A stretch of 64,000 nucleotides of DNA, from positions 46,562 through 110,561 of the IMG/VR virus record IMGVR_UViG_2563367173_000002. The stretch is one strand, 5' to 3'. Shown in pieces: positions 1 to 64,000 of this stretch (positions within the stretch are counted from its first letter, which is position 1; every line of letters begins with the position of its first letter). The position numbers were made by a program, and so were the translations under genes. This DNA comes from a virus (lineage: Duplodnaviria > Caudoviricetes). Below the pieces are notes generated by a model that was not told where the DNA came from, did no database searches, and worked only from the letters and a program-made list of their open reading frames with translations.

Positions 1-1202
1 AACTGACGAATTATCGAATCTCTATCTTTCGTCTGTGATGTAAGTGCTACACCATTATATTTCTCTGCAAGTCTATTGATTTCATGCTGAAACTGACACC
101 ATATTATTATAGGTTTATCTCCTATTTCTTCAAATGCAGCATCTAATAGTTTATCTTTATTTGTATCAAAATCTATAATAGAACCATCTTTATTGATAAC
201 AAATCCACTTACTATTTCCCTTAATTTCATCAGCTTTGCAGTAAATTCAAACTTAGACCACTCATTTATGTTGTCCTGTATATCACGAATCATATCATCA
301 TAATATTTCTTCTGTTCTTTACCTAGTTCAAATCGCTTTACTTCAAATACTTTTGGAGGAAGGTCAACACAATCCTCTTTCTTTAAAAACACAGATTTTT
401 CTCTAAGTCTGTTAAAATACGCTTCTTTATCTTCTTCTGTTTGATACCATCTATGTGGATTTGCCATATCTTGATGAAAATATCTTGCTTGAAAACCGTA
501 AAAATTATTACCAAACACTTCTGGATCAACAAATTTCATCTGTGGGAAAATTTCTGAATTATGATTGGGTGTTGGTGTGCCTGATAATGCAAACCTATGA
601 GGAATAATATCTATCATTTGTAGTAATTCATTTGTAATTTGACTCGTCATATTCTTCATTACTTGACTTTCATCAATTATCATACAATCAAAATTCATTT
701 TCAAAATATCATTTTTGAGAATCTTAAAACTCTCATAATTCATAACATAAATATCAGAATTACTATTTAAAAATGTCATTCGTTCTTTCTTACTACTTCC
801 CCAACAATTCACAATGTTTAATTTAGGGTAAAATTCATTACAATCGTCAATCCATGCTGTTTCGATTACAGATAAAGGACACAAAATTAAAGTCTTTTCA
901 TAATGCTTTGCAAGTTCCAAACCCATAATTGTCTTTCCTGTGCCTGTATCGGCAAAAATGCCATAACAGCCTTCATTTAAAGCAATGTTTACGATTTTCT
1001 TTTGATATTCTCTAAGATGAGGAGAAAGTTCAAATTGAACAATCTCCTTTTCTTTTACTTCAATTTCTGAATCTATAAGACCATACTCTTGTAACTTCTT
1101 AACTGCTGAGTCTGGAAATTCCCATTTACCATTTTTAAACTTTCTTCCCTCAATGGTTCTTATGTATGGTATCTTCTCTACTGGAATCTCTAAAGACACC
1201 AT
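1..1202 (-). CDS. SNF2/DEAD-like helicase (3' part outside window)
   Basis: Manual translation from ATG at 1202: LREYQ, Walker A ADTGTGKT, CPLS, Walker B IIDESQ, motif III LSGTP; runs off the left edge. Confidence 0.85.
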   Translation of the reverse strand, partial: MVSLEIPVEKIPYIRTIEGRKFKNGKWEFPDSAVKKLQEYGLIDSEIEVKEKEIVQFELSPHLREYQKKIVNIALNEGCYGIFADTGTGKTIMGLELAKHYEKTLILCPLSVIETAWIDDCNEFYPKLNIVNCWGSSKKERMTFLNSNSDIYVMNYESFKILKNDILKMNFDCMIIDESQVMKNMTSQITNELLQMIDIIPHRFALSGTPTPNHNSEIFPQMKFVDPEVFGNNFYGFQARYFHQDMANPHRWYQTEEDKEAYFNRLREKSVFLKKEDCVDLPPKVFEVKRFELGKEQKKYYDDMIRDIQDNINEWSKFEFTAKLMKLREIVSGFVINKDGSIIDFDTNKDKLLDAAFEEIGDKPIIIWCQFQHEINRLAEKYNGVALTSQTKDRDSIIRQ

Positions 1203-1205
1203 TTA

Positions 1206-2225
1206 TTATTTTTCTCCTCCTGTAGACTTTTCTTTAATTTCCTTAATTTCTTTTACTTTTAATCCCAATGCTTTAAGTTGATTTTCCAATTCTTTAATCT
1301 CGGCACGAATATCCTTTTTCTTTTGAGTCAATTCTTTCTGTTCTGCCTTTTCTGCTTTAGCATTAGCACTCTGCTCTTTACCAGCAAGCAATTCTGCTTC
1401 AAATCGTTCCTTCATTTTCTCTACAGAATCATCAGATTCAAATATGGAATTATCCCAGAGGTTAAATCTCTTTTCATTCCCTAAATCATAAAACTCTTTA
1501 TTGAGTTCAATTCCTACTGCATTTCTACCACATTCAATAGCAACCTTATTAACTGTTCCTGCTCCCCCAAAAGGATCACACACTGTATCACCTGGACAAG
1601 ACCATAATTTTACGCACCGTTTCACCAATTCTTCAGCAAATGGAGTAGTATGTCCTATGCCAGAATTACTAATATTCCATACACCATCTGCCCAATCAGC
1701 CCACTCTTCTAATGTAATATCTGATGCCTTAATCAATTCACAATTGCCAGACTTCTTATATACATACACAAATCCTACATTGGCAGCTAAAATCGTGTCT
1801 CTTGCCTTCATATTACGATAATATAAATTACCCTGCGCAAGCATGGCTCTCTGTGCTGAATACTTACGCCAAAATGCTTTTGTCCATAGTGAAAAATTGT
1901 TATCAAGGAAAATCTTGTTAATATCTCCTGTCAAACTTTCCTGTCCCATTTTGTTATCTCTACCAACAGTGTAATTGTAATCTTCAAACTGCATAACAAA
2001 CTTTCCACCTGGCTTCAGAACCCGCTCACATTCTGTGATTACAAGTCCCAACAAATAATAGTATTCTTCATAACTTTCACAGTTGGATAGATCAGACGGG
2101 TCATTGCTATAAACCCTAAGATTGTGATATGGGGGTGAGGTTATAATAAGATCAATGCTTTCAGCATCCATTTTCTTCAGTTCTTTAAGACAGTCTCCGT
2201 TAATCCATTCATTTTTTAATTTCAA
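1206..2225 (-). CDS. N4-cytosine/N6-adenine DNA methyltransferase (beta class) with C-terminal coiled coil
   Basis: GDCL N-terminus, TSPPY catalytic motif, DPFGGAGT SAM-binding motif; TTG start after AAGGAG. Confidence 0.9.
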   Translation of the reverse strand: MKLKNEWINGDCLKELKKMDAESIDLIITSPPYHNLRVYSNDPSDLSNCESYEEYYYLLGLVITECERVLKPGGKFVMQFEDYNYTVGRDNKMGQESLTGDINKIFLDNNFSLWTKAFWRKYSAQRAMLAQGNLYYRNMKARDTILAANVGFVYVYKKSGNCELIKASDITLEEWADWADGVWNISNSGIGHTTPFAEELVKRCVKLWSCPGDTVCDPFGGAGTVNKVAIECGRNAVGIELNKEFYDLGNEKRFNLWDNSIFESDDSVEKMKERFEAELLAGKEQSANAKAEKAEQKELTQKKKDIRAEIKELENQLKALGLKVKEIKEIKEKSTGGEK

Positions 2226-2249
2226 TATGTATATCTCCTTTACTTTTTA

Positions 2250-2278
2250 TTGAGATTAACTTCGACTTGTGATATAAT
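2250..2278 (+). promoter_or_regulatory. sigma70-type promoter antisense to the operon
   Basis: TTGAGA-17 nt-TATAAT, embedded in an inverted repeat GATTAACTT...AAGTTAATC. Confidence 0.5.
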
Positions 2279-2317
2279 CAGATAGTCAAAGTTAATCATT
2301 TGACAGTTTTTAATCTC

Positions 2318-2360
2318 ATGCTACTGGTTGTCTCGCCAAAGTCAGACCAGTAGCATTTTT
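2318..2360 (+). terminator. intrinsic terminator hairpin
   Basis: ATGCTACTGGT...ACCAGTAGCAT 11-bp stem followed by a T run. Confidence 0.6.
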
Positions 2361-2401
2361 ATATAATCATCTTTCGACGTTACTAACTACTATTTCTACT
2401 T

Positions 2402-3529
2402 TTAATAATCCAATGAATCGAAATTTTCATTTCCATATTTACTTACTTCTATTTTCTTTTCGTTCATCTCTTTGCAAAATTCTTTGTATTTTTTTGTATA
2501 CTCATAACTATCGCCAAAGATGTTATTCACGGCTATAAATAATTTTGGTTCATATTCCTTTGTTATTTTCAATTCATACTCAAAATCTCTCCCATATGGG
2601 CAACAACAGCATCCAGTACGTTTTAATCCATATTCCGTGTAACATAAACTATGTGTAATCTCATAATGTTTATCATATTCTTCTTTATCAGAATTCTTAT
2701 ACCAGAATAAAGGTCTGTAATTGTCATAAGTATTCTTCTTGCTTTTACCATTTTCATCAAAGCAACTTTTATACGCCGAAGATCTGGCACCACCTTCTGA
2801 TTTTCTAATCCCAACTATATTTAAATCATATTCAAAATCAGATAATAATTTATGGGCTACATCCTTTTTAGCATACTTACAACATGTATTAGAAATTTTA
2901 AATTCTGGAGGATTTTCTATAATAAATTCTTTCAACCACTTATTATATGAAATGTTAAATTTACTACCTTTCTTATACTTATTGCACCACCACAATAAAG
3001 CTGAAACACATCCTCTGTAATATTTCCCTTTATATTCCTTTACACCGTTCTTAAATTTCCCATTCTTAAAAGCATTCTCATTTGATATTTCAATACAGTA
3101 CTTTTTAATTAATAAGTCAAAATCTTCACTTTCCCATTTGAAATTATATTTTTGGAGTCTTTGCATGAATTCACTGACTTGTTTTGAAAGAAATGGTTGT
3201 CCATATTGTTTACATGTTAATGGAATAGATTTTATAGCTTTGTATGGCATAATATTAATACCATATTTTTCTTCTAAATATTTCAAATGATTTTTTGTTG
3301 CTTGATATTCTAAACCAGTATCAAACCACACATATTCAATTTTATTATCTTTATCACATTTCGTACAAATATCTAACATCACATCACTATCAGATCCTCC
3401 AGATATTGAACATACTATTTTTTCATATTTACTATTATTAATCCTTGACCATGCTCTTATTAAGTTGTCTCCAATAGTTTGATTTTGAGGACAGTTCTCT
3501 AACAGTCCTGTTAAAGTTTTTTCACCCAA
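2402..3529 (-). CDS. phosphoadenosine phosphosulfate (PAPS) reductase family protein
   Basis: PP-loop SISGGSDS, DTGLE, CCKYAKK, GIRKSEG, RTGCCCCP. Confidence 0.85.
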   Translation of the reverse strand: MGEKTLTGLLENCPQNQTIGDNLIRAWSRINNSKYEKIVCSISGGSDSDVMLDICTKCDKDNKIEYVWFDTGLEYQATKNHLKYLEEKYGINIMPYKAIKSIPLTCKQYGQPFLSKQVSEFMQRLQKYNFKWESEDFDLLIKKYCIEISNENAFKNGKFKNGVKEYKGKYYRGCVSALLWWCNKYKKGSKFNISYNKWLKEFIIENPPEFKISNTCCKYAKKDVAHKLLSDFEYDLNIVGIRKSEGGARSSAYKSCFDENGKSKKNTYDNYRPLFWYKNSDKEEYDKHYEITHSLCYTEYGLKRTGCCCCPYGRDFEYELKITKEYEPKLFIAVNNIFGDSYEYTKKYKEFCKEMNEKKIEVSKYGNENFDSLDY

Positions 3530-3537
3530 TATGTATC

Positions 3538-3711
3538 TTTCCTCACGTAATTTAATCTACGTTTACGTGAGGTAAAGCCATACTTTATTCACGAATTATA
3601 TTCGTATTCGTGGGTGTCTTTTTACATCACTACCACATAACTTTTTCGATTATTTATTATCAACGTGCCACAATAAATAATCTTGTGACAACCTTTATCA
3701 TCTAAAGGTTA
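3538..3711 (-). promoter_or_regulatory. multi-hairpin 5' leader of the PAPS-reductase gene
   Basis: Four inverted repeats: CCTCACGTAA/TTACGTGAGG (includes the RBS), CACGAAT/ATTCGTG, GATTATTTATT/AATAAATAATC, AACCTTTA/TAAAGGTT. Confidence 0.5.
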
Positions 3712-3731
3712 TAAATACTTTGGGTGATGGT

Positions 3732-4088
3732 TTAACCAATCTGTAGTACAGCATCTCCTACAAATTCTACATTAAGAACTTTTATATTTTGGATAGATTC
3801 TTCGTATTCTGATTCATAATCCCTGGCAAACATATCTGCCCACATATCATCATATTCTTGTTCACTAACATTGTTTAGGACCATGTATTTTTCAGATTCT
3901 TTGTAATTTCCATTTTTCGTCTCATATCCTACAAAAACTTTATAAACTGGCAATTCCAATTTTGATTTGATAAAGTTCCTTGGATGAATATTCATCAACT
4001 TTTTCTTTAAACTATCATCAAAAATCTCAAACACATCAATTCCTGTCCTTATTACACACCATTCAAAAAATTTACTTGGATGTAGCAC
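3732..4088 (-). CDS. hypothetical protein
   Basis: 118-aa ORF with GGAGGTG RBS. Confidence 0.6.
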   Translation of the reverse strand: MLHPSKFFEWCVIRTGIDVFEIFDDSLKKKLMNIHPRNFIKSKLELPVYKVFVGYETKNGNYKESEKYMVLNNVSEQEYDDMWADMFARDYESEYEESIQNIKVLNVEFVGDAVLQIG

Positions 4089-4115
4089 TACTTTTCACCT
4101 CCCCCTCTTCATATT

Positions 4116-5030
4116 TCATTTTGAAATTGGCTTTTCCTTCTTAAATACTATTTCTTTTACACATTCCATGATTCTATTCTTGCCTATATTAAAAATCTCT
4201 TCATTATTCTCAATACAGATACATTTCCTACCTGTATTAATAACAGCTACTCCAGTTGTCATACTGCCAGCAGTTGAATCAAGCACAGTATCACTCTCAT
4301 TAGTATAAGTTTTAATAATTTCTTCTACTAACGCTACTGGCTTTTGAGTTGGAGTTAATGCACACTTTTGGGTATCCTTGGCGAATAGCCAAACTGATTT
4401 AGGAAATCTCTCTGTACTGTCATATGTATGATTTTTGATTTCGTTGTAATTTGTTGACTGTTTACTATTTCTCTTATGTGATGCTGTACTAACTTTTCTG
4501 ATATGCCCACTTGTCTTCTGCGGATTATATGTTGGCTGCTTCTTATAAAAAACGCACATATCCTCATGATTTCTCATTGGCATCCGATTAGCATTTTGAA
4601 ATCCTGTAGGCTGAGTCTTCTCCCAAACGAGATTATACTTCCACATTTCTCGGTTACTTTCCATAAGATCAGCAGTAAACATACCGTTTGCAAATAAAAT
4701 TATCGCTCCATTATCTTTGATAATTCTTTTATACTGAGTCCATAACCCTGTAGATTTATTTTCTTCAAAGTATATAAGTGCGCCGTTATAATCTGCTTCT
4801 CCTTGTTGATAACACCACAGAAGAAAATCATCTCTATAAAATATTCTTGGTTTTTTTCTAACTTCTATAGTTATGTAGTCATTAAATGGAATTACTATAT
4901 CCCAAGAATTCCTGGCGGTCTGCCCGAAAGGGAGATCCGTAATAATTGCATCTATGGATTTATCAGGAATATTATTCATCAATTCCAGACAATCACCTTG
5001 CCATAATTCATAATTACTATTTTCAAATAT
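4116..5030 (-). CDS. N6/N4 DNA methyltransferase; true start upstream of the called ORF (non-canonical or frameshifted)
   Basis: TDLPFG, PTQKP, DSTAGSMTT; the frame continues upstream as IFENSNYELWQGDCLEL with no in-frame ATG/GTG/TTG. Confidence 0.8.
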   Translation of the reverse strand: MFENSNYELWQGDCLELMNNIPDKSIDAIITDLPFGQTARNSWDIVIPFNDYITIEVRKKPRIFYRDDFLLWCYQQGEADYNGALIYFEENKSTGLWTQYKRIIKDNGAIILFANGMFTADLMESNREMWKYNLVWEKTQPTGFQNANRMPMRNHEDMCVFYKKQPTYNPQKTSGHIRKVSTASHKRNSKQSTNYNEIKNHTYDSTERFPKSVWLFAKDTQKCALTPTQKPVALVEEIIKTYTNESDTVLDSTAGSMTTGVAVINTGRKCICIENNEEIFNIGKNRIMECVKEIVFKKEKPISK

Positions 5031-5097
5031 TTTTCTTTTCCCAGAAAGGCATGAACATCTTACGGCTGCAGCACCTTTGTCCTTTCTGTATTATTTT

Positions 5098-5268
5098 TTA
5101 TTCAATTTGATATTTGAAAGATAATGGACATCCACTATCTATATCTCCACCAAGGCACTCACCTTCACATAAACCACATTCATACTCTGGATACCCAGTG
5201 TCATGTTCATAGTAACTCTGTTCACAATATTCGCATTCTTCCCAATTCTGCTCATAAATATCTTCCAT
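5098..5268 (-). CDS. small Cys-rich acidic protein
   Basis: Manual translation MEDIYEQNWEECEYCEQSYYEHDTGYPEYECGLCEGECLGG... Confidence 0.55.
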   Translation of the reverse strand: MEDIYEQNWEECEYCEQSYYEHDTGYPEYECGLCEGECLGGDIDSGCPLSFKYQIE

Positions 5269-5271
5269 AAG

Positions 5272-5862
5272 CTACGCCCTTTTATCTGCAATACATTTAA
5301 TCTGATTCTCAATCTGTCGATACGTATCATTTGCAGTTAAAATACTTAATACAGCACTGGAAAGCATATTCTTTGTTGAAGAATCAAAGGTGTCCTTCAT
5401 AGTTTTATTAATATCTTTCCTAATACCATCCATAAATTTGTCCAAATCAGCTTTAATCAAATCATCTACATTAAATGATCTATTAATATATTCTTCAAAA
5501 GATACTTGCTCAAAATCATCAGAATATGAAGAAGTTCTGCCTTTTTTCTTTGCTTTCAAAGTTTTAGACTCCAGACGATCTTTTAATTCCTTTTTAATAT
5601 ACTGCTCTACTGTATATTCTTTTTGCTCCTCATCATCCCAATAGCTATTACCACCAACCTTGATTACAGTATTTTTAATATACTCATCTACAAATTTCTG
5701 AAAGTTTGATGATACTGCATTATTTATTTCTTTCTTTGCCAACTCTTCAATTGTCTTATTTACGCTCTTTTTTACTTGCTCTTTAATAATTGTTTCAATA
5801 TTATTTTCTGTAGTCTCTTTTACCAAAGATTCTAAATTTTCTAAATCAATTGTTACTTTCAA
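5272..5862 (-). CDS. hypothetical helical protein
   Basis: 196-aa ORF with AAGGAGG RBS and TTG start. Confidence 0.65.
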   Translation of the reverse strand: MKVTIDLENLESLVKETTENNIETIIKEQVKKSVNKTIEELAKKEINNAVSSNFQKFVDEYIKNTVIKVGGNSYWDDEEQKEYTVEQYIKKELKDRLESKTLKAKKKGRTSSYSDDFEQVSFEEYINRSFNVDDLIKADLDKFMDGIRKDINKTMKDTFDSSTKNMLSSAVLSILTANDTYRQIENQIKCIADKRA

Positions 5863-5895
5863 AATATTCCTCCTTAAATTTTGCTTTGAAACAGA

Positions 5896-6618
5896 TTATT
5901 TATTGTCTAGCCAATCTTTATATTGTCGAATAAGTTCTGTATACAATTCTTCGTCATTCATGTTCTCCATATCTTTAACTGAAATGAATCCAGTATTATC
6001 ACACTTTCTACCTGGCATGTTATCTAAAGAACGTAGATAAGTAAATGATTCATTTCCAATTCCAACAAATTGAACAAACATATTATATTCAGATAATTCT
6101 CTTATAATTTTATCTGTTTCACTCTGATCTGAATTCGCTCCATCTGTAATAAAAATTATAAATGCAGGTATATCATTTAAACTAGTTTTGTTATAATATT
6201 TGACTATATCTCTCAATACTGGCGCATATTCTGTTCCTCCCATACACATGCCAGATTTGACCATAATATTTTTAACATAATCTTCATAATTATTAGTAGT
6301 TACTGATTTTAGTTTCTTTTTTTCGTTAGAAAACAACCATGATTCTAATTCACCATTATCATCAAACCGTAAAGCAATTGGAAGCAGTCTTGTAATAGTT
6401 CTTTGTATAGCCCCACTACAAAATAGTTTATCCATACTTCCAGAATAATCCATAGCAAGTGCTACTTTCGCGATATGCTTGGATAAATTTACTTTACCTT
6501 CTTTTGATAAATTCACCAAAACCTTATCTAAATTATCTTTTGATTTTGACAAATTGATTATTACACTCTTTTGAGCATTGTCAACTTCCTTGTTGAAAAA
6601 CTTTCCTAATAATCCCAT
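5896..6618 (-). CDS. vWA domain protein (TerF/tellurium-stress-associated vWA type)
   Basis: MIDAS motif DYSGS, GGTEYAP, FITDG, QFVGIG, LDN...DNTGF; likely start MGLLG. Confidence 0.8.
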   Translation of the reverse strand: MGLLGKFFNKEVDNAQKSVIINLSKSKDNLDKVLVNLSKEGKVNLSKHIAKVALAMDYSGSMDKLFCSGAIQRTITRLLPIALRFDDNGELESWLFSNEKKKLKSVTTNNYEDYVKNIMVKSGMCMGGTEYAPVLRDIVKYYNKTSLNDIPAFIIFITDGANSDQSETDKIIRELSEYNMFVQFVGIGNESFTYLRSLDNMPGRKCDNTGFISVKDMENMNDEELYTELIRQYKDWLDNK

Positions 6619-6736
6619 AATAAGAATCCTTTCTGATGTATTTATTTTATAATATCTATAATAATAAAGTGCCAAATTTAATAAGGTCTGACACAATGAC
6701 CTCTAAAAATAGCTTTAAAATCTCGATTTCATGTCT

Positions 6737-6784
6737 ATACCATATATAGCAATCGCTTGTATAGTCAAGCACCATATATGGTAT
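6737..6784 (-). promoter_or_regulatory. tandem NrdR-box-like operators overlapping a promoter
   Basis: ATACCATATATAGCAA (6737) and GCACCATATATGGTAT (6769) are 32 bp apart and resemble acaCwAtATaTwGtgt; - strand TTGACT-18-TATGGT overlaps them. Confidence 0.55.
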
Positions 6785-6788
6785 ATTT

Positions 6789-7691
6789 TTATTGTTCAGA
6801 CACTATCTTTTTGAACATTTCATCTACAGAATCCAATAAATCATATCTCCTATTAAAATCAGCAGTAGAACTTCTTGCAAATTTCTGTTCAACCATATCA
6901 ATGTAATAAGTCATTGAACCGTCATCCCCCATATAGAATTCATCCCACTCTTCCTGACTCATTAATCGCTGAACTTCAAGCTGTTCAATAGCAAGATTAT
7001 CAAAACTCACTACTTTGAAACGCTCAATGATTCCACCAAGATTTTCTTTCAGCCACATTTGCTTAATAATGATATTTTCGTGATCCTCACTATACCATTC
7101 ACCACCACGCCTTAACTGCTTATATCCAAGGATAAGCATCTTCAAATTCTTATCAGATAACATTTCTACGTCTGAAGGCTTGAGAATACCGTTAATCACA
7201 TGTATAACTGCATTTGGATATTGCTGAATTAGTGATATAAATTCATCTGTTGGATTTACAAGTGACACACCAAGACCATATATCAATTTTTCATCAACCA
7301 ACTTCTTAATCAATTCCTGTTTCTGCTCAAAGTGTTGCTGGTTTACGGTCATATTCACAATGACTTTTCTATCCTTTAGCTTATGTAAAAACGGAATCAA
7401 ATCTGGATGACTTGTTGCATCACCACCACCAAGCGCAACCTCCTGATATGGATGCAAAGTCTCGATAAACTTTTGATTCAGAATATCACCATGCTTACCA
7501 TTTTTTGTGCTACCTTCATGGCAGAATTTGCAGCCCATATCACAATAATTACTTATCTTGATATCCATATTCTCTGCAAACTCAGGAATAAATTCATCAT
7601 CTTCTGTCTCTCTTATTTTGGTTCCGTCTGAAAATATGCGTGTACGCATATTCCCATTCTTATAAATTCCCAACAGATTCATTTTTATCAT
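6789..7691 (-). CDS. radical SAM protein
   Basis: CDMGCKFC (CxxxCxxC), ALGGGD, TVN; no obvious Cys-rich SPASM tail. Confidence 0.85.
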   Translation of the reverse strand: MIKMNLLGIYKNGNMRTRIFSDGTKIRETEDDEFIPEFAENMDIKISNYCDMGCKFCHEGSTKNGKHGDILNQKFIETLHPYQEVALGGGDATSHPDLIPFLHKLKDRKVIVNMTVNQQHFEQKQELIKKLVDEKLIYGLGVSLVNPTDEFISLIQQYPNAVIHVINGILKPSDVEMLSDKNLKMLILGYKQLRRGGEWYSEDHENIIIKQMWLKENLGGIIERFKVVSFDNLAIEQLEVQRLMSQEEWDEFYMGDDGSMTYYIDMVEQKFARSSTADFNRRYDLLDSVDEMFKKIVSEQ

Positions 7692-7701
7692 CCTTTCTTA
7701 A

Positions 7702-8115
7702 TTAGCAATAACCATATTCACCAAATGCAACAATTTTATCACCATTTTTGGAAGTGTATCTCTGTACAAATGTTTCTAAATCGCCATCATGCATATATTG
7801 GTCATACGTCTTTGCGTCTTCATCAATAATGTCATTCTCTTTTGCATATTTAGTATAATATTTCTGTTTTGTATCCTCAGACAAATCATTCCAATCTTTC
7901 TGAAAATCGTCTTTATTTTCTTCATAATCTTCTTGTGCCATTTTTTTATCATGTTCACTTAATTTTGTTGCAGATATAAAATTTTCTTCTCCATATTCAT
8001 GAAATAATACTTCTCCTCTTTTCCAAGCCTCAAATTCCTCTTCACTGCACATAGTAAGTGAATGTGTGCTGCTACTATTTGTTTCAAATACTCCACGCCT
8101 TATTTGTCTCTTCAT
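7702..8115 (-). CDS. FETNSSS-motif protein 3
   Basis: N-terminus MKRQIRRGVFETNSSSTHSL after GGAGG RBS. Confidence 0.75.
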   Translation of the reverse strand: MKRQIRRGVFETNSSSTHSLTMCSEEEFEAWKRGEVLFHEYGEENFISATKLSEHDKKMAQEDYEENKDDFQKDWNDLSEDTKQKYYTKYAKENDIIDEDAKTYDQYMHDGDLETFVQRYTSKNGDKIVAFGEYGYC

Positions 8116-8131
8116 AAAATAAATTTCCTCC

Positions 8132-8578
8132 TTAATCACAATCTGTTTTTAATGACACATACTTATTGAATACAAAATTGATAACCGCATCCTCATCATA
8201 AACATTGACAATTTCAATATTGCCACAGGGCCGCGACTGATGATCAATCTCTGGTTCCTGTTCTCCTAAAATCTTAATTCCTGTCGCACCTGTATATTTA
8301 CAAATAGCATCCTGAATTTCTCTAAATTCCCACTTGTCATAAATATCAGATATATCATATCCTGACAGATAATATAAACAAGTAATCAGATAGGAAAGTT
8401 TGTCATATTGTGATGTATAAATACGTTTGTCTTTTCCAAACTGTCCAAAATCAATTTCTATTTCTCCATCCTTATTCAGTTTGAATTCACTCGGTTCCTT
8501 GCCCTCATTAGAAATAACCAAACTGTGAACCGAAGACGAATTTGTTTCAAATACACCTTTTCTAATCTTCCTTTTCAT
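8132..8578 (-). CDS. FETNSSS-motif protein 2
   Basis: N-terminus MKRKIRKGVFETNSSSVHSL after GGAGG RBS. Confidence 0.75.
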   Translation of the reverse strand: MKRKIRKGVFETNSSSVHSLVISNEGKEPSEFKLNKDGEIEIDFGQFGKDKRIYTSQYDKLSYLITCLYYLSGYDISDIYDKWEFREIQDAICKYTGATGIKILGEQEPEIDHQSRPCGNIEIVNVYDEDAVINFVFNKYVSLKTDCD

Positions 8579-8588
8579 TGATCCTCCC

Positions 8589-9302
8589 TTAATCCTCTCT
8601 TGGATATTCATGAACAATCATATCCATATTTACTAGCCCTGTTTGCTTCATATTGTCCCAATAGCAATATTCATCACCGTCTTGAATGACGACATATTTC
8701 TTATTTATAAGATATTCTTCAAGAGAAATACCTTCATGCTCTAAAAATCCACTTAGAATATCTTCATCAACATATCCTGTGCATGGTATGTCATAATGCC
8801 ACCAGCCATTTGAAGATTTCCAATACTCAATTTCAAAACCCCAATCCTTTTCTTTCTGTGATAAATATTCTTTTAGTTCATCTTCTGTCTTACCATACTT
8901 CTGATAATAGTCATCGTTTTTATGTTCTTCATCATTTTTATCTACAATACTATCACTGTCCATTGGCAGTTTGATCTTTTTAAGACCTGGTATATATTTC
9001 AATGCAAGTGCAACGAGTTCTTTATAAACATCATCATTATAGTCATGAACCAACGAAGCACACGCATACAACCATTTATCTGTAAATGTTCCCAAAGCCC
9101 TAAATGGACTCCTACCAAATTCCAAATCGTGATCCCAAGGCTCCCAAACACAAGATTCCTCGCCTGTATCTTCATCTTTACATAAATATATTCCGTCTAA
9201 AATTTCTTCTGGAGTATATTTATCATCTCTCTTCATAACTGTTAAACTATGCATAGAACTCGAATTTGTTTCAAAAACATTTCTTCTAATCTGTCTCTTC
9301 AT
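8589..9302 (-). CDS. FETNSSS-motif protein 1
   Basis: N-terminus MKRQIRRNVFETNSSSMHSL after AGGAG RBS. Confidence 0.75.
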   Translation of the reverse strand: MKRQIRRNVFETNSSSMHSLTVMKRDDKYTPEEILDGIYLCKDEDTGEESCVWEPWDHDLEFGRSPFRALGTFTDKWLYACASLVHDYNDDVYKELVALALKYIPGLKKIKLPMDSDSIVDKNDEEHKNDDYYQKYGKTEDELKEYLSQKEKDWGFEIEYWKSSNGWWHYDIPCTGYVDEDILSGFLEHEGISLEEYLINKKYVVIQDGDEYCYWDNMKQTGLVNMDMIVHEYPRED

Positions 9303-10191
9303 ACTTCTCCTTTTTCTCAAAAATCAGCTTATCCATATTAAATCCAGCAGCTCCCTTATGACCTCCACCACCATATTTCTTTGCAATGTTAGAAACATCC
9401 ACAGTTTTTGAATACATACTATATGTCCATGTACCATTCCTTCCATTGAATGAAAATGGCATTAAAATATCATATGAATTGTCATCCACAGATTTAAACC
9501 AATCACTACCAGCAAGTCCAACATTCATTGCATACACTTTATATCCCTCAAATTCTGTTTCAAAACCTTTGGACTCGCAGTATTCTTTTGCAAAACTATC
9601 ACGATACTTGATGATTACTTTTCTTTCTTCAATATATTTATTCTCTGCATCATCATCTAAAAGGTTATACCAAATCTCGTTATCTGGGCTTTTATCGTAT
9701 GCATCAAATCCCATATGAAAATATCTTGTATCATCACCATATTCAAAAGCCCATACATCATAATCAGCGATATATTTTGTAAACATAGGTGCATCTTTTG
9801 TCATAGAAATATTAAATTTTTTCGGATTGCCACCTCCTCTTTCAGTCATATGATGTAACCAACAATATGTAAGCATACAACCGGCTATCCCGTCATATCT
9901 AATTCCACGAATAGGAATTTCAAAATCCGTATATCTTTCTATTGCTGATTTATGATGATCAATCCAGGTTACATCTTTTGTTATTTCTAACAGTTTTCTC
10001 ATTTCGTCTGGCATAATTGAATAGTCAACAATATATACCTGCTCATTAGGATTTATCTTGTCAAAAGAAAATTCCATTCCATAATTGATAGGAATAAATT
10101 CTGACTCATATCCATCATATACTCCTGCACTTAAATACACCCAAGATGCAGCACATTTCCCATCATCATCTACATGATAAAAACATTTCAA
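9286..10191 (-). CDS. DHH/DHHA1 phosphoesterase (nanoRNase-like)
   Basis: HxDxDG, VD, IDHH, D-D-W, GGGGHKGAAG. Confidence 0.85.
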   Translation of the reverse strand: MKCFYHVDDDGKCAASWVYLSAGVYDGYESEFIPINYGMEFSFDKINPNEQVYIVDYSIMPDEMRKLLEITKDVTWIDHHKSAIERYTDFEIPIRGIRYDGIAGCMLTYCWLHHMTERGGGNPKKFNISMTKDAPMFTKYIADYDVWAFEYGDDTRYFHMGFDAYDKSPDNEIWYNLLDDDAENKYIEERKVIIKYRDSFAKEYCESKGFETEFEGYKVYAMNVGLAGSDWFKSVDDNSYDILMPFSFNGRNGTWTYSMYSKTVDVSNIAKKYGGGGHKGAAGFNMDKLIFEKKEKYEETD

Positions 10192-10206
10192 ATTATCAAA
10201 CCCTCC

Positions 10207-11574
10207 TTAAAATTTTATCCAACCATCTCTAACACCTGTCATCCAATAAACCAAATCATCTTTATTATTTTCTAATTCTCCATCTATAACACGTTTCAGT
10301 ATCTCATTTAACCAATACCCAATATCTTTACCTTCTTTGAGTTTCATCACCTCTTTTACATCGTTACCATTAACCGCTAAATCCTTTAATGAGAAACAAG
10401 ATTTCTCAGATAATATTTCTTCAAGAATATTTTCTATATTATTTATTTTCTCTATCCGAGATTCTTCATAATCCGGTTTTTGTCCTTTAATATCCGCTTT
10501 CCTGACTTCTAACAACCACCTAAACTGCTTTTCACCGATTTTATTAAGCCATCTCTTAACGTACTTATTTCCTACCTCAAAAGTCGCATCATGATAATAA
10601 ACAAGTTCTACTACATTATTTCTCGTTTCATTATCAAACCTAAGACGTTTCATAATAGAGTCTGTAATTTCAGCACTTACCTTTCCGTGACCTTTAAAAT
10701 GTCTAATACCATCTTCTCCATCTTGGTAGGAATATGGTTTGCCGAAATCATGAAAGAAAACAGCAAGTCTAACCACTAAATCATCAGACTCACATTTCTC
10801 TATTGCATGGACTGTATGATCAAATACATCATATGCATGATATGGATTATTTTGTTGGAAACCTATCAAGTCTTTTAATTCTGGGATAAATAAGGAAAAT
10901 ACGTTTGGATATAAAACTAATTCAACACAGAATTGTTCAGAAGCAACTATTTTACAAAATTCACTATTAATTCTCTCAATTGAGATGTTCTTTAGTCTGT
11001 CATATTGTCGTTCTATTTCAAACATTGTTTCTGGGAGTCCTGCAAAACCTAGTTGTGCTTCAAATCTTATTGCTCTCAATATCCTCAAAGCGTCTTCGTT
11101 GAACCTGTCTTCTGCGGAGCCAACGCATCGAATCTTTTTATATTTGATATCCTCCATGCCATTAAACGGATCAATTAAACCAGTTTTAGGATTGTATGCC
11201 ATAGCATTAATCGTAAAATCTCTTCTCCGTAAATCTTCAACCAGATTCTTTGTAAATGTTACATTGTCAGGTCTACGATTATCAGAATAATCTCCATCAA
11301 TCCGATAAGTTGTAACTTCAAATGGTTCTTTATTTATCAGAATCGTTACTGTACCGTGTTGCAAACCAGTAGGAATAATTTCTTCATCAGGAAACGCTTT
11401 TAATATCTCATCTGGTGTGGCAGATGTGCAAATATCATAGTCGTGAGGTTTTCTTCCCAATACGCTATCTCTTACACATCCACCCACCATATATACTTCA
11501 TGTCCGCATTTCTCTAATTCCTGTATGATGTAATTTACTGGTGCCGGAACTTCTACATTAATTCTTTTCATCAA
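10207..11574 (-). CDS. cca: CCA tRNA nucleotidyltransferase with HD domain
   Basis: VGGCVRD, DYD, EVTT, RRDFTINA, EDALRILRA, ERI, HDFGK. Confidence 0.9.
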   Translation of the reverse strand: MMKRINVEVPAPVNYIIQELEKCGHEVYMVGGCVRDSVLGRKPHDYDICTSATPDEILKAFPDEEIIPTGLQHGTVTILINKEPFEVTTYRIDGDYSDNRRPDNVTFTKNLVEDLRRRDFTINAMAYNPKTGLIDPFNGMEDIKYKKIRCVGSAEDRFNEDALRILRAIRFEAQLGFAGLPETMFEIERQYDRLKNISIERINSEFCKIVASEQFCVELVLYPNVFSLFIPELKDLIGFQQNNPYHAYDVFDHTVHAIEKCESDDLVVRLAVFFHDFGKPYSYQDGEDGIRHFKGHGKVSAEITDSIMKRLRFDNETRNNVVELVYYHDATFEVGNKYVKRWLNKIGEKQFRWLLEVRKADIKGQKPDYEESRIEKINNIENILEEILSEKSCFSLKDLAVNGNDVKEVMKLKEGKDIGYWLNEILKRVIDGELENNKDDLVYWMTGVRDGWIKF

Positions 11575-12514
11575 TATTTACCTCAATTTGTGGAGTTTCA
11601 ATAAACTTAGCCAATAATCCTTCGTGGTAAAAAATTTTGTCATTTTCAGTAACATCTTCTCCAAGAAACTTTCTTAAAACAAATGGTAACGCATAATTAT
11701 CTAAACATTTAAACTCTATCTCTGTATTATCATTCTCATCAATAATTTCTTTATAATATCCATCTGTCTTAACAATTTTATGAAGTATAAACAATTCTGT
11801 TTTTAACGGAACAGGCATATCTTTCATACCATTGCGAATTGCAAACACGATTCTTTCTTGCTTATTTTTGTCCATATCAGACACATCAACCACAATTTCA
11901 TCATTGGAAAAGAATACAACACGATCCATTGAAATAAACACTTCTGTTAAATATGTCAATGCACCATCCATAAGGTATTTTTCGTATGTGATATGTCTCT
12001 TAGGATTACAATTACCCAAAATAACCTGACGAATATATTTACTATTGATTATGTGCTGATTACCTGTATATCTCCCAATAAACTCTTCCCAAGATTCTGC
12101 TCCACCAAAAATATCTGAATTGTAATGATGTAAAGAAGAAAAATTAGCTTTTCTCATATCAATGCTGATAAAACATTTACCATCATTTGAAGACTTAAAT
12201 ATATCTTTATTTGGAAGATTTTTATGTGTAACAGCATACTTGTTCATATCCTCTTCATTAAACTTATGATATGCTTCTGTATTTTTAATATCCAAAATAG
12301 CAGCATCTTTTACACGATTATATTCTTCAAAATAATCCTGTTCACAATTATATTTGGATAGTTCGCTTAAAAAGATATCCCACTTTTCAAGTGTCCCATA
12401 AAACTTATCATATAGTGCCAATATATCAGTAAAATATGGTTCCTGGAATATCCTGATTGGAATATTACAATCTTTACAGAACCTCTCTTTTGCTCTTGTA
12501 GATACTTCCATCAT
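11558..12514 (-). CDS. hypothetical protein with polymerase-palm-like motifs
   Basis: FISIDMRKANF, SKYIRQVILG and SNDEIVV resemble family A/B motifs A, B and C. Confidence 0.45.
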   Translation of the reverse strand: MMEVSTRAKERFCKDCNIPIRIFQEPYFTDILALYDKFYGTLEKWDIFLSELSKYNCEQDYFEEYNRVKDAAILDIKNTEAYHKFNEEDMNKYAVTHKNLPNKDIFKSSNDGKCFISIDMRKANFSSLHHYNSDIFGGAESWEEFIGRYTGNQHIINSKYIRQVILGNCNPKRHITYEKYLMDGALTYLTEVFISMDRVVFFSNDEIVVDVSDMDKNKQERIVFAIRNGMKDMPVPLKTELFILHKIVKTDGYYKEIIDENDNTEIEFKCLDNYALPFVLRKFLGEDVTENDKIFYHEGLLAKFIETPQIEVNIDEKN

Positions 12515-13539
12515 ACCTCTCCCTTCACAATTCTCTCATTCACATACATCTTAAATTCATTAATTCTTTTATGATCTGGCACATTAGGAAGAGATGTATT
12601 GTTTTTAGCATAATCAAATCTCTTCTCATATTCATTCAACAAATCATAAAATTCAGTAATCGGTTGTTTATTTTCATCTAAAAACTCACCGTTGCGAATA
12701 CTCATAAGTAAGTCATGTTCATCCGTCCTATATGTGATGATTTCTTCTTTTTCAAGAATATCAATACACATCATATAAAGACGAATCAAGTGAGCCATAT
12801 GCTTCCCCAACTTGTCATGACTGATCGCTTTCTCGTTTCGTTTGTCAATTTTGTTATAACTGCTTACAATCGCCTTCATTTCATTCCACATACCAGTCCA
12901 ATCTCTCAAAGGATAATGTTTCAAACATACGTCCATAAAAATCTCGCTATCATATCCTTCTTGGACTGCTGTATCAATATATAACTTTACATCACTCTCA
13001 TCATGTGGATAATATCTGTTTTTGAAATCATATTTTGCGTTATTGATACTTTTTAAAATATACGCTTCGTTCTGTGCCTGACCAACTAATCTTGCGGCTT
13101 TATTTTCCATCCTACGGAGTTGGCTACCGGCATATCCACCAAATGTATGAATACAGATTTTAGATAGAAACATTTTTCTATTTTCCAAAAGTTCTCTTCC
13201 AACACTTGATAAATGTAGATAATGTTCTGGCTTGCAGCCCAAAATTTCCACTGTGTTAGGATTGTTGGATGTAAGTAATTGAATCATTTTATTAAATGAA
13301 TATATCGTAGTGTCAGTATCTGCATTCACGACCTGCTCAAAATCTGTTCCTAACAGAATGTCTTTCTTAGAATTTAAGGCGATACCTCGCACATCTAAGT
13401 CAGATCCTTCTTTATCCATTCCATAAGCGTGACTTCCTCCAAGAGTTAAGAGAATGATGTTATCACCTAAATTCTTATCTTTTCTCAGGAAGTCATATTC
13501 ACTTGTTTTCAATTTCTCTTTAATCTGTTCAATATTCAT
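12511..13539 (-). CDS. Pol-beta superfamily nucleotidyltransferase (RlaP/YcgL-like)
   Basis: GSHAYG...SDLDVRG, NPNTVE, KHMAHLIRL. Confidence 0.8.
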   Translation of the reverse strand: MNIEQIKEKLKTSEYDFLRKDKNLGDNIILLTLGGSHAYGMDKEGSDLDVRGIALNSKKDILLGTDFEQVVNADTDTTIYSFNKMIQLLTSNNPNTVEILGCKPEHYLHLSSVGRELLENRKMFLSKICIHTFGGYAGSQLRRMENKAARLVGQAQNEAYILKSINNAKYDFKNRYYPHDESDVKLYIDTAVQEGYDSEIFMDVCLKHYPLRDWTGMWNEMKAIVSSYNKIDKRNEKAISHDKLGKHMAHLIRLYMMCIDILEKEEIITYRTDEHDLLMSIRNGEFLDENKQPITEFYDLLNEYEKRFDYAKNNTSLPNVPDHKRINEFKMYVNERIVKGEV

Positions 13540-13556
13540 TCTCTCAATCCTCTCTT

Positions 13557-13916
13557 CTATCTACATTCTTCAAATACAATAATCTTAAACACAGGTTTAA
13601 AATGTGGATTTTTTGTAATCACTCCCAGTTCTTGAAGTTTTACCAATTCTGCTTTCACCTTACCAAAACATTTTTCAATATCAGACACATCAAACATTTC
13701 TGTATCAAAACTATACTCATTACCAGAAGCCAAAACATATCCAAAATATAAATGTGAACCACTCATCTGATCATCGAAAAATTGAATCTCGCCTTTGCAC
13801 TGGTTGCAAATATAATCTTCTCCTTCATCTGACCACTTCCAATCTTTAAATTTATCTGTTTCGTTGCCAGTCAAATCATAACCAGCTATTACATAATAAT
13901 TACTTTCCATGCTCAT
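13557..13916 (-). CDS. hypothetical protein
   Basis: ORF with AGGAGG RBS before MSMESN. Confidence 0.55.
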   Translation of the reverse strand: MSMESNYYVIAGYDLTGNETDKFKDWKWSDEGEDYICNQCKGEIQFFDDQMSGSHLYFGYVLASGNEYSFDTEMFDVSDIEKCFGKVKAELVKLQELGVITKNPHFKPVFKIIVFEECR

Positions 13917-13956
13917 AACTTCTTTTTCTCCTCCTATGAAATGCAAGTTTTAAGAC

Positions 13957-14295
13957 TCAATATGCTCTATCATCAATAGATTCTATAGATTTAATTTCAT
14001 CAAGTATAGAACTTCCTATAATGTATAGTTTTTTAGAAACTATCTTGCTAATTCTACTTATAAAATCCTCCCAACGCTCATACTTTTCTAACCATACTGT
14101 CATACTTACATTTCCATTTATATGTTGACATGCATATGTTCCTTTTGTATATTCTTCTCCATAATAGTAGAAATATAGTTCATATTTATGTAAATGCTTA
14201 CTAATAAACCAAGGAACAAGCGAAGCGATTGTCACATATTTATTCCCAATTTTAATTTGGAAATCAGTGTTACTTCCATTTTTTACAGTTTTCAA
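13957..14295 (-). CDS. hypothetical protein
   Basis: 112-aa ORF in operon. Confidence 0.5.
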   Translation of the reverse strand: MKTVKNGSNTDFQIKIGNKYVTIASLVPWFISKHLHKYELYFYYYGEEYTKGTYACQHINGNVSMTVWLEKYERWEDFISRISKIVSKKLYIIGSSILDEIKSIESIDDRAY

Positions 14296-14315
14296 TCGTC
14301 TATATCCTCTACAAT

Positions 14316-14801
14316 TTATGGCACAATCCTAATAATCTCTTTTCCACATTTCCCAGCATATCTTACACAATTACCAGTACCACCCTTAGAACCGTCCCAC
14401 ACAGCAATCACTTTATCAGCCAAATCAACCATATATTCATTTCTCTTTTGCATCAGCCAGGGTTTATATTCTTCATCTGACACAAGTTTTACTGTGTCTG
14501 CTTTTGATAAAATATCATTATATAAATCAACACTTTCCTTAATCCATTTACATGAATGATTTTTACATGGGATTGCACAGTGAAGTTTTATATCATACCA
14601 CTCTTCTTTTAATTCCAGAACTGCCAACGCAAATACTGTATCCACTCCTAATGCCATACCTGTAATTGCTTCATCACAGATATTTTCTACAAGTAATTCT
14701 TTGAATTTATTTTTTAATTCCGACCATTGCCTATTATAAATATCATAACCATACATTTTATTTGGTCTATGACCAGTAACACATATTTTCATAGATCGCA
14801 C
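14316..14801 (-). CDS. SLOG/YspA-like (DUF1273) nucleotide-binding protein
   Basis: VTGHRP, GMALGVD, RNEYMVD, WDGSKGGT. Confidence 0.85.
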   Translation of the reverse strand: MRSMKICVTGHRPNKMYGYDIYNRQWSELKNKFKELLVENICDEAITGMALGVDTVFALAVLELKEEWYDIKLHCAIPCKNHSCKWIKESVDLYNDILSKADTVKLVSDEEYKPWLMQKRNEYMVDLADKVIAVWDGSKGGTGNCVRYAGKCGKEIIRIVP

Positions 14802-14823
14802 CCCCTTTCTTGAAACGTGGGTT

Positions 14824-16623
14824 TTAAGACTTTTTCACTACAACCAACGAATCCTTCTGAACTGTTGTAATTGCATTTGATAATTCATCATTTCTTACTT
14901 CTATCTGTTGCTCGGTTTTACCCTCTGAATTATATCTACCACGCATAGCAGCACCAACAGCATATAAATAACTAAAACCACCTGCATTACCTACTGGCTG
15001 TGACAACAGAGCCATTGCAATCGCATCTGCATCATACACCCTATTTCCTTGTCTAAATTGCTTACCAAAATTTATTTCTCCAATCCCACCAACTAATATC
15101 GGTTTATGATTACCACAAACAGAATCTAGTCCGCTTGTGGGATTGATAAAATTTATCATTTTCTCATCTATGCAAATATATGTATCATCATACTGAGCCT
15201 TATACAAATGCTCAATTAATAGTGAAATTGCTGTTGTTACAATTGAATTTCCTGATTGTTTATACCCTTGGGTATCAGACATTCCAACTGCTTTACATCT
15301 CTCAAAATCTTCATCATCAAATCCCATAAGTCTATGAGCTTCTTTAGGTGTAAGCTTTCTTACAATTCTAAGATTATCTCTTTCAACTTTTGGCTCAGTA
15401 TTACCACCACCACAAGTATGCATCGCAGGAGCAATACCATCTTCACTATATATTCCCCGTGACTGTTCATGCATCCTTTGGAATTTCTCACTGCACAAAT
15501 CAGCAATATGTATCGGCTCATTTGTTGTGTCCAATATCTGTTTAGGTTGCTTATAATCAGTAGCAAGTAATGCGTCCATAATTGAATCTTTTTGATATAC
15601 TAAATCTCTTTGCCCGATAGTCCTAAATTCTGGTTTTGTTGTATCAACAATATTTTTTTCAAATTTCGGATCGGTAATTTGTAGTCTTCTTTGCACTTCA
15701 TCCGACAAAAAATATTTATCTAAAACTTCGTCATCCGTTTCTAATAAATCTTTTAATCGAATTCCATTATCAAATGGTTGAGGGAATTTAAACTGTTCTG
15801 TATCAATTTCTTTAAGAATGGAAACGCAGAAAATTCTATTTCGGTTCTGTGGTATGCCTGTGTTTTTTGCATTGATTGTTTGAAAATATGAGTTATATCC
15901 CAAGTTGTCCAATCTATCAATCCAATCATTAAAACTATCAATATATTTTTTAGACACAAGAGCATCTACATTTTCCATAAGTAAATATTTTGGCAAATTA
16001 TTGTTTTCATTTGCCTTTACAAGCAGTCTTTCTACTTCATACAACAACCCTGAACGAGTTGACTTAATATTATTACTTCCGCAACAAGGACATTTATATC
16101 TTGTATCAACATTTAATTTTGATGGGTCATATTCCATACCACAATCTTGACAAGTCCACTTTAACCCTTCCTGTTTTCCTGCAATCGATAAATCAGTACA
16201 CGGCGTTGAATATGTAAGCATATCACAATCCGACAGTTCTTTAATCTGCATTATATCTCCCAAATTATGTGAAATATGATCAGCCAACCAGTATTTTTCT
16301 ATGCCTTTCGTTTTGTCTTTCTTTTTTGATAACTTTTCCCAATCATATGGTTCATCTTTTTTAAAATCAAATCCTAATCTTTTCTTAGATAACTCATTCA
16401 CCATTTCATCCTTGGAAGGATAATTACCATATTCATTAATCATTTCATTAGTTAATCCACAATGAATAGCAGCATAACTAACAATAACCTCTTTATCTAA
16501 ATCTGCTGTTGCGACAACCTCTGCGTCAAACAGATTTGTATTATTAATTCCTTTTATCTGTGCACCAATTCCACTACACAACTCAATAACTTTTAAACTA
16601 AATCTTTTATTATTACTTTCCAA
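14824..16623 (-). CDS. C5-cytosine DNA methyltransferase with Zn-ribbon insert and extra TRD-like C-terminal repeats
   Basis: ELCSGIG, TPCTDLS, CxxC...CPCC insert, ENV, QNRNR, RKLTP, GNS. Confidence 0.9.
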   Translation of the reverse strand: MESNNKRFSLKVIELCSGIGAQIKGINNTNLFDAEVVATADLDKEVIVSYAAIHCGLTNEMINEYGNYPSKDEMVNELSKKRLGFDFKKDEPYDWEKLSKKKDKTKGIEKYWLADHISHNLGDIMQIKELSDCDMLTYSTPCTDLSIAGKQEGLKWTCQDCGMEYDPSKLNVDTRYKCPCCGSNNIKSTRSGLLYEVERLLVKANENNNLPKYLLMENVDALVSKKYIDSFNDWIDRLDNLGYNSYFQTINAKNTGIPQNRNRIFCVSILKEIDTEQFKFPQPFDNGIRLKDLLETDDEVLDKYFLSDEVQRRLQITDPKFEKNIVDTTKPEFRTIGQRDLVYQKDSIMDALLATDYKQPKQILDTTNEPIHIADLCSEKFQRMHEQSRGIYSEDGIAPAMHTCGGGNTEPKVERDNLRIVRKLTPKEAHRLMGFDDEDFERCKAVGMSDTQGYKQSGNSIVTTAISLLIEHLYKAQYDDTYICIDEKMINFINPTSGLDSVCGNHKPILVGGIGEINFGKQFRQGNRVYDADAIAMALLSQPVGNAGGFSYLYAVGAAMRGRYNSEGKTEQQIEVRNDELSNAITTVQKDSLVVVKKS

Positions 16624-16962
16624 ATGCCTTATCTACAAGGCGTTGCAACGCTAATTTATCCGGAATTACTTGTTATATCCTTTCTCTAATTTGTTATTTG
16701 TGAATCTTTCGTGGGTTCATGACTCCCTATGAAAGATTTAATTCATCGGATAAAATATCCGTTTATATATCAAAAATTCTGATATAATGGCTGAAAACCA
16801 CAATCACTATCCTATTGTTCTACACTTTAGGAATACTTTTCTTGGAATTACCGACTTGATTAAGTCATTAAGAATTGATATACTTAGATTTGTCAAGACG
16901 GTTATCCGTTTTGTGTTGGATAAGAACTCTGCTCACTCGCCAAAGTTACCAGAGTTCTTATT

Positions 16963-17325
16963 TTATTCTTCTACATAATCAAAATCATGTCCATATAAAA
17001 TATTCTGAATCGCATTTTTATCACGTTCCATAATTGCACAACAAACATTTTTTCTGATTGCATCATCCTTTGAATTTGGTAAATTATCATATTCAGAATC
17101 AATTTTCTTTTCAAGAAATTCGACAAATTCTTTTAGTCTAGCAGTCATATCTTTATTAGATGACTTATTGTACTCTTTCTGACCATGTTCAAATGTCCTA
17201 AGTTCATCTTTTCCTATCCACTTCACCTAGGCTCCGCAATCGTCACAATACAGACCCGTATTATTGCCTTTTATCTCTGTATGTAATGATATACTTCCAC
17301 ATTTTTTACAACAATTTTGATACAC
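16963..17325 (-). pseudogene. Zn-ribbon protein interrupted by an in-frame TAG
   Basis: GTG start MYQNCCKKCGS...YCDDCGA*VKWIGKDE; TAG at 17227-17229 in a continuous frame. Confidence 0.6.
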
Positions 17326-17365
17326 AAATTCACACTCCTTCCAATTACAATGTTTTATTCATTGG

Positions 17366-17689
17366 CTAAATATTGTCTTTAATATACTTCACAATATCAT
17401 CAATGATTTCTTCATCAAATTCTTCAAAATCATCAAGAGACATGGTTCCTTCGGAAAAAGCAGTTTTATGTCTTGTTAAATTATACGCATATGTGTCAGA
17501 TGGGACATCAAAGTAATTCATCAACACATCTTTAAGCCTCTCTGTAAAGAAATTCTCATATTCATATAACTGATTTGCCAATCTAGCAACTATACCATTT
17601 TCATTCTTGGCAACTGTATATTCCGTAAATCCATATCTATCCATGATATCTATCGATCCGTCATTATTTTTACTTAAAATATTTTTCAA
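17366..17689 (-). CDS. hypothetical protein
   Basis: 107-aa ORF with GAGGTG RBS. Confidence 0.55.
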   Translation of the reverse strand: MKNILSKNNDGSIDIMDRYGFTEYTVAKNENGIVARLANQLYEYENFFTERLKDVLMNYFDVPSDTYAYNLTRHKTAFSEGTMSLDDFEEFDEEIIDDIVKYIKDNI

Positions 17690-17727
17690 TTTACCACCTC
17701 ATCTTCACTTGAAACCTTCGTTTTATT

Positions 17728-18003
17728 TCAATTCAATAGTTCAAAAATTTCATTCCAATCTTGATATTCACTTAATTTTTCCTGTGGGATCAAAAGCTTA
17801 TATTCCTTTTCTATTTCTTCTTGTGAGCCATATCCGTTGTTACTAGAACAGCTGCCAATTTCATATTGATTATGTCTTTCAATTTGCTTAAAAACAATGG
17901 TAAAACTACTATTGTCCACAGACTGTCCCATCGGTGTTGCAAAACTATCTATTTGAATAATAGAATTTTTATTCTTGTGTCTGTAAATATCACCTAATTT
18001 CAT
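17728..18003 (-). CDS. hypothetical protein
   Basis: 91-aa ORF with GGAGG RBS. Confidence 0.55.
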   Translation of the reverse strand: MKLGDIYRHKNKNSIIQIDSFATPMGQSVDNSSFTIVFKQIERHNQYEIGSCSSNNGYGSQEEIEKEYKLLIPQEKLSEYQDWNEIFELLN

Positions 18004-18019
18004 ATAAATTTCCTCCAGC

Positions 18020-18478
18020 TCATTTAAGCTTACATACCAAAATTTCTATATCTATATCATCAAATATCATATGAATCTGATCCAACACAACACCCCAGAC
18101 AAATCTATCTAGTCCGGCTCCGATAGTCGGCATAGCAACTTTAGTAATGTTATTCTCTATACATATATCCTTCATTTTTTGTAACGCAATTCTCATAGTA
18201 ATAATCGTTGGCTTCTGAAAATATCTTTCTTTTGTAATTAAATTTAATACTCGACCTTCCAAGATACAATCTCCACCAATTCTATGACGGTTATATGCAT
18301 CTAAGTAATCAGGATATTTAAGCCGCAACTTATTTTTCATATCAAATCTTTCATTAAATTCAACAACGATTCCCTTGCCCATTCCAAAATCAGCACTAAT
18401 ACAATGTGCTAAATAATAATCTTCTGAAACAGAAAATAAATCTTTAATTTCTTCTCTATAAATCATACATTCCTCCAA
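18020..18478 (-). CDS. macrodomain protein (Poa1p/DarG-like ADP-ribose glycohydrolase)
   Basis: DLF, AHCISAD, MGKGI, NLITK, MPTIGAGLD. Confidence 0.85.
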   Translation of the reverse strand: MEECMIYREEIKDLFSVSEDYYLAHCISADFGMGKGIVVEFNERFDMKNKLRLKYPDYLDAYNRHRIGGDCILEGRVLNLITKERYFQKPTIITMRIALQKMKDICIENNITKVAMPTIGAGLDRFVWGVVLDQIHMIFDDIDIEILVCKLK

Positions 18479-18491
18479 TTTAAACAGAATC

Positions 18492-18815
18492 TCATCGTTC
18501 TATTTCTAATCCGAATTCATCATCTATATTAGCAATATCATGTGCTTTTACCTTATATTTCAGTTTATATTTCCCATTGAAATAATCACAAATCTCTTCT
18601 TTGGGAATAATATACTTCACATTTAGAAATCCATTGATATCTTCTCCAAATTTTTGTATATCCTTTCCATAAACACCAACTTTAGATCCACAGGATAAAC
18701 ATATCAATCCAAACCCTTCATCCATTCCTAAGTTGACAACTAAATATGCATTTGTTTGGCTTAAAGGTTTATTTTCTGCTAATAAAATATCTCCTACTCG
18801 TATTTTGTAAAGCAT
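18492..18815 (-). CDS. hypothetical protein, paralogue of 22144..22512
   Basis: YKIRVGDILLAENK...GFGLICLSCGSKVG is shared. Confidence 0.7.
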   Translation of the reverse strand: MLYKIRVGDILLAENKPLSQTNAYLVVNLGMDEGFGLICLSCGSKVGVYGKDIQKFGEDINGFLNVKYIIPKEEICDYFNGKYKLKYKVKAHDIANIDDEFGLEIER

Positions 18816-18841
18816 CTGTCCATCTCCTTGAAACGGAAATT

Positions 18842-19231
18842 TTAATGTGTAGTTATTTCATATAATAATCCATTATACGGTTTTATCTCCCACCCTTGAC
18901 TCCACGCATCAAATATCATTTTATCAACAGGAACACGAATACCAGTTTTCAACTCTGCATAATAGGAGTTATCATCTAAAAATCCATGTTCATTACCAAC
19001 ATACCAACCATCAAGCAATAATTCCTGTAAATGTGGTGAACAACATACGCAACACGCCTCTTTAATATTTCTTTGATCACATCCGCTTTTACAATCTCTT
19101 TCTGCACATTCAGGAATAAAAATTTTAGACAAATTATACGGTGTAATCTTTTCAATTTTATCAATGTCATAAGCAAAAAATGTTATCTCATGATGAGTTT
19201 GCTTTATATGAAATTCCTGATTGATATTCAT
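18842..19231 (-). CDS. hypothetical Cys-rich protein
   Basis: 129-aa ORF with AAGGAG RBS. Confidence 0.55.
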   Translation of the reverse strand: MNINQEFHIKQTHHEITFFAYDIDKIEKITPYNLSKIFIPECAERDCKSGCDQRNIKEACCVCCSPHLQELLLDGWYVGNEHGFLDDNSYYAELKTGIRVPVDKMIFDAWSQGWEIKPYNGLLYEITTH

Positions 19232-19264
19232 ATACTTTCTCCTTCCTTAAAACTCGTGTTTCAA

Positions 19265-19550
19265 CTACTTAACAATATAGTTTTTGTAATTGTTAATATT
19301 TTTCTTTTCTGCCATTTCTACTGACATAACACGAACACACCAATCTACAAATACACAATACTGATTGGGTAATTTATCATGTAGATATTTTCTAATTCTT
19401 TCAGATAATAATGCATGTCCTCTATCAATCACACTGTGAGAATATTCATCTTCGTACTCGTCTTTCTCTTAAATATAATTCGTGAGAAAGTAAACCTGTT
19501 TCTACATCTTTGATAAAAACGTTATACTGATCTTCTACCTCGTAATTCAT
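19265..19550 (-). pseudogene. frameshifted hypothetical gene
   Basis: MNYEVEDQ... after GAGG RBS; the C-terminal half (DEYEDEYSHS...NYIVK*) is in another frame. Confidence 0.45.
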
Positions 19551-19564
19551 AATAAACCTCTCTT

Positions 19565-20602
19565 TTATTTTCCAAATAGCTCTTCTACATATCTATCCAT
19601 CTCATATCCCAATTTCACACAATTGCCATGTGATATATGATTTTTCCAAGCATTGTAACTCTCATAAAATTTCTCTTTGCTAAGTTTTCCACACCTCACT
19701 AATCCAACCATTTTCTTAAATTTCTTTTTAGCGGCATGTTTATTTTCGTTCTTCAGCTTTCGGATTACTTTACCACCTGAAGTCACATATGTATGAAAAC
19801 CACAAAATTTGATTCCATTTTTAAAAGGAATGACCTGAGTCTTACTGTTTAATTCAAGACCTAATGAATACACAAACTCATAAATAGCTGCTAAACACCA
19901 TTTCGCATATTCTTTATTTTGTACTATCAAATAAAAATCATCCATATATCTACCATAATATTTAACTCCAAGTTCTCCTGTGATAAAGTGATCTAACACT
20001 GATAAATATAAAAGTGCAAATACTTGACTAACCTGATTACCTAATGGAAGTCCTACTCCCTCAGTACTATCAATAAACTTCTCACACAGCCAATACACTT
20101 CTTTATTTTCTATAAAATATTTCAAAATATCCTTCAAAATATCGTGATTGATATTGTAAAAGAACTTGCTAACATCAGCTTTTATAATCCAACAATCATA
20201 TCCATACTTCTGATATGCAAGATACATCTGAGCTTTTAAGCAATCCAATCCATACAATGTACCTTTGCCAATCTGTCCAGCATAATTTGTTTGAATAAAC
20301 TCTTTATTCAATCTTGGAATCAGTACATTATCACACAAACTATGCTGTACAATTTTATCTACAAACGAACATGCTTTAATGACTCTCTCTTTCGGTTCAT
20401 ATATTATAAATTCATTGTATTTTGATACTTGATATGTTTTAGTTTCTAATTTTCTCTTTATTTGATGAATTCCATCAAGAGCTAATACTTGGAATTTTTG
20501 ACTGCTTTTTGAAAAACCTTTACCTGATTTAGATTTTAAATATGCTTGATACAAATTACCGAAATCTACTACTTTTTCAAAATCTGTTTTATCTTCTATC
20601 AT
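19565..20602 (-). CDS. DGR reverse transcriptase
   Basis: EPKER, DKIVQH, GKGT, KADVSKFF, GLPLGNQVSQ (DGR-type SQ), RYMDD, FCG. Confidence 0.95.
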   Translation of the reverse strand: MIEDKTDFEKVVDFGNLYQAYLKSKSGKGFSKSSQKFQVLALDGIHQIKRKLETKTYQVSKYNEFIIYEPKERVIKACSFVDKIVQHSLCDNVLIPRLNKEFIQTNYAGQIGKGTLYGLDCLKAQMYLAYQKYGYDCWIIKADVSKFFYNINHDILKDILKYFIENKEVYWLCEKFIDSTEGVGLPLGNQVSQVFALLYLSVLDHFITGELGVKYYGRYMDDFYLIVQNKEYAKWCLAAIYEFVYSLGLELNSKTQVIPFKNGIKFCGFHTYVTSGGKVIRKLKNENKHAAKKKFKKMVGLVRCGKLSKEKFYESYNAWKNHISHGNCVKLGYEMDRYVEELFGK

Positions 20603-20721
20603 AGTATTTTGTTCCTTTGTATTTATCCTGACATTTTTGAATCAGGAAAGGTTGTTTATTCTTTTGATATCGGGACTCTAATTTCAGTGTTTCTCTTACT
20701 TTCATTCGTCTTCCGATCCAG

Positions 20722-20804
20722 AACGGACGCACGCCTTTGTCATTCCAGTTGCAATCGTTGTAGTTCACATTGCCATTGGAGTTAACGTACTGAACATAGT
20801 GGGT
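20722..20804 (-). repeat. DGR template repeat (TR)
   Basis: 83-bp match to VR 21315..21397; AAC/AAT-rich; lies between avd and RT. Confidence 0.95.
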
Positions 20805-20825
20805 CATACAACAAACAACCTAAAA

Positions 20826-21194
20826 TTATCTCTCTTTATCTTTTGAACGCCATGCAATACTCATATATTTCACATCATTTATTTGTTTCTGCCAATATCC
20901 TACTGTATCACTTCCAATTAATTTCAATTTCATAGAAAGTTCCACATAACAAGACAACTTATCACAACATGAAATTGCTTTTGTTTGTAATTCTTGGCGT
21001 TCCGATTTTGAAGTATCCAATTTCAGCCTATTTGCATCAAGCAAATATTCATATATATCCATACAGCGATTTTGGATGCGTTTTACCAATGTTAAATGCT
21101 TAACTGGATACCTCTTTCGGTTTGATGTAATTGTCATAGTATATTCCATAAGATTTATTGCTTTTACAATAACATCCAGTTTCGCTTCGCTCAC
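20826..21194 (-). CDS. avd: DGR accessory variability determinant (four-helix bundle)
   Basis: 122-aa basic helical protein (RYP...L..RI...AN...R...Q...W) between target and TR. Confidence 0.85.
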   Translation of the reverse strand: MSEAKLDVIVKAINLMEYTMTITSNRKRYPVKHLTLVKRIQNRCMDIYEYLLDANRLKLDTSKSERQELQTKAISCCDKLSCYVELSMKLKLIGSDTVGYWQKQINDVKYMSIAWRSKDKER

Positions 21195-21235
21195 TGGTTT
21201 TTCCCGCTCCTTTCAGTCGCTCATCGGCTACCTAC

Positions 21236-21253
21236 GGAATGCTGACGCATTCC
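21236..21253 (-). other. DGR post-IMH hairpin
   Basis: GGAATGC-4 nt-GCATTCC about 60 nt downstream of VR, inside an outer CATCGG/CCGATG pair. Confidence 0.6.
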
Positions 21254-21295
21254 TGATTACTGGCTACCCGATGGTTTTTTGCAAGATTCAAAGAT

Positions 21296-22066
21296 TTAAG
21301 ATTGAAGGATGAAAAACGGACGCACGCCCCCGCCATACCAGCGGCAACCGCCGTAGTCCACACTGCCATCGGAGTCAACGTACTGAACACAGTGGGCATC
21401 GTTTCTCTTCGGTGTCTGATTAGGATTAGCAAGCCAATACCAATTATCAATCAATGGAATACTTTCACCAAACTTCATAAGCAACTGAATATTTGGGATT
21501 GCTAAAATATCACCTTCAACACTTCCATAATCTTTAAATCCATCCATAGAAGTCAAATCAAGAGAAATCGGAACAAGTTTATCTCCAAATTCTTTCTTTA
21601 AATCCTCTGCCAACTCACTATTAATAAGATCTCTCCGCACATAAGATTCTGCATAATTATTTGTTTTACCAAAGTCTGACTTTTTAAGAATCCCATTCAT
21701 AAAATAATATGTACGTTTCCCATCCTGAACACTTGTCCAATAATGCCCACAAATGAATTTTAACTGTTTTCTCCACTCATTCATATATTCTTCAACTGCA
21801 TTTCTAAAATCTTGTTTGTATCTCTCTGGGTCTTTTTCGTACCAATCAGGCACAATATCCTGATCGACCTTATATCTCCAGTCTTTTACATTGGTCATTT
21901 TATCATTATTTTTAGGAATTAACTCTGCTCTTACAAATGTTTTAGATGCATTCATGTGAGTATCTTCAATTCCAAGACTTTCCAATAAATCCGAATGGCT
22001 TTCATTTCCTTCTGGTGCTAAAACCACCTTGTTCTTCAAAATAATTCCACTCTTAAAATTACACAT
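21296..22066 (-). CDS. DGR target protein with C-terminal CLec-like variable region
   Basis: Ends WYWLANP...VQYVDSDGSVDYGGCRWYGGGVRPFFIL and contains the VR. Confidence 0.9.
   Translation of the reverse strand: MCNFKSGIILKNKVVLAPEGNESHSDLLESLGIEDTHMNASKTFVRAELIPKNNDKMTNVKDWRYKVDQDIVPDWYEKDPERYKQDFRNAVEEYMNEWRKQLKFICGHYWTSVQDGKRTYYFMNGILKKSDFGKTNNYAESYVRRDLINSELAEDLKKEFGDKLVPISLDLTSMDGFKDYGSVEGDILAIPNIQLLMKFGESIPLIDNWYWLANPNQTPKRNDAHCVQYVDSDGSVDYGGCRWYGGGVRPFFILQS
21315..21397 (-). repeat. DGR variable repeat (VR)
   Basis: 16 mismatches to TR, all at TR adenines (14 A>G, 1 A>C, 1 A>T), followed by invariant GGCGTGCGTCCGTT. Confidence 0.95.
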
Positions 22067-22143
22067 AACTTATCATCTCTCCTTTTCATTTTTGTGATAT
22101 ATATTTCTCTTTTCTTACTTGAAAGTTTCAATTCATTATAATA

Positions 22144-22512
22144 TTAGGTTTCTCTTTCAATTTCTATTCCTAACTCATATCTTTCATTAATAACATCATG
22201 TGCCATAATCTTATATCTTAGCTTATAATTCTTATTAAAAAATTCGCAAAATTTTTCTTTTGGAACAATATATTTCACATTTAAGAAACCATCTATATCT
22301 TTTTTAAATTCTTCTTTGTCATTGCCATAAAATCCAACTTTAGACCCACAAGACAAGCAAATAAGTCCAAATCCATCATCACCGTCTAAATTTACAACTA
22401 AATATATATTTGTTTGATTACAGATTTTATTCTCTGCAAGCAAAATATCTCCTACTCGTACTTTATAAATCACCTTCTCTTTTCCCTCCCATGCCAGATA
22501 CGCAAAATCCAA
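22144..22512 (-). CDS. hypothetical protein, paralogue of 18492..18815
   Basis: YKVRVGDILLAENK...GFGLICLSCGSKVG. Confidence 0.65.
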   Translation of the reverse strand: MDFAYLAWEGKEKVIYKVRVGDILLAENKICNQTNIYLVVNLDGDDGFGLICLSCGSKVGFYGNDKEEFKKDIDGFLNVKYIVPKEKFCEFFNKNYKLRYKIMAHDVINERYELGIEIERET

Positions 22513-22557
22513 TTATATTCATTTTTACCACTTAATTTATCGTCCACCATTATCATT

Positions 22558-22764
22558 TTACATATAATATCTTGAAGCAAATTCCCAAGCTGTCATATTT
22601 TTATAATCAACAGTTTGTTTCGTCTCTCCATTTTCACATCCGTTTTGTTCTACTTTTTCTGTAGAAATAATTTGATTATAATATGAAGAATTTTCATTAC
22701 AACATATTTCTTCATCAGTTAATATGTTATTTGTTTTAGACCAATAACAATCTCTGCAGTTCAT
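22558..22764 (-). CDS. small Cys-containing hypothetical protein
   Basis: MNCRDC...; AAGGAG RBS. Confidence 0.55.
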   Translation of the reverse strand: MNCRDCYWSKTNNILTDEEICCNENSSYYNQIISTEKVEQNGCENGETKQTVDYKNMTAWEFASRYYM

Positions 22765-22799
22765 CTTAAAATCTCCTTAGATAAAATCAAATTTTTATC

Positions 22800-22828
22800 T
22801 TGACAAATTCTTATCCTCATATTATAAT
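22800..22828 (+). promoter_or_regulatory. consensus sigma70 promoter
   Basis: TTGACA-17-TATAAT followed by TAGC repeats. Confidence 0.8.
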
Positions 22829-22878
22829 AGCTATAAGCTAATAGCAACTAGCTATAATTTTGTGAGGAGGACATTACT

Positions 22879-23133
22879 ATGATTATCACATCAGAAACTT
22901 CATTAAGCGATTTGTTTGAGATTGCAATCAAAGCCACTAAAGATCTTTCGCCTAATGAGGAATTCATCGTTAAAGATTTATTCCGTGGATTTGAATGGAA
23001 TAGGATTCCAAAGGGCAATCGTACCAAATTAGGTTCACAGTTCTTTACTTATGTAAATTCAAACAAATGTGAAAACATAATCGCACTTGGCAAAACTGCT
23101 CAAAATCAGCAACGCTATAAAAGTACAATTTAA
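22879..23133 (+). CDS. DUF1413-like small DNA-binding protein
   Basis: EEFIVKDLFRGFEWNRI...RTKLG..F...Q.Y; own promoter and terminator (ATGGGATAG...CTATCCCAT). Confidence 0.7.
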   Translation: MIITSETSLSDLFEIAIKATKDLSPNEEFIVKDLFRGFEWNRIPKGNRTKLGSQFFTYVNSNKCENIIALGKTAQNQQRYKSTI

Positions 23134-23475
23134 TAATGTTTTTTATGGGATAGAATTCTCTATCCCATATTTCATGAAATGAATTTTTCAAAGACTTATT
23201 CATTCTTCTATTGTTTTCATACCATCCTTAATACAATCAACCACTATATATTCTGCTTTTTTTAAACTCACTCCCTTCTCTTTCGATATTCTTTTTGCCA
23301 AATATTTACTTGTTGCAACAAGCGGTGTCAACAAATCAAGATTTTTTCCTACCACTTTTACTTTCGCTTTTTCATCTTTTAAAGTTGCAAATCTCATTTT
23401 CAAAATATATTTCTCCTTTTGCTTTTCAATTTTCCGTATGTGTAGTATAATACTGTCAAATATTATTGAAAGGTC

Positions 23476-24168
23476 GTGATTTTTATGTCTAGTTTTCAAT
23501 GTCCATTTTGTTCCAATTTTATGTCTGTAGATTTTGGAACCTTTGCGAAAAAATATGTATCTTTTGCTGAATATCCTTTTGAAAGCAATGGAGATCCCAG
23601 AAATCGTACTCCAAATGAGTCATGCGTTGAAATTGATTTTTATAAATGTCCAAATTGTGAAAAATACTCAATTGTGGCTAATGGTTTAGGTACTAATGTC
23701 AATAATATAAGTTCATCATTGCAGCCAAAATCATCAGCCAAACAATTTCCTGATTACATACCAGAAGCAATCCGACAAGATTATGAAGAAGCATGTGCTA
23801 TCGTAAATCTTAGTCCAAAAGCATCTGCAACTCTTTCTCGCCGTTGCTTACAAGGTATAATTCGTGACTTTTGGGGAATTAGCAAAGCACGTCTTATTGA
23901 TGAAATAAACGAACTTCAAAATAAAATTCCAGCACAACAATGGAAGGTTATTGATGGAATTCGCCGGATTGGTAATATTGGCGCCCACATGGAAAAAGAC
24001 ATTAATCTTATTGTTGATATTGACCCAGATGAGGCACAAAAACTTATTAAACTTATAGAGCATTTATTGGATCAATGGTATATCAACCGCCATGAACAAG
24101 AACTTCTTTATACTGATATAATTGACATTGATAAAGCAAAACAATCTGAACGAAAGAAAACTGAGTAG
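23476..24168 (+). CDS. DUF4145 (HEPN-like) domain protein with N-terminal Zn ribbon
   Basis: DYEEAC...SPKASATLSRRCLQ...IRRIGNIGAH. Confidence 0.8.
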   Translation: MIFMSSFQCPFCSNFMSVDFGTFAKKYVSFAEYPFESNGDPRNRTPNESCVEIDFYKCPNCEKYSIVANGLGTNVNNISSSLQPKSSAKQFPDYIPEAIRQDYEEACAIVNLSPKASATLSRRCLQGIIRDFWGISKARLIDEINELQNKIPAQQWKVIDGIRRIGNIGAHMEKDINLIVDIDPDEAQKLIKLIEHLLDQWYINRHEQELLYTDIIDIDKAKQSERKKTE

Positions 24169-24172
24169 AAAA

Positions 24173-24346
24173 CTACTCTTTTTCTTTTGCACATGGATCA
24201 CACTCAGCTAATAATTTACCTTCAAAATCCCAATACTGTTTCACTTCTCTGCATTTATCTTTTTCTGTGCCTTCACCTCGTAAGGCTGTAGTTTCTATAA
24301 CCTGTATTACTCTTGCATCATCTGTTCCTCTTGGTCTTGCCATCAT
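24173..24346 (-). CDS. small conserved phage protein
   Basis: Manual translation MMARPRGTDDARVIQVIETTALRGEGT...QYWDFEGKLLAECDP. Confidence 0.55.
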   Translation of the reverse strand: MMARPRGTDDARVIQVIETTALRGEGTEKDKCREVKQYWDFEGKLLAECDPCAKEKE

Positions 24347-24382
24347 ATCTCCTTTCTCAACTCAAAATGTTAGTTTTATTGT

Positions 24383-24799
24383 TTAATTCATTCCTATCAT
24401 TTTACAAAAATACATCGCTGCTTTTCCATTTCTGCCCTCATGTTTCCTTCCAATACATCCAACTAAAGCAGAATCTAACGAATAGTAACTTGTATTGGTG
24501 TCTTTATAATTGATATATCCATGATAATGAATTTTCTGATCTTTTATTGCTTCAATAATCTGATATTCTCCAACACAATGAATTTTAACTACTTCTCCCC
24601 AATGATACTCTCGCTCTATCAAGTCAAGTTTTTCTTCATGTGTCGCTTCTCTTATATCATCTTCTGCTATTGCTTTCAGTCTTGAAGTAGAATATGTTCC
24701 ATAATTGCAAGGTAAAAATCTCATAACCTCTCTATTGTCATAATCTGTAACAACAGTTCCAACTTCACTTTTGTATATAACAATATCTCCACTTTTCAT
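24383..24799 (-). CDS. hypothetical protein
   Basis: 138-aa ORF translationally coupled to thg1. Confidence 0.55.
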   Translation of the reverse strand: MKSGDIVIYKSEVGTVVTDYDNREVMRFLPCNYGTYSTSRLKAIAEDDIREATHEEKLDLIEREYHWGEVVKIHCVGEYQIIEAIKDQKIHYHGYINYKDTNTSYYSLDSALVGCIGRKHEGRNGKAAMYFCKMIGMN

Positions 24800-25633
24800 T
24801 ATTTTTCTCCCATATTCACAAACTGTTCAATATACTTCCTGCCATCGCCCTTGAAAATCGGAATGTCATAATCAATAATCCAATTATTCTCACCCTGTTT
24901 CGGATCGCGCAACATACACGTTTCTTTTACATCATCTGATTCAAGAACAATTTTATTTCTAACTACGCAACTCCCACGCTTTTGATATGTAGGAAAGTCA
25001 TTCCAGTTAATACCTTTTTGAGTCATGAGCATATCCTGAATATCATTACAAGATTTAAACTGCAATTCCCTATGGCTGAAATTTGCTTGTCCTACCATCT
25101 GAATACTGTTTCTGGAAGCGTCTAATTGTCTCCAATAGAAGTAATTTGTCACTTCTTCTTTTGGAATATTGAAGACTCTGGCATCAAACATAGCACCTTT
25201 CTGTGCTGCCTTATATAAAATACAAGAATACTCTTCTTCTAACGTTCCTTTAATATGTAATTCTCCTACCATATCGCGAAAAATATTATTAAACGCCATA
25301 GTCGCCATACTTGCAGAAATACTACACATTTTCTGAATTTCATAATCAAACCAAGCTGAAGTTTCAAATCTCTGATAGTCAATCAATAGCAAAGAAATTT
25401 CGTCCGACTGTGTATATGCTAATGAGCAACCCTGGATATTTTCACAAAGATATTTTGCTGTTTCTTGCATAGTCTTAATAAGGACATCATCAAATGGTCT
25501 TTTGAATCCTCTTGTGAATGTGTGGAATGCCTTGCCGTCAAAGACGAAGGATGACTGGCATACGATTCATCAATACACTTTTATGTACTGCTTCATATTT
25601 TTTCATTCGTTTTGCAATATTACTATTGTCCAT
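24799..25633 (-). pseudogene. thg1: tRNA(His) guanylyltransferase Thg1-like protein with a +1 frameshift near the 5' end
   Basis: MDNS...RMKKYE...PVILRL / DGKAFHTFT...QSDEIS...FDAR...WRQ; extra T at CTT-TGA-C (25537-25543). Confidence 0.85.
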
Positions 25634-25654
25634 CCTGTATAACTCCTTTCTTTT

Positions 25655-26731
25655 CTAAAATAAATTTACTTGTCTTAAATGATGTAATACGGTTTGAGAA
25701 CAGCAATTATATTTTTTGGCTATATCATAGTATTTCATTCCAGAAATAAACATATCTTCCCATTCCTTATAAAATTGCTTGTATCCCTCAAATCTCTTAT
25801 ATATTCCAACTTTTCTTAAATATTTTAGAACTGTTGTATTATCTGCTCCATATAATCTAGCAATATGCGTGTAACCCATTCCATTTAAATACAACTTTTT
25901 CCATTCTTCATAATAATCTTCATAAGATGGATAAAATTTCTCTTTATAATCCCATTTATATTTATAATCAGGAAATGGACATTCTCCAATAAATTCAAAG
26001 AACTGTTCCATTTTCTTTTTAGGAATGTAAATTGCATATTGATATTTGTTAGTTGATTTATTTTTGCCAGCCTTACATAATCTTGCACCAAAATCAGATA
26101 ATTGAGGAAGTAAAATTCTTTCTTGCTCGTTTTTATCAAAACAATTAGTGGCAATTTTTATACATTGACTATTATTTTTAAAAGAGTTGCATATGCTACC
26201 ATCTCCTATATACCAAATTAAACATATTAAGGGATTTAAAATTAAATCTTCTGGAATATGCTTAATTCCATTTTTATACCACCTATAATATTCAGCAGTA
26301 AATCCTTGATCTGTAATCGTTCTAAACGTATACCGTAAATACTGCTTCTTTGTTCTTTTATCAATGTATTCATATTTTTTTATTCCCTCTTTATATGAAT
26401 ATTCCATAAAGTCCTTACATACAAACTCAACATGTTGCTTTGATTTTGAAACATATGTAAACTGTGCATTTATACCGTTCTTACACTTTATCAGACTACC
26501 ATCACCTAATAATGCACCACATAACTTATTTCTTTGATATTCTGATAATTCCACTCTATTTGAAACACACCAAGCTCCTTGTTTATGAGCTTTTATCCCA
26601 TAATCTTTTAAGTTTCTTACAACAGTGTCAATAGAACAATTAAAGTATTTTGCAGTTTTAGCTTGTGATAATTTCTCCACTACATATTTTTGGTGCAGCT
26701 CATTTTTGTCCAAAATAATTCTTTTACTCAA
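25655..26731 (-). CDS. free-standing LAGLIDADG homing endonuclease with HTH repeats
   Basis: GALLGDGSL and IWYIGDGS motifs; N- and C-terminal HTH-like segments. Confidence 0.8.
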   Translation of the reverse strand: MSKRIILDKNELHQKYVVEKLSQAKTAKYFNCSIDTVVRNLKDYGIKAHKQGAWCVSNRVELSEYQRNKLCGALLGDGSLIKCKNGINAQFTYVSKSKQHVEFVCKDFMEYSYKEGIKKYEYIDKRTKKQYLRYTFRTITDQGFTAEYYRWYKNGIKHIPEDLILNPLICLIWYIGDGSICNSFKNNSQCIKIATNCFDKNEQERILLPQLSDFGARLCKAGKNKSTNKYQYAIYIPKKKMEQFFEFIGECPFPDYKYKWDYKEKFYPSYEDYYEEWKKLYLNGMGYTHIARLYGADNTTVLKYLRKVGIYKRFEGYKQFYKEWEDMFISGMKYYDIAKKYNCCSQTVLHHLRQVNLF

Positions 26732-26734
26732 TTC

Positions 26735-26835
26735 TTAAAATATTCCTTCTCATTAATCTTGTATTAGGAATCTTCTCATAAAATGTTTTCATACGATTTC
26801 CCTAAATCATCTCTTTTTATCTTTTTATCACTCAT
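26735..26835 (-). pseudogene. orphan 5' stub of a Thg1-like gene
   Basis: MSDKKIKRDDL/GNRMKTFYEKIPNTRLMR matches the Thg1 N-terminal pattern (L/I)xxRMKxYE...LMxR. Confidence 0.65.
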
Positions 26836-26836
26836 A

Positions 26837-27112
26837 CTATTTCTCCGTTTCTACTTTATCCCATTGCGCACCACGAATACGACCTGCTTTATATAGTTCA
26901 TCCATTTCTGCCTTCATCCACGTTTTGAAAGATTCATAATCAAAATTATCATCAACATCTACTTCCCACTCCCACGCACCAAAACATTTATTATATGCTT
27001 CTATTGAATTAATCCCTAATTTCTCAAAAACTCTCTCAGCATATGTATTAGGTCTGATACCACCAGGAGCACAATCAATTCCAAAATATATCTTCATAAA
27101 ATTTTCCTCCAA
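26837..27112 (-). CDS. hypothetical protein
   Basis: MKIYFGIDCAPGGIRP...; GGAGG RBS. Confidence 0.55.
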   Translation of the reverse strand: MEENFMKIYFGIDCAPGGIRPNTYAERVFEKLGINSIEAYNKCFGAWEWEVDVDDNFDYESFKTWMKAEMDELYKAGRIRGAQWDKVETEK

Positions 27113-27459
27113 TTTCCCAATGAAATGCGGCTTTCAATGCATGATTTATTTAATTTCCTGTTTTATTTGAAATATATAGATTGACTGTATTATGTAAGTA
27201 TGATATTCTGAATTAGGCACTTAACGCAGAGTGCTTGAGAATGTAAAGAAGGAGGTATTGCTATTTTAACATTTATATGGAAAATATTATTTTGTAAAGC
27301 AAAAGCATTATTTATCCAAACAATGTAAGCTATCATTCCAACTCCTATTAAACATTCGAAAAATCTCATATGCTTCATTTCAACCATAATCTTTCGTTAG
27401 TGGACATCAGTTTCGGACTGTTGTAAGTCCTGTATCTATATAGAAACGGAGGATGTTTT

Positions 27460-27639
27460 ATGGAGCTAATTGGAATGATAGCGTCATGGGACTTTTGCCT
27501 GTTTCTTCTTGGCATCATCGGTGTTACTGTTTTTACATGGGTTCACAAGGTCATATCAAAGTGTAACCCAAAAATATTTGCTATCATTTGCGTGATAATA
27601 GCATATTTTGCAATTACATACATCCGGCAATGTTGTTAA
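27460..27639 (+). CDS. 59-aa two-TM membrane peptide
   Basis: GGAGGA RBS; MELIGMIASWDFCLFLLGIIGVTVFTWVHK...IFAIICVIIAYFAITYIRQCC; downstream hairpin plus T run. Confidence 0.6.
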   Translation: MELIGMIASWDFCLFLLGIIGVTVFTWVHKVISKCNPKIFAIICVIIAYFAITYIRQCC

Positions 27640-27989
27640 GAAACTGGTCAGAGAAGATCGGATTAGCTACCCGGTCTTTTTCTGTTTTTACATCCTCCGT
27701 AATCCGCGATTTTTTAGTGAAATAATCTGCTATATTACTTCCATATTATGTACTGATATTTTTAATATTTGTAACAGTTAACATCTCATATCAAATCTAT
27801 GTGTATCCTTATTAACAACCTGTGTTATATATTGTTCAAATGAATTTTTAGCATCGTCAATATTATTTACTTCATAACGCATTCCATCACAACCTTGTTT
27901 TTCAATCCACATATTCTGTCTTCCTCCACAGGAAGTATAAAAACGTATATGTAAATTAAAATTCATATCAAAATTCATTTTTATTCACC

Positions 27990-28406
27990 TCACAATAAAC
28001 ATGGTAATGCTTTTAAATATTTTTCTTTTAACTCATCTGTTAAAGTTTCTATCTGAGTAAGATGATCTTTAACATCTGCAAGTTTAACTAAGTATGCTTC
28101 TGGATAATTAATATAGTTTTCTTTGATTTTATTCAAATACTGCTCATATGTATCTTCTTTATTTTTTGTAATTAAGTTTAAACATGTTTCTACTCTGTAG
28201 TTAAAGCATCCATTATAATCTTCTAAATTGAAATCTGTATCTTCTAACAAATCATGCATTAGTGCTAAAACAATGCAATCGTCTAATTTATCTACAGGAA
28301 TTAAATTGTTGTTTGCTACATTTACTGTTACACGGACAGCGTGATAAAAAGCGTCCTTATTATAGTATTTTTCTGCTATTTTTAAAGCATCAATAAAATC
28401 ACTCAT
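27990..28406 (-). CDS. HD-domain hydrolase, Mesh1/SpoT small alarmone hydrolase-like
   Basis: H...ALMHDLLEDT...LVKLAD..DHL. Confidence 0.75.
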   Translation of the reverse strand: MSDFIDALKIAEKYYNKDAFYHAVRVTVNVANNNLIPVDKLDDCIVLALMHDLLEDTDFNLEDYNGCFNYRVETCLNLITKNKEDTYEQYLNKIKENYINYPEAYLVKLADVKDHLTQIETLTDELKEKYLKALPCLL

Positions 28407-28421
28407 TTATCTATCCCTCCC

Positions 28422-28685
28422 TTATCTGTAAAACATGTTCATAATGTCATATAATGGTGTAAAATAAACTTTCTGATGAAAACCATATTTTTTATCATAT
28501 TCTTGAACTTTTCCTTTTAAAGTACTATACAGATCCTGAACTTCTTTTAATAGCTTCCTACGTTCGGTCTCAAATTGTTCTTTCTTAATTCTTTCTTCTT
28601 CAACCCTTTTCTTTTCTGAATTTTCATGATCTAAACATTCTTCCTCTGTATTAAATACTTTTCCATCATCACTAATATATCTCAT
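28422..28685 (-). CDS. hypothetical coiled-coil protein
   Basis: DGKVFNTEEECLDHE phage-type N-terminus. Confidence 0.55.
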   Translation of the reverse strand: MRYISDDGKVFNTEEECLDHENSEKKRVEEERIKKEQFETERRKLLKEVQDLYSTLKGKVQEYDKKYGFHQKVYFTPLYDIMNMFYR

Positions 28686-28706
28686 TATTTTTTATCCTTT
28701 CTATTA

Positions 28707-29237
28707 TTAATAATATTTTCCTACGACTTTTTTAACTGGTATATCGACAGGGCAATTATTGAGTTTTTCAATTCTTGTAATTTTGATTGGAGATAATCCA
28801 TTTTGGTTATGTACCATAACCACATCTCCTATGTTAAAATCAGCAATACGATCATCCTTCCAGTTACTTGGTATCCTCCATACTCGTTCTTTTTTGCTTC
28901 TTGAATAAAGAAGCGTACCAAAAACATATGTGGTATTAGATTCTCTATAAGTTAATTTTTTTGGTTTAGATTGTTTAGGAAGCATTCTTTTACGGCTCCA
29001 TTTCTTTCTCTTTTTATCTGATATTTTTACTTCTACAATTTCTATGCCAACTTCTTTTAAAACAAGATACTGAATATATCCGTCTATAAGAACATTGTTA
29101 TGATCGACTATAATATAACGATCCTGTTTTTTATGTATTTCCCAATATGCTTTGCATACAGCCACTTTTTCTTCTTTTGGAAGTGTAGTTGAAAAAGAAT
29201 CTTTAATTTTTATGTTTTCAAGTCTCATGTATGTCAC
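28707..29237 (-). CDS. ParB/Srx-like N-terminal domain protein
   Basis: IIVDHNNVLIDGYIQYLVLKEVG. Confidence 0.55.
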   Translation of the reverse strand: MTYMRLENIKIKDSFSTTLPKEEKVAVCKAYWEIHKKQDRYIIVDHNNVLIDGYIQYLVLKEVGIEIVEVKISDKKRKKWSRKRMLPKQSKPKKLTYRESNTTYVFGTLLYSRSKKERVWRIPSNWKDDRIADFNIGDVVMVHNQNGLSPIKITRIEKLNNCPVDIPVKKVVGKYY

Positions 29238-29251
29238 TATATTATCCCTCC

Positions 29252-31429
29252 CTATGCACTTTTCTTTTTTACAGTATTTTTAGCTGCATGAAACTGATTT
29301 AAGCTTTCTTTCATATATAAGTAATTGGTTTTTTGATCAACTTCGTATGTATTATTATTTTTAGCATATTCAGTTAGCCATTCGTCTAAATCAATATCTG
29401 CATTATATGAATAAGCAACCAATGCTAATAAAGATAATTGATTTTCTTTATCTAATAGCTTTGAACCAATTTTAATAGTATTTTCTGTTAGATATTCTAA
29501 CGACTCTTTGTAGAAATCTAAATTATTTGCTGCACTGTCTTTATCCACTCCAACATTCTCTGATATGAATAAAACTTCATTAATATTTTTATCTGATCGA
29601 ATTTTAATATCCACTTCGTTAGTTTCTGTAATATGTAAATATTCAAGCATAAGTTTTTCAAGTAAGTTTATTTTTTTCTCAACAACACTTTTATCTTTTG
29701 TTGACTTTGTTTTTATAAGAATATTATCAAAAGATTCACCATCAATTTCTTTGCTATGTAAAGCATTATTAAATTCTTTCATAAAATCAATAAATTTATG
29801 ATCATCGAAATTAAGCTTTATAAATCTTGAAAAAAGCCCAAACCATAAAAATGAATCTTTCACATTAAATAATTTTGCCACATCTTCATTGCTAACAGTA
29901 GTTAAACGTTCAACAAGAGAATAAAATTCAGTGAAATTAGAATCACTTGCTTCTTCAGTTAAAAATTCGCACATCTTTTCAAAATCACAATATTCATCTA
30001 TAAAATCTGAAACCATAATACTTTCAACAATAATTCTTCTAAGTGCGCCTGATGTATTAGAATTACCAGTATATGAACTTCCATAATATTCTGGCTGAAA
30101 GAACTGCATTTTTGCAATTTTTTCAACTAATTCGGCAAAATCTTCATCTAAACCTAACCATCCATTTTGGGCTTTGTTCATAGGTCTGCTACGATTGAAC
30201 CGTGCAATATCGTCGGCAATATCTTTCTTTGTACAGTTCATATTATATAAAACAGGGATTTGACGATCTTTAAATATATCTTGTAATTCTTCTGGAAGTT
30301 GCGAAAATTTTTTGCTACGAATATCAAAAACTTTCCATTCCATATCTGTAAATCCATCTCCATTTAATACTTCATAACCGTTTTCATCTATTTTAGGAGC
30401 TTGATATTTAATATTATAATTTTTAACATTTTTTGATATAGCAAATCCGTCATTCAGATAGTCATCTAATGTTGTACACCGTTGCTTTCCGTCAATTAAC
30501 CATTGCATTTTTAATCCATTTTTTATTTCTTCTGAAATAATAATTTGTGTAAGTGATTTTCCCCTTAAAATATCAGAAATTAGCTCGCTTTTTGCGAATG
30601 GTTTCCATTGTCCACTATGACGTTGCAAAATATGATCATCCCTGATACGTTTTTTCTTTAATTGTTTACTGATTGACTCAATAGAATAACTTGTATTCTT
30701 GTATGTTTCAGACACATCCTCTGTTACAACAGTTTCATTCATTTCGTATTCCTCCGAATCATATTTTTCATTAAAAAGAATTCTTTTATTATCATAGGAA
30801 CATATAATATTCCATGCATCTCGATATTGTGCATCTGATAAATTCAGCCATTTTTTGATATCTTTTGATGAATACCCCTTCATGATATGTTTTACAATAT
30901 TCTTTTGTATATTAGATAGTCTTTGCAAAAAATTTTCTATCTTATCGCTATATTCATTTGTTTCTTCACCAATAACATCATCAATATTAAAATCAGATTG
31001 TAATGTATCTCCAATAGTTAAACCATCTTCATCTCCAATTGGTGTATCTATAGAAATATTAGATATATATTCTTTTTTCTTTACAGTTTTACCATTTTCA
31101 TCTGTTTCTTCTTTTTTAACAACTACCTGTCTTTTTTCTCTATTTCTATATGTCATTTCTTTACGAACAGAAAATTTAATTACACCAATAGCATAATCCA
31201 TAAATGATTTTCCTTTAGAAGGATCATATGTTTCTCTTGCAATACTAAGTTCATATCCAGCTCTTGAATAGAAACAATCATAATCCATTTGTGACAAACC
31301 ACCGAATTTTAACATTTCCTTGTTGCAAATTTTCTTCAATTTACTTTGGTTATTTGTATAAAAATCTTCAATTGTTGATTCTATTTCTTTTTTTACTAAT
31401 TCTGTATGCTCCATTTTAGACACATCCAA
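29252..31429 (-). CDS. sigma70-like domain fused to DUF262 (GmrS/ParB-like) domain
   Basis: YDPSKGKSFMDYA (region 2), SIDTPIGDEDG (region 3), HTH (region 4); then LQR..W, IDGKQR, RFN. Confidence 0.7.
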   Translation of the reverse strand: MDVSKMEHTELVKKEIESTIEDFYTNNQSKLKKICNKEMLKFGGLSQMDYDCFYSRAGYELSIARETYDPSKGKSFMDYAIGVIKFSVRKEMTYRNREKRQVVVKKEETDENGKTVKKKEYISNISIDTPIGDEDGLTIGDTLQSDFNIDDVIGEETNEYSDKIENFLQRLSNIQKNIVKHIMKGYSSKDIKKWLNLSDAQYRDAWNIICSYDNKRILFNEKYDSEEYEMNETVVTEDVSETYKNTSYSIESISKQLKKKRIRDDHILQRHSGQWKPFAKSELISDILRGKSLTQIIISEEIKNGLKMQWLIDGKQRCTTLDDYLNDGFAISKNVKNYNIKYQAPKIDENGYEVLNGDGFTDMEWKVFDIRSKKFSQLPEELQDIFKDRQIPVLYNMNCTKKDIADDIARFNRSRPMNKAQNGWLGLDEDFAELVEKIAKMQFFQPEYYGSSYTGNSNTSGALRRIIVESIMVSDFIDEYCDFEKMCEFLTEEASDSNFTEFYSLVERLTTVSNEDVAKLFNVKDSFLWFGLFSRFIKLNFDDHKFIDFMKEFNNALHSKEIDGESFDNILIKTKSTKDKSVVEKKINLLEKLMLEYLHITETNEVDIKIRSDKNINEVLFISENVGVDKDSAANNLDFYKESLEYLTENTIKIGSKLLDKENQLSLLALVAYSYNADIDLDEWLTEYAKNNNTYEVDQKTNYLYMKESLNQFHAAKNTVKKKSA

Positions 31430-31611
31430 TCTGATTTATATATTATATATTTCTACACTATGAAAGTATATAGCAGTGCTTATAGCAACATTATTTGTAC
31501 AAATAATTGACATAAGCAATACTGTGTAGTGCAAAAAGCAATATGTCAAGTAATATTTCAAAATAATTCGTTGACATAGGCAACATTGTTTGTTATTTTT
31601 ATATTAACGAG

Positions 31612-31935
31612 GTGGCTACAATGATTTACGATAGACTAAAAATACTTTTGAATGAACTTAATATCTCTCAGCGTCAATTTGCAACAAAGATAAATCTTGA
31701 TCCTGGATATTTTTCAAAAATCATGCGTGGTAAGGTTAATCCACCAGATCGAATTTTATTACTTATTGAAAATGTCTTTAATGTAAACAAAGACTGGTTA
31801 GAAAATGGGGTAGGAGAGATATTTCCCAATCAAGGAGTCTCGTTAGCTAAAAAACAGGTTTTAGATTCAATTGATACTTTAACTGATGAACAAATAGATG
31901 CTGTATCTGCTTTTATCAAATATTTAACTGAATAA
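31612..31935 (+). CDS. XRE-family HTH regulator
   Basis: ISQRQFATKINLDPGYFSKI...VNKDWL; upstream repeated TTGACATA(A/G)GCAA boxes. Confidence 0.8.
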   Translation: MATMIYDRLKILLNELNISQRQFATKINLDPGYFSKIMRGKVNPPDRILLLIENVFNVNKDWLENGVGEIFPNQGVSLAKKQVLDSIDTLTDEQIDAVSAFIKYLTE

Positions 31936-32325
31936 TATTTTTATGATTATTGTTTCCTTTCTTTTATGAGGTGATATATATGACTACTAATAATCAAGAT
32001 ATACCATATCTGTAGATGATGATATGTTCCCCCAAATTGAAGTTTTTCGTTTTAAGCATCGTTATCAAATACATTCAGAAGCTACTGTTTAACTAATACG
32101 CTTAGGACTTGATCTTTTTGGAAAAGAAACAGGATGAGGAATAATACTATTATCCCTTTTTCTTATGTATTTGTAAATCTTTTGATAATTTCCTGAAAGT
32201 TTGTAAATTTAGTATATTTTCTATACTTACAATTTCCACATTCACAATATGGTTTATGTAAAAATTGTTTGCTTCCATCTTTATTTTTCTTTTGCTCATA
32301 TCTTGTCCCAGTAATACTCATTACT

Positions 32326-32940
32326 TTATTGCATGTTTTGCATATCATCTGATTCCTCCTCTATAATTCTGAATCTGTACTTTCTACCAATTAACCCCTT
32401 AATAGCTTTTTTAACTTTTTCACGTTGTAAACATGTAGGATTTATTTCTTTTAAAACATTTTCTACAATCAAGATCTCATCTTTATATTCCCTTCTTTTC
32501 TTTCGATTTTCACGAATCCTTTTGTATATTAACCATCCGCCATATAAATCTAACGGCTTTTCCATTTCGATAATATGTAAAATATCAAGAAGTTCTTTAT
32601 CTGATTTTGTTAAATCTCCAATCAAATCCTTTTCTCTATTTTTTGCTTCATTTATAATATCAGCGCAAGTTCCAAATTTTTCAATCCATCTTGTTACGTT
32701 CTTTGGAACTTCATATTCCTTATTTTCTAATTTTCTTTTGTTTTCTGATTTTGGTTTTATTTCTGGAACAGCTTCTACTTCAAATTTTAATCTTTGAAGA
32801 TTCTTTGGAAGATGTTCCAGAATATTTTTTGCTTTAGTAAATTCAAAAATATCCTTTTCAGTTTCTGAGCAGGTTTCAGCTTTCCCATTTTTGCTTAATT
32901 TTATATACAGTTTTTCGTAATTTCTTATTACATATTTAAT
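32326..32940 (-). CDS. hypothetical protein, probably with an ATT start upstream of the called ORF
   Basis: The frame stays open upstream to ATT AAA TAT GTA (IKYVIRNYEK) after GAGGCG; includes DILHIIE..RENRKKRREYKDE. Confidence 0.5.
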   Translation of the reverse strand: MKYVIRNYEKLYIKLSKNGKAETCSETEKDIFEFTKAKNILEHLPKNLQRLKFEVEAVPEIKPKSENKRKLENKEYEVPKNVTRWIEKFGTCADIINEAKNREKDLIGDLTKSDKELLDILHIIEMEKPLDLYGGWLIYKRIRENRKKRREYKDEILIVENVLKEINPTCLQREKVKKAIKGLIGRKYRFRIIEEESDDMQNMQ

Positions 32941-34007
32941 TGTTTATCGCCTCTTTTCTCATTGAAATATTTGTCAAAACTTTTCTTTATCTCATTTAAT
33001 CGTGTTTTAACTGCAGAGTTTTTCCCTGTTCCCCTTCCAGCAGCTTCATTGTATGCTTTTGATATAGTTGGTGATTTTTTACCAGAGAAAAAATTTACAA
33101 ACCATTCCATCATTTCTTCATCCGATATTCCAGTTTCAATAGATTCTGCAATTACAGGCACAATACTAATTATATGTGTTCTTGCATATATTCTTTTTGC
33201 AATTTTCTTGTCTTCAATAAGTGAATGAATGTTATAAATACGATCAAATACATTTCCAAGTAAGATTTCATCATTCTGTGTAATATCAACTTCTTTCATA
33301 TATGGTCTAATCCACTTTGTATCAGTAGAAACATTTTCATCATTTAGAACGGCGTGTGCTTTTACTATCAAATCTTCATTAACATGTCCATCTAAAGCAG
33401 TTTCACTTAATGCATCTGTAAACACCTTGTGCTTTCCAAGTTTTATAATTTGATCTTTAGACTTCGCTTTTACACGATTCATCGTTGCAGCATTTAAAGT
33501 TTGTCCGTTATTCAAGTTATAAAACGTATCAGCAACTTCTTCCTGTTCTGCATTATCTGTATAGCAAATTGTAAAATTGTAATCTTTGACAGATTCCTGA
33601 AAGCATGTTGGAAGTTCACTGTATTTTAATCCATTAAGATCAATTTCTTCTAATTCTCCATCATCATTTATAACCATAAATGTGTCTAAATCACTTAATG
33701 CAAATTCATCGTTAAGAAATTTCACCACAGTAAGTGCTCTCTGCTTTCCATCTTCTCCTTCAAATACATCATCTACCTTATTGAAATATAACGGAGGAAC
33801 TGCTCTTTCTAGAATTAAAGAGCGAATAAATGAAGATTTCTTTTCATTTTTCTTCCATACATATCCTCTCTGGATGTCAATATTAAAATTTACAGTACCA
33901 TCAGCTATTAATTCTGCAAGTTTTCTTGCTGTCCAATGTATTTCTGAATTTTGCGCTCCTTTGATAATCTTCATGATAAATTCCTCCGTTTTTTGCTTTA
34001 TTTGCAA
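32928..34007 (-). CDS. DUF262 domain protein
   Basis: IQRGYVW, FIRSLI..VPP, DGKQR, FYNLNNG. Confidence 0.8.
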   Translation of the reverse strand: MQIKQKTEEFIMKIIKGAQNSEIHWTARKLAELIADGTVNFNIDIQRGYVWKKNEKKSSFIRSLILERAVPPLYFNKVDDVFEGEDGKQRALTVVKFLNDEFALSDLDTFMVINDDGELEEIDLNGLKYSELPTCFQESVKDYNFTICYTDNAEQEEVADTFYNLNNGQTLNAATMNRVKAKSKDQIIKLGKHKVFTDALSETALDGHVNEDLIVKAHAVLNDENVSTDTKWIRPYMKEVDITQNDEILLGNVFDRIYNIHSLIEDKKIAKRIYARTHIISIVPVIAESIETGISDEEMMEWFVNFFSGKKSPTISKAYNEAAGRGTGKNSAVKTRLNEIKKSFDKYFNEKRGDKQLNM

Positions 34008-34924
34008 ATTGTAACTTTCTTTTCATTTTCTATATATATTTTCTTTTCTATTCCAAGTTTGTCACATAACATGTCTTCAACATACAACACGCAAGATACT
34101 CTATGATCTCTTTTTGGATATTTTGTTTTAGAATTTGCACTAAACAAAGCTGGATCGATCTTACGTAATTCTTTTGATAAAAATGTATGTATTTTCTTTC
34201 TGTTCTTTGGATGAGCGATCCATATCTCCCGTAAAGCTCTCATAACAAAAGTAGCATAACCGTTTGGCTCTTTATTCCAGCCTGCATTTTCAATAATTGA
34301 AAAAATAAAATCTAAGCATTTTTCACCATGCACTTTTGCAATCGAATATGTATCTGTATAACTTCCAAGTACGGATTCTTCTCTATTTCCCTTTGTACTA
34401 ACAAATTTGATACCGTATTTATTCAGAAGCTTATCTAAAATTGTTGCGGCTTCATCGCCAATAATTACTCTTGAAAGATGTTTCTCAAGTGGCTTTACAT
34501 TTTCTACTTCTGAATCTTGTCCAATAAAATATTCTGCCTCAAATTTTAAACGCTCATTCAGATCTTCAGGTGCATCCATAAGAATAATTGCATTGAGACG
34601 ATCCATTCCCTTCTCAGGAGCAACTAAGCATCTTCCCTGACCATCTACAACCGCAAATCTGTATTCTTCTGGATGTGGAACCAAGATAATAGGAGTCAAC
34701 TTCCGTTCATCCCATTTATTCTTAAGTCTGTTCAAATGTTTATGTGTTCTCATTCCTTGATAACGCCAATCAACAAAGCAACAAGATAACGGAACTACGG
34801 CACTACCTGTAAGTGTTCTCTGTGCTTTTCCTTTTCCTACTGTCATAAGTGGTTTGATATTTGCTACAATATCATTAAACTGCATTCTTTTTGTTTCCTC
34901 ATTCATTGTTGCAACTGTGTTCAT
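33998..34924 (-). CDS. ParB/Srx-like protein (DUF6551-like)
   Basis: VDWRYQ, WD...PI, VVDGQGR. Confidence 0.7.
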   Translation of the reverse strand: MNTVATMNEETKRMQFNDIVANIKPLMTVGKGKAQRTLTGSAVVPLSCCFVDWRYQGMRTHKHLNRLKNKWDERKLTPIILVPHPEEYRFAVVDGQGRCLVAPEKGMDRLNAIILMDAPEDLNERLKFEAEYFIGQDSEVENVKPLEKHLSRVIIGDEAATILDKLLNKYGIKFVSTKGNREESVLGSYTDTYSIAKVHGEKCLDFIFSIIENAGWNKEPNGYATFVMRALREIWIAHPKNRKKIHTFLSKELRKIDPALFSANSKTKYPKRDHRVSCVLYVEDMLCDKLGIEKKIYIENEKKVTICK

Positions 34925-35182
34925 ACTTGAATCCTCCTTAATATGTATTTTATTATTGTTTGTATTTTCTACTTATGTCTTTGGATATATAGTGAATTTT
35001 CATCATCTTTTTTTAAATAATGTGTTCTTTGTAAAAGTAACTTTAGATCTTTTCATATTATTTCATTCCACATTTAGTGATAAAATAATTTGTGATAATA
35101 TCAACTCGTACGAACCGATTTAACTAGAATCTATTATGACAAATCTTACTGCGTCTGTCACTATGTTTTTTGGGGTGGGGAA

Positions 35183-35573
35183 TATGCAATTTAATGAAAA
35201 TTTAAATGAATTACGTAAATAATTAAATTTATTACAAAAAAATGTTGCGGATTTTTTAGGTGTATCTGTTATAACAATTCGTCAATATGAGCAAGGAACT
35301 CGTGAACCAAACATTAAAAAATTATTAAAACTAGCCGCGTTTTTATGTATCTCTTGACGATTTATTGTGTTTTGATGATTTTAAAAAAGTTTTCTCAATT
35401 TTCTCTGATGAATACTAAATAAATCTTCCAGCATATCCCATGTGTTTATTGAACCAAGTCGCTTTCCAGATTCTATTTATCTATAACCTATTTCACTTAT
35501 TCCTAAATATTCTGCAACTTGTTTCTGTGTCATGCCCGCTTTTCGGTGGCTTCTTTTAGATTGTTCCTCATTA
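35183..35573. pseudogene. pair of degenerate XRE/Cro HTH genes on opposite strands
   Basis: + strand MQFNENLNELRK*...LLQKNVADFLGVS..IRQYEQGTREP; - strand MTQKQVAEYLGISEIGYR*IESGKR; stops and frameshifts in both. Confidence 0.55.
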
Positions 35574-35626
35574 CATCACTTCCTTCCCCGTTTAAAGATA
35601 TCCAGACTCGCATTTTCGTCACACTC

Positions 35627-35860
35627 TTAAACAATTCCAAAGATACAAGCCAACCTGTAAAGTAAATTTCTTTCACGCTTTATTTTTCTTTCTTCTTCCC
35701 TCTGTGCTTTTCTCTTCATACGATCTGAAATAGCAATCTGAATATTTATTTCCTGATACTCTATCATCTGAGTAGGAGTTAATGCGCTATATGGTGTTTT
35801 TAATGAACGATCTATAATCTCTGAACCATCTGCACATGTGATAATTCTAAATTCATACAT
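35627..35860 (-). CDS. hypothetical protein
   Basis: 77-aa ORF with GAAAGGA RBS. Confidence 0.55.
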   Translation of the reverse strand: MYEFRIITCADGSEIIDRSLKTPYSALTPTQMIEYQEINIQIAISDRMKRKAQREEERKIKRERNLLYRLACIFGIV

Positions 35861-36131
35861 AATTTTTTCTTCCTTTCTTTTTCTAGTTTTTTGTGATATA
35901 ATTTGATTGGTTTTTTTAATAGGATTTTATTTCTCTTTTATTTGATAAAAGGCAAGGCGTGCTTGGTATACGGTTGCTTTATCTTGCAATGATCATATCA
36001 CCAGAAACGTGATATTCAATTGACAATATCACTAATAATCGAGATGATATTTTGTAAATTTTGTCACTAGTAATCGTGATGTTGTTATAGTATATTTTAC
36101 TCATACATTTACTAACAGGAGGTTTCATAAT

Positions 36132-36358
36132 ATGCCAATAAGCTACCGTAAATTGTTATTAATTTTTGAAGAAAAAGCATTACTTCTTATACTATTAAGA
36201 AGGAAAAGGTTATTGGTCAATCTGCATGGAAAAAGATTCATGAAAACGGACATATTGACACACGAACCATTGAATCATTATGTAAATACCTTAATTGTCA
36301 ACCTGGTGATATTTTTGAGTATATACCAGACGATGAGCCAAACTCACAATCTAAATAG
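36132..36358 (+). pseudogene. HTH_26/Cro-like regulator with a 1-nt deletion
   Basis: MPISYRKLL...EEK / ITSYTIKKEKVIGQSAWKKI...TIESLCKYLNCQPGDIFEY in a shifted frame. Confidence 0.6.
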
Positions 36359-36997
36359 CAATAACAAAATCAAAAAAGGTGTAAAGTCTTGATAATTTAT
36401 TAAGACTTTACACCTTTTTTGATTAGTGGTTAATATTTAGTTGACTGTTAATGATGGTTTTTGATACAACTTGCGATTAATTGCTTTTTTTTCAAATTCA
36501 ATTTGTTTTAAAACATTTTCAGCATTATCTTTTTTTGCTTCAATTTCTAGCCTCTCTAAAAGCGTAAGTTGATCAAAAAGATAACAGTTTAACTCCTTTT
36601 CATTATTTGGCATACAATCACCCGTCTCTCTTTAATAATTTTCACTGTTTGTTACATTTTAATTATAACGGATTATGTAAAAAGTGTAAAGCCTTATTAA
36701 ATTGTCAATGTACCAATTGCGTTTAAAACAAACCCATTATTTTCTTCTTTTCATATTTGACTGATTGTGTTATAATTACTATCAACGTTAAATTAAAAAT
36801 GACATTATATTACCTATAAAAAATAGGAAAATGTTCAGTTTTTATTGACTTTTTACCGAAAATATTCTATTATAATATAAAAGAAAATATTCAATGCAAA
36901 TAGATTATTTTCTACATGCAGATACTATACTAGAAAATTATCCTTATGTCAATAATGAAATTAGATTTTTTTCTGTAAATTAAAGGAGGTAAATATT

Positions 36998-37426
36998 ATG
37001 TCATTAAAAACCCGTGTGAAAAACCTTGCTAATGAACATGGAATGAGCTTAACCGTACTTGAATCTAAACTCGGTTTTGGTAATGCCACTATTACAAAAT
37101 GGGATAAAAATACGCCTAATGCCGATAAGTTAAATACAGTAGCTCAGTATTTTGGTGTAAGCATGGATTACTTATTAAACGGTATTGATCAAAATGGTCT
37201 TTCTGAAAAAGATAACCGTGATATCGCAAAAGATTTAAACAGTCTCAAAAGAAAACTAACCAACCGTGAAGACGGCCCAGTAAACTTCGACGGAAATGAT
37301 ATACCGGATGATGATCTGGATATGTTTCTTGGACAAGTCGAAATCATGCTCAGACGTTTAAAACCAATTAACAAGGAAAAATATAATCCAAACAAACATA
37401 AAAAGCAGGTGGATACATTTGAATAA
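36998..37426 (+). CDS. CI/ImmR-like XRE repressor
   Basis: HTH MSLTVLESKLGFGNATITKW...VAQYFGVSMDYLL; adjacent to an ImmA-like gene. Confidence 0.85.
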   Translation: MSLKTRVKNLANEHGMSLTVLESKLGFGNATITKWDKNTPNADKLNTVAQYFGVSMDYLLNGIDQNGLSEKDNRDIAKDLNSLKRKLTNREDGPVNFDGNDIPDDDLDMFLGQVEIMLRRLKPINKEKYNPNKHKKQVDTFE

Positions 37427-37901
37427 AAACATAAAACATATTGTTGATTATTATGTCAAAAAATGTGATAGCAGAAATCCATTTGATATTGCTGATTATT
37501 TAAACATTCAAATTCAAATAGGACAACTTGGTACGCCTTGTGGATGTTATATGTTTCTTAAAAACCATAGGTGTATATTTCTCAATGAAAATTTATCTGA
37601 AAATGAAATGAATCTTGTAATGTCGCATGAACTTGGACATGCTATCATGCACAGAAAACTTAACTGCTATTTTATCCGCAATAAAACATTATTACTTGAT
37701 TCTAAAATAGAAATAGAAGCTAATAGTTTTGCTGTAAATTTGCTTATACCAGATGAAATTATAATGGAAAACATGAACTATACTACAGAACAACTTTCGA
37801 TGTTACTTGGATATAACCAGAAATTGATTGAGTTACGCTTAAAATCATTTAAAAACGAATCGAAACAACTTGATTTTATTAATAAAATATGTAATAATTA
37901 A
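37419..37901 (+). CDS. ImmA/IrrE metallopeptidase (anti-repressor)
   Basis: HELGH and EIEANSFA. Confidence 0.85.
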   Translation: MNKNIKHIVDYYVKKCDSRNPFDIADYLNIQIQIGQLGTPCGCYMFLKNHRCIFLNENLSENEMNLVMSHELGHAIMHRKLNCYFIRNKTLLLDSKIEIEANSFAVNLLIPDEIIMENMNYTTEQLSMLLGYNQKLIELRLKSFKNESKQLDFINKICNN

Positions 37902-38044
37902 TAATAGCATAACGTATCTGTTATGTTCAAATTCTGCCTATCAGGTTATGAATTTGTGTGTATGTATAAAGACCTGTTCGAATCAGAGGTGCGCCAACAC
38001 CGTTTGTATGATTTGATGGGTCTTTTTGTTTTCCATTATAAGTA

Positions 38045-38584
38045 TTAATATGAATCTATTATGCAGTTTCTGATATTTTTTAATTGTGATGCGTCATCTC
38101 CTTCTTTTACAAAATAGTATATATTATTATTTATTTCATCTATTCCGCAATATCTATCAGACACTACTGATATGTTGTTTTCCACTTCTCTTGAATATAA
38201 TGGTTTTCCTAAACTTTTTCCATATCGTTCAATTAATGCCTGCTTTACATCTTGGTTTTCTTCTGTTATTTCTTCTATTAACTTCATTTGTTTTATTTTA
38301 TCTGTTTCATCCATTTCATCTATTACTGATTTGAAAAAAGGAATTTCTAATATATCTTTAGATGGAACAGATATTTCACAATGTGCCGACAGATAAGTTA
38401 TATTTTCACCTTCACGTCTTCGCCAATTATATGCAAACCATTGTAACTTGACTGCAATTTTAAAATTTAAGTCTAGTATGTTAAAACGGAATGATGATTG
38501 ATTGATACTGGTAAAACACGAAAAAACCTTATCTCCAAATAAACCTATATCAGGTAATATAAACCATCTATTAACCACATTCAA
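38045..38584 (-). CDS. hypothetical protein
   Basis: 179-aa ORF with AAGGAGG RBS. Confidence 0.55.
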   Translation of the reverse strand: MNVVNRWFILPDIGLFGDKVFSCFTSINQSSFRFNILDLNFKIAVKLQWFAYNWRRREGENITYLSAHCEISVPSKDILEIPFFKSVIDEMDETDKIKQMKLIEEITEENQDVKQALIERYGKSLGKPLYSREVENNISVVSDRYCGIDEINNNIYYFVKEGDDASQLKNIRNCIIDSY

Positions 38585-38711
38585 ATGATCGCCTCCTTTA
38601 TTATTAATTTAAATAGTTTAATGACTTATATATATAGTATATAAGGCTTATTTGATGTTGTCAATATATTTTTTGGAGTTTTTATAATTTATTTTATCTT
38701 ATCATAGTTTA

Positions 38712-39056
38712 CTAACAGTTAAATGAACATGAGAACGGATGAAGCATGATTAACATATCATGTTTTATTCCAATAGGAAGTATATTAAATATATCTTTTT
38801 GCAATTCTGTGTACATAGATAATATTGAAACTCCATCCTCTTCGTCATCTTCATTTAAAATAAAAGTATTACAATTTTTTATTATTTGCAGTCCTTTTTC
38901 TTTATCAATTTCTTTTTTTGGAATCGGTATTCCTTTTTTTAAATCATAAGATAACAAGATAAATTTGTTGTATCCGAAATATTCATTTATTTCAAGTAAA
39001 TTAGCTTCCATTAAGCGAATAGCCTGAAGCTTAGTGATACTAACTAATTTTGACAT
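38712..39056 (-). CDS. hypothetical protein
   Basis: 114-aa ORF downstream of the PemK-like gene. Confidence 0.5.
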   Translation of the reverse strand: MSKLVSITKLQAIRLMEANLLEINEYFGYNKFILLSYDLKKGIPIPKKEIDKEKGLQIIKNCNTFILNEDDEEDGVSILSMYTELQKDIFNILPIGIKHDMLIMLHPFSCSFNC

Positions 39057-39077
39057 TTTATTCTCCTTATTAATAAT

Positions 39078-39464
39078 TCAACTCATCTTCAATTCTTTAA
39101 GATCAGCATCACGCTCCCCATATGCTGCTGAATAAATAAAACATTTAAATATATCTTTTTGCAACATCCTGTCTTCTATATGACCAATCTTTTTTGCCTT
39201 TTCTTTATTAATTGTTGAGATTTGTTCTGCTAATAGTATAGAATCTCTTTTCAAACCATTTTCTTTGCTATGTTTTATAAATAAATGAGTTGCTTGTTCT
39301 AAATTTTTTAATCTTGATGTTAAAGGCATCACAATAAGCGTTGGAGAATATTTATTTCCAATATTATTTTGAATAACAATACCTGGACGGTAACCAGATT
39401 GTATAGAGCCATCATTATCTGGAAATTCTCCAAATATAACGTCATATTTATTAAAAGTAGTCAT
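39078..39464 (-). CDS. PemK/MazF-like protein (no adjacent antitoxin)
   Basis: GSIQSGYRPGIVIQNNIGNKYSPT..P.TS, DS..L.EQI. Confidence 0.8.
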   Translation of the reverse strand: MTTFNKYDVIFGEFPDNDGSIQSGYRPGIVIQNNIGNKYSPTLIVMPLTSRLKNLEQATHLFIKHSKENGLKRDSILLAEQISTINKEKAKKIGHIEDRMLQKDIFKCFIYSAAYGERDADLKELKMS

Positions 39465-39868
39465 TGTAATGCCTCCTTCCACACATTCATTGCAGTTCAT
39501 TTGTACTTGTCATTATGAAGTATATATATTATTTTTTATATTTAATTCCTTTTGTGTATAAGATACTACAACTCTAGTGAGGTGTATACGTATGAAAATA
39601 TCTATACAGAAGAAATTAAATAATATAGAAATAAGTAGATATGAATTAGCTAAAAGGGTTGGTATAACTTATCCAACAGTTGACAATATCTATAAAGGAA
39701 TTTTTTTTAAACATTAGAAGCTATATGCAAAGAACTTAATTGTACTCCAAATGATATATTTATATCAGACGATCCACATATACAGCAATTACTTTCAAAT
39801 CTGTCAATTGTCAATAAAGAATAAATATTTAGGACGATATTTAAAATAATATCGTCCTAAACTATTTT

Positions 39869-40426
39869 TTAGTCAACTTTTTCAAATATATCTTTTAATT
39901 CCATCTTTATATGTGGGAATGCTTTTAAACTGATAATAGTTTCTGCATTATAATGAGCATCATCAGGATCTTCTATTAAAATATAATTTTGTTCCATTGT
40001 ATACTTTCCATCTTTTAAATAATATATTTCAACAGATTTCCCTTGTGGTGTAACGATCCAATATTCTTCTACTCCCGCAGTTTCGTAGATATCTTTTTTT
40101 TCAGTTTTATCTCTTTTAGCTGTTGATGGACTTAAGGTTTCCACGATAAATTTTGGAATACCACTATAAGTTCCGCCTTTTAATTTATTCCGATCACATA
40201 CAATCATCACATCTGGGCAGATATAATCATCATTTTCTTCTGGATGAAATTTAAAATCAAGATTTTCCATTGATACAAGACATATGCTATCTCTTAATCC
40301 TTGCTTAATTATTGTATGAATATTACTATTTATAATTCCATGTCGATATCCAGGGGCAGGAGACATATCATAAATAATTCCGTCAATTTTTTCATCTCTC
40401 CAATGTTCGTTTGTAGCTAATATCAT
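39869..40426 (-). CDS. Uma2 (DUF820) PD-(D/E)xK endonuclease family protein
   Basis: MSPAP...H, PD, VETLSPST..D...K...Y...GV.EYWIV. Confidence 0.85.
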   Translation of the reverse strand: MILATNEHWRDEKIDGIIYDMSPAPGYRHGIINSNIHTIIKQGLRDSICLVSMENLDFKFHPEENDDYICPDVMIVCDRNKLKGGTYSGIPKFIVETLSPSTAKRDKTEKKDIYETAGVEEYWIVTPQGKSVEIYYLKDGKYTMEQNYILIEDPDDAHYNAETIISLKAFPHIKMELKDIFEKVD

Positions 40427-40551
40427 ATTCTCACATCCTTACTTTAATATTTTTATGTCTATTTTATAATAATGCATATATTATGTCACTAGGGACAATA
40501 GTGTTAATAATGATAATAAAGTACACCTTGTATTTATTTACAATTTTTAAA

Positions 40552-40650
40552 GTGAACTACCCATCATCTAAAGTCAATGGATCTCCTGCGTTATCGACCT
40601 CGCAACCTACTATCTCCATAGGCGTTAATTCGGGCTGCACCATCTCTAAC
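40552..40650. mobile_element. IS200/IS605-family end remnant
   Basis: GTGAACTACCCA...TAAAG...CGACCTCGCAACCTACTATCTCCATAGGCGT resembles clostridial IS605 termini (from recall). Confidence 0.5.
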
Positions 40651-40659
40651 TAATATATA

Positions 40660-41700
40660 TTAGCGGCTTATTGTTTCTAATCCATCTAATAATTCGTTAT
40701 ATAATTTTATTAGTATAGTGGCGTCAGTTTCGTCTTTTAAGTCCAGAATCTTTCCAAATGCACAAAGCATATAATTTCTCAATTCTGAATTGTCATATAC
40801 GCTGACAGGATTTTTCACTAAAAACGGAACTTCTTCACCATCCATAACATACTTCTTATACTTCTGACCATAATCATCTAAATATTCCATTTCTAATTTA
40901 GCAGTTTCACCTAAATATTTGTTTGTCATTTTCTCCGACGAATGATTATATAATTCCATTAGTACAGATTTTGCTACAGGATCGTTTGGATGCAGTTCCA
41001 ATAGCATTTTTCCCATTCCCCGGCGCATGGAATGAGAACGAATTTCATAATCAAGACATTCACCAGCTTTTATAAGTGCTTTCCTATATCCTTCTTCCGA
41101 TATAACTTTACCTCTATGAGTACCATGTAACTGTTTAAAAATTGGTTCATCATAATCATATTTGAAATTAATACTCTTTTCATTCTCGAGAAAAATTCTA
41201 AATGCTTCTTGAACAGCGATATTAACAAAAAGTTCTTTTGATTTTCCAGTTTTTTGTTCGCCGGGGATTCTCTGATCGTCTTCATCAAGTTTCTTTATAT
41301 TCCAAAACTTTTTCATACTTCCATTTTTATAGAAGAAATCTGACCATAAAGCTTGTCGCAGATCAGATATACGCCTACCTGTATTGGCGTTCAATGTGAA
41401 AAGTAGATAGAAATTCCATTGATTGTGTTCAATAAAGTAATTTTGAATTTTTTTCATATCTTCAAAATTTTCAATAGCTGTCTTGATAGATTTCGTACCA
41501 CGCTGTTTGTTTATTACTTTACCATTTTTATCAAGGTATTTTCGTTCGCCATCTACTTCAATAAAATATTTCCCTTTCATATTTGTTAAGATTGGATAAT
41601 CATCTCCACAATATTCACATGTTTTTCTTTCTGTTTTATGTGGTTCTTCTGTATATGTAACATTATTTAATGCTATAGCTTCCATAATCATTACCCCCAT
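40660..41700 (-). CDS. tyrosine recombinase/integrase
   Basis: TGRRISD, EQKTGK, HSMRR, NHSS...T..Y. Confidence 0.85.
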   Translation of the reverse strand: MGVMIMEAIALNNVTYTEEPHKTERKTCEYCGDDYPILTNMKGKYFIEVDGERKYLDKNGKVINKQRGTKSIKTAIENFEDMKKIQNYFIEHNQWNFYLLFTLNANTGRRISDLRQALWSDFFYKNGSMKKFWNIKKLDEDDQRIPGEQKTGKSKELFVNIAVQEAFRIFLENEKSINFKYDYDEPIFKQLHGTHRGKVISEEGYRKALIKAGECLDYEIRSHSMRRGMGKMLLELHPNDPVAKSVLMELYNHSSEKMTNKYLGETAKLEMEYLDDYGQKYKKYVMDGEEVPFLVKNPVSVYDNSELRNYMLCAFGKILDLKDETDATILIKLYNELLDGLETISR

Positions 41701-42086
41701 TTTATTGTGTTTTGATCTTACTGTTATTAATTCTCTTTATTGTTTATCAAAGAAAATGATATTTTATCGTCTAATTTGATAAACAATAAATTAAAATACT
41801 GAACCTAGCAACTGATTTTACAGTTTGAATATTTTCCCGTCCGATTAGATGCAAGTAGCTGGGAAGCTAGATTGGCAAGGTCGTAACTCATATACACGCC
41901 TGTATAAACACTATTCGGATTAAATAACCCTAGTTATATAAGTTGCTAAAGGTTTATTTTTCTTTCCTTTAACTGTCTTTATTATAGCATTACGTTTTTC
42001 TAATGTCAACACATTTTCATAATATTTTATTATATTTCCGTGATGTATATAGACAAAAGTAAAGACATACCTCTTATAGCATGTCT

Positions 42087-42308
42087 TTATTCCACTCTGC
42101 AACCATTTGAAAATTCAAAACCAGAAAAATATTTTGCTCCTAGTTGCTCAGCAAATCGCTCTAATTCTTCCTGAGTAAATTTACCGCGTTTTAATCTCTG
42201 TGAAAAAGCAGATTGTGAATAACCGCATCTCCGACCTAACTCAGTAACCGTTATCCCCGCCATTGCACAAGCTGATTCAATCTTTTGCTTAATAGTGATT
42301 TTCCTCAC
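42087..42308 (-). CDS. small HTH protein
   Basis: ITVTELGRRCGYSQSAFSQRLKRG. Confidence 0.7.
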   Translation of the reverse strand: MRKITIKQKIESACAMAGITVTELGRRCGYSQSAFSQRLKRGKFTQEELERFAEQLGAKYFSGFEFSNGCRVE

Positions 42309-42319
42309 CTCCCTATTTA

Positions 42320-43960
42320 GTCAAGCCTTTTTTCCTTGAAAATCAAGGATTTTTCGATATACTATCAATAAATATCTCAGAAGAAAGAGCCATTGGTATG
42401 GGCATTTCTCTGTATCTGGTACGAAAATAGCTGGTTCTGGGTACACGAAGTAAAACGTCTTGCTTTTCCGTTCTACATGGCCTTGTGTATACCCATCCAT
42501 CTATGGCAGCGCACCTCCCGTGTCTACCAGGATCTCCTCCATTTCTGTAGGGTCCTAACTTCCTTCGTCCCGCCTGTCCATATCCAGGGTGTCAGCTTAG
42601 CTCCTTGTCAGGGTCATGCCCTATGGTGATCATTCCTGCCGACTACTGGCTCATTCTTTTTCTTAAGTCTTACTGACCTCTTCTGTATGTTCCACAAACC
42701 AGCACCTTGTGGTGGACGTTTTCCCGGCCCGTTTCTCATACATTTCAGCTTTCCTGACACAGCTGAATTCAGCTCTCAGATCTGTTTTCTAAAGGCTCAA
42801 TTCAACTGTGACAGGGGTATTACATGTTTTCTCTCTGCTTCTTATGCTGCCTGCATCTGCGGCCTCTTGATGTCTCTCATCAGTTTCTCTGCATCATAAT
42901 CTACACCTTTTGTAAGGATTACGTAGAATACCCTTATAACCTTGCAGGCTACAGCAACCACTGACTGCATCTTTTTCAGCGGATTTTCCTTCCGGCCCCG
43001 ATAATACTCATGTATTTCTCGGAACTGTTCATTCTTTCCAATCAGCGATATCGCTGCCTCATAAAGCACATATCTCAGTCGCTTCCGTCCACGGTAACTG
43101 ATCCGGCTTTCTCCGTTATGCTTGCCGGACTCGTTCGCCACGATTGCATATCCCGCCAGTTTCTGCAGTTGTTTGGGATTATCAAAACGTCCGATGTCCC
43201 CCACTTCTGCTATAAAACCGCTGACTGTAATCAGACCGATCCCTTTGATCGCCATCAGTTTATCAATATATGGGATCTCCTTTAGTTTTTCTTCTATACT
43301 CCAAAGCAGTTCCTCTAGCCTTGACGCATATACCTCCAGGTCATTCAGCAGATTTTTTAATTCGATTCTTGCTGCTTCCGTCCCTTCCTTACTCCCAATG
43401 CTATGTTCTGCGGCTGATACCAGGGCCTTTGCCCTCTTCATTCCAGCGCCTCTCAGCTTTGCATCTCTCCAGATCTGGTTCACCCCTTCTACCCCGAGCT
43501 TTACGATATCCTCCGGCAACGGAAATTCCTTCAGCACCATTCTGCCGCTGTCCTGCAGGAATTTCCCTAACGCAAACCAGTAATGTCCAGTCGGCTCCAT
43601 TCCGGGAATCACAGCAGTTTTGCCATACTTTTCTGAGAGATCTTCCATCCATGCTTTCAATGTCAGGAATCCCGCTTCCGTATTACTGAATTCTAACGGT
43701 TTTTTGCTATACTCATAATTCCTCCAGTCGAAAGCTCTGGCATAATGAGTTTCACTTCCGACATCAATACCAACTATCAAAGTTTTTTCAGTAATGGATG
43801 CAATTTTTGCGTTCTGTGTGTTATAATTCATTTCAGATACCTCTCTGTTCAATAAGATTTTTACTAACCTCCAAAGTCAGTAATCTTATTTTACTCTGAG
43901 GTATTTTTTTCTCAACCTTCTTTCTTGGAATTCCCTATACTTGAATTATACAGGAAGCTC
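42320..43960 (-). mobile_element. IS110-family element (ends approximate), GC-rich relative to flanks
   Basis: Transposase plus about 520 bp of non-coding 3' region. Confidence 0.7.
42842..43852 (-). pseudogene. IS110 DEDD recombinase with an in-frame internal deletion
   Basis: GIDVG, MEPTGHYW, SG motif (NESGK); the K-x-D-x-x-D segment is missing after FLQDSG. Confidence 0.75.
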
Positions 43961-44155
43961 CTATTCTTTTATTCTGTCAATCTCAGTTAAATTAACGCCT
44001 GCAACATTAAGAAAACTTTTAAGGTACAAATATTCTTCTTTCAAGCCTTCATATGTTTTAGTAGCATTTTCTTCTTTAGCTGTTAACATATGTCTTTGAA
44101 TTTTTACGAAGTCTTCCATAGCTTTTTGTGTAATCTCTAAATTTGTATTTGGCAT
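43961..44155 (-). CDS. small hypothetical protein, paralogue of 51161..51355
   Basis: MPNTNLEITQKAMEDF...YLKSFLNVAGVNL. Confidence 0.65.
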   Translation of the reverse strand: MPNTNLEITQKAMEDFVKIQRHMLTAKEENATKTYEGLKEEYLYLKSFLNVAGVNLTEIDRIKE

Positions 44156-44782
44156 ATGATTACGCTCCTTTTTCCTTTTCTATTATTATATCAGATTATT
44201 ACCCATTTTCAAGACTCAAATCATACAATAAGATGATACCATTTGAACGAATATCATCTGCAAAAAACTCTATCCGCTTAAACATCGTAAACGGTAAAAC
44301 ATGAGTACCTATAAAACGGGAGAAAACCTGTATTATAATAGCAGGTTTGCTTTGATTCTTATTTCATTTCAAATTTATTGGACTTCCGGCAATACTCCGA
44401 GAAATTCGGTGACCATGGGAGCAGGTCATCGTTCTGCAATTACTTCATGCTTTAAATATGACATAAGTATACACCCCACTTTCAAAACAGATTCGATTTT
44501 TCAAAGCCATGTATAGAAACTGTGAAAACTAATGTGCAGTTTTCATTGTAGCTATTGAAACTGGAAATGACTTTGAAAACTATAATCGATTCTCAAAGCC
44601 ATTATACAGTAATCTTTTATTTTATGCACGGTATCCACTATTTACCGTTTACTTTATTAGTAAATGATTGTCTGCTAATTCCTAGAACATTAGCAAGTTC
44701 TACTTGTGTAATTTTTCTTTCTTCATCTTCACAATCCATCAAAATTTTCTATATTATATTTGCAAATATTTCTATTGCTCCC

Positions 44783-45058
44783 CTATTCATCAAACAAATC
44801 TGAATGTGTACCTGTCCTGGAAAGCTCTAAATACTCGCCATTATAACGGTAAATCAACAACCAATTCGGCGCAATATGGCATTCTTTAAATCCTTTATAA
44901 TTCCCTTTTAATTCATGATCCTGATTCTTTATAGGTAACACTGACGGAAATGCTAATATAGCCACAACGGATTTTAACAAATTCATATTAAGTCCACGTT
45001 TGAGACATCTTTTATAGTCTTTCTTGAACTGCCCAGAATCTTTTACTTTTAATATTGC
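44783..45058 (-). CDS. YafQ/RelE-family toxin
   Basis: QFKKDYK, DHELKG, ECHIAPNWLLIY, RTGTHSDLF. Confidence 0.85.
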   Translation of the reverse strand, partial: AILKVKDSGQFKKDYKRCLKRGLNMNLLKSVVAILAFPSVLPIKNQDHELKGNYKGFKECHIAPNWLLIYRYNGEYLELSRTGTHSDLFDE

Positions 45059-45264
45059 TATTCCTCCAGACTGTCCCATAATTCATCAAGTGTATCGAAA
45101 CATTCGCCTCCACCGTCTTCTAATTCTTTCATGGCTGCTATTGTTTCGGCATTTGGTTTTTCGTCTTCTCCTTCAGTCATGCCCTGTAGATAAGCCACAA
45201 CATAACCTATTTTATAATCAGGTACAATGTCTAAAAGTTGATACACTTTTTCTCTATCGCTCAT
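45058..45264 (-). CDS. cognate antitoxin (DinJ/RelB-like C-terminus)
   Basis: PNAETIAAMKE...FDTLDELW directly upstream of the toxin. Confidence 0.75.
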   Translation of the reverse strand: MSDREKVYQLLDIVPDYKIGYVVAYLQGMTEGEDEKPNAETIAAMKELEDGGGECFDTLDELWDSLEE

Positions 45265-45398
45265 ACAAATACCTTCTTTCCTAATTTATATTTCTATATT
45301 GGATTATCATAGCCTTTTAGGTTAATTGTAATACTATAAAACTTTTATGGAATATTCTTTCATATCAACAATCGTTCTATTATCTATCCTTATTTTAT

Positions 45399-46178
45399 CT
45401 ATAAATATTTATTTATGAATTCAGATATATTAGTAAAGTCTCTATCATAGGCTTCATTTTTTATATAGCTTTCATTTTTCCAGCACTTTCCTATTTTCTT
45501 CTGTTCTTCATTATCCTTTATTATTAAAAACTTTATTAGCAATTCATCATAACTGGTACCCTTAGACATTCGGATAAAGAAAATAATCAAAAAAATAATT
45601 ATTACTACTCCTATTATTATATGGATGTATACTTTAATGCCATCAATACTAATCATCAAAAAATTAATTGATGAATGCAATTTCATTTCTTTTATTGCAT
45701 ATTTATACAATTGAAGAAAATAAACAGTTATTGTCATACTTGCACAAGTATAATATGGATAAAGTTGTGTTGGTATATTACTAAATGTGCTTTTACTAAA
45801 ATTTTCTTTTTCTCTTATTCCTATCTTTTTTAACATATTATTTCTGGATTCCCAATGAATGGGACAATCTTCATAGCTTTCATGAAATACAACAAGATAC
45901 GAAGATATTTTTCTAATACATAACCAGTAATTAACAGCACTTATATAAATAGGCAACACAAACAAAAGAGGTAACAGGACGCAAATAATTGGAAGTGTAT
46001 CAGAAATTGTAAATAATAATATAGATCCGACTGCTATATACATCATATTTTTTACTTCATGAAGTTTGTTCATATAGTTGACAAGCTCCTCACGCATCAT
46101 TTTGTATTCTTCAATCCATACCTGATTATATTGAATAGCGTTGCTATTATCATTTTTTATACTCTTCTTTTTAGACAT
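45399..46178 (-). CDS. multi-pass membrane protein
   Basis: Four hydrophobic segments; similar layout to 56573..57139. Confidence 0.55.
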   Translation of the reverse strand: MSKKKSIKNDNSNAIQYNQVWIEEYKMMREELVNYMNKLHEVKNMMYIAVGSILLFTISDTLPIICVLLPLLFVLPIYISAVNYWLCIRKISSYLVVFHESYEDCPIHWESRNNMLKKIGIREKENFSKSTFSNIPTQLYPYYTCASMTITVYFLQLYKYAIKEMKLHSSINFLMISIDGIKVYIHIIIGVVIIIFLIIFFIRMSKGTSYDELLIKFLIIKDNEEQKKIGKCWKNESYIKNEAYDRDFTNISEFINKYL

Positions 46179-46481
46179 TTTTCTTCCCTTTGAAACCAGA
46201 ATTATTTCTTACACTGTTTAATTATGCTATTATTATATATTATTTTCTTTTGATTGAAAAGTGTAAATATTATAGTAAAAGAAAATAATATATAATCAGT
46301 TGATATTATTTGACCAGGATCGCCATATCAAGAGAGGAATATGCTTTTCCTTCCGCATGATATTTGGTTTATATGATATCATTTTATATTATCACCTGCC
46401 TTTTATATGTAAACGGTAGATAGTGCGTACCTATACAAAACTGGAGCAAACCTGTAAGATAGAAACAGATTTGCTCCAGTC

Positions 46482-48101
46482 TTATTTCAATTCATTCTTA
46501 CCAGGCTTCCGGCAGTTCTCCGGCAGGCTTGGTGACCAGGGGAGCAGGTCATCCAGAAAACTGCGGTCTGTATCATCCAGATGTTTGGGAATCTCAGTAA
46601 GCAGAAATTCAAAGTAATCATACGGCTTCAAGTTGTTTGCTTTTGCAGTTTCCGCAATGCTGTAGATAATGGCGCTGGACTTTGCGCCGGCAATGGTATC
46701 GATCATCACCCAGTTTTTCTTGCCGATGCAGAATCCGCGGATGGACTGTTCCGCAGCGTTATTGTCCATCGGCACTTCGCCATCGTCCAGGAACACTTTC
46801 AGGTATTTCTCCTGGTTCAGGGAATAATTGAAACCTTCCCACGTCTTGCTTTTTTGCGGCACTTTCGGAAGGTTTTCACGAACCCATGTGAAATAAGCCT
46901 CCACCAGGGGCTTTACGCTCAGCTGGCGGCGGTTTTTCCGTTCTTCCGCCGGGAGATCTTTTAACTGTTTTTCCTCCCGGTAGATCGCCTGTATCATGGT
47001 CAGCGCAAGATATGCGCGGCTGTCCTTCTGCTTTGCTTTCGGCAGCGCTTTTACTGCTTCATCAAACCTGCGCCTGGCATGGGACCAGCATCCGGCAATC
47101 CTCAGATCTTCGCGTTCACCTTCAATGGTGTGGTAGACCTGATATCCGTCCGTGACACATACGCCGTTGAAGTCTTTCAAAAACTCTCTGGGATGGCTGG
47201 CATTGCGCGTCTTCTGGTATTCATACAGGACAACCTGGCGTTCTGTGTACATCCGTCCGGTGCGGTATACCCACATGTAACTTTTGCTCCCGGCAGGACG
47301 GCCGTCCTTATTCACCAACACGGGCGTCTCGTCTGCCTGCAGGACGTGGTAGCCGTACAGCTTTTCTTGGAGGTAATCATAGAGGACCGCAAGGTAACGG
47401 TCTGCGCACTGGATCGTCCAGTTCGCCATGTTCTGTCTTGAAATGTGCAGGCCATAACGTTCAAACTCCTGCTCCTGGCGGTAAAGAGGGACGGCATTGA
47501 CATACTTTGCGTTTATTACCGCTGCCTCCAGCGAAGGGGAAACAAGGCTCCCCCTTAATAAAGTCTGCGGATGCGGCGCTTTGATGACTTCTTCCGTTTC
47601 TTTCCCGGCATAAACCTTTACATGATGTTCTTCCACCTCGATTTTCGCCGGGGTAAAGCGGTACCTGCGGTACACTTCATCCGGGAGCTGTTTCCAGCCG
47701 TCCTTTCCAAATTTATCTTCCAGTTCCCCATCCGTCATGGAATGTTCCACCACAACTACCGGAATCCCGTCCAGGTCTTCTTCCCGTTTTCCCTGCTTTT
47801 TCTTCGGCCTTGTGCGGGAAACGTTCTCCGGCTCCTCTGTGCTTTCCTCCGCAGCGACAGCTTCAGGTTCGTTAAAGAATACGATCTTCCCATCCACTTC
47901 CATGAAGGAAACCTGGCCTTCGGTCTCATGTTTTTCTGATGACCTGCCAAACCTGTGCCGTTTTAAATCCGCCATCTGCTCCAGAACAAGCTGGAGCGTA
48001 TGGTCGATATTTTCAAGCTGCTCCTGCTGCGACAGGAACAGCCTGGTAAGCGTTTCCCTGTCAAGACTGTTCAGTTGTTCTTCCGTATATTTTGAGGCCA
48101 T
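46482..48101 (-). CDS. tnpC: IS66 transposase TnpC
   Basis: FGRSSEK, ADETP, DGY, CWSHARR, DNNAAEQ. Confidence 0.95.
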   Translation of the reverse strand: MASKYTEEQLNSLDRETLTRLFLSQQEQLENIDHTLQLVLEQMADLKRHRFGRSSEKHETEGQVSFMEVDGKIVFFNEPEAVAAEESTEEPENVSRTRPKKKQGKREEDLDGIPVVVVEHSMTDGELEDKFGKDGWKQLPDEVYRRYRFTPAKIEVEEHHVKVYAGKETEEVIKAPHPQTLLRGSLVSPSLEAAVINAKYVNAVPLYRQEQEFERYGLHISRQNMANWTIQCADRYLAVLYDYLQEKLYGYHVLQADETPVLVNKDGRPAGSKSYMWVYRTGRMYTERQVVLYEYQKTRNASHPREFLKDFNGVCVTDGYQVYHTIEGEREDLRIAGCWSHARRRFDEAVKALPKAKQKDSRAYLALTMIQAIYREEKQLKDLPAEERKNRRQLSVKPLVEAYFTWVRENLPKVPQKSKTWEGFNYSLNQEKYLKVFLDDGEVPMDNNAAEQSIRGFCIGKKNWVMIDTIAGAKSSAIIYSIAETAKANNLKPYDYFEFLLTEIPKHLDDTDRSFLDDLLPWSPSLPENCRKPGKNELK

Positions 48102-48376
48102 GTTGTTTTCTCCTGGTATCCTGATAGCCTTATTATACCATGGATACGGGATTTTTGCGAACCCGGCGCTGCCGGATGCCCGTCATAATGCCTATGGTTT
48201 TAACAGCGGATGCTGCCTTTGTACGATGCTGTTTCCAGGACCCTTTTCGGGAGGAAACAGCATGTCTGCGTCCATCCCGGGCCCTTTTATGGTGTGCAGC
48301 GTGGTTGTGCAGGAATAAGGCAGGACATTTTTTTCAGCAGGAAAACCGTCTGAAAATTTCTCCGTTTTGCACAAAA

Positions 48377-48739
48377 TCATCCCATGTATTCCGGCGGTTC
48401 CACCGGCCTGACCGATTTCTTCGGGGTGATCGTCAGCCCTTCCATCAGCCATCGGAACTGCTGCGGCGTTAATTCACGTACATCCTCTGGGGTGCGCGGC
48501 CACTGGAAGCGGCTTTCCGAAAGCCGCTTGTATAACAGGAGCCAGCCGTCCCCTTCCCATACAAGTCCCTTGATGCGGTCTGTGCGCCTCCCGCAGAAAA
48601 GATAGAGGGTATCCGGGACATATGGCCTGTTCCCGGTCTGAGCTTCCACGAGTGCCGCCAGCCGGTCCATCCCAGCGCGCAGGTCGGTGTAGCCGCAGAC
48701 AATGTAGACGGCTTTAAAGCAGGTTGCGTCATTGAGCAT
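48377..48739 (-). CDS. tnpB: IS66 accessory protein TnpB
   Basis: TDLRAGMD, LFCGRR, KRL...F.WP. Confidence 0.9.
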   Translation of the reverse strand: MLNDATCFKAVYIVCGYTDLRAGMDRLAALVEAQTGNRPYVPDTLYLFCGRRTDRIKGLVWEGDGWLLLYKRLSESRFQWPRTPEDVRELTPQQFRWLMEGLTITPKKSVRPVEPPEYMG

Positions 48740-49103
48740 TCCGCACCACCTCCAGGACTGCCGCAAGCAGCGACATGGGTGTGGATTCCGTTACGTGGAT
48801 GGAAAAACTGTTTACAGAGATGGAAAGCCCCTGCTGTATACCGCTGCCGCTTTGTGTTTCCTGCTGTAGCAGACAGGTGTTTACCGGGACAATCTGCTGC
48901 ATCGGAGCCTCTGGAGCAAGGGATTCCAGACACGCTTCCCTTACGCGGCGCAGTCTGTAATAATAGTTTGCTTTCGTAATGCCGTGGCCGGCACACCAAT
49001 CGACAACACTCATGCCTGCGGGACGGTTCTGGCACTCCCTGATCTGCTCCGCCCACTCTTTTAAACGGTATTGTACAGCCACTGCTGTTGTTGCTGAGTT
49101 CAT
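48729..49103 (-). CDS. tnpA: IS66 TnpA HTH protein
   Basis: W...I......GMSV..WC...GI....YYY. Confidence 0.85.
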   Translation of the reverse strand: MNSATTAVAVQYRLKEWAEQIRECQNRPAGMSVVDWCAGHGITKANYYYRLRRVREACLESLAPEAPMQQIVPVNTCLLQQETQSGSGIQQGLSISVNSFSIHVTESTPMSLLAAVLEVVRNAQ

Positions 49104-49353
49104 AGACTTACCTCCGTATAACGGTATCAAAAGTTAAGGCTTAACTTTTAATACTTATGATAGAAATATAGCCTATTGTCACACACTTTGCCCTCATAGT
49201 CGAGGTACGTACTATCTACCGTTTACTTTTATATTTTGAATATTAAAATATTATTTTGATTATTTATTGGTTTACTACTTTTTTGAAAAACAAAATAAAA
49301 AGCACTAACAATGGTAGAATTGTTAATGCTTTTGCATATATGAAAGATTCTTA

Positions 49354-50424
49354 TTAATATGGATATTCTTTTGGTGAAACTGCGGCTGATGGAATCATTT
49401 CCTTTAGATAAGTGCCACGTCCGTAATCTCTCCCAAATTCAGATTGAACAAAGCCCCAATTGTCTCCATCATACCGTATTGTAATGGTATAATAATTTAT
49501 TTCATGTTTAGATTCCTTAGAAATATTTATATTGATAATTCCATTATTTCTATAAAAGATAGAATCTATTTCACAAGATTTATTATTAATTTCATTGATA
49601 ATCATATTACCATTCGGAATATTTAAAATATCACTAACACTAATTTTCATGCCACCATATTCCCGAAATGTTCTACCATCAAAGTAAAAATAATATTTTT
49701 TCCATGTATGACCTAGCTTACCTATTTCATCCATATACATCATATCATATGTTGAATGTGTAATTTCTATCTCATTAAATTCATTAATTTTTAAACCATT
49801 TCCTTTTTTTGAAATATTCGGTTGGTAAGGCTCGCCATTTTTTACACCCCAAATATAAGTTAAACTACCTGTAGTAAAAGCTTGTTCAAATGTAATGAAT
49901 ACATTCCCATCAACAGAAAAAACGTAAGGAGATTCCCAATATTCTATATCATCACTTTCAACTTCCACTGCTCCATATTCATTAATAAACCAAATTTTAC
50001 CGTATAAATTTTTTTCTTCTTCTTCGTCCACTACTGTATAAGGTCTCGTTTCACCTACAAGAGCAAACATTTCACAACTTCCATCTCCATCATAATCACT
50101 ATAATAATGGTATATAACATCATTATCAACAATAGAATTTAAATATTCTAAATATTTTGACTCAGACATAATGATAGATTTTTCTGTATTGTTTTTTTCA
50201 TGATTAGTATTTATTGTATTATAATTATTGATGATGCTATTTTCATAAATATCACCTTTGTAATCAGCTTCAATTTTTATATCATTAGTTTCTTTATGAT
50301 CATCAGGTACGTTCTCTATTTTGTTGCTAGAAAAAATCGAAGAAATAATTGTTAATCCAATACCACTGAACAACCATTCTTTATGTTTCCAAATCAATAG
50401 AAATATTTGCTTTATATATTTCAT
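49354..50424 (-). CDS. membrane-anchored extracellular protein
   Basis: KEWLFSGIG N-terminal TM segment; DYDGDG motif. Confidence 0.55.
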   Translation of the reverse strand: MKYIKQIFLLIWKHKEWLFSGIGLTIISSIFSSNKIENVPDDHKETNDIKIEADYKGDIYENSIINNYNTINTNHEKNNTEKSIIMSESKYLEYLNSIVDNDVIYHYYSDYDGDGSCEMFALVGETRPYTVVDEEEEKNLYGKIWFINEYGAVEVESDDIEYWESPYVFSVDGNVFITFEQAFTTGSLTYIWGVKNGEPYQPNISKKGNGLKINEFNEIEITHSTYDMMYMDEIGKLGHTWKKYYFYFDGRTFREYGGMKISVSDILNIPNGNMIINEINNKSCEIDSIFYRNNGIININISKESKHEINYYTITIRYDGDNWGFVQSEFGRDYGRGTYLKEMIPSAAVSPKEYPY

Positions 50425-50661
50425 AACACTTTCTCCAGATGTTTAATATTATTATGTAATATTAACATAGTTATAAATATAAAGCAATTATCAAAATATT
50501 TATCTCAGCAATGCAAAATAATTTCTCTGGTTTTAGCCTTTTATCCATTAAATGATGATATCTATAGATTTACTTTTTAATATTTTCTTTACCAGACGTT
50601 CAATACGCTATAACAAAAGAGAATAGTCAATACAATATTTTGAAAAGAAATTTCATTTTTA

Positions 50662-50964
50662 TTAACTTTTCATAAGTAACTCTAAATCTTCTTTCAATGT
50701 TTCATGAAATCCATATGTTTTATAATGTTTCCCTAAAAGTGAAATATATTGTTCTCTTTGTTTACGATAATCTTTTTCAGACATTCTTCTTACATTTTTA
50801 GGATGCTCTTTCAATATAGTACCATTTCTTGTATATATACATATATGTTCATTATCAGTATGATTATCATTAATCAATATATGACAAGGAAACCACTGAG
50901 AATCTATTCCTCTCTTCCATTCATACATATAATTCCAATTATCTCTATATTGATTTAATGTCAT
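50662..50964 (-). CDS. hypothetical protein
   Basis: ORF with AGGAG RBS. Confidence 0.5.
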   Translation of the reverse strand: MTLNQYRDNWNYMYEWKRGIDSQWFPCHILINDNHTDNEHICIYTRNGTILKEHPKNVRRMSEKDYRKQREQYISLLGKHYKTYGFHETLKEDLELLMKS

Positions 50965-51160
50965 AAATTTTCTCCTTTTTAAACTGAACATTCATCCTAA
51001 TTTACATAAAATACTTACACTTGTAAAACTACTTGTTGTCTAAGGCCAATGTGCTTCCTGCTTAAACATGTCAAGCAGTTTATAATATGTGATCATACTT
51101 TTTATCCTCCACATAAAAAAAGGGCGCTTAATTGATAAACTACACCCTTATTATTCAATA

Positions 51161-51355
51161 CTATTCTTTGATTTTGTCTAGTTCTATAAGGTTAACACCC
51201 GCCACATTAAGAAAACTTTTCAGATATACATATTCATCTTTCAGTTTGGCATATGTTTCTGTAGCATTTTCCTTTTTCGCTAAAAGCATATACTCTTGAA
51301 TTTTCTTAAAATCTTCCATGGCCTTTTGTGTAATTTCTAAATTTGTATTTGGCAT
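51161..51355 (-). CDS. small hypothetical protein, paralogue of 43961..44155
   Basis: MPNTNLEITQKAMEDF... Confidence 0.65.
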   Translation of the reverse strand: MPNTNLEITQKAMEDFKKIQEYMLLAKKENATETYAKLKDEYVYLKSFLNVAGVNLIELDKIKE

Positions 51356-51443
51356 ATAATTCACCTCCCAATTATGAATCATACTATTGTATCAATTTTA
51401 GTATACCATAACCAGGCAGCAAAGTCTATCAGTTTTCTAACAT

Positions 51444-51480
51444 TGAACATCTCACGACTAAAGTCGCGGGTGTTCTTGCC
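51444..51480. mobile_element. IS200/IS605 subterminal hairpin remnant
   Basis: GAACATCTCACGACTAAAGTCGCGGGTGTTC. Confidence 0.5.
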
Positions 51481-51536
51481 CTATTAATAAAAAAGGGAAC
51501 TGATTTATATAACAGTCCATCTCTATATTTAACAAT

Positions 51537-52268
51537 TTATTCAGGTTTTCTTAAATCAAATGGAATATCTGTATTTGGATTCAATCCATTAGATTCAAGG
51601 TATGATCTAAAACATTTAAATGCACCACCTGTTGTAGACTCTTTTAAACAGGGGCATAAATGTTGATTAGATAATCTACATCCATATACTTGCATTCCCA
51701 GTTCATTCCAAGTATGTGTAATTAAATATAATCCATTTACATCATTATTTTCAATTAAGTTACATTTGAAATTCTTCCAATTATATTTACGTTTACTTAT
51801 TGAATTTATATAATATGAGAAATTGTCAAGAATAAAATTATTTTGTTTTTTCTTTGTTAATCTTTTAAACGTTTCTCTCCATAGCAATGATTTATCATAT
51901 TCCCAATGATTATTAACAAAATCAATAATTTTAGTATTACTTTCATCTTCGAAATACAAAAAAAGTTCCGTTTTTTTCTTTGGTGTTAATTTTTTTATTA
52001 ATTCAAATAGCAATTCTGCATCAAGCACATCAAAACCATTATGTAATCCTAATACTTTCTCGCTATTATATATTACATCAAACATTTTATTGCGATGTTT
52101 TCTTGTTAAACTGTTTAAATTTATATCGACTTCATTAATGTTTTGAATTTTAATATGACATTTTGGACATTCTTCAAGTTCTAAAATATTCCCATCAAAT
52201 TTGAACCATTCCATGCAGTTCCAACAAAAATGTTTATCCGAATTGTAATAAAACTCAATTTTTCTCAA
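51537..52268 (-). CDS. hypothetical Zn-ribbon protein
   Basis: CWNC...CPKC. Confidence 0.55.
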   Translation of the reverse strand: MRKIEFYYNSDKHFCWNCMEWFKFDGNILELEECPKCHIKIQNINEVDINLNSLTRKHRNKMFDVIYNSEKVLGLHNGFDVLDAELLFELIKKLTPKKKTELFLYFEDESNTKIIDFVNNHWEYDKSLLWRETFKRLTKKKQNNFILDNFSYYINSISKRKYNWKNFKCNLIENNDVNGLYLITHTWNELGMQVYGCRLSNQHLCPCLKESTTGGAFKCFRSYLESNGLNPNTDIPFDLRKPE

Positions 52269-52631
52269 TATTTTATCCTTATATTTTTCCTTTTTAAATA
52301 TTTTAGATTTTTTTTAATATCTGGAATCTTATTTTCTCTAAGGTATTTTCTTATTATACTTGTTTGCAATTCCCTATGAATAACATAGTTTTTGTTCTCC
52401 TTTTGTTCCTTTGAACCAGCCTTTCATTGCTAAAACTCACCAAAAACATCTTGATCTCCATCACACCATTGATATTCTTTTCCCTTATACTTTTCTTCTA
52501 AAAACTTCTCAATTTCATCATCTGAAATATTTTCTGGCAATTCAATAATATGTTTAATCGCAACTTGAATCACTCTTTTCCCATTTTTATTAAACATTCA
52601 AGACCTCCACTTAAAAACAGCATTTTATTGT

Positions 52632-53096
52632 CTAATTTCTGTTTATTTCTTTTAAATATTCTGTCGCCTTTTCATTAGCAGACTTAAAATCAGCTTGTGG
52701 CAATACCTCTTCAATATAATCTTTTAAAGAAACTTTTTTACTATTAATTTTTATTTCAATATCTGTTTTTCTTGTTAGATCTCCGTTACTTAATTTATCT
52801 AAAACGATTGCAAGCTGCGCTTTCCCTTCATCATCAATCTTATCAAATATCTGCAACAAATCTAATGATTCTTTAGCTCTTTCATTACTTCTTTTTTCAA
52901 TTTCCTCTTTGTATTCTTTTTCACTTTTAAATTTTTTGTTTTCTTTTTTAATTAAATTCTTTTGGGATTGTTTTAAAGATAACTCATACGCTTTTCCCAT
53001 CAATTCCTTTTGATAATCATCATCCAATTCAGAAAACAATAACACTAATTCTTTTACTTTATCTGGGTTTATATTCATGTCGTCCTCTCCACTCAT
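52632..53096 (-). CDS. hypothetical protein
   Basis: 154-aa ORF. Confidence 0.55.
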   Translation of the reverse strand: MSGEDDMNINPDKVKELVLLFSELDDDYQKELMGKAYELSLKQSQKNLIKKENKKFKSEKEYKEEIEKRSNERAKESLDLLQIFDKIDDEGKAQLAIVLDKLSNGDLTRKTDIEIKINSKKVSLKDYIEEVLPQADFKSANEKATEYLKEINRN

Positions 53097-53113
53097 AAAA
53101 ACAATTTTAAAGC

Positions 53114-53575
53114 CTAATCTATTCTAATTTCTATAGGCTTTCCAATAATCTTTTCATTAAATAGTGTTTCCGCAATAGAATCCAAATCTTCAAAGTAATA
53201 ATCAAATTCATCACACTGGAATCCATCTTCTGTGTCATTGATATAATATGTCTGTTCTGTATCTGTTTCTACTACCAACACAATGCTATCAAATCCTTTT
53301 TCTTTGGCATCATCATAAGCGGAATTAACTTCTTCTATAAAATCATCAACAGTATACTCAGGAGGAATTTCTACATCTCTACAAGAAGAAATTTCAATTG
53401 CGCAAATAATCCGTTCTCCATTACTTCTTCGCTCAACTGCATCCTCTTGAAGTCCTTCTTCGTTATCCCACCAGCAATAAGACACATTTCCTTCTTCATC
53501 TTCTGTCAATAAGAAAAACGGACTCTCCGGTTGCATAAAAGGTTTTCCACCGTCTAATGCTTTAAATTCACTCAT
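53114..53575 (-). CDS. acidic hypothetical protein
   Basis: 153 aa, strongly acidic; GGAGG RBS. Confidence 0.6.
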   Translation of the reverse strand: MSEFKALDGGKPFMQPESPFFLLTEDEEGNVSYCWWDNEEGLQEDAVERRSNGERIICAIEISSCRDVEIPPEYTVDDFIEEVNSAYDDAKEKGFDSIVLVVETDTEQTYYINDTEDGFQCDEFDYYFEDLDSIAETLFNEKIIGKPIEIRID

Positions 53576-53898
53576 AATTTTCCTCCATATTTATTTTTAT
53601 ATGTTCAAAAGTATTCTAATTATGCATTTATATAATTGCAGGAAATAATACTATTTTCATATCCAGATTTTACATTTGATACATCAGCAACTTTTTCTAT
53701 TTTCAATTTTAACACCTCTAAATACTCTGGAATTTCGCCGTAGTTAGCTCCCCTCTCTTGTACTATCTCAACAACTTTTTCTTCAGATTCGGCAATTACA
53801 GAAAACTCCGAAAAAAACATCATATTTAAACTCTGCATCTTCCACTTTTACTTTATATAAAAACATAATCTACCTCCATCTAAAAACAGTAAAAATTA

Positions 53899-54594
53899 TT
53901 AATATCCAATATTTGTTTCTTTCGAGAGTTTTTCCACAAATGCGTCAAGCTGATCATATTTAGAAAGAAGTTCTTTCAGTTCTTCAATAGTTATATCTCT
54001 GTAATTTTCAAAATCACCAACGCATATTTCACAACTCCCCATAACAATTCCAACACCAAATGTTGTTCCATATTGCTGTTGTTTTTCCTCAAATTTCTTT
54101 TTCAAAATACTATACTCATCATGCTCATGAAAGTATTTTTGTTCTTCTTCCTCACATTTTATAAGCTGTCTGTGAAACACTTCGTCAACCAGATCTTCAT
54201 AATAATCATAAGTTTCTCTGGTATTTGACTGGATATTTCTTTCACATCCCAAAAGATTATATTTTCCATATTTATGCCAATCATCAATTATATTTTGTGA
54301 ATATTTTGTATCATTTCGCTTTATCCATGCCTTCAAAGATGTCGTTTTAACTTCTGACCCACCAAACATACTGTCTTTCTTTGGCAAATTATCTTTGTCA
54401 GCATTGAATTTCTCAATTAGAGAAAGGAGATAACTCAGTTTTCCGTCTGTCTTACTATCCACAAAAGCAATTTTATCTTCTCTTGATACAGAATCTTCAC
54501 AATCATATATAATTGTTTTTCTTTTACCACGACTTGTATATACATCATGACGGTTGTTCATCAATACCATTTCTTCAACTTTCCATTCAAACAT
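53899..54594 (-). CDS. hypothetical protein
   Basis: 231-aa ORF with GGAGG RBS. Confidence 0.65.
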   Translation of the reverse strand: MFEWKVEEMVLMNNRHDVYTSRGKRKTIIYDCEDSVSREDKIAFVDSKTDGKLSYLLSLIEKFNADKDNLPKKDSMFGGSEVKTTSLKAWIKRNDTKYSQNIIDDWHKYGKYNLLGCERNIQSNTRETYDYYEDLVDEVFHRQLIKCEEEEQKYFHEHDEYSILKKKFEEKQQQYGTTFGVGIVMGSCEICVGDFENYRDITIEELKELLSKYDQLDAFVEKLSKETNIGY

Positions 54595-54621
54595 AATCTA
54601 CCTCCACTTGAAAGCAACATT

Positions 54622-56532
54622 TTATTGCTCTTTTAACTCTTTCATTATTTTATTCCAACCTCTTTTTGAAAAACCAAATGCCACCTTAAAATCATAATAA
54701 GCATCTTTTAATTTATCATCAGAAGAATAAGAATTATTATGTTCAAATGGTGTACCTACACTTGCAACTGCATCTGTTGAATCTAATAGTGGATTTCCGT
54801 AATATGAACGCCCATCAACATTCCATCCTTTTACAATTTTAGGAACCTCTTGATTAGTTAATAATTCTAATTGTTCCCATGTTTGTGGAGCAATAACAAA
54901 CCACATATTACATACACAGCCAGTTACATTACAAAGCCATTTCCATCCATCTCTTTTTCTAGTACATCCAATGATTCCATCAGATGATAACATATGTCCA
55001 AAAGGATAATCATCATTTCTTGTAATATAAATATTTATACTGCCATCACTTCTTCTCCATCCACAACTCAATTCTGACTTAATTCCATTTTCAATTTCTT
55101 CTTCGTATTTCATCAACATACGATAAATAAATTCTTTATTAGAAAGAAGCGATTGTTGATACCATTCTTTTATTTTTTCTGTTTTGCCATAATCAACCCA
55201 CGCTTGATAGATTTTTTCTTTTATATACTCTGCAAGCTGCATTCTCGCTTCTTTATACACTTGTAATCTCATTCTCTTTTCAGTTCCAATAAATTCAGGT
55301 ATATATGATTCATTTTCTTTGTCCATTAAACATGATATATTATTTGATTTAAAAATTGTAGTGGGATCAAATACAAACCCCTCTCCCCATAAATCCACCA
55401 TTAATTGATTATCGTTTGTAAAATATCCTGTTTCCTTATAGTTAATATTCTTTTTATTATGAAAATTAAACTCTTCTGCATAATCACCAGATAATATTTT
55501 TTGATTATCAAAACTAATATCAACATTATTATGACTAACAATAAGATTACTTTTCCCAATAACCATTAACTTATGGTTTTTTATCTTTAACTGATTCTCT
55601 GGCAAGAAACTGTCAAGATAATGCAACGGCAATTCAACATCCTTGTTTGTATATTTTAATACAATCAACAACATTGAAATTACAATAGGCATAAAAACTT
55701 CTATTCCTAAATTATATAAATCTAACTTTTCATCATTTATTTCATATTTAGAAGCATAGCCTTTATAATCACGCTTGGAATAATTAAATATATAATCATA
55801 AGGAAATATACCATCGACTTTTTGTTCAGTCCAACTTCCATTTCTGGAATTTTTATGTTGTCCAATATACGCCTCATCAACTCTATCATTAACAGATATA
55901 ATATTCCCATTACTCTTCAAGAAAAACGCAAAGAAACAATCCGCTGAATTACTTGCACTAATAAAACAAAAATAAATTCCATCTTGTGCATTTTCTATAT
56001 TAATAAGACATTCGGCTAAAGTATTAAAAATATACAATTTTGTACTTACATTCTGTACATTGTTAATTTTTCCACCCTTCATAAACAGATCCACATTACA
56101 TCTATTTATTGACTCTATGACTTTTTCAATACTATTAAACAGTTGTTTTATTTGCCCATCATCTTTACCAATCAATTTTCCATTTGTTATTTTTAAATAT
56201 ATATGATTAAGTCTACCAATAAAATCATTTTCTGCTTCAGTAACGATAGGTGTATTGAAAAGTTCATACATATCTTTTTCTGCCCTATATGCATCTGGGT
56301 TACTTAACACATCCCATACTGTAATCTTTGTTTCTTTTAATAAGTTCTCAAATTGTATTTTTGTATAAATTACTGCAAGCATACCTGTTTCATCATACTC
56401 GGACAATAACATTTCAATCAATTTTCCAATTTGATGAAACCCATATGCATTAGACAACAAATTAAAAGATGTTTGCTCCCTATCATATCTACTATAAATA
56501 GCCCATTTTTCTAACACATCCATATATGTCAT
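54622..56532 (-). CDS. large hypothetical protein
   Basis: 636-aa ORF with GAGGTG RBS; no recognisable motif. Confidence 0.7.
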   Translation of the reverse strand: MTYMDVLEKWAIYSRYDREQTSFNLLSNAYGFHQIGKLIEMLLSEYDETGMLAVIYTKIQFENLLKETKITVWDVLSNPDAYRAEKDMYELFNTPIVTEAENDFIGRLNHIYLKITNGKLIGKDDGQIKQLFNSIEKVIESINRCNVDLFMKGGKINNVQNVSTKLYIFNTLAECLINIENAQDGIYFCFISASNSADCFFAFFLKSNGNIISVNDRVDEAYIGQHKNSRNGSWTEQKVDGIFPYDYIFNYSKRDYKGYASKYEINDEKLDLYNLGIEVFMPIVISMLLIVLKYTNKDVELPLHYLDSFLPENQLKIKNHKLMVIGKSNLIVSHNNVDISFDNQKILSGDYAEEFNFHNKKNINYKETGYFTNDNQLMVDLWGEGFVFDPTTIFKSNNISCLMDKENESYIPEFIGTEKRMRLQVYKEARMQLAEYIKEKIYQAWVDYGKTEKIKEWYQQSLLSNKEFIYRMLMKYEEEIENGIKSELSCGWRRSDGSINIYITRNDDYPFGHMLSSDGIIGCTRKRDGWKWLCNVTGCVCNMWFVIAPQTWEQLELLTNQEVPKIVKGWNVDGRSYYGNPLLDSTDAVASVGTPFEHNNSYSSDDKLKDAYYDFKVAFGFSKRGWNKIMKELKEQ

Positions 56533-56572
56533 TAAATTTTATCACCTCACTTATGTCGATGAAAACCGGATT

Positions 56573-57139
56573 TCAATTTTCATGTATATATTGCTCCCAT
56601 TTAGCAGAATAATCATCCATCAATTTTTTATAACTATATGTTGAATCTGCAATGATAAAAACCAAAGCAGTAAGTATTACAGGTATAAGCAAACTAATAT
56701 AGTTATATAACTTCCACTCGCTAATTGATAATATATATGCTAAATAAAATGTTAAACTCGTTGCTATACTTAATAAGACCATTTCATGATTTATTAACCA
56801 AGCAATCAACTTATAGTGTTTACATATTCCTTCTCTAACTATATTAGTTCCTAATTCAAATTGCATATCTAATTTTCCAAAACTTTTTAAAAACGAAGTA
56901 ATATGAGCACTTGCTAATCTATAATATGATATACGAGCAGTAAAAGGAATAATTAGCAAAAACGGAATCAAGCAAATCCAAGCACTTATGGAATTCATAT
57001 CCATCGCTAATGCAACTCCTAAAACAGCTAATACAGATGTAAACGAAAATGTAAGTAAATTATTTCTCATAGTATCAAAAAATTCGAGTCTTTTTATTAA
57101 TTTATCGTATTCTTTATCCGTTATTTGTATTTCTCTCAT
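56573..57139 (-). CDS. four-TM membrane protein
   Basis: Hydrophobic segments; bounded by dyad sites at 56560 and 57154. Confidence 0.6.
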   Translation of the reverse strand: MREIQITDKEYDKLIKRLEFFDTMRNNLLTFSFTSVLAVLGVALAMDMNSISAWICLIPFLLIIPFTARISYYRLASAHITSFLKSFGKLDMQFELGTNIVREGICKHYKLIAWLINHEMVLLSIATSLTFYLAYILSISEWKLYNYISLLIPVILTALVFIIADSTYSYKKLMDDYSAKWEQYIHEN

Positions 57140-57166
57140 TTATTTCCTCCCAATGAAAATCGAATT

Positions 57167-59796
57167 TTAACTGTATAATAATTCTTTCATTTCTTTTTTC
57201 ATCTCATCTATTTTTCTTGCCATTTGCCTATATTTCCGAAGTTTATCATTAAAATCTTTTGTAATAAATGGTTTTGAACTTATATTAGTAATCCTAAAAA
57301 ACGATGGTCTTAATTTATATGTTAAATAAATATATTTAAGATCATCCGTTATTCTTAACTCTGAATGTGTACATTTTCCATCAACTACATGTGCTTTAAA
57401 TGTACAAAATATAGGAAGAATAGGATACCCATTTTTGTAGATAGTTTTTGAACACGGTTTATATTCTATGTATAATTCTTTCATTTAACACCTCTTGTTA
57501 AGCTTATTGAAATCAGACATTTATTGCCTATTTTGTCTCCATCTTTCAGCATTTTCTATAATATCTTTGAATTTTTCATAACACTCATCGCAAACATCAT
57601 CTAATATAAATTCATTATCAACTCCATGTTTTATTTCAATAGAATACACCTGTTCATAGTCTCCAATTTTACGCTTACAACAATCACAATATAATACTTT
57701 CATTTAATCGTCACCTTTCTTTCGACTGACTATCTTATGTAAATCTCCATCAGATATTCTTTCTACTTTTCCACTATCAAATTTAACCACTCGCCCAACT
57801 CCACAGCTTGCAATGATAGTTCCCTTACCTTCAAAAAGTCTTTTTACTCTATCTCCAGTTTTTAAAGATTCCCATTCTTTACAATCCATAACAAGTCCTT
57901 CCACTACAGATTATTACACTTACACCAATATTCCACATCATGATTTCCCATCACATATTCATATCCAAATTTCTTAATAGCTATTAACCCCCTATTATAT
58001 TGAGGATCTTTGGTTTTACCACTTTTATTTGCTATTCTATTAATTTCTTCTATTCTTTTACGCCCCAAATTCTCTTCCATATTAATTCACCTATCCAATC
58101 TGCTGTCTTAACAACGGAATATACACAAATTCCCACACAAAATCTGTAAACTTCTTCATAAAGTCCTTACCTGCGTTATATCCACAAGCATTATCTATCT
58201 GTATTTCTATTGGACTTCTTTTATCTGGTCTTTTTAAACCTTTCAATCGATAAAATTCATTTACAAACTCATCATTATCCAAACATATACCACACACGCT
58301 GATAAAATCATTTTCTAATTCTTCTACTGTCATAAAGCGACTCTCCCATCTCCTGAAGATAATGCCACAAATCCACCCCATCAACACTACACATATCAGT
58401 TTTATACCATTCTCCACGGAATACAAAATAGAAAAAACTTCTATTTGTTCTCACAGTAAACCCAAATTTTGTCTTCTGATCATTAATATTTTGCTCGAAA
58501 TTATCCCAATAATCATTTTTACGGTTGATTTTGGGCGGCTGTTTTAGTTTGATGCATTTTACTTTATCTCCGTCTTTTGTGTATAGAATCATTCATACCA
58601 CCTCACAATTTATCAATGTTATCTCCGCTTTCAGCGTTCAACCAATCTAACCATTCCATTGTGTTTTTGGGATATTCCTCTGGATTTTCTACAATCAGAG
58701 TAAGAAAATGTGCCAATCTGAGTTTATCCAAACTTCTTATAATTTGCGCTCTATTGTTAATCCTTCCATATTCATCTCTCATTCTGTTACTTCCCTTTCT
58801 CTACCAAGTAAAATATAAAGTACATTTATTGACTCTGTTATCGACTTTATATTTGCAGCAATTTCAACCTTTTTAGAAAAATTAGCAGGTGAATCACTTT
58901 CTCTTATTTTATCCATTTTCTTCACTTCTTTATTTCTGTCATTTTCCAAACTTTCTATCTGAGATTTAACTAAATTCTGCCATGTCATAATTTTTTCCTC
59001 CAATAAAATCAAGTTTTCAACTGCAAATAATATTCTAACTGCTCAATCTCTGTCTTAACTTTCTTCATTTCCAGCAACGCATTTATCGCATTATCTTCAT
59101 ATTTCATGGTTAATACTGATATTCTGATGCACACTTATCGCATACACTCAAATTGTCCTCTTTAATGTAAGAACCACATAATTTACAATGATACGCTTTA
59201 TGTTTATTATTATTTAATGATAAACATCCTTCTTCTAATAAATTAAATTTCTCAACAGCACTATCTAAATCACTAAATAGGTTGACATCCTTATCTCCTT
59301 CTTTTCCAACTTTATACATGGCTCTTAAAGGACTTAAATGTACCTCAACATCAATTCTGTTACCAGTCCTACCATTATACGCAAGTCGCTCTTTCTTTAA
59401 TGGTTCCTTTTTGATTTCGTCTATACTTATTTTCATACATTATTCCCTCCACTTGAAACTTAGATTTCATTCATATAAAATAATAACCTTTTGTTTTTGT
59501 TCATCACATGTAATATTAATTATTTTTTTATCATATAGCCCAATTCTGTGTTTGATTTCATCATATACTTTTTTACGACTATTATATTTTTTATACTCTT
59601 CATCATCATAAAACAGAAAATCTAATTCACCAAAATAAGTGATTTTAAATCTTCCATTAATAAAACTTTTTGTAATAGCTATAAGTTCATCAAAATCTAT
59701 CTGTCGCACATCAACTTTTACATCAACTGAAAATTTATATCTATCTATTGGAATACCATTTTCCCAAACAAAGAAATAACTATCTTCCAATCTCAT
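57167..59796 (-). other. run of about ten small hypothetical genes
   Basis: ORFs at 57167, 57521, 57704, 58091, 58308, 58779, 59110 and 59467 with RBSs; several end at the dyad motif. Confidence 0.6.
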
Positions 59797-60053
59797 ATCA
59801 TGATTGATATCACAGTCTATTGCTTTATATATATATCGGTTTTTGGAACTTTTATTATTTTTCTAACAGTAGTTACATTTATATCATATTTTTCATTTAT
59901 ATATTGTTTAATATCATCAGATCTCACAAAATTTTTAACATATCCTGAAGAATTTTCTGTAAAAATAATATATGATTCCATGCACATTTCCTCCAAATTA
60001 TCCAACCATATTTCCAATAGCTTCCTCAACAGCAGCATTCAAATCCTATTTTA

Positions 60054-60380
60054 TCAGAAAAATGCCTTAACATATGCCAATGTTTTCTCCAACAGTTCTT
60101 CTGGCATCTTCTCTACAAACTGAATATTCCTACTGATTACATCCAAGCACTTCATATGTTCCGTCAATATTACGCCTGTCGTTTTTGTTCTGTTATCTAA
60201 AGGGATATGCAACGGAAATTTATTGCTTGTATTTGTGATCGGACATACCACAGCAAATTTAGTCCTCATAAAGAACTGCTCATTACTTATGACTACTCCG
60301 GGTCTCCTTCCTGCCTGCTCATGTCCTGATTGTGGACTAAAATCCAAGAATATAATATCTCCTTGCTTCGGATTATACAT
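60054..60380 (-). CDS. mazF: MazF/PemK toxin
   Basis: GHEQAGRRP.VVIS...CPIT. Confidence 0.9.
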   Translation of the reverse strand: MYNPKQGDIIFLDFSPQSGHEQAGRRPGVVISNEQFFMRTKFAVVCPITNTSNKFPLHIPLDNRTKTTGVILTEHMKCLDVISRNIQFVEKMPEELLEKTLAYVKAFF

Positions 60381-60625
60381 TACCACACTTCCTTCCCAAC
60401 AGGAGAACCCCAATCAAATTCCTCAGCTTTATATTCTCCATCATAATCTTTGAATATATCTTCCAGTGTCAATTCCTTTTTCTCTTTAACTTTCGTAATC
60501 ACAATATTATCATCAACCCTGTTAAGTTCCACGAGATCATTTTCCATCATCCCTAATGCTTCAAGAAACGCTTTTGGTATTCTTATCCCCTGTGAATTTC
60601 CCCATTTTTGAATTGTTGCTTGCAT
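60380..60625 (-). CDS. mazE: MazE/AbrB antitoxin
   Basis: KWGNSQGIRIPK...DWG.PVG.EVW. Confidence 0.9.
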   Translation of the reverse strand: MQATIQKWGNSQGIRIPKAFLEALGMMENDLVELNRVDDNIVITKVKEKKELTLEDIFKDYDGEYKAEEFDWGSPVGKEVW

Positions 60626-60648
60626 AAAATCATCTCCTTCCTTATAAT

Positions 60649-60690
60649 TAGTATATACAATAGTATATACAATAGTATATACATTGTCAA
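60649..60690 (-). promoter_or_regulatory. mazEF promoter/operator with three tandem TAGTATATACA repeats
   Basis: 12-bp period with palindromic GTATATAC core; - strand TTGACA at 60685-60690. Confidence 0.7.
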
Positions 60691-61040
60691 TGACCTTATA
60701 CTAAAACATCATAAAACCTATAAATCAGGCGATAGCCTTTGACAACTACCGCCCGTATGTATAAGACATGTTCTACTCGTCTACGATTTCCATATCATAT
60801 ACATCATCTTCCCAGTTATAATCTGCGCACCAAGCCTTTTCTAATGCCTCCTCTTCACTATTTGCCTCAATTTCAGCATAACCGCTTTTACTTGCTCTAA
60901 CTGTATACTTCATACTTCTATCAATCCTTTCTTTGATTTTCCATAACGCACTTCACAGGGGATTTATGGTATTACCCCTTACAGAACAAGCTAAGAACTG
61001 TTGCGGATGGATTCAGTTGTCAAGGTTCAATCGTAATGGG

Positions 61041-61226
61041 CACGGTAGACGCATGCTTTATGAACAATTTGTAAACACATAGCTCTCTGATAAAAAATAG
61101 AGCTTATTTTTGCTTAATTCTAAAATTTGTAAATTTTTAAAACATAATAAAATTGCTTATTTTTGTGCTATTTTAATAAAAAATCAAGACATTTTTTGTT
61201 AAAAACAGAGACATGCGTCTACCGTG
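61041..61226. mobile_element. 186-bp MITE
   Basis: 15-bp perfect TIR CACGGTAGACGCATG/CATGCGTCTACCGTG flanked by 5-bp direct repeat ATGGG. Confidence 0.85.
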
Positions 61227-61345
61227 ATGGGATTTTTCCGTTGACTATTTCTAAAGAATTGATATAATAGAAGTGTCAACGTGTGGTTTACCATACGGAG
61301 AGCTGAATGGCGGTTTCTAGTTTTCCAGGCTGAGAACCGCTATTC

Positions 61346-61501
61346 TTATTTTTTCTTATCCGCTTCTCTTTCAACCAGAATCATTCTTACTAGATTTGAA
61401 AAGTTAGTGCCTTTTTCGGCAGCTTCTTTTTCTAAAGATTCCTCCAGTTCTTTTGAGATATAGACAGATTTTCTTACTCCATTTTGCTTTGGTTTCGCCA
61501 T
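61346..61501 (-). CDS. ribbon-helix-helix (CopG-like) protein
   Basis: MAKPKQNGVRKSVYISKELEESLEKEAAEKGTNFSNLVRMIL. Confidence 0.65.
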   Translation of the reverse strand: MAKPKQNGVRKSVYISKELEESLEKEAAEKGTNFSNLVRMILVEREADKKK

Positions 61502-61625
61502 CTGTCATCCTCCTTACAGTAAATATCATATCGTTTTAACAGGTACTTGTCAACATCTTTTTTGGGTTATTTTATGTTAATCACATAAAAAGCTGTCAAT
61601 GTTTCCACTAACGACTTCCCGTTTC

Positions 61626-62207
61626 CTATGCTTCACCTGCATATTCACCATAATATTTTTGTCTCATTTCTTCAGCAAATTTTCCAGCCTCATCCAATTG
61701 CTCTAATGAAAATCTACCAAGAATTGTATTCTTTCCATCTACTTGCAATTGTACTATCCATGTATTACCGCTTTTAGACACATTTCTATATCCAGATTTA
61801 TTATTTTTGTTTTTACCTTTTCTGTTTTGAGTATTAGATTCATTCTCAACAATTCTCAAATTACATTTCCGATTATCCAATGTATTATGATTAATATGAT
61901 CAACCTTATTTTTTCCAAAATAATTGAGTATAAATTTATGAAGTAAAATGCATTTATATTTTCCATTTCCATTTTGACTTACTCCAAGATAAATACAAGT
62001 TTTAACATAAAATAAATTTCTGACTTTATTATAATCAGAAAACCATGTATAACCAAAGTTTTTTACAACTCTATCAAAATCGTCAAGATCAATAATTGTC
62101 CATAGATTTTCTTTTTTTCTACGTCTTAACTCAATTTTTACAATTTTGTTTTCCTCATCAATAATATAATTGTTTCCTTTCTTTCTTGCCATCAGTATTT
62201 CCTCCAT
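61626..62207 (-). CDS. HNH homing endonuclease with AP2-like C-terminus
   Basis: LHKFI...VDHINHNTLDNRKCNLR...N; SGYRNV...YYGEYA. Confidence 0.85.
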   Translation of the reverse strand: MEEILMARKKGNNYIIDEENKIVKIELRRRKKENLWTIIDLDDFDRVVKNFGYTWFSDYNKVRNLFYVKTCIYLGVSQNGNGKYKCILLHKFILNYFGKNKVDHINHNTLDNRKCNLRIVENESNTQNRKGKNKNNKSGYRNVSKSGNTWIVQLQVDGKNTILGRFSLEQLDEAGKFAEEMRQKYYGEYAGEA

Positions 62208-62283
62208 TCATAAAAGTGTATATATTACACTTCTACAAATGGATTTTTGTTTTCACGATTTTATACTAAAGGCAATAGAACAA

Positions 62284-62475
62284 TCATTTCAACTGTAAAC
62301 AAAATTCCAATTCAGCAACTTCTGTTTTCAATTTTTTAATTTCCAATAGTGAACTGATTGCATTATCCTCATATGTTGCTGAATCCATATTTTTTATGTC
62401 AATTCTAAAATATTCCTGCTGTCGCTCTAATTCTCTTTTCTTAGCAGCAAGCCTCTGTTCCATAACTTCTATCAT
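62284..62475 (-). CDS. small coiled-coil protein (3' fragment duplicated at about 59010-59107)
   Basis: YEDNAISSLLEIKKLKTEVAELEFCLQLK. Confidence 0.6.
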   Translation of the reverse strand: MIEVMEQRLAAKKRELERQQEYFRIDIKNMDSATYEDNAISSLLEIKKLKTEVAELEFCLQLK

Positions 62476-62514
62476 ATAAACCTCCTATCTCAGGCAATGA
62501 AATAATCCTATTAA

Positions 62515-63144
62515 CTATATCTCTAATGTTTTAATACATTTTCTTAAACAATCCTTTAATGGTTGTAATTCGTTTTTTAAATACCAATTATTTAGGGTTA
62601 CATTAAATTCTTCTGCATTATCTTTTCCAATTGTCAAGATTCCCTCGCCATTTTCTATTAATATTTTACTGGCTACCATTGTAGAAGTCCTCTTGTTTCC
62701 ATCCCAAAATAACTGTTGCTTACAGGCATATGCAAAATATTCTAACGCTCTATCAATAGGACTATTTATCCCCTTTATCCGTTCAATTTCCTTTAGAACA
62801 TTTTCTTTGATCGGAATACTCGGTATAAAATCTCCAACACCTACTGTTCCTTTTCGCAATATTCCCCATTCAAGACTTTCATTTCTTGATACATACTCGT
62901 TTATCTTACAAATATATTCTAACGTTAAAGCCACATCCACTGAACTTATTATAAATTTCCATCCATCTCTAAGATTTAGAACTGTTTGTATGTCATCTAC
63001 AGATATTCCACTAACAACAGCTCCATCAATAATAGTCTGTGTTTGTGGGAAAGTTACATTACAACCTTCTATATATGCAGTATTAAATACAAGTTCTGTA
63101 AATGTTTTTTTCGCCAAGAATATATTTTGTTCTCGTGTAAGCAT
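62515..63144 (-). CDS. Fic/Doc family protein
   Basis: AYIEG; QLFWDGNKRTS (catalytic His replaced by Gln). Confidence 0.8.
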   Translation of the reverse strand: MLTREQNIFLAKKTFTELVFNTAYIEGCNVTFPQTQTIIDGAVVSGISVDDIQTVLNLRDGWKFIISSVDVALTLEYICKINEYVSRNESLEWGILRKGTVGVGDFIPSIPIKENVLKEIERIKGINSPIDRALEYFAYACKQQLFWDGNKRTSTMVASKILIENGEGILTIGKDNAEEFNVTLNNWYLKNELQPLKDCLRKCIKTLEI

Positions 63145-63759
63145 ATATAATTCCTCCGTTTAACACCATATTTGTTTAATATAATATTCTTTATTTACAT
63201 TTTATTATCTTATGCTGTCTGTCGTAATCTTTTCATTAAAATATTTTTTGCAACATAGATATCTTTATTATGACACACACCATGATGCATCCAATATTAA
63301 TTTTTACAGATGATGATTATTTGCCATCTATATAGTTACATCATGTGTTTTTTCATTTCACCAGTTTTAAGAAACATGTTTCTTTTTATATTGATTTTTT
63401 GGTACAAATCTATTCCAATCAACCTTAGTTTCCCACTTTTCTTGATGGTTCCTACCATAAACTTTATGCCATTCCTCTAAACTCATTACATGTACAGCAT
63501 TTCCAATCCTAACTGTCACCATCTGATTTCCACAACATTCAAATTCCTTTATTATTTTGTATTCAAAATTAATCATTTAGTACCCTCCCTATTATATCAT
63601 ATTCTACTAATTAAAACCACTAGAATATTCTCTTATCCAGCTCTGACGATTAAAAATTTTTCGCAAAAAAACCTCCCATTTTGCGGGAAAATAAGCGATA
63701 ATATAATTAACCCAAAATTATTTTTTCGCATTATGCACGTAAAGAAGGGAGGCTTTTTT

Positions 63760-64000
63760 ATGAAAACAAAAGTGACACGGAAAGAGGCACGTAAACATCT
63801 GGAACAGTTTCATCTTGCAGTAGAACTTGTTAAGGTTATAAAACATTTTTTCCCTGACCTGGCCCGCCTGTTAAAACAGACAGAAGATCCCAGAAATCAG
63901 AGTTACATTACCTATCCCAATGTCATACTTCTCATGACCCGTATCCTTTCTTCTATATTCTATATCAGCAGCATGAGAAAAACAAGCCAGAAATTTAATT
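63760..64000 (+). mobile_element. 5' end of a transposase gene (DDE_Tnp_1-associated N-terminus), truncated by the window
   Basis: MKTKVTRKE...HFFPDL..LL....DPRNQSYITY; GGGAGG RBS. Confidence 0.65.

Follow-up and report, generated by a model that had tools for sequence, protein, structure and literature searches.

A recurrent short palindrome in the junctions between phage genes

Given that a short inverted repeat recurs between the genes of a large phage of a gut bacterium, we asked whether this word is a real element, whether it marks the places where genes are gained and lost, and whether it belongs to an integron-like cassette system. The locus was first examined in a window of 64,000 nucleotides, i.e., positions 46,562 to 110,561 of the IMG/VR record IMGVR_UViG_2563367173_000002 (Duplodnaviria; Caudoviricetes). 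A sequence-only reading of this window had proposed that gene cassettes are delimited by the dyad TRAAA-N6-WTTYA, possibly shuffled by a tyrosine recombinase encoded in the same window. To test this, we counted the dyad in the window, in the whole 110,561-bp record (here G000), in related phage genomes (numbered from G001), and on the chromosome of the likely host.

In the window, TRAAA-N6-WTTYA gave 42 strand matches, corresponding to 26 distinct sites, while 100 dinucleotide shuffles gave 13.6 +/- 4.2 matches (largest 28) and 0 of 100 reached 42. By our own ORF-based gene model, 21 of the 26 sites lie in junctions and 5 in coding sequence (2414, 2948, 31848, 40016, and 55717), and all 19 junction sites named in the sequence-only reading were found where it had placed them. 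We then restricted the pattern to the palindromic (strict) class T[AG]AAA-Nk-TTT[CT]A, which occurs 22 times in the whole record at k=6, compared to 1-9 times at the other spacer lengths in the range k=0-14. Of these 22 sites, 20 are junctional, while 19% of bases are non-coding by the same definition (binomial P 5.8e-13). An unbiased scan of all 5-mer arms and spacings 0-12 ranked this dyad first in G000, as well as in G001 and G003, while in G007 the top dyad was TAAAA-N6-TTTTA (46 against 2.9). The observation therefore held, and is stronger than the sequence-only reading had known.

The same 5-N6-5 dyad was enriched in every relative tested that carries this DnaE-type polymerase, including the Bacillus phages PBC2, FADO, and PK-3 and a Clostridioides phage. 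Compared to a reversed-pattern control, the counts were 18-26 against 2-5 for G001-G005, 51 against 14 for G012, 62 against 1 for G013, 25 against 5 for pCD1602_4, 25 against 2 for PBC2, 34 against 2 for FADO, and 29 against 3 for PK-3. In G001, there were 19 sites at N6 against 0-5 at other spacings. The junction location was also reproduced, with 39 of 49 sites in G007 by our gene model and, in PBC2, 20 of 22 examined sites in junctions of the depositors' own annotation. On the likely host, 30 perfect sites were found on the 6.35-Mb chromosome contig and 12 on the 0.24-Mb phage contig. Of the first 20 chromosomal sites, 10 lie in long open frames and none shows the stop-dyad-SD layout, indicating that the dyad is not a feature of the host chromosome.

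Table 1. Junction dyads and the tyrosine recombinase of the window (positions are those of the window; dyads are written as arm-spacer-arm; X4, X5, and X14 are runs in which variant contigs were found)
Position	Strand	Feature	Sequence	Context
5887..5902	.	Dyad, loose class	TAAAT-AATCTG-TTTCA (coding strand)	In the junction before gene 5272..5862; one mismatch to the strict pattern
6716..6731	.	Dyad	TGAAA-TCGAGA-TTTTA (coding strand)	After gene 6789..7691; a promoter-like stretch follows by eye
13937..13952	.	Dyad	TAAAA-CTTGCA-TTTCA	4 nt after an upstream stop codon; the SD follows after 1 nt
14811..14826	.	Dyad	TAAAA-CCCACG-TTTCA	First three bases are the stop codon of the C5-methylase gene 14824..16623; the orthologue of the downstream gene in G009 lacks the dyad
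16730..16745	.	Dyad, loose class	TGAAT-TAAATC-TTTCA	
17710..17725	.	Dyad	TAAAA-CGAAGG-TTTCA	2 nt after the stop codon of 17728..18003
18829..18844	.	Dyad	TAAAA-TTTCCG-TTTCA	First three bases are the stop codon of 18842..19231; the SD abuts it
19248..19263	.	Dyad	TGAAA-CACGAG-TTTTA	The SD abuts it, before gene 18842..19231
22120..22135	.	Dyad, loose class	TGAAT-TGAAAC-TTTCA	Upstream of gene 21296..22066
22782..22797	.	Dyad	TAAAA-ATTTGA-TTTTA	In a 5' leader, between a TATAAT-like box and the SD of 22558..22764
23175..23190	.	Dyad	TGAAA-AATTCA-TTTCA	Between the stop codon of 23200..23499 and a terminator-like hairpin; no gene follows on that strand
27121..27136	.	Dyad	TGAAA-GCCGCA-TTTCA	Before gene 26837..27112
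52612..52627	.	Dyad	TAAAA-TGCTGT-TTTTA	A variant contig in X5 diverges exactly at its 3' edge on the coding strand
54609..54624	.	Dyad	TAAAA-TGTTGC-TTTCA	First three bases are the stop codon of 54622..56532; a variant contig in X4 diverges 5 nt from it
56560..56575	.	Dyad	TGAAA-TCCGGT-TTTCA	First three bases are the stop codon of 56573..57139
57154..57169	.	Dyad	TAAAA-TTCGAT-TTTCA	First three bases are the stop codon of 57167..57484
57508..57523	.	Dyad, loose class	TAAAT-GTCTGA-TTTCA	First three bases are the stop codon of 57521..57703
59004..59019	.	Dyad	TGAAA-ACTTGA-TTTTA	In X4 and X5 the 92 nt at 59009-59100 are replaced by 5 nt, which makes a new dyad from the TGAAAT at 59106-59101
59454..59469	.	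Dyad	TGAAA-TCTAAG-TTTCA	First three bases are the stop codon of 59467..59796; variant contigs in X4, X5, and X14 diverge inside its upstream arm
40660..41700	-	346-aa tyrosine-recombinase-family protein		Pfam Phage_integrase, 39.3 bits; proposed driver in the sequence-only reading; no link to the dyad was found

We next examined how the dyads are placed relative to the flanking genes. The overlap of the upstream stop codon with the first three bases of the dyad, claimed for seven sites, was confirmed for all seven (Table 1). However, this is about the one in three expected when a reading frame runs into a word beginning TAA or TGA, so it needs no special explanation. The proximity to a ribosome-binding site was also borne out: among 91 context-unique junction instances in six genomes, 71 have an SD-like word, and in 43 of these it starts 0-5 nt after the dyad. 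One-mismatch copies, which had been listed as further sites, are weak evidence, since N6 gives 110 copies (45 intergenic) while other spacings give 94-125 (23-39 intergenic). The near-match at 41751, beside the recombinase, is therefore not significant, and site 17346 did not reach one mismatch to the strict pattern. The claim that no dyad occurs in the regulatory core at 28-40 kb is nearly right, as the pattern hits 28394, 31848, 36878, and 40016, but these are loose-class or coding hits.

To distinguish between a site on double-stranded DNA and an RNA hairpin, we compared the two arms in 48 unique junction sites. Positions 2 and 15 pair as G-C in 27 sites, A-C in 9, G-T in 7, and A-T in 5, which is what independent half-sites give, and A-C mismatches outnumber G-U pairs. 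Flank and inner-spacer preferences mirror each other (W outside, Y/R inside). The 5-bp arm hairpin has a median energy of only -1.3 kcal/mol (range -2.6 to +1.4), and 7 of the 48 sites are unfolded at minimum free energy. Furthermore, the dyad can hold the SD or the start codon inside its spacer. These observations favour a site on double-stranded DNA over an RNA hairpin.

We then asked whether the dyads coincide with the boundaries at which related phages differ. Among five related genomes (G001-G005), dyad junctions carried a homology breakpoint far more often than other junctions (14/15 against 28/98 in G001), and the same direction was observed in G002-G005. The difference survived a comparison with neighbouring junctions (14/15 against 14/46 in G001) and with junction-length classes, although in G002 the neighbour control was not significant (9/12 against 18/40, P = 0.1). 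It should be noted that the breakpoint events are shared among these genomes, so only about 15 independent anchors stand behind the P values, and that most breakpoints are not at dyads (13 of 141 in G001 are). Homology ends at +16 or begins at -4 to 0 of the dyad, so that the 16-mer stays while its flanks are reassorted. Of 13 anchors present in at least 3 genomes, 8 have more than one upstream haplotype, 8 have more than one downstream haplotype, and 4 show at least 3 of the 4 gamete combinations. Variant contigs break at 52612, 54629, 59008, and 59467. Hence none of the three outcomes that had been named beforehand as counting against the sequence-only reading (no enrichment, indel breakpoints away from the sites, or an equally common motif at host chromosomal junctions) was observed.

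The interpretation of the sequence-only reading was nevertheless only partly supported: the dyad is a spacing- and junction-specific element that coincides with boundaries of gene gain, loss, and replacement, but an integron-like cassette system was not supported. The site is 16-18 bp with 5-7-bp arms, while attC sites are 57-141 bp with R''/L''/L'/R' boxes. Of 51 clean insertion/deletion entries among five genomes, 9 entries (7 distinct sites) have a strict dyad at one end and none has one at both ends, and many others are bounded by repeated ribosome-binding-site microhomology. The breakpoints lie at the outer edges of the dyad and not in the spacer. The 346-aa recombinase of the window matched no NCBIfam model, the integron-integrase models included, and had no tblastn relative in five dyad-bearing genomes (G001-G005). 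However, all five relatives tested carry 2-3 tyrosine recombinases of the Phage_integrase family, and one Xer-like protein is among only 20 proteins shared by the three deep lineages compared (C4, G001, and G007). A recombinase acting at the dyads therefore remains possible.

In such a scenario, the dyads would be crossover sites of a phage tyrosine recombinase, either Xer-like or the divergent enzyme in the window, with two arms binding the enzyme around a 6-bp overlap region. Because every spacer in a genome differs, partners would be limited to the same site in a co-infecting relative, and the result would be in-register, scar-free module exchange. The layout of inverted arms around 6 bp, as at Xer/dif sites, the lineage-specific arms (TGAAA against TAAAA), and the persistence of the identical 16-mer, spacer included, while both flanks change are consistent with this, and a "DNA breaking-rejoining enzyme" is annotated in PBC2. 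In G007, the shared Xer-like gene lies between exact dyads at 60288 and 61725, but such adjacency means little where nearly every junction has a dyad. We consider this reading unlikely, since the conserved arms are shorter than the 9-13 bp of known core arms, the breakpoints and the lack of two-sided events speak against it, a gene inserted next to a dyad in G002 has no second site, one anchor in G002 has lost the first base of its arm, so exchange does not always preserve the site, and the recombinases are generic, all below curated cut-offs. About equally doubtful is an element acting in the mRNA, as a small hairpin or protein-binding signal that would couple, enhance, repress, or process translation of the downstream cistron. 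The dyad is always transcribed and often abuts the SD, it ends 14-18 nt before the start codon in 11 of 20 junction sites in PBC2, and the stop codon lies inside the arm in 19 of 68 contexts. In addition, one-mismatch junction copies in G000 keep the SD-side arm more often than the other (about 15 against 7 by our reading of the list). On the other hand, the arms show no covariation, the hairpin is marginal and would be weaker still with TAAAA/TTTTA arms, the SD or the AUG can lie inside the "loop", some copies are followed by a terminator or a promoter rather than a gene, and TTTCA alone is not a general pre-SD word.

Slightly less likely is a promoter-type signal for an unrecognised phage transcription factor or polymerase, giving each early gene its own short-leader transcript starting at the SD. 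The density and distribution do resemble early-promoter arrays, with dyads at nearly every junction of G007 1-36 kb and a restriction to the early/accessory arm, and the dyad is anchored to the downstream gene, family-specific, and lineage-specific in its arms. However, a palindrome gives no direction, copies occur directly before terminators with no gene downstream, and there is no room for a sigma-A -10/-35 pair between the dyad and the SD. Neither Sigma70_r4 nor a T7-type polymerase was found in G001, G002, G004, or G007, although the T7-type search gave no hit in any control genome and so says little. The least likely alternative is that no dedicated reader exists and that the dyad is a passive feature, either an intrinsically bent A-tract/T-tract element or a footprint of repeated junction recombination, kept only because it is harmless in non-coding gaps. 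No binding protein was found, A4-N6-T4 would place the two tracts one helical turn apart, and many gene insertions and deletions use plain RBS microhomology without any dyad. Against this, exact spacing and arm sequence are conserved from Bacillus phages to Lachnospiraceae phages whose polymerases are about 41-47% identical, and the G/A switch at arm position 2 follows lineage. Both patterns indicate selection on a recognised sequence.

Comparable elements have been described elsewhere. The PeSLs (promoter-early stem-loops) of T4-type phages are also repeated short motifs that run from the upstream stop codon to the downstream SD, are concentrated in plastic, ORFan-rich regions next to genes that differ between close relatives, and are proposed to mediate modular shuffling by recombination between copies (PMC2839356; PMC4122927). 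However, PeSLs are about 100 bp and contain a sigma-70 promoter plus a stable, often G/C-rich terminator hairpin, both functions having been shown experimentally, while the dyad is 16-18 bp and has no promoter and only a marginal hairpin; PeSL-flanked genes also have a motif on both sides, whereas no clean insertion/deletion here has strict dyads at both ends. The stoperators of Cluster A mycobacteriophages are, like the dyads, 20-30 copies of one short word spread through a phage genome, in that case protein-binding, mostly not at promoters and with a lineage-specific consensus (PMC6550527; PMC9283540), and copy number and density are similar here. They are, however, asymmetric 13-bp sites bound by a monomeric immunity repressor and oriented with transcription, while the dyad is palindromic and no repressor is linked to it. 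Integron attC/attI sites share with the dyads the position at the 3' end of promoterless genes arranged in one direction, the possible stop-codon overlap, and a tyrosine recombinase encoded nearby, but attC is recombined as a folded single strand. Xer/dif-type sites have inverted arms around a 6-bp central region, but dif arms are about 11 bp with one site per replicon, while here there are 20-60 sites per genome, each with a different spacer. Finally, the start-associated sequences (SAS/ESAS) of Cluster K mycobacteriophages are likewise conserved words of unknown function immediately upstream of many start codons, but the SAS is an asymmetric 13-mer that contains the RBS itself, while the dyad is palindromic and separate from the SD.

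Together, these results led us to a tentative reading, to which we assign a probability of about 0.4. In this view, the element is a 16-18-bp palindromic site on double-stranded DNA, W-T[G/A]AAA-N6-TTT[C/T]A-W, read by an unidentified dimeric phage-encoded DNA-binding protein, one half-site per subunit, with half-sites about one helical turn apart. The comparisons directly show the spacing-specific excess, the junction location, the recurrence across relatives, and the coincidence with exchange boundaries, whereas the binding protein, the regulatory function, and the mechanism of exchange are inferred. None of the shared proteins scanned has a recognisable DNA-binding domain (of 10 proteins, 7 had no family and the 3 hits were not DNA-binding, and a further scan added nothing). 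Our preferred function, global control of the early/accessory gene arm by blocking or insulating transcription at gene boundaries in the manner of mycobacteriophage stoperators, rests purely on analogy. No strict dyad was found at the putative lysogeny switch around the Xre-type gene 36998..37426, whereas stoperator systems do have an operator at the early promoter, and the dyad abuts the downstream SD more regularly than the upstream stop codon, which also fits a 5' signal of the downstream gene. The sites occupy the only free DNA of the tightly packed early/accessory gene arm, after a stop codon and just ahead of the next ribosome-binding site, with a few ahead of a promoter or a terminator. 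The dyad is a family trait of large low-GC Firmicutes phages that carry a DnaE-type polymerase. The same word, plus the adjoining SD, recurs at many otherwise unrelated junctions and is the seam at which neighbouring genes are exchanged between related phages, and, as a Sak4-like annealase and an exonuclease are encoded, we infer that this exchange works by short-homology recombination rather than by integron-type site-specific recombination.

The dyad was studied in G000, the 110,561-bp virus record whose last 64 kb form the window, where nearly all genes lie on the minus strand. The window encodes DNA methylases, a vWA-TerF protein, a radical-SAM enzyme, RNA-repair enzymes, a reverse transcriptase, a LAGLIDADG endonuclease, GmrSD-like proteins and a divergent tyrosine recombinase, in addition to IS110 and IS66 transposases located in a stretch of higher GC. 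The left arm of the record is a replication module with NrdD, a ligase, a RecD-like helicase, a DnaE-type polymerase, an exonuclease, a DnaB-like helicase, and a Sak4-like annealase. The IS66 transposase was 100% identical to chromosomal copies in a Eubacterium plexicaudatum ASF492 record, which points to that host, and contig C4 of that genome (G006; 238,228 bp) contains G000 at 99.95% identity. The two ends of C4 are a 9.4-kb direct repeat and not host flanks, so that prophage att sites were rejected, and the element is a unit of about 229 kb at about 30% GC, not a prophage with visible host flanks. This suggests a jumbo phage or episome with a long terminal repeat, or a circular molecule assembled with overlap. 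Searches of GenBank phages with window positions 52001-60000 and 13001-21000 gave no useful DNA match (only one 96-nt hit), PHROG scans of 20 proteins flanked by dyads assigned a family to only four (an HNH endonuclease, one family of unknown function, a GTP-binding domain, and a phosphatase), and Rfam and tRNA scans of the window found nothing. The coordinates of individual features are listed below.

Features of the window, of the record G000, of contig C4, and of the related genome G001, with the observations made at each.
Sequence	Position	Strand	Feature and observation
C4 (loci L139-L150)	152473-216417		Stretch corresponding to the window
C4	1-9378 and 228,920-238,228		Terminal direct repeat, 98.7% identity
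C4	about 24.9, 31.1 and 32.4 kb		tRNA-Lys (twice) and tRNA-Tyr
C4	25455 and 37794		Dyads directly before a terminator-like hairpin
Window	22782		Dyad in a 5' leader, after a promoter-like box
Window	22879-23133	+	84-aa DUF1413 protein on the opposite strand, with its own promoter-like box, bracketed by dyads at 22782 and 23175; the domain call of the sequence-only reading is confirmed (67 bits)
Window	23175		Dyad directly before a terminator-like hairpin
Window	25655-26731	-	LAGLIDADG_2 homing-endonuclease domain flanked by an N-terminal HTH (TnsD-like/HTH_23) and a C-terminal resolvase-type HTH_7, an unusual architecture; no relative in G001-G005
Window	28707-29237	-	176-aa protein, weak ParB-like match (E = 0.02)
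Window	29252-31429	-	725-aa protein, sub-threshold GmrSD_N/DUF262 match
Window	36794, 36878, 36956		One-mismatch dyad look-alikes upstream of 36998-37426, not above chance
Window	36998-37426	+	Xre/Cro-CI-type HTH protein on the strand opposite to almost all other genes, in a divergent intergenic region; plausible lysogeny or immunity switch
Window	40660..41700		Divergent tyrosine recombinase, 346 aa
Window	42842-43852 and 46482-48101		IS110-family and IS66-family transposases, in a 42-46% GC stretch inside the 30% GC phage
Window	52612, 54629, 59467		Contigs of a variant phage diverge
Window	59009-59100		Replaced by 5 nt in contigs of a variant phage, creating a new dyad
Window	52414, 54257, 60004, 60050		Other divergence points, not at dyads
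Window	54622..56532		636-aa protein; no relatives found in viral contigs
Window	about 60626-60675		Three tandem copies of a 12-nt word (tgtatatactat) just upstream of the SD of gene 60380..60625; looks like an operator or promoter array unrelated to the dyad
Window	63638-63734 and 63792-63898		Very deep short contigs in RNA run X1, depths in the hundreds to thousands against about 27-83 for their neighbours; one is flanked by sequencing-adapter letters
G000	about 20257-20286		Promoter-like cassette (outside the window)
G001	86625-86705 (L027 6625-6705)		Promoter-like cassette
G001	128687-128760 (L029 8687-8760)		Promoter-like cassette
G001	83322		Dyad directly before a terminator-like hairpin
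G001	95848/96466		Example of a single-gene insertion/deletion bounded by near-identical ribosome-binding regions

The sequence-only reading had proposed that a recurrent dyad, TRAAA-N6-WTTYA, marks gene junctions, and this observation held. The pattern gave 42 strand matches (26 sites) in the window, compared to 13.6 +/- 4.2 in shuffled sequences. The better control is internal, as TRAAA-Nk-TTTYA was counted 22 times at k=6 and 1-9 times at every other k from 0 to 14. Twenty of these 22 sites were junctional, while 19% of bases are non-coding (P = 5.8e-13). All 19 junction sites and all seven stop-codon overlaps that had been named were confirmed. Furthermore, a scan without any prior of every 5-mer arm at every spacing from 0 to 12 ranked TGAAA-N6-TTTCA first in G000, and in G001 and G003, two of the five related genomes described below. 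One-mismatch copies, however, were at chance level, including the copy beside the recombinase that had been pointed out in the same reading, and we therefore rejected them as evidence.

To see how far the element reaches, relatives were identified through the polymerase and dyads were counted against a reversed-pattern control. In G001-G005 (five related genomes with 83% polymerase identity), 18-26 dyads were found in each, against 2-5 for the control, and most of these sites were perfect TGAAA-N6-TTTCA. Among the further relatives, the counts were 51 against 14 (G012), 62 against 1 (G013), 8 against 1 (G014), 25 against 5 for Clostridioides phage pCD1602_4, 25 against 2 for Bacillus phage PBC2, 34 against 2 for Bacillus phage FADO, and 29 against 3 for Bacillus phage PK-3. 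The more distant relative G007 (47% polymerase identity) had only one TGAAA site, but 46 TAAAA-N6-TTTTA sites against 2.9 at other spacings, and these fill nearly every junction of its first 36 kb. Five loci of 49% GC, whose polymerase is 28-29% identical, had none. For PBC2, we used the depositors' own annotation and examined 22 of the 25 sites, of which 20 lie in annotated junctions; four supply the upstream stop codon, six abut it, and eleven end 14-18 nt before the next start codon. On the host chromosome contig, 30 perfect sites were found in 6.35 Mb, compared to 12 on the 0.24-Mb phage contig. Of the first 20 of these 30, ten lie in long open frames and none has the junction layout, so that the chromosomal sites look like chance or coding occurrences, and a host regulator was rejected as an explanation. 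The dyad is therefore a trait of this phage family, not of the host and not of composition.

We next analyzed 48 unique junction 16-mers from six genomes. The consensus was W-T[G>A]AAA-(Y..R)-TTT[C>T]A-W, with a spacer that was unconstrained and not palindromic, and no conservation extended beyond the 16-18-bp element other than stop-codon and SD signals. Positions 2 and 15 combined as G-C 27, A-C 9, G-T 7, and A-T 5, which is the product of their separate frequencies. There was thus no pairing covariation, mismatches were as common as wobble pairs, and the arm hairpin was worth a median of only -1.3 kcal/mol. The dyad can overlap the stop codon, hold the SD in its spacer (four G007 sites), or hold the start codon (a site in G002), and it can also sit in a 5' leader, directly before a terminator-like hairpin, or 7-8 nt before a promoter-like -35 box. 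TTTCA as a general pre-SD enhancer was tested and rejected. Some dyads are followed by a repeated promoter-like cassette of about 70-96 nt containing two palindromic boxes of the ACACTATATATAGTG type about 32 bp apart. These resemble NrdR boxes, and phage nucleotide-metabolism or replication genes may therefore be under host NrdR control.

Mirror-symmetric preferences without pairing, with half-sites one helical turn apart, are what a dimeric protein on double-stranded DNA produces, and we infer such a protein from sequence alone. No binder was found among the shared proteins that were scanned. The 176-aa protein at 28707..29237 gave a weak RNA_pol_Rpb2_1 hit (21 bits, below cut-off), which we first took as a hint of a phage polymerase, but since a PDB sequence search instead gave only the weak ParB-like match, this reading was dropped. 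This protein and the neighbouring 725-aa protein are two of the few accessory proteins shared with G001-G005 (26-37% identity), and in G001 the gene for the large protein starts inside a dyad and has acquired the NrdR-box-like promoter cassette. A 243-aa conserved protein was also considered as a candidate binder; however, its Atlas neighbours were viral hypothetical proteins and one cluster had 10% ThyX, suggesting that it is probably an enzyme. The deep short contigs of run X1 near the end of the window may represent an abundant small RNA, although neither Rfam nor ARAGORN gave a match.

To study the relation to gene exchange, G001-G005 were compared pairwise. In G001, junctions with a dyad carried a homology breakpoint in 14 of 15 cases, compared to 28 of 98 other junctions in the same span (P = 2e-6), and the pattern was similar in the other four genomes. 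When the comparison was restricted to the two nearest non-dyad junctions on each side, these gave 14 of 46, with P values across genomes from 3e-5 to 0.1, and the difference persisted within junction-length classes. It should be noted that the events are shared between genomes, so the independent sample is about 15 anchors, and that most breakpoints are elsewhere, with 13 of 141 in G001 located at dyads. Breakpoints lay at +16 or at -4 to 0, with homology typically stopping one base after the dyad or starting 0-4 bases before it, i.e., the whole 16-mer, spacer included, is kept while the flanks change. Of 13 anchors present in at least three genomes, eight had several upstream haplotypes, eight had several downstream haplotypes, and four showed at least three of the four possible combinations. 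Within the window, contigs of a variant phage in three RNA-library runs diverged at dyads as well as at other points. Since all four runs used here consisted of contigs, which cannot show transcript starts, ends, or levels and in which stretches without cover say nothing, only the places of divergence were used. A comparison of G000 with the related genome G009 gave a similar partial picture, while for G007 no relative closer than 63% polymerase identity was found with which the breakpoint test could be repeated in a second lineage.

The sequence-only reading had interpreted the dyads as integron-like gene cassettes, possibly driven by the window's tyrosine recombinase, and an integron-like cassette system was not supported. 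An attC site is about 57-141 bp with inverse-core and core boxes (RYYYAAC ... GTTRRRY), far longer than the dyad. Gain or loss of an integron cassette is bounded by a site at each end, with the crossover inside the site. Among 51 clean insertion/deletion entries, none had strict dyads at both ends and nine entries (seven sites) had one, the breakpoints lay at the edges of the dyad (+16 or -4 to 0), and a gene inserted next to a dyad in G002 had no second site. Many of these entries, including many single-gene insertions and deletions between G001-G005, were bounded instead by a repeated GGAGAATAAATATG-type ribosome-binding region, and the RBS itself therefore serves as recombination microhomology. 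The window's recombinase matched no NCBIfam family and had no tblastn relative in G001-G005, while the recombinases of the relatives scored 41-44 bits on TIGR02249, an integron-integrase model with a cut-off of 265 bits. The wider idea of a recombinase is nevertheless not dead, since all five relatives tested encode 2-3 tyrosine recombinases and one Xer-like protein is among the 20 proteins shared by C4, G001, and G007. An Xer/dif-type site has two arms of about 11 bp binding a recombinase around a 6-8-bp overlap region; the dyad has the 6-bp spacing, with arms conserved over only 5-7 bp.

The closest published parallels are the PeSLs of T4-type phages and the stoperators of Cluster A mycobacteriophages, and the dyad fails defining features of both. 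Like PeSLs, it is enriched at the boundaries of genes that differ between close relatives. However, there is no sigma-70-type -35/-10 pair within the dyad, which abuts the SD and of which a few copies merely precede a promoter-like stretch, and the marginal arm hairpin is not a stable stem-loop of the terminator or attenuator type. Like stoperators, it is a single, putatively protein-binding word present in many copies across the genome (20-62 per genome), mostly between a stop codon and an SD and away from promoters, but the site is palindromic and not an asymmetric site oriented with transcription. A stoperator system also has a cognate repressor that binds the word and blocks elongation, and for the dyad no binder was identified.

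The association of the dyad with module boundaries is shown by these comparisons, whereas its molecular role is not, and the dimeric binder, its binding to the word, and any block of transcript elongation are inferred. Our preferred reading, to which we would give a probability of about 0.4, is a dimer-bound DNA site that controls or insulates the early gene arm and doubles as a short-homology recombination seam. A recombinase crossover site and an RNA or translation signal both seem unlikely and are equally ranked, a promoter-type signal is slightly less likely still, and a merely passive feature is the least likely of these. In the crossover reading, the dyads would be addressable crossover sites of a conserved phage recombinase, with the arms binding the enzyme and the unique 6-bp spacer of each site restricting exchange to the same junction in a co-infecting relative. 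These large phages would then run a programmed, in-register, gene-by-gene reassortment system, a "viral integron without attC", which would explain why the identical 16-mer survives while both flanks are swapped.

The dyad is apparently undescribed, as literature searches for the literal motif found nothing relevant, and a term search of one genome paper from the same subfamily found only "terminator" in a protein name. A single 16-bp palindrome punctuates the early/accessory genes of a whole family of 125-230-kb Firmicutes phages, from a mouse-gut Lachnospiraceae phage to cultured Bacillus subtilis phages. Since it is also present in FADO, which grows on a laboratory B. subtilis strain, both its reader protein and its role in recombination are directly testable. 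In practice, the motif is a cheap marker for this phage family and for module boundaries in metagenomic contigs. The dyad marks where genes are exchanged between relatives, and it therefore bears on the old question of how phage mosaicism manages to hit gene boundaries so precisely, i.e., whether this reflects selection on random events or built-in linker sequences.
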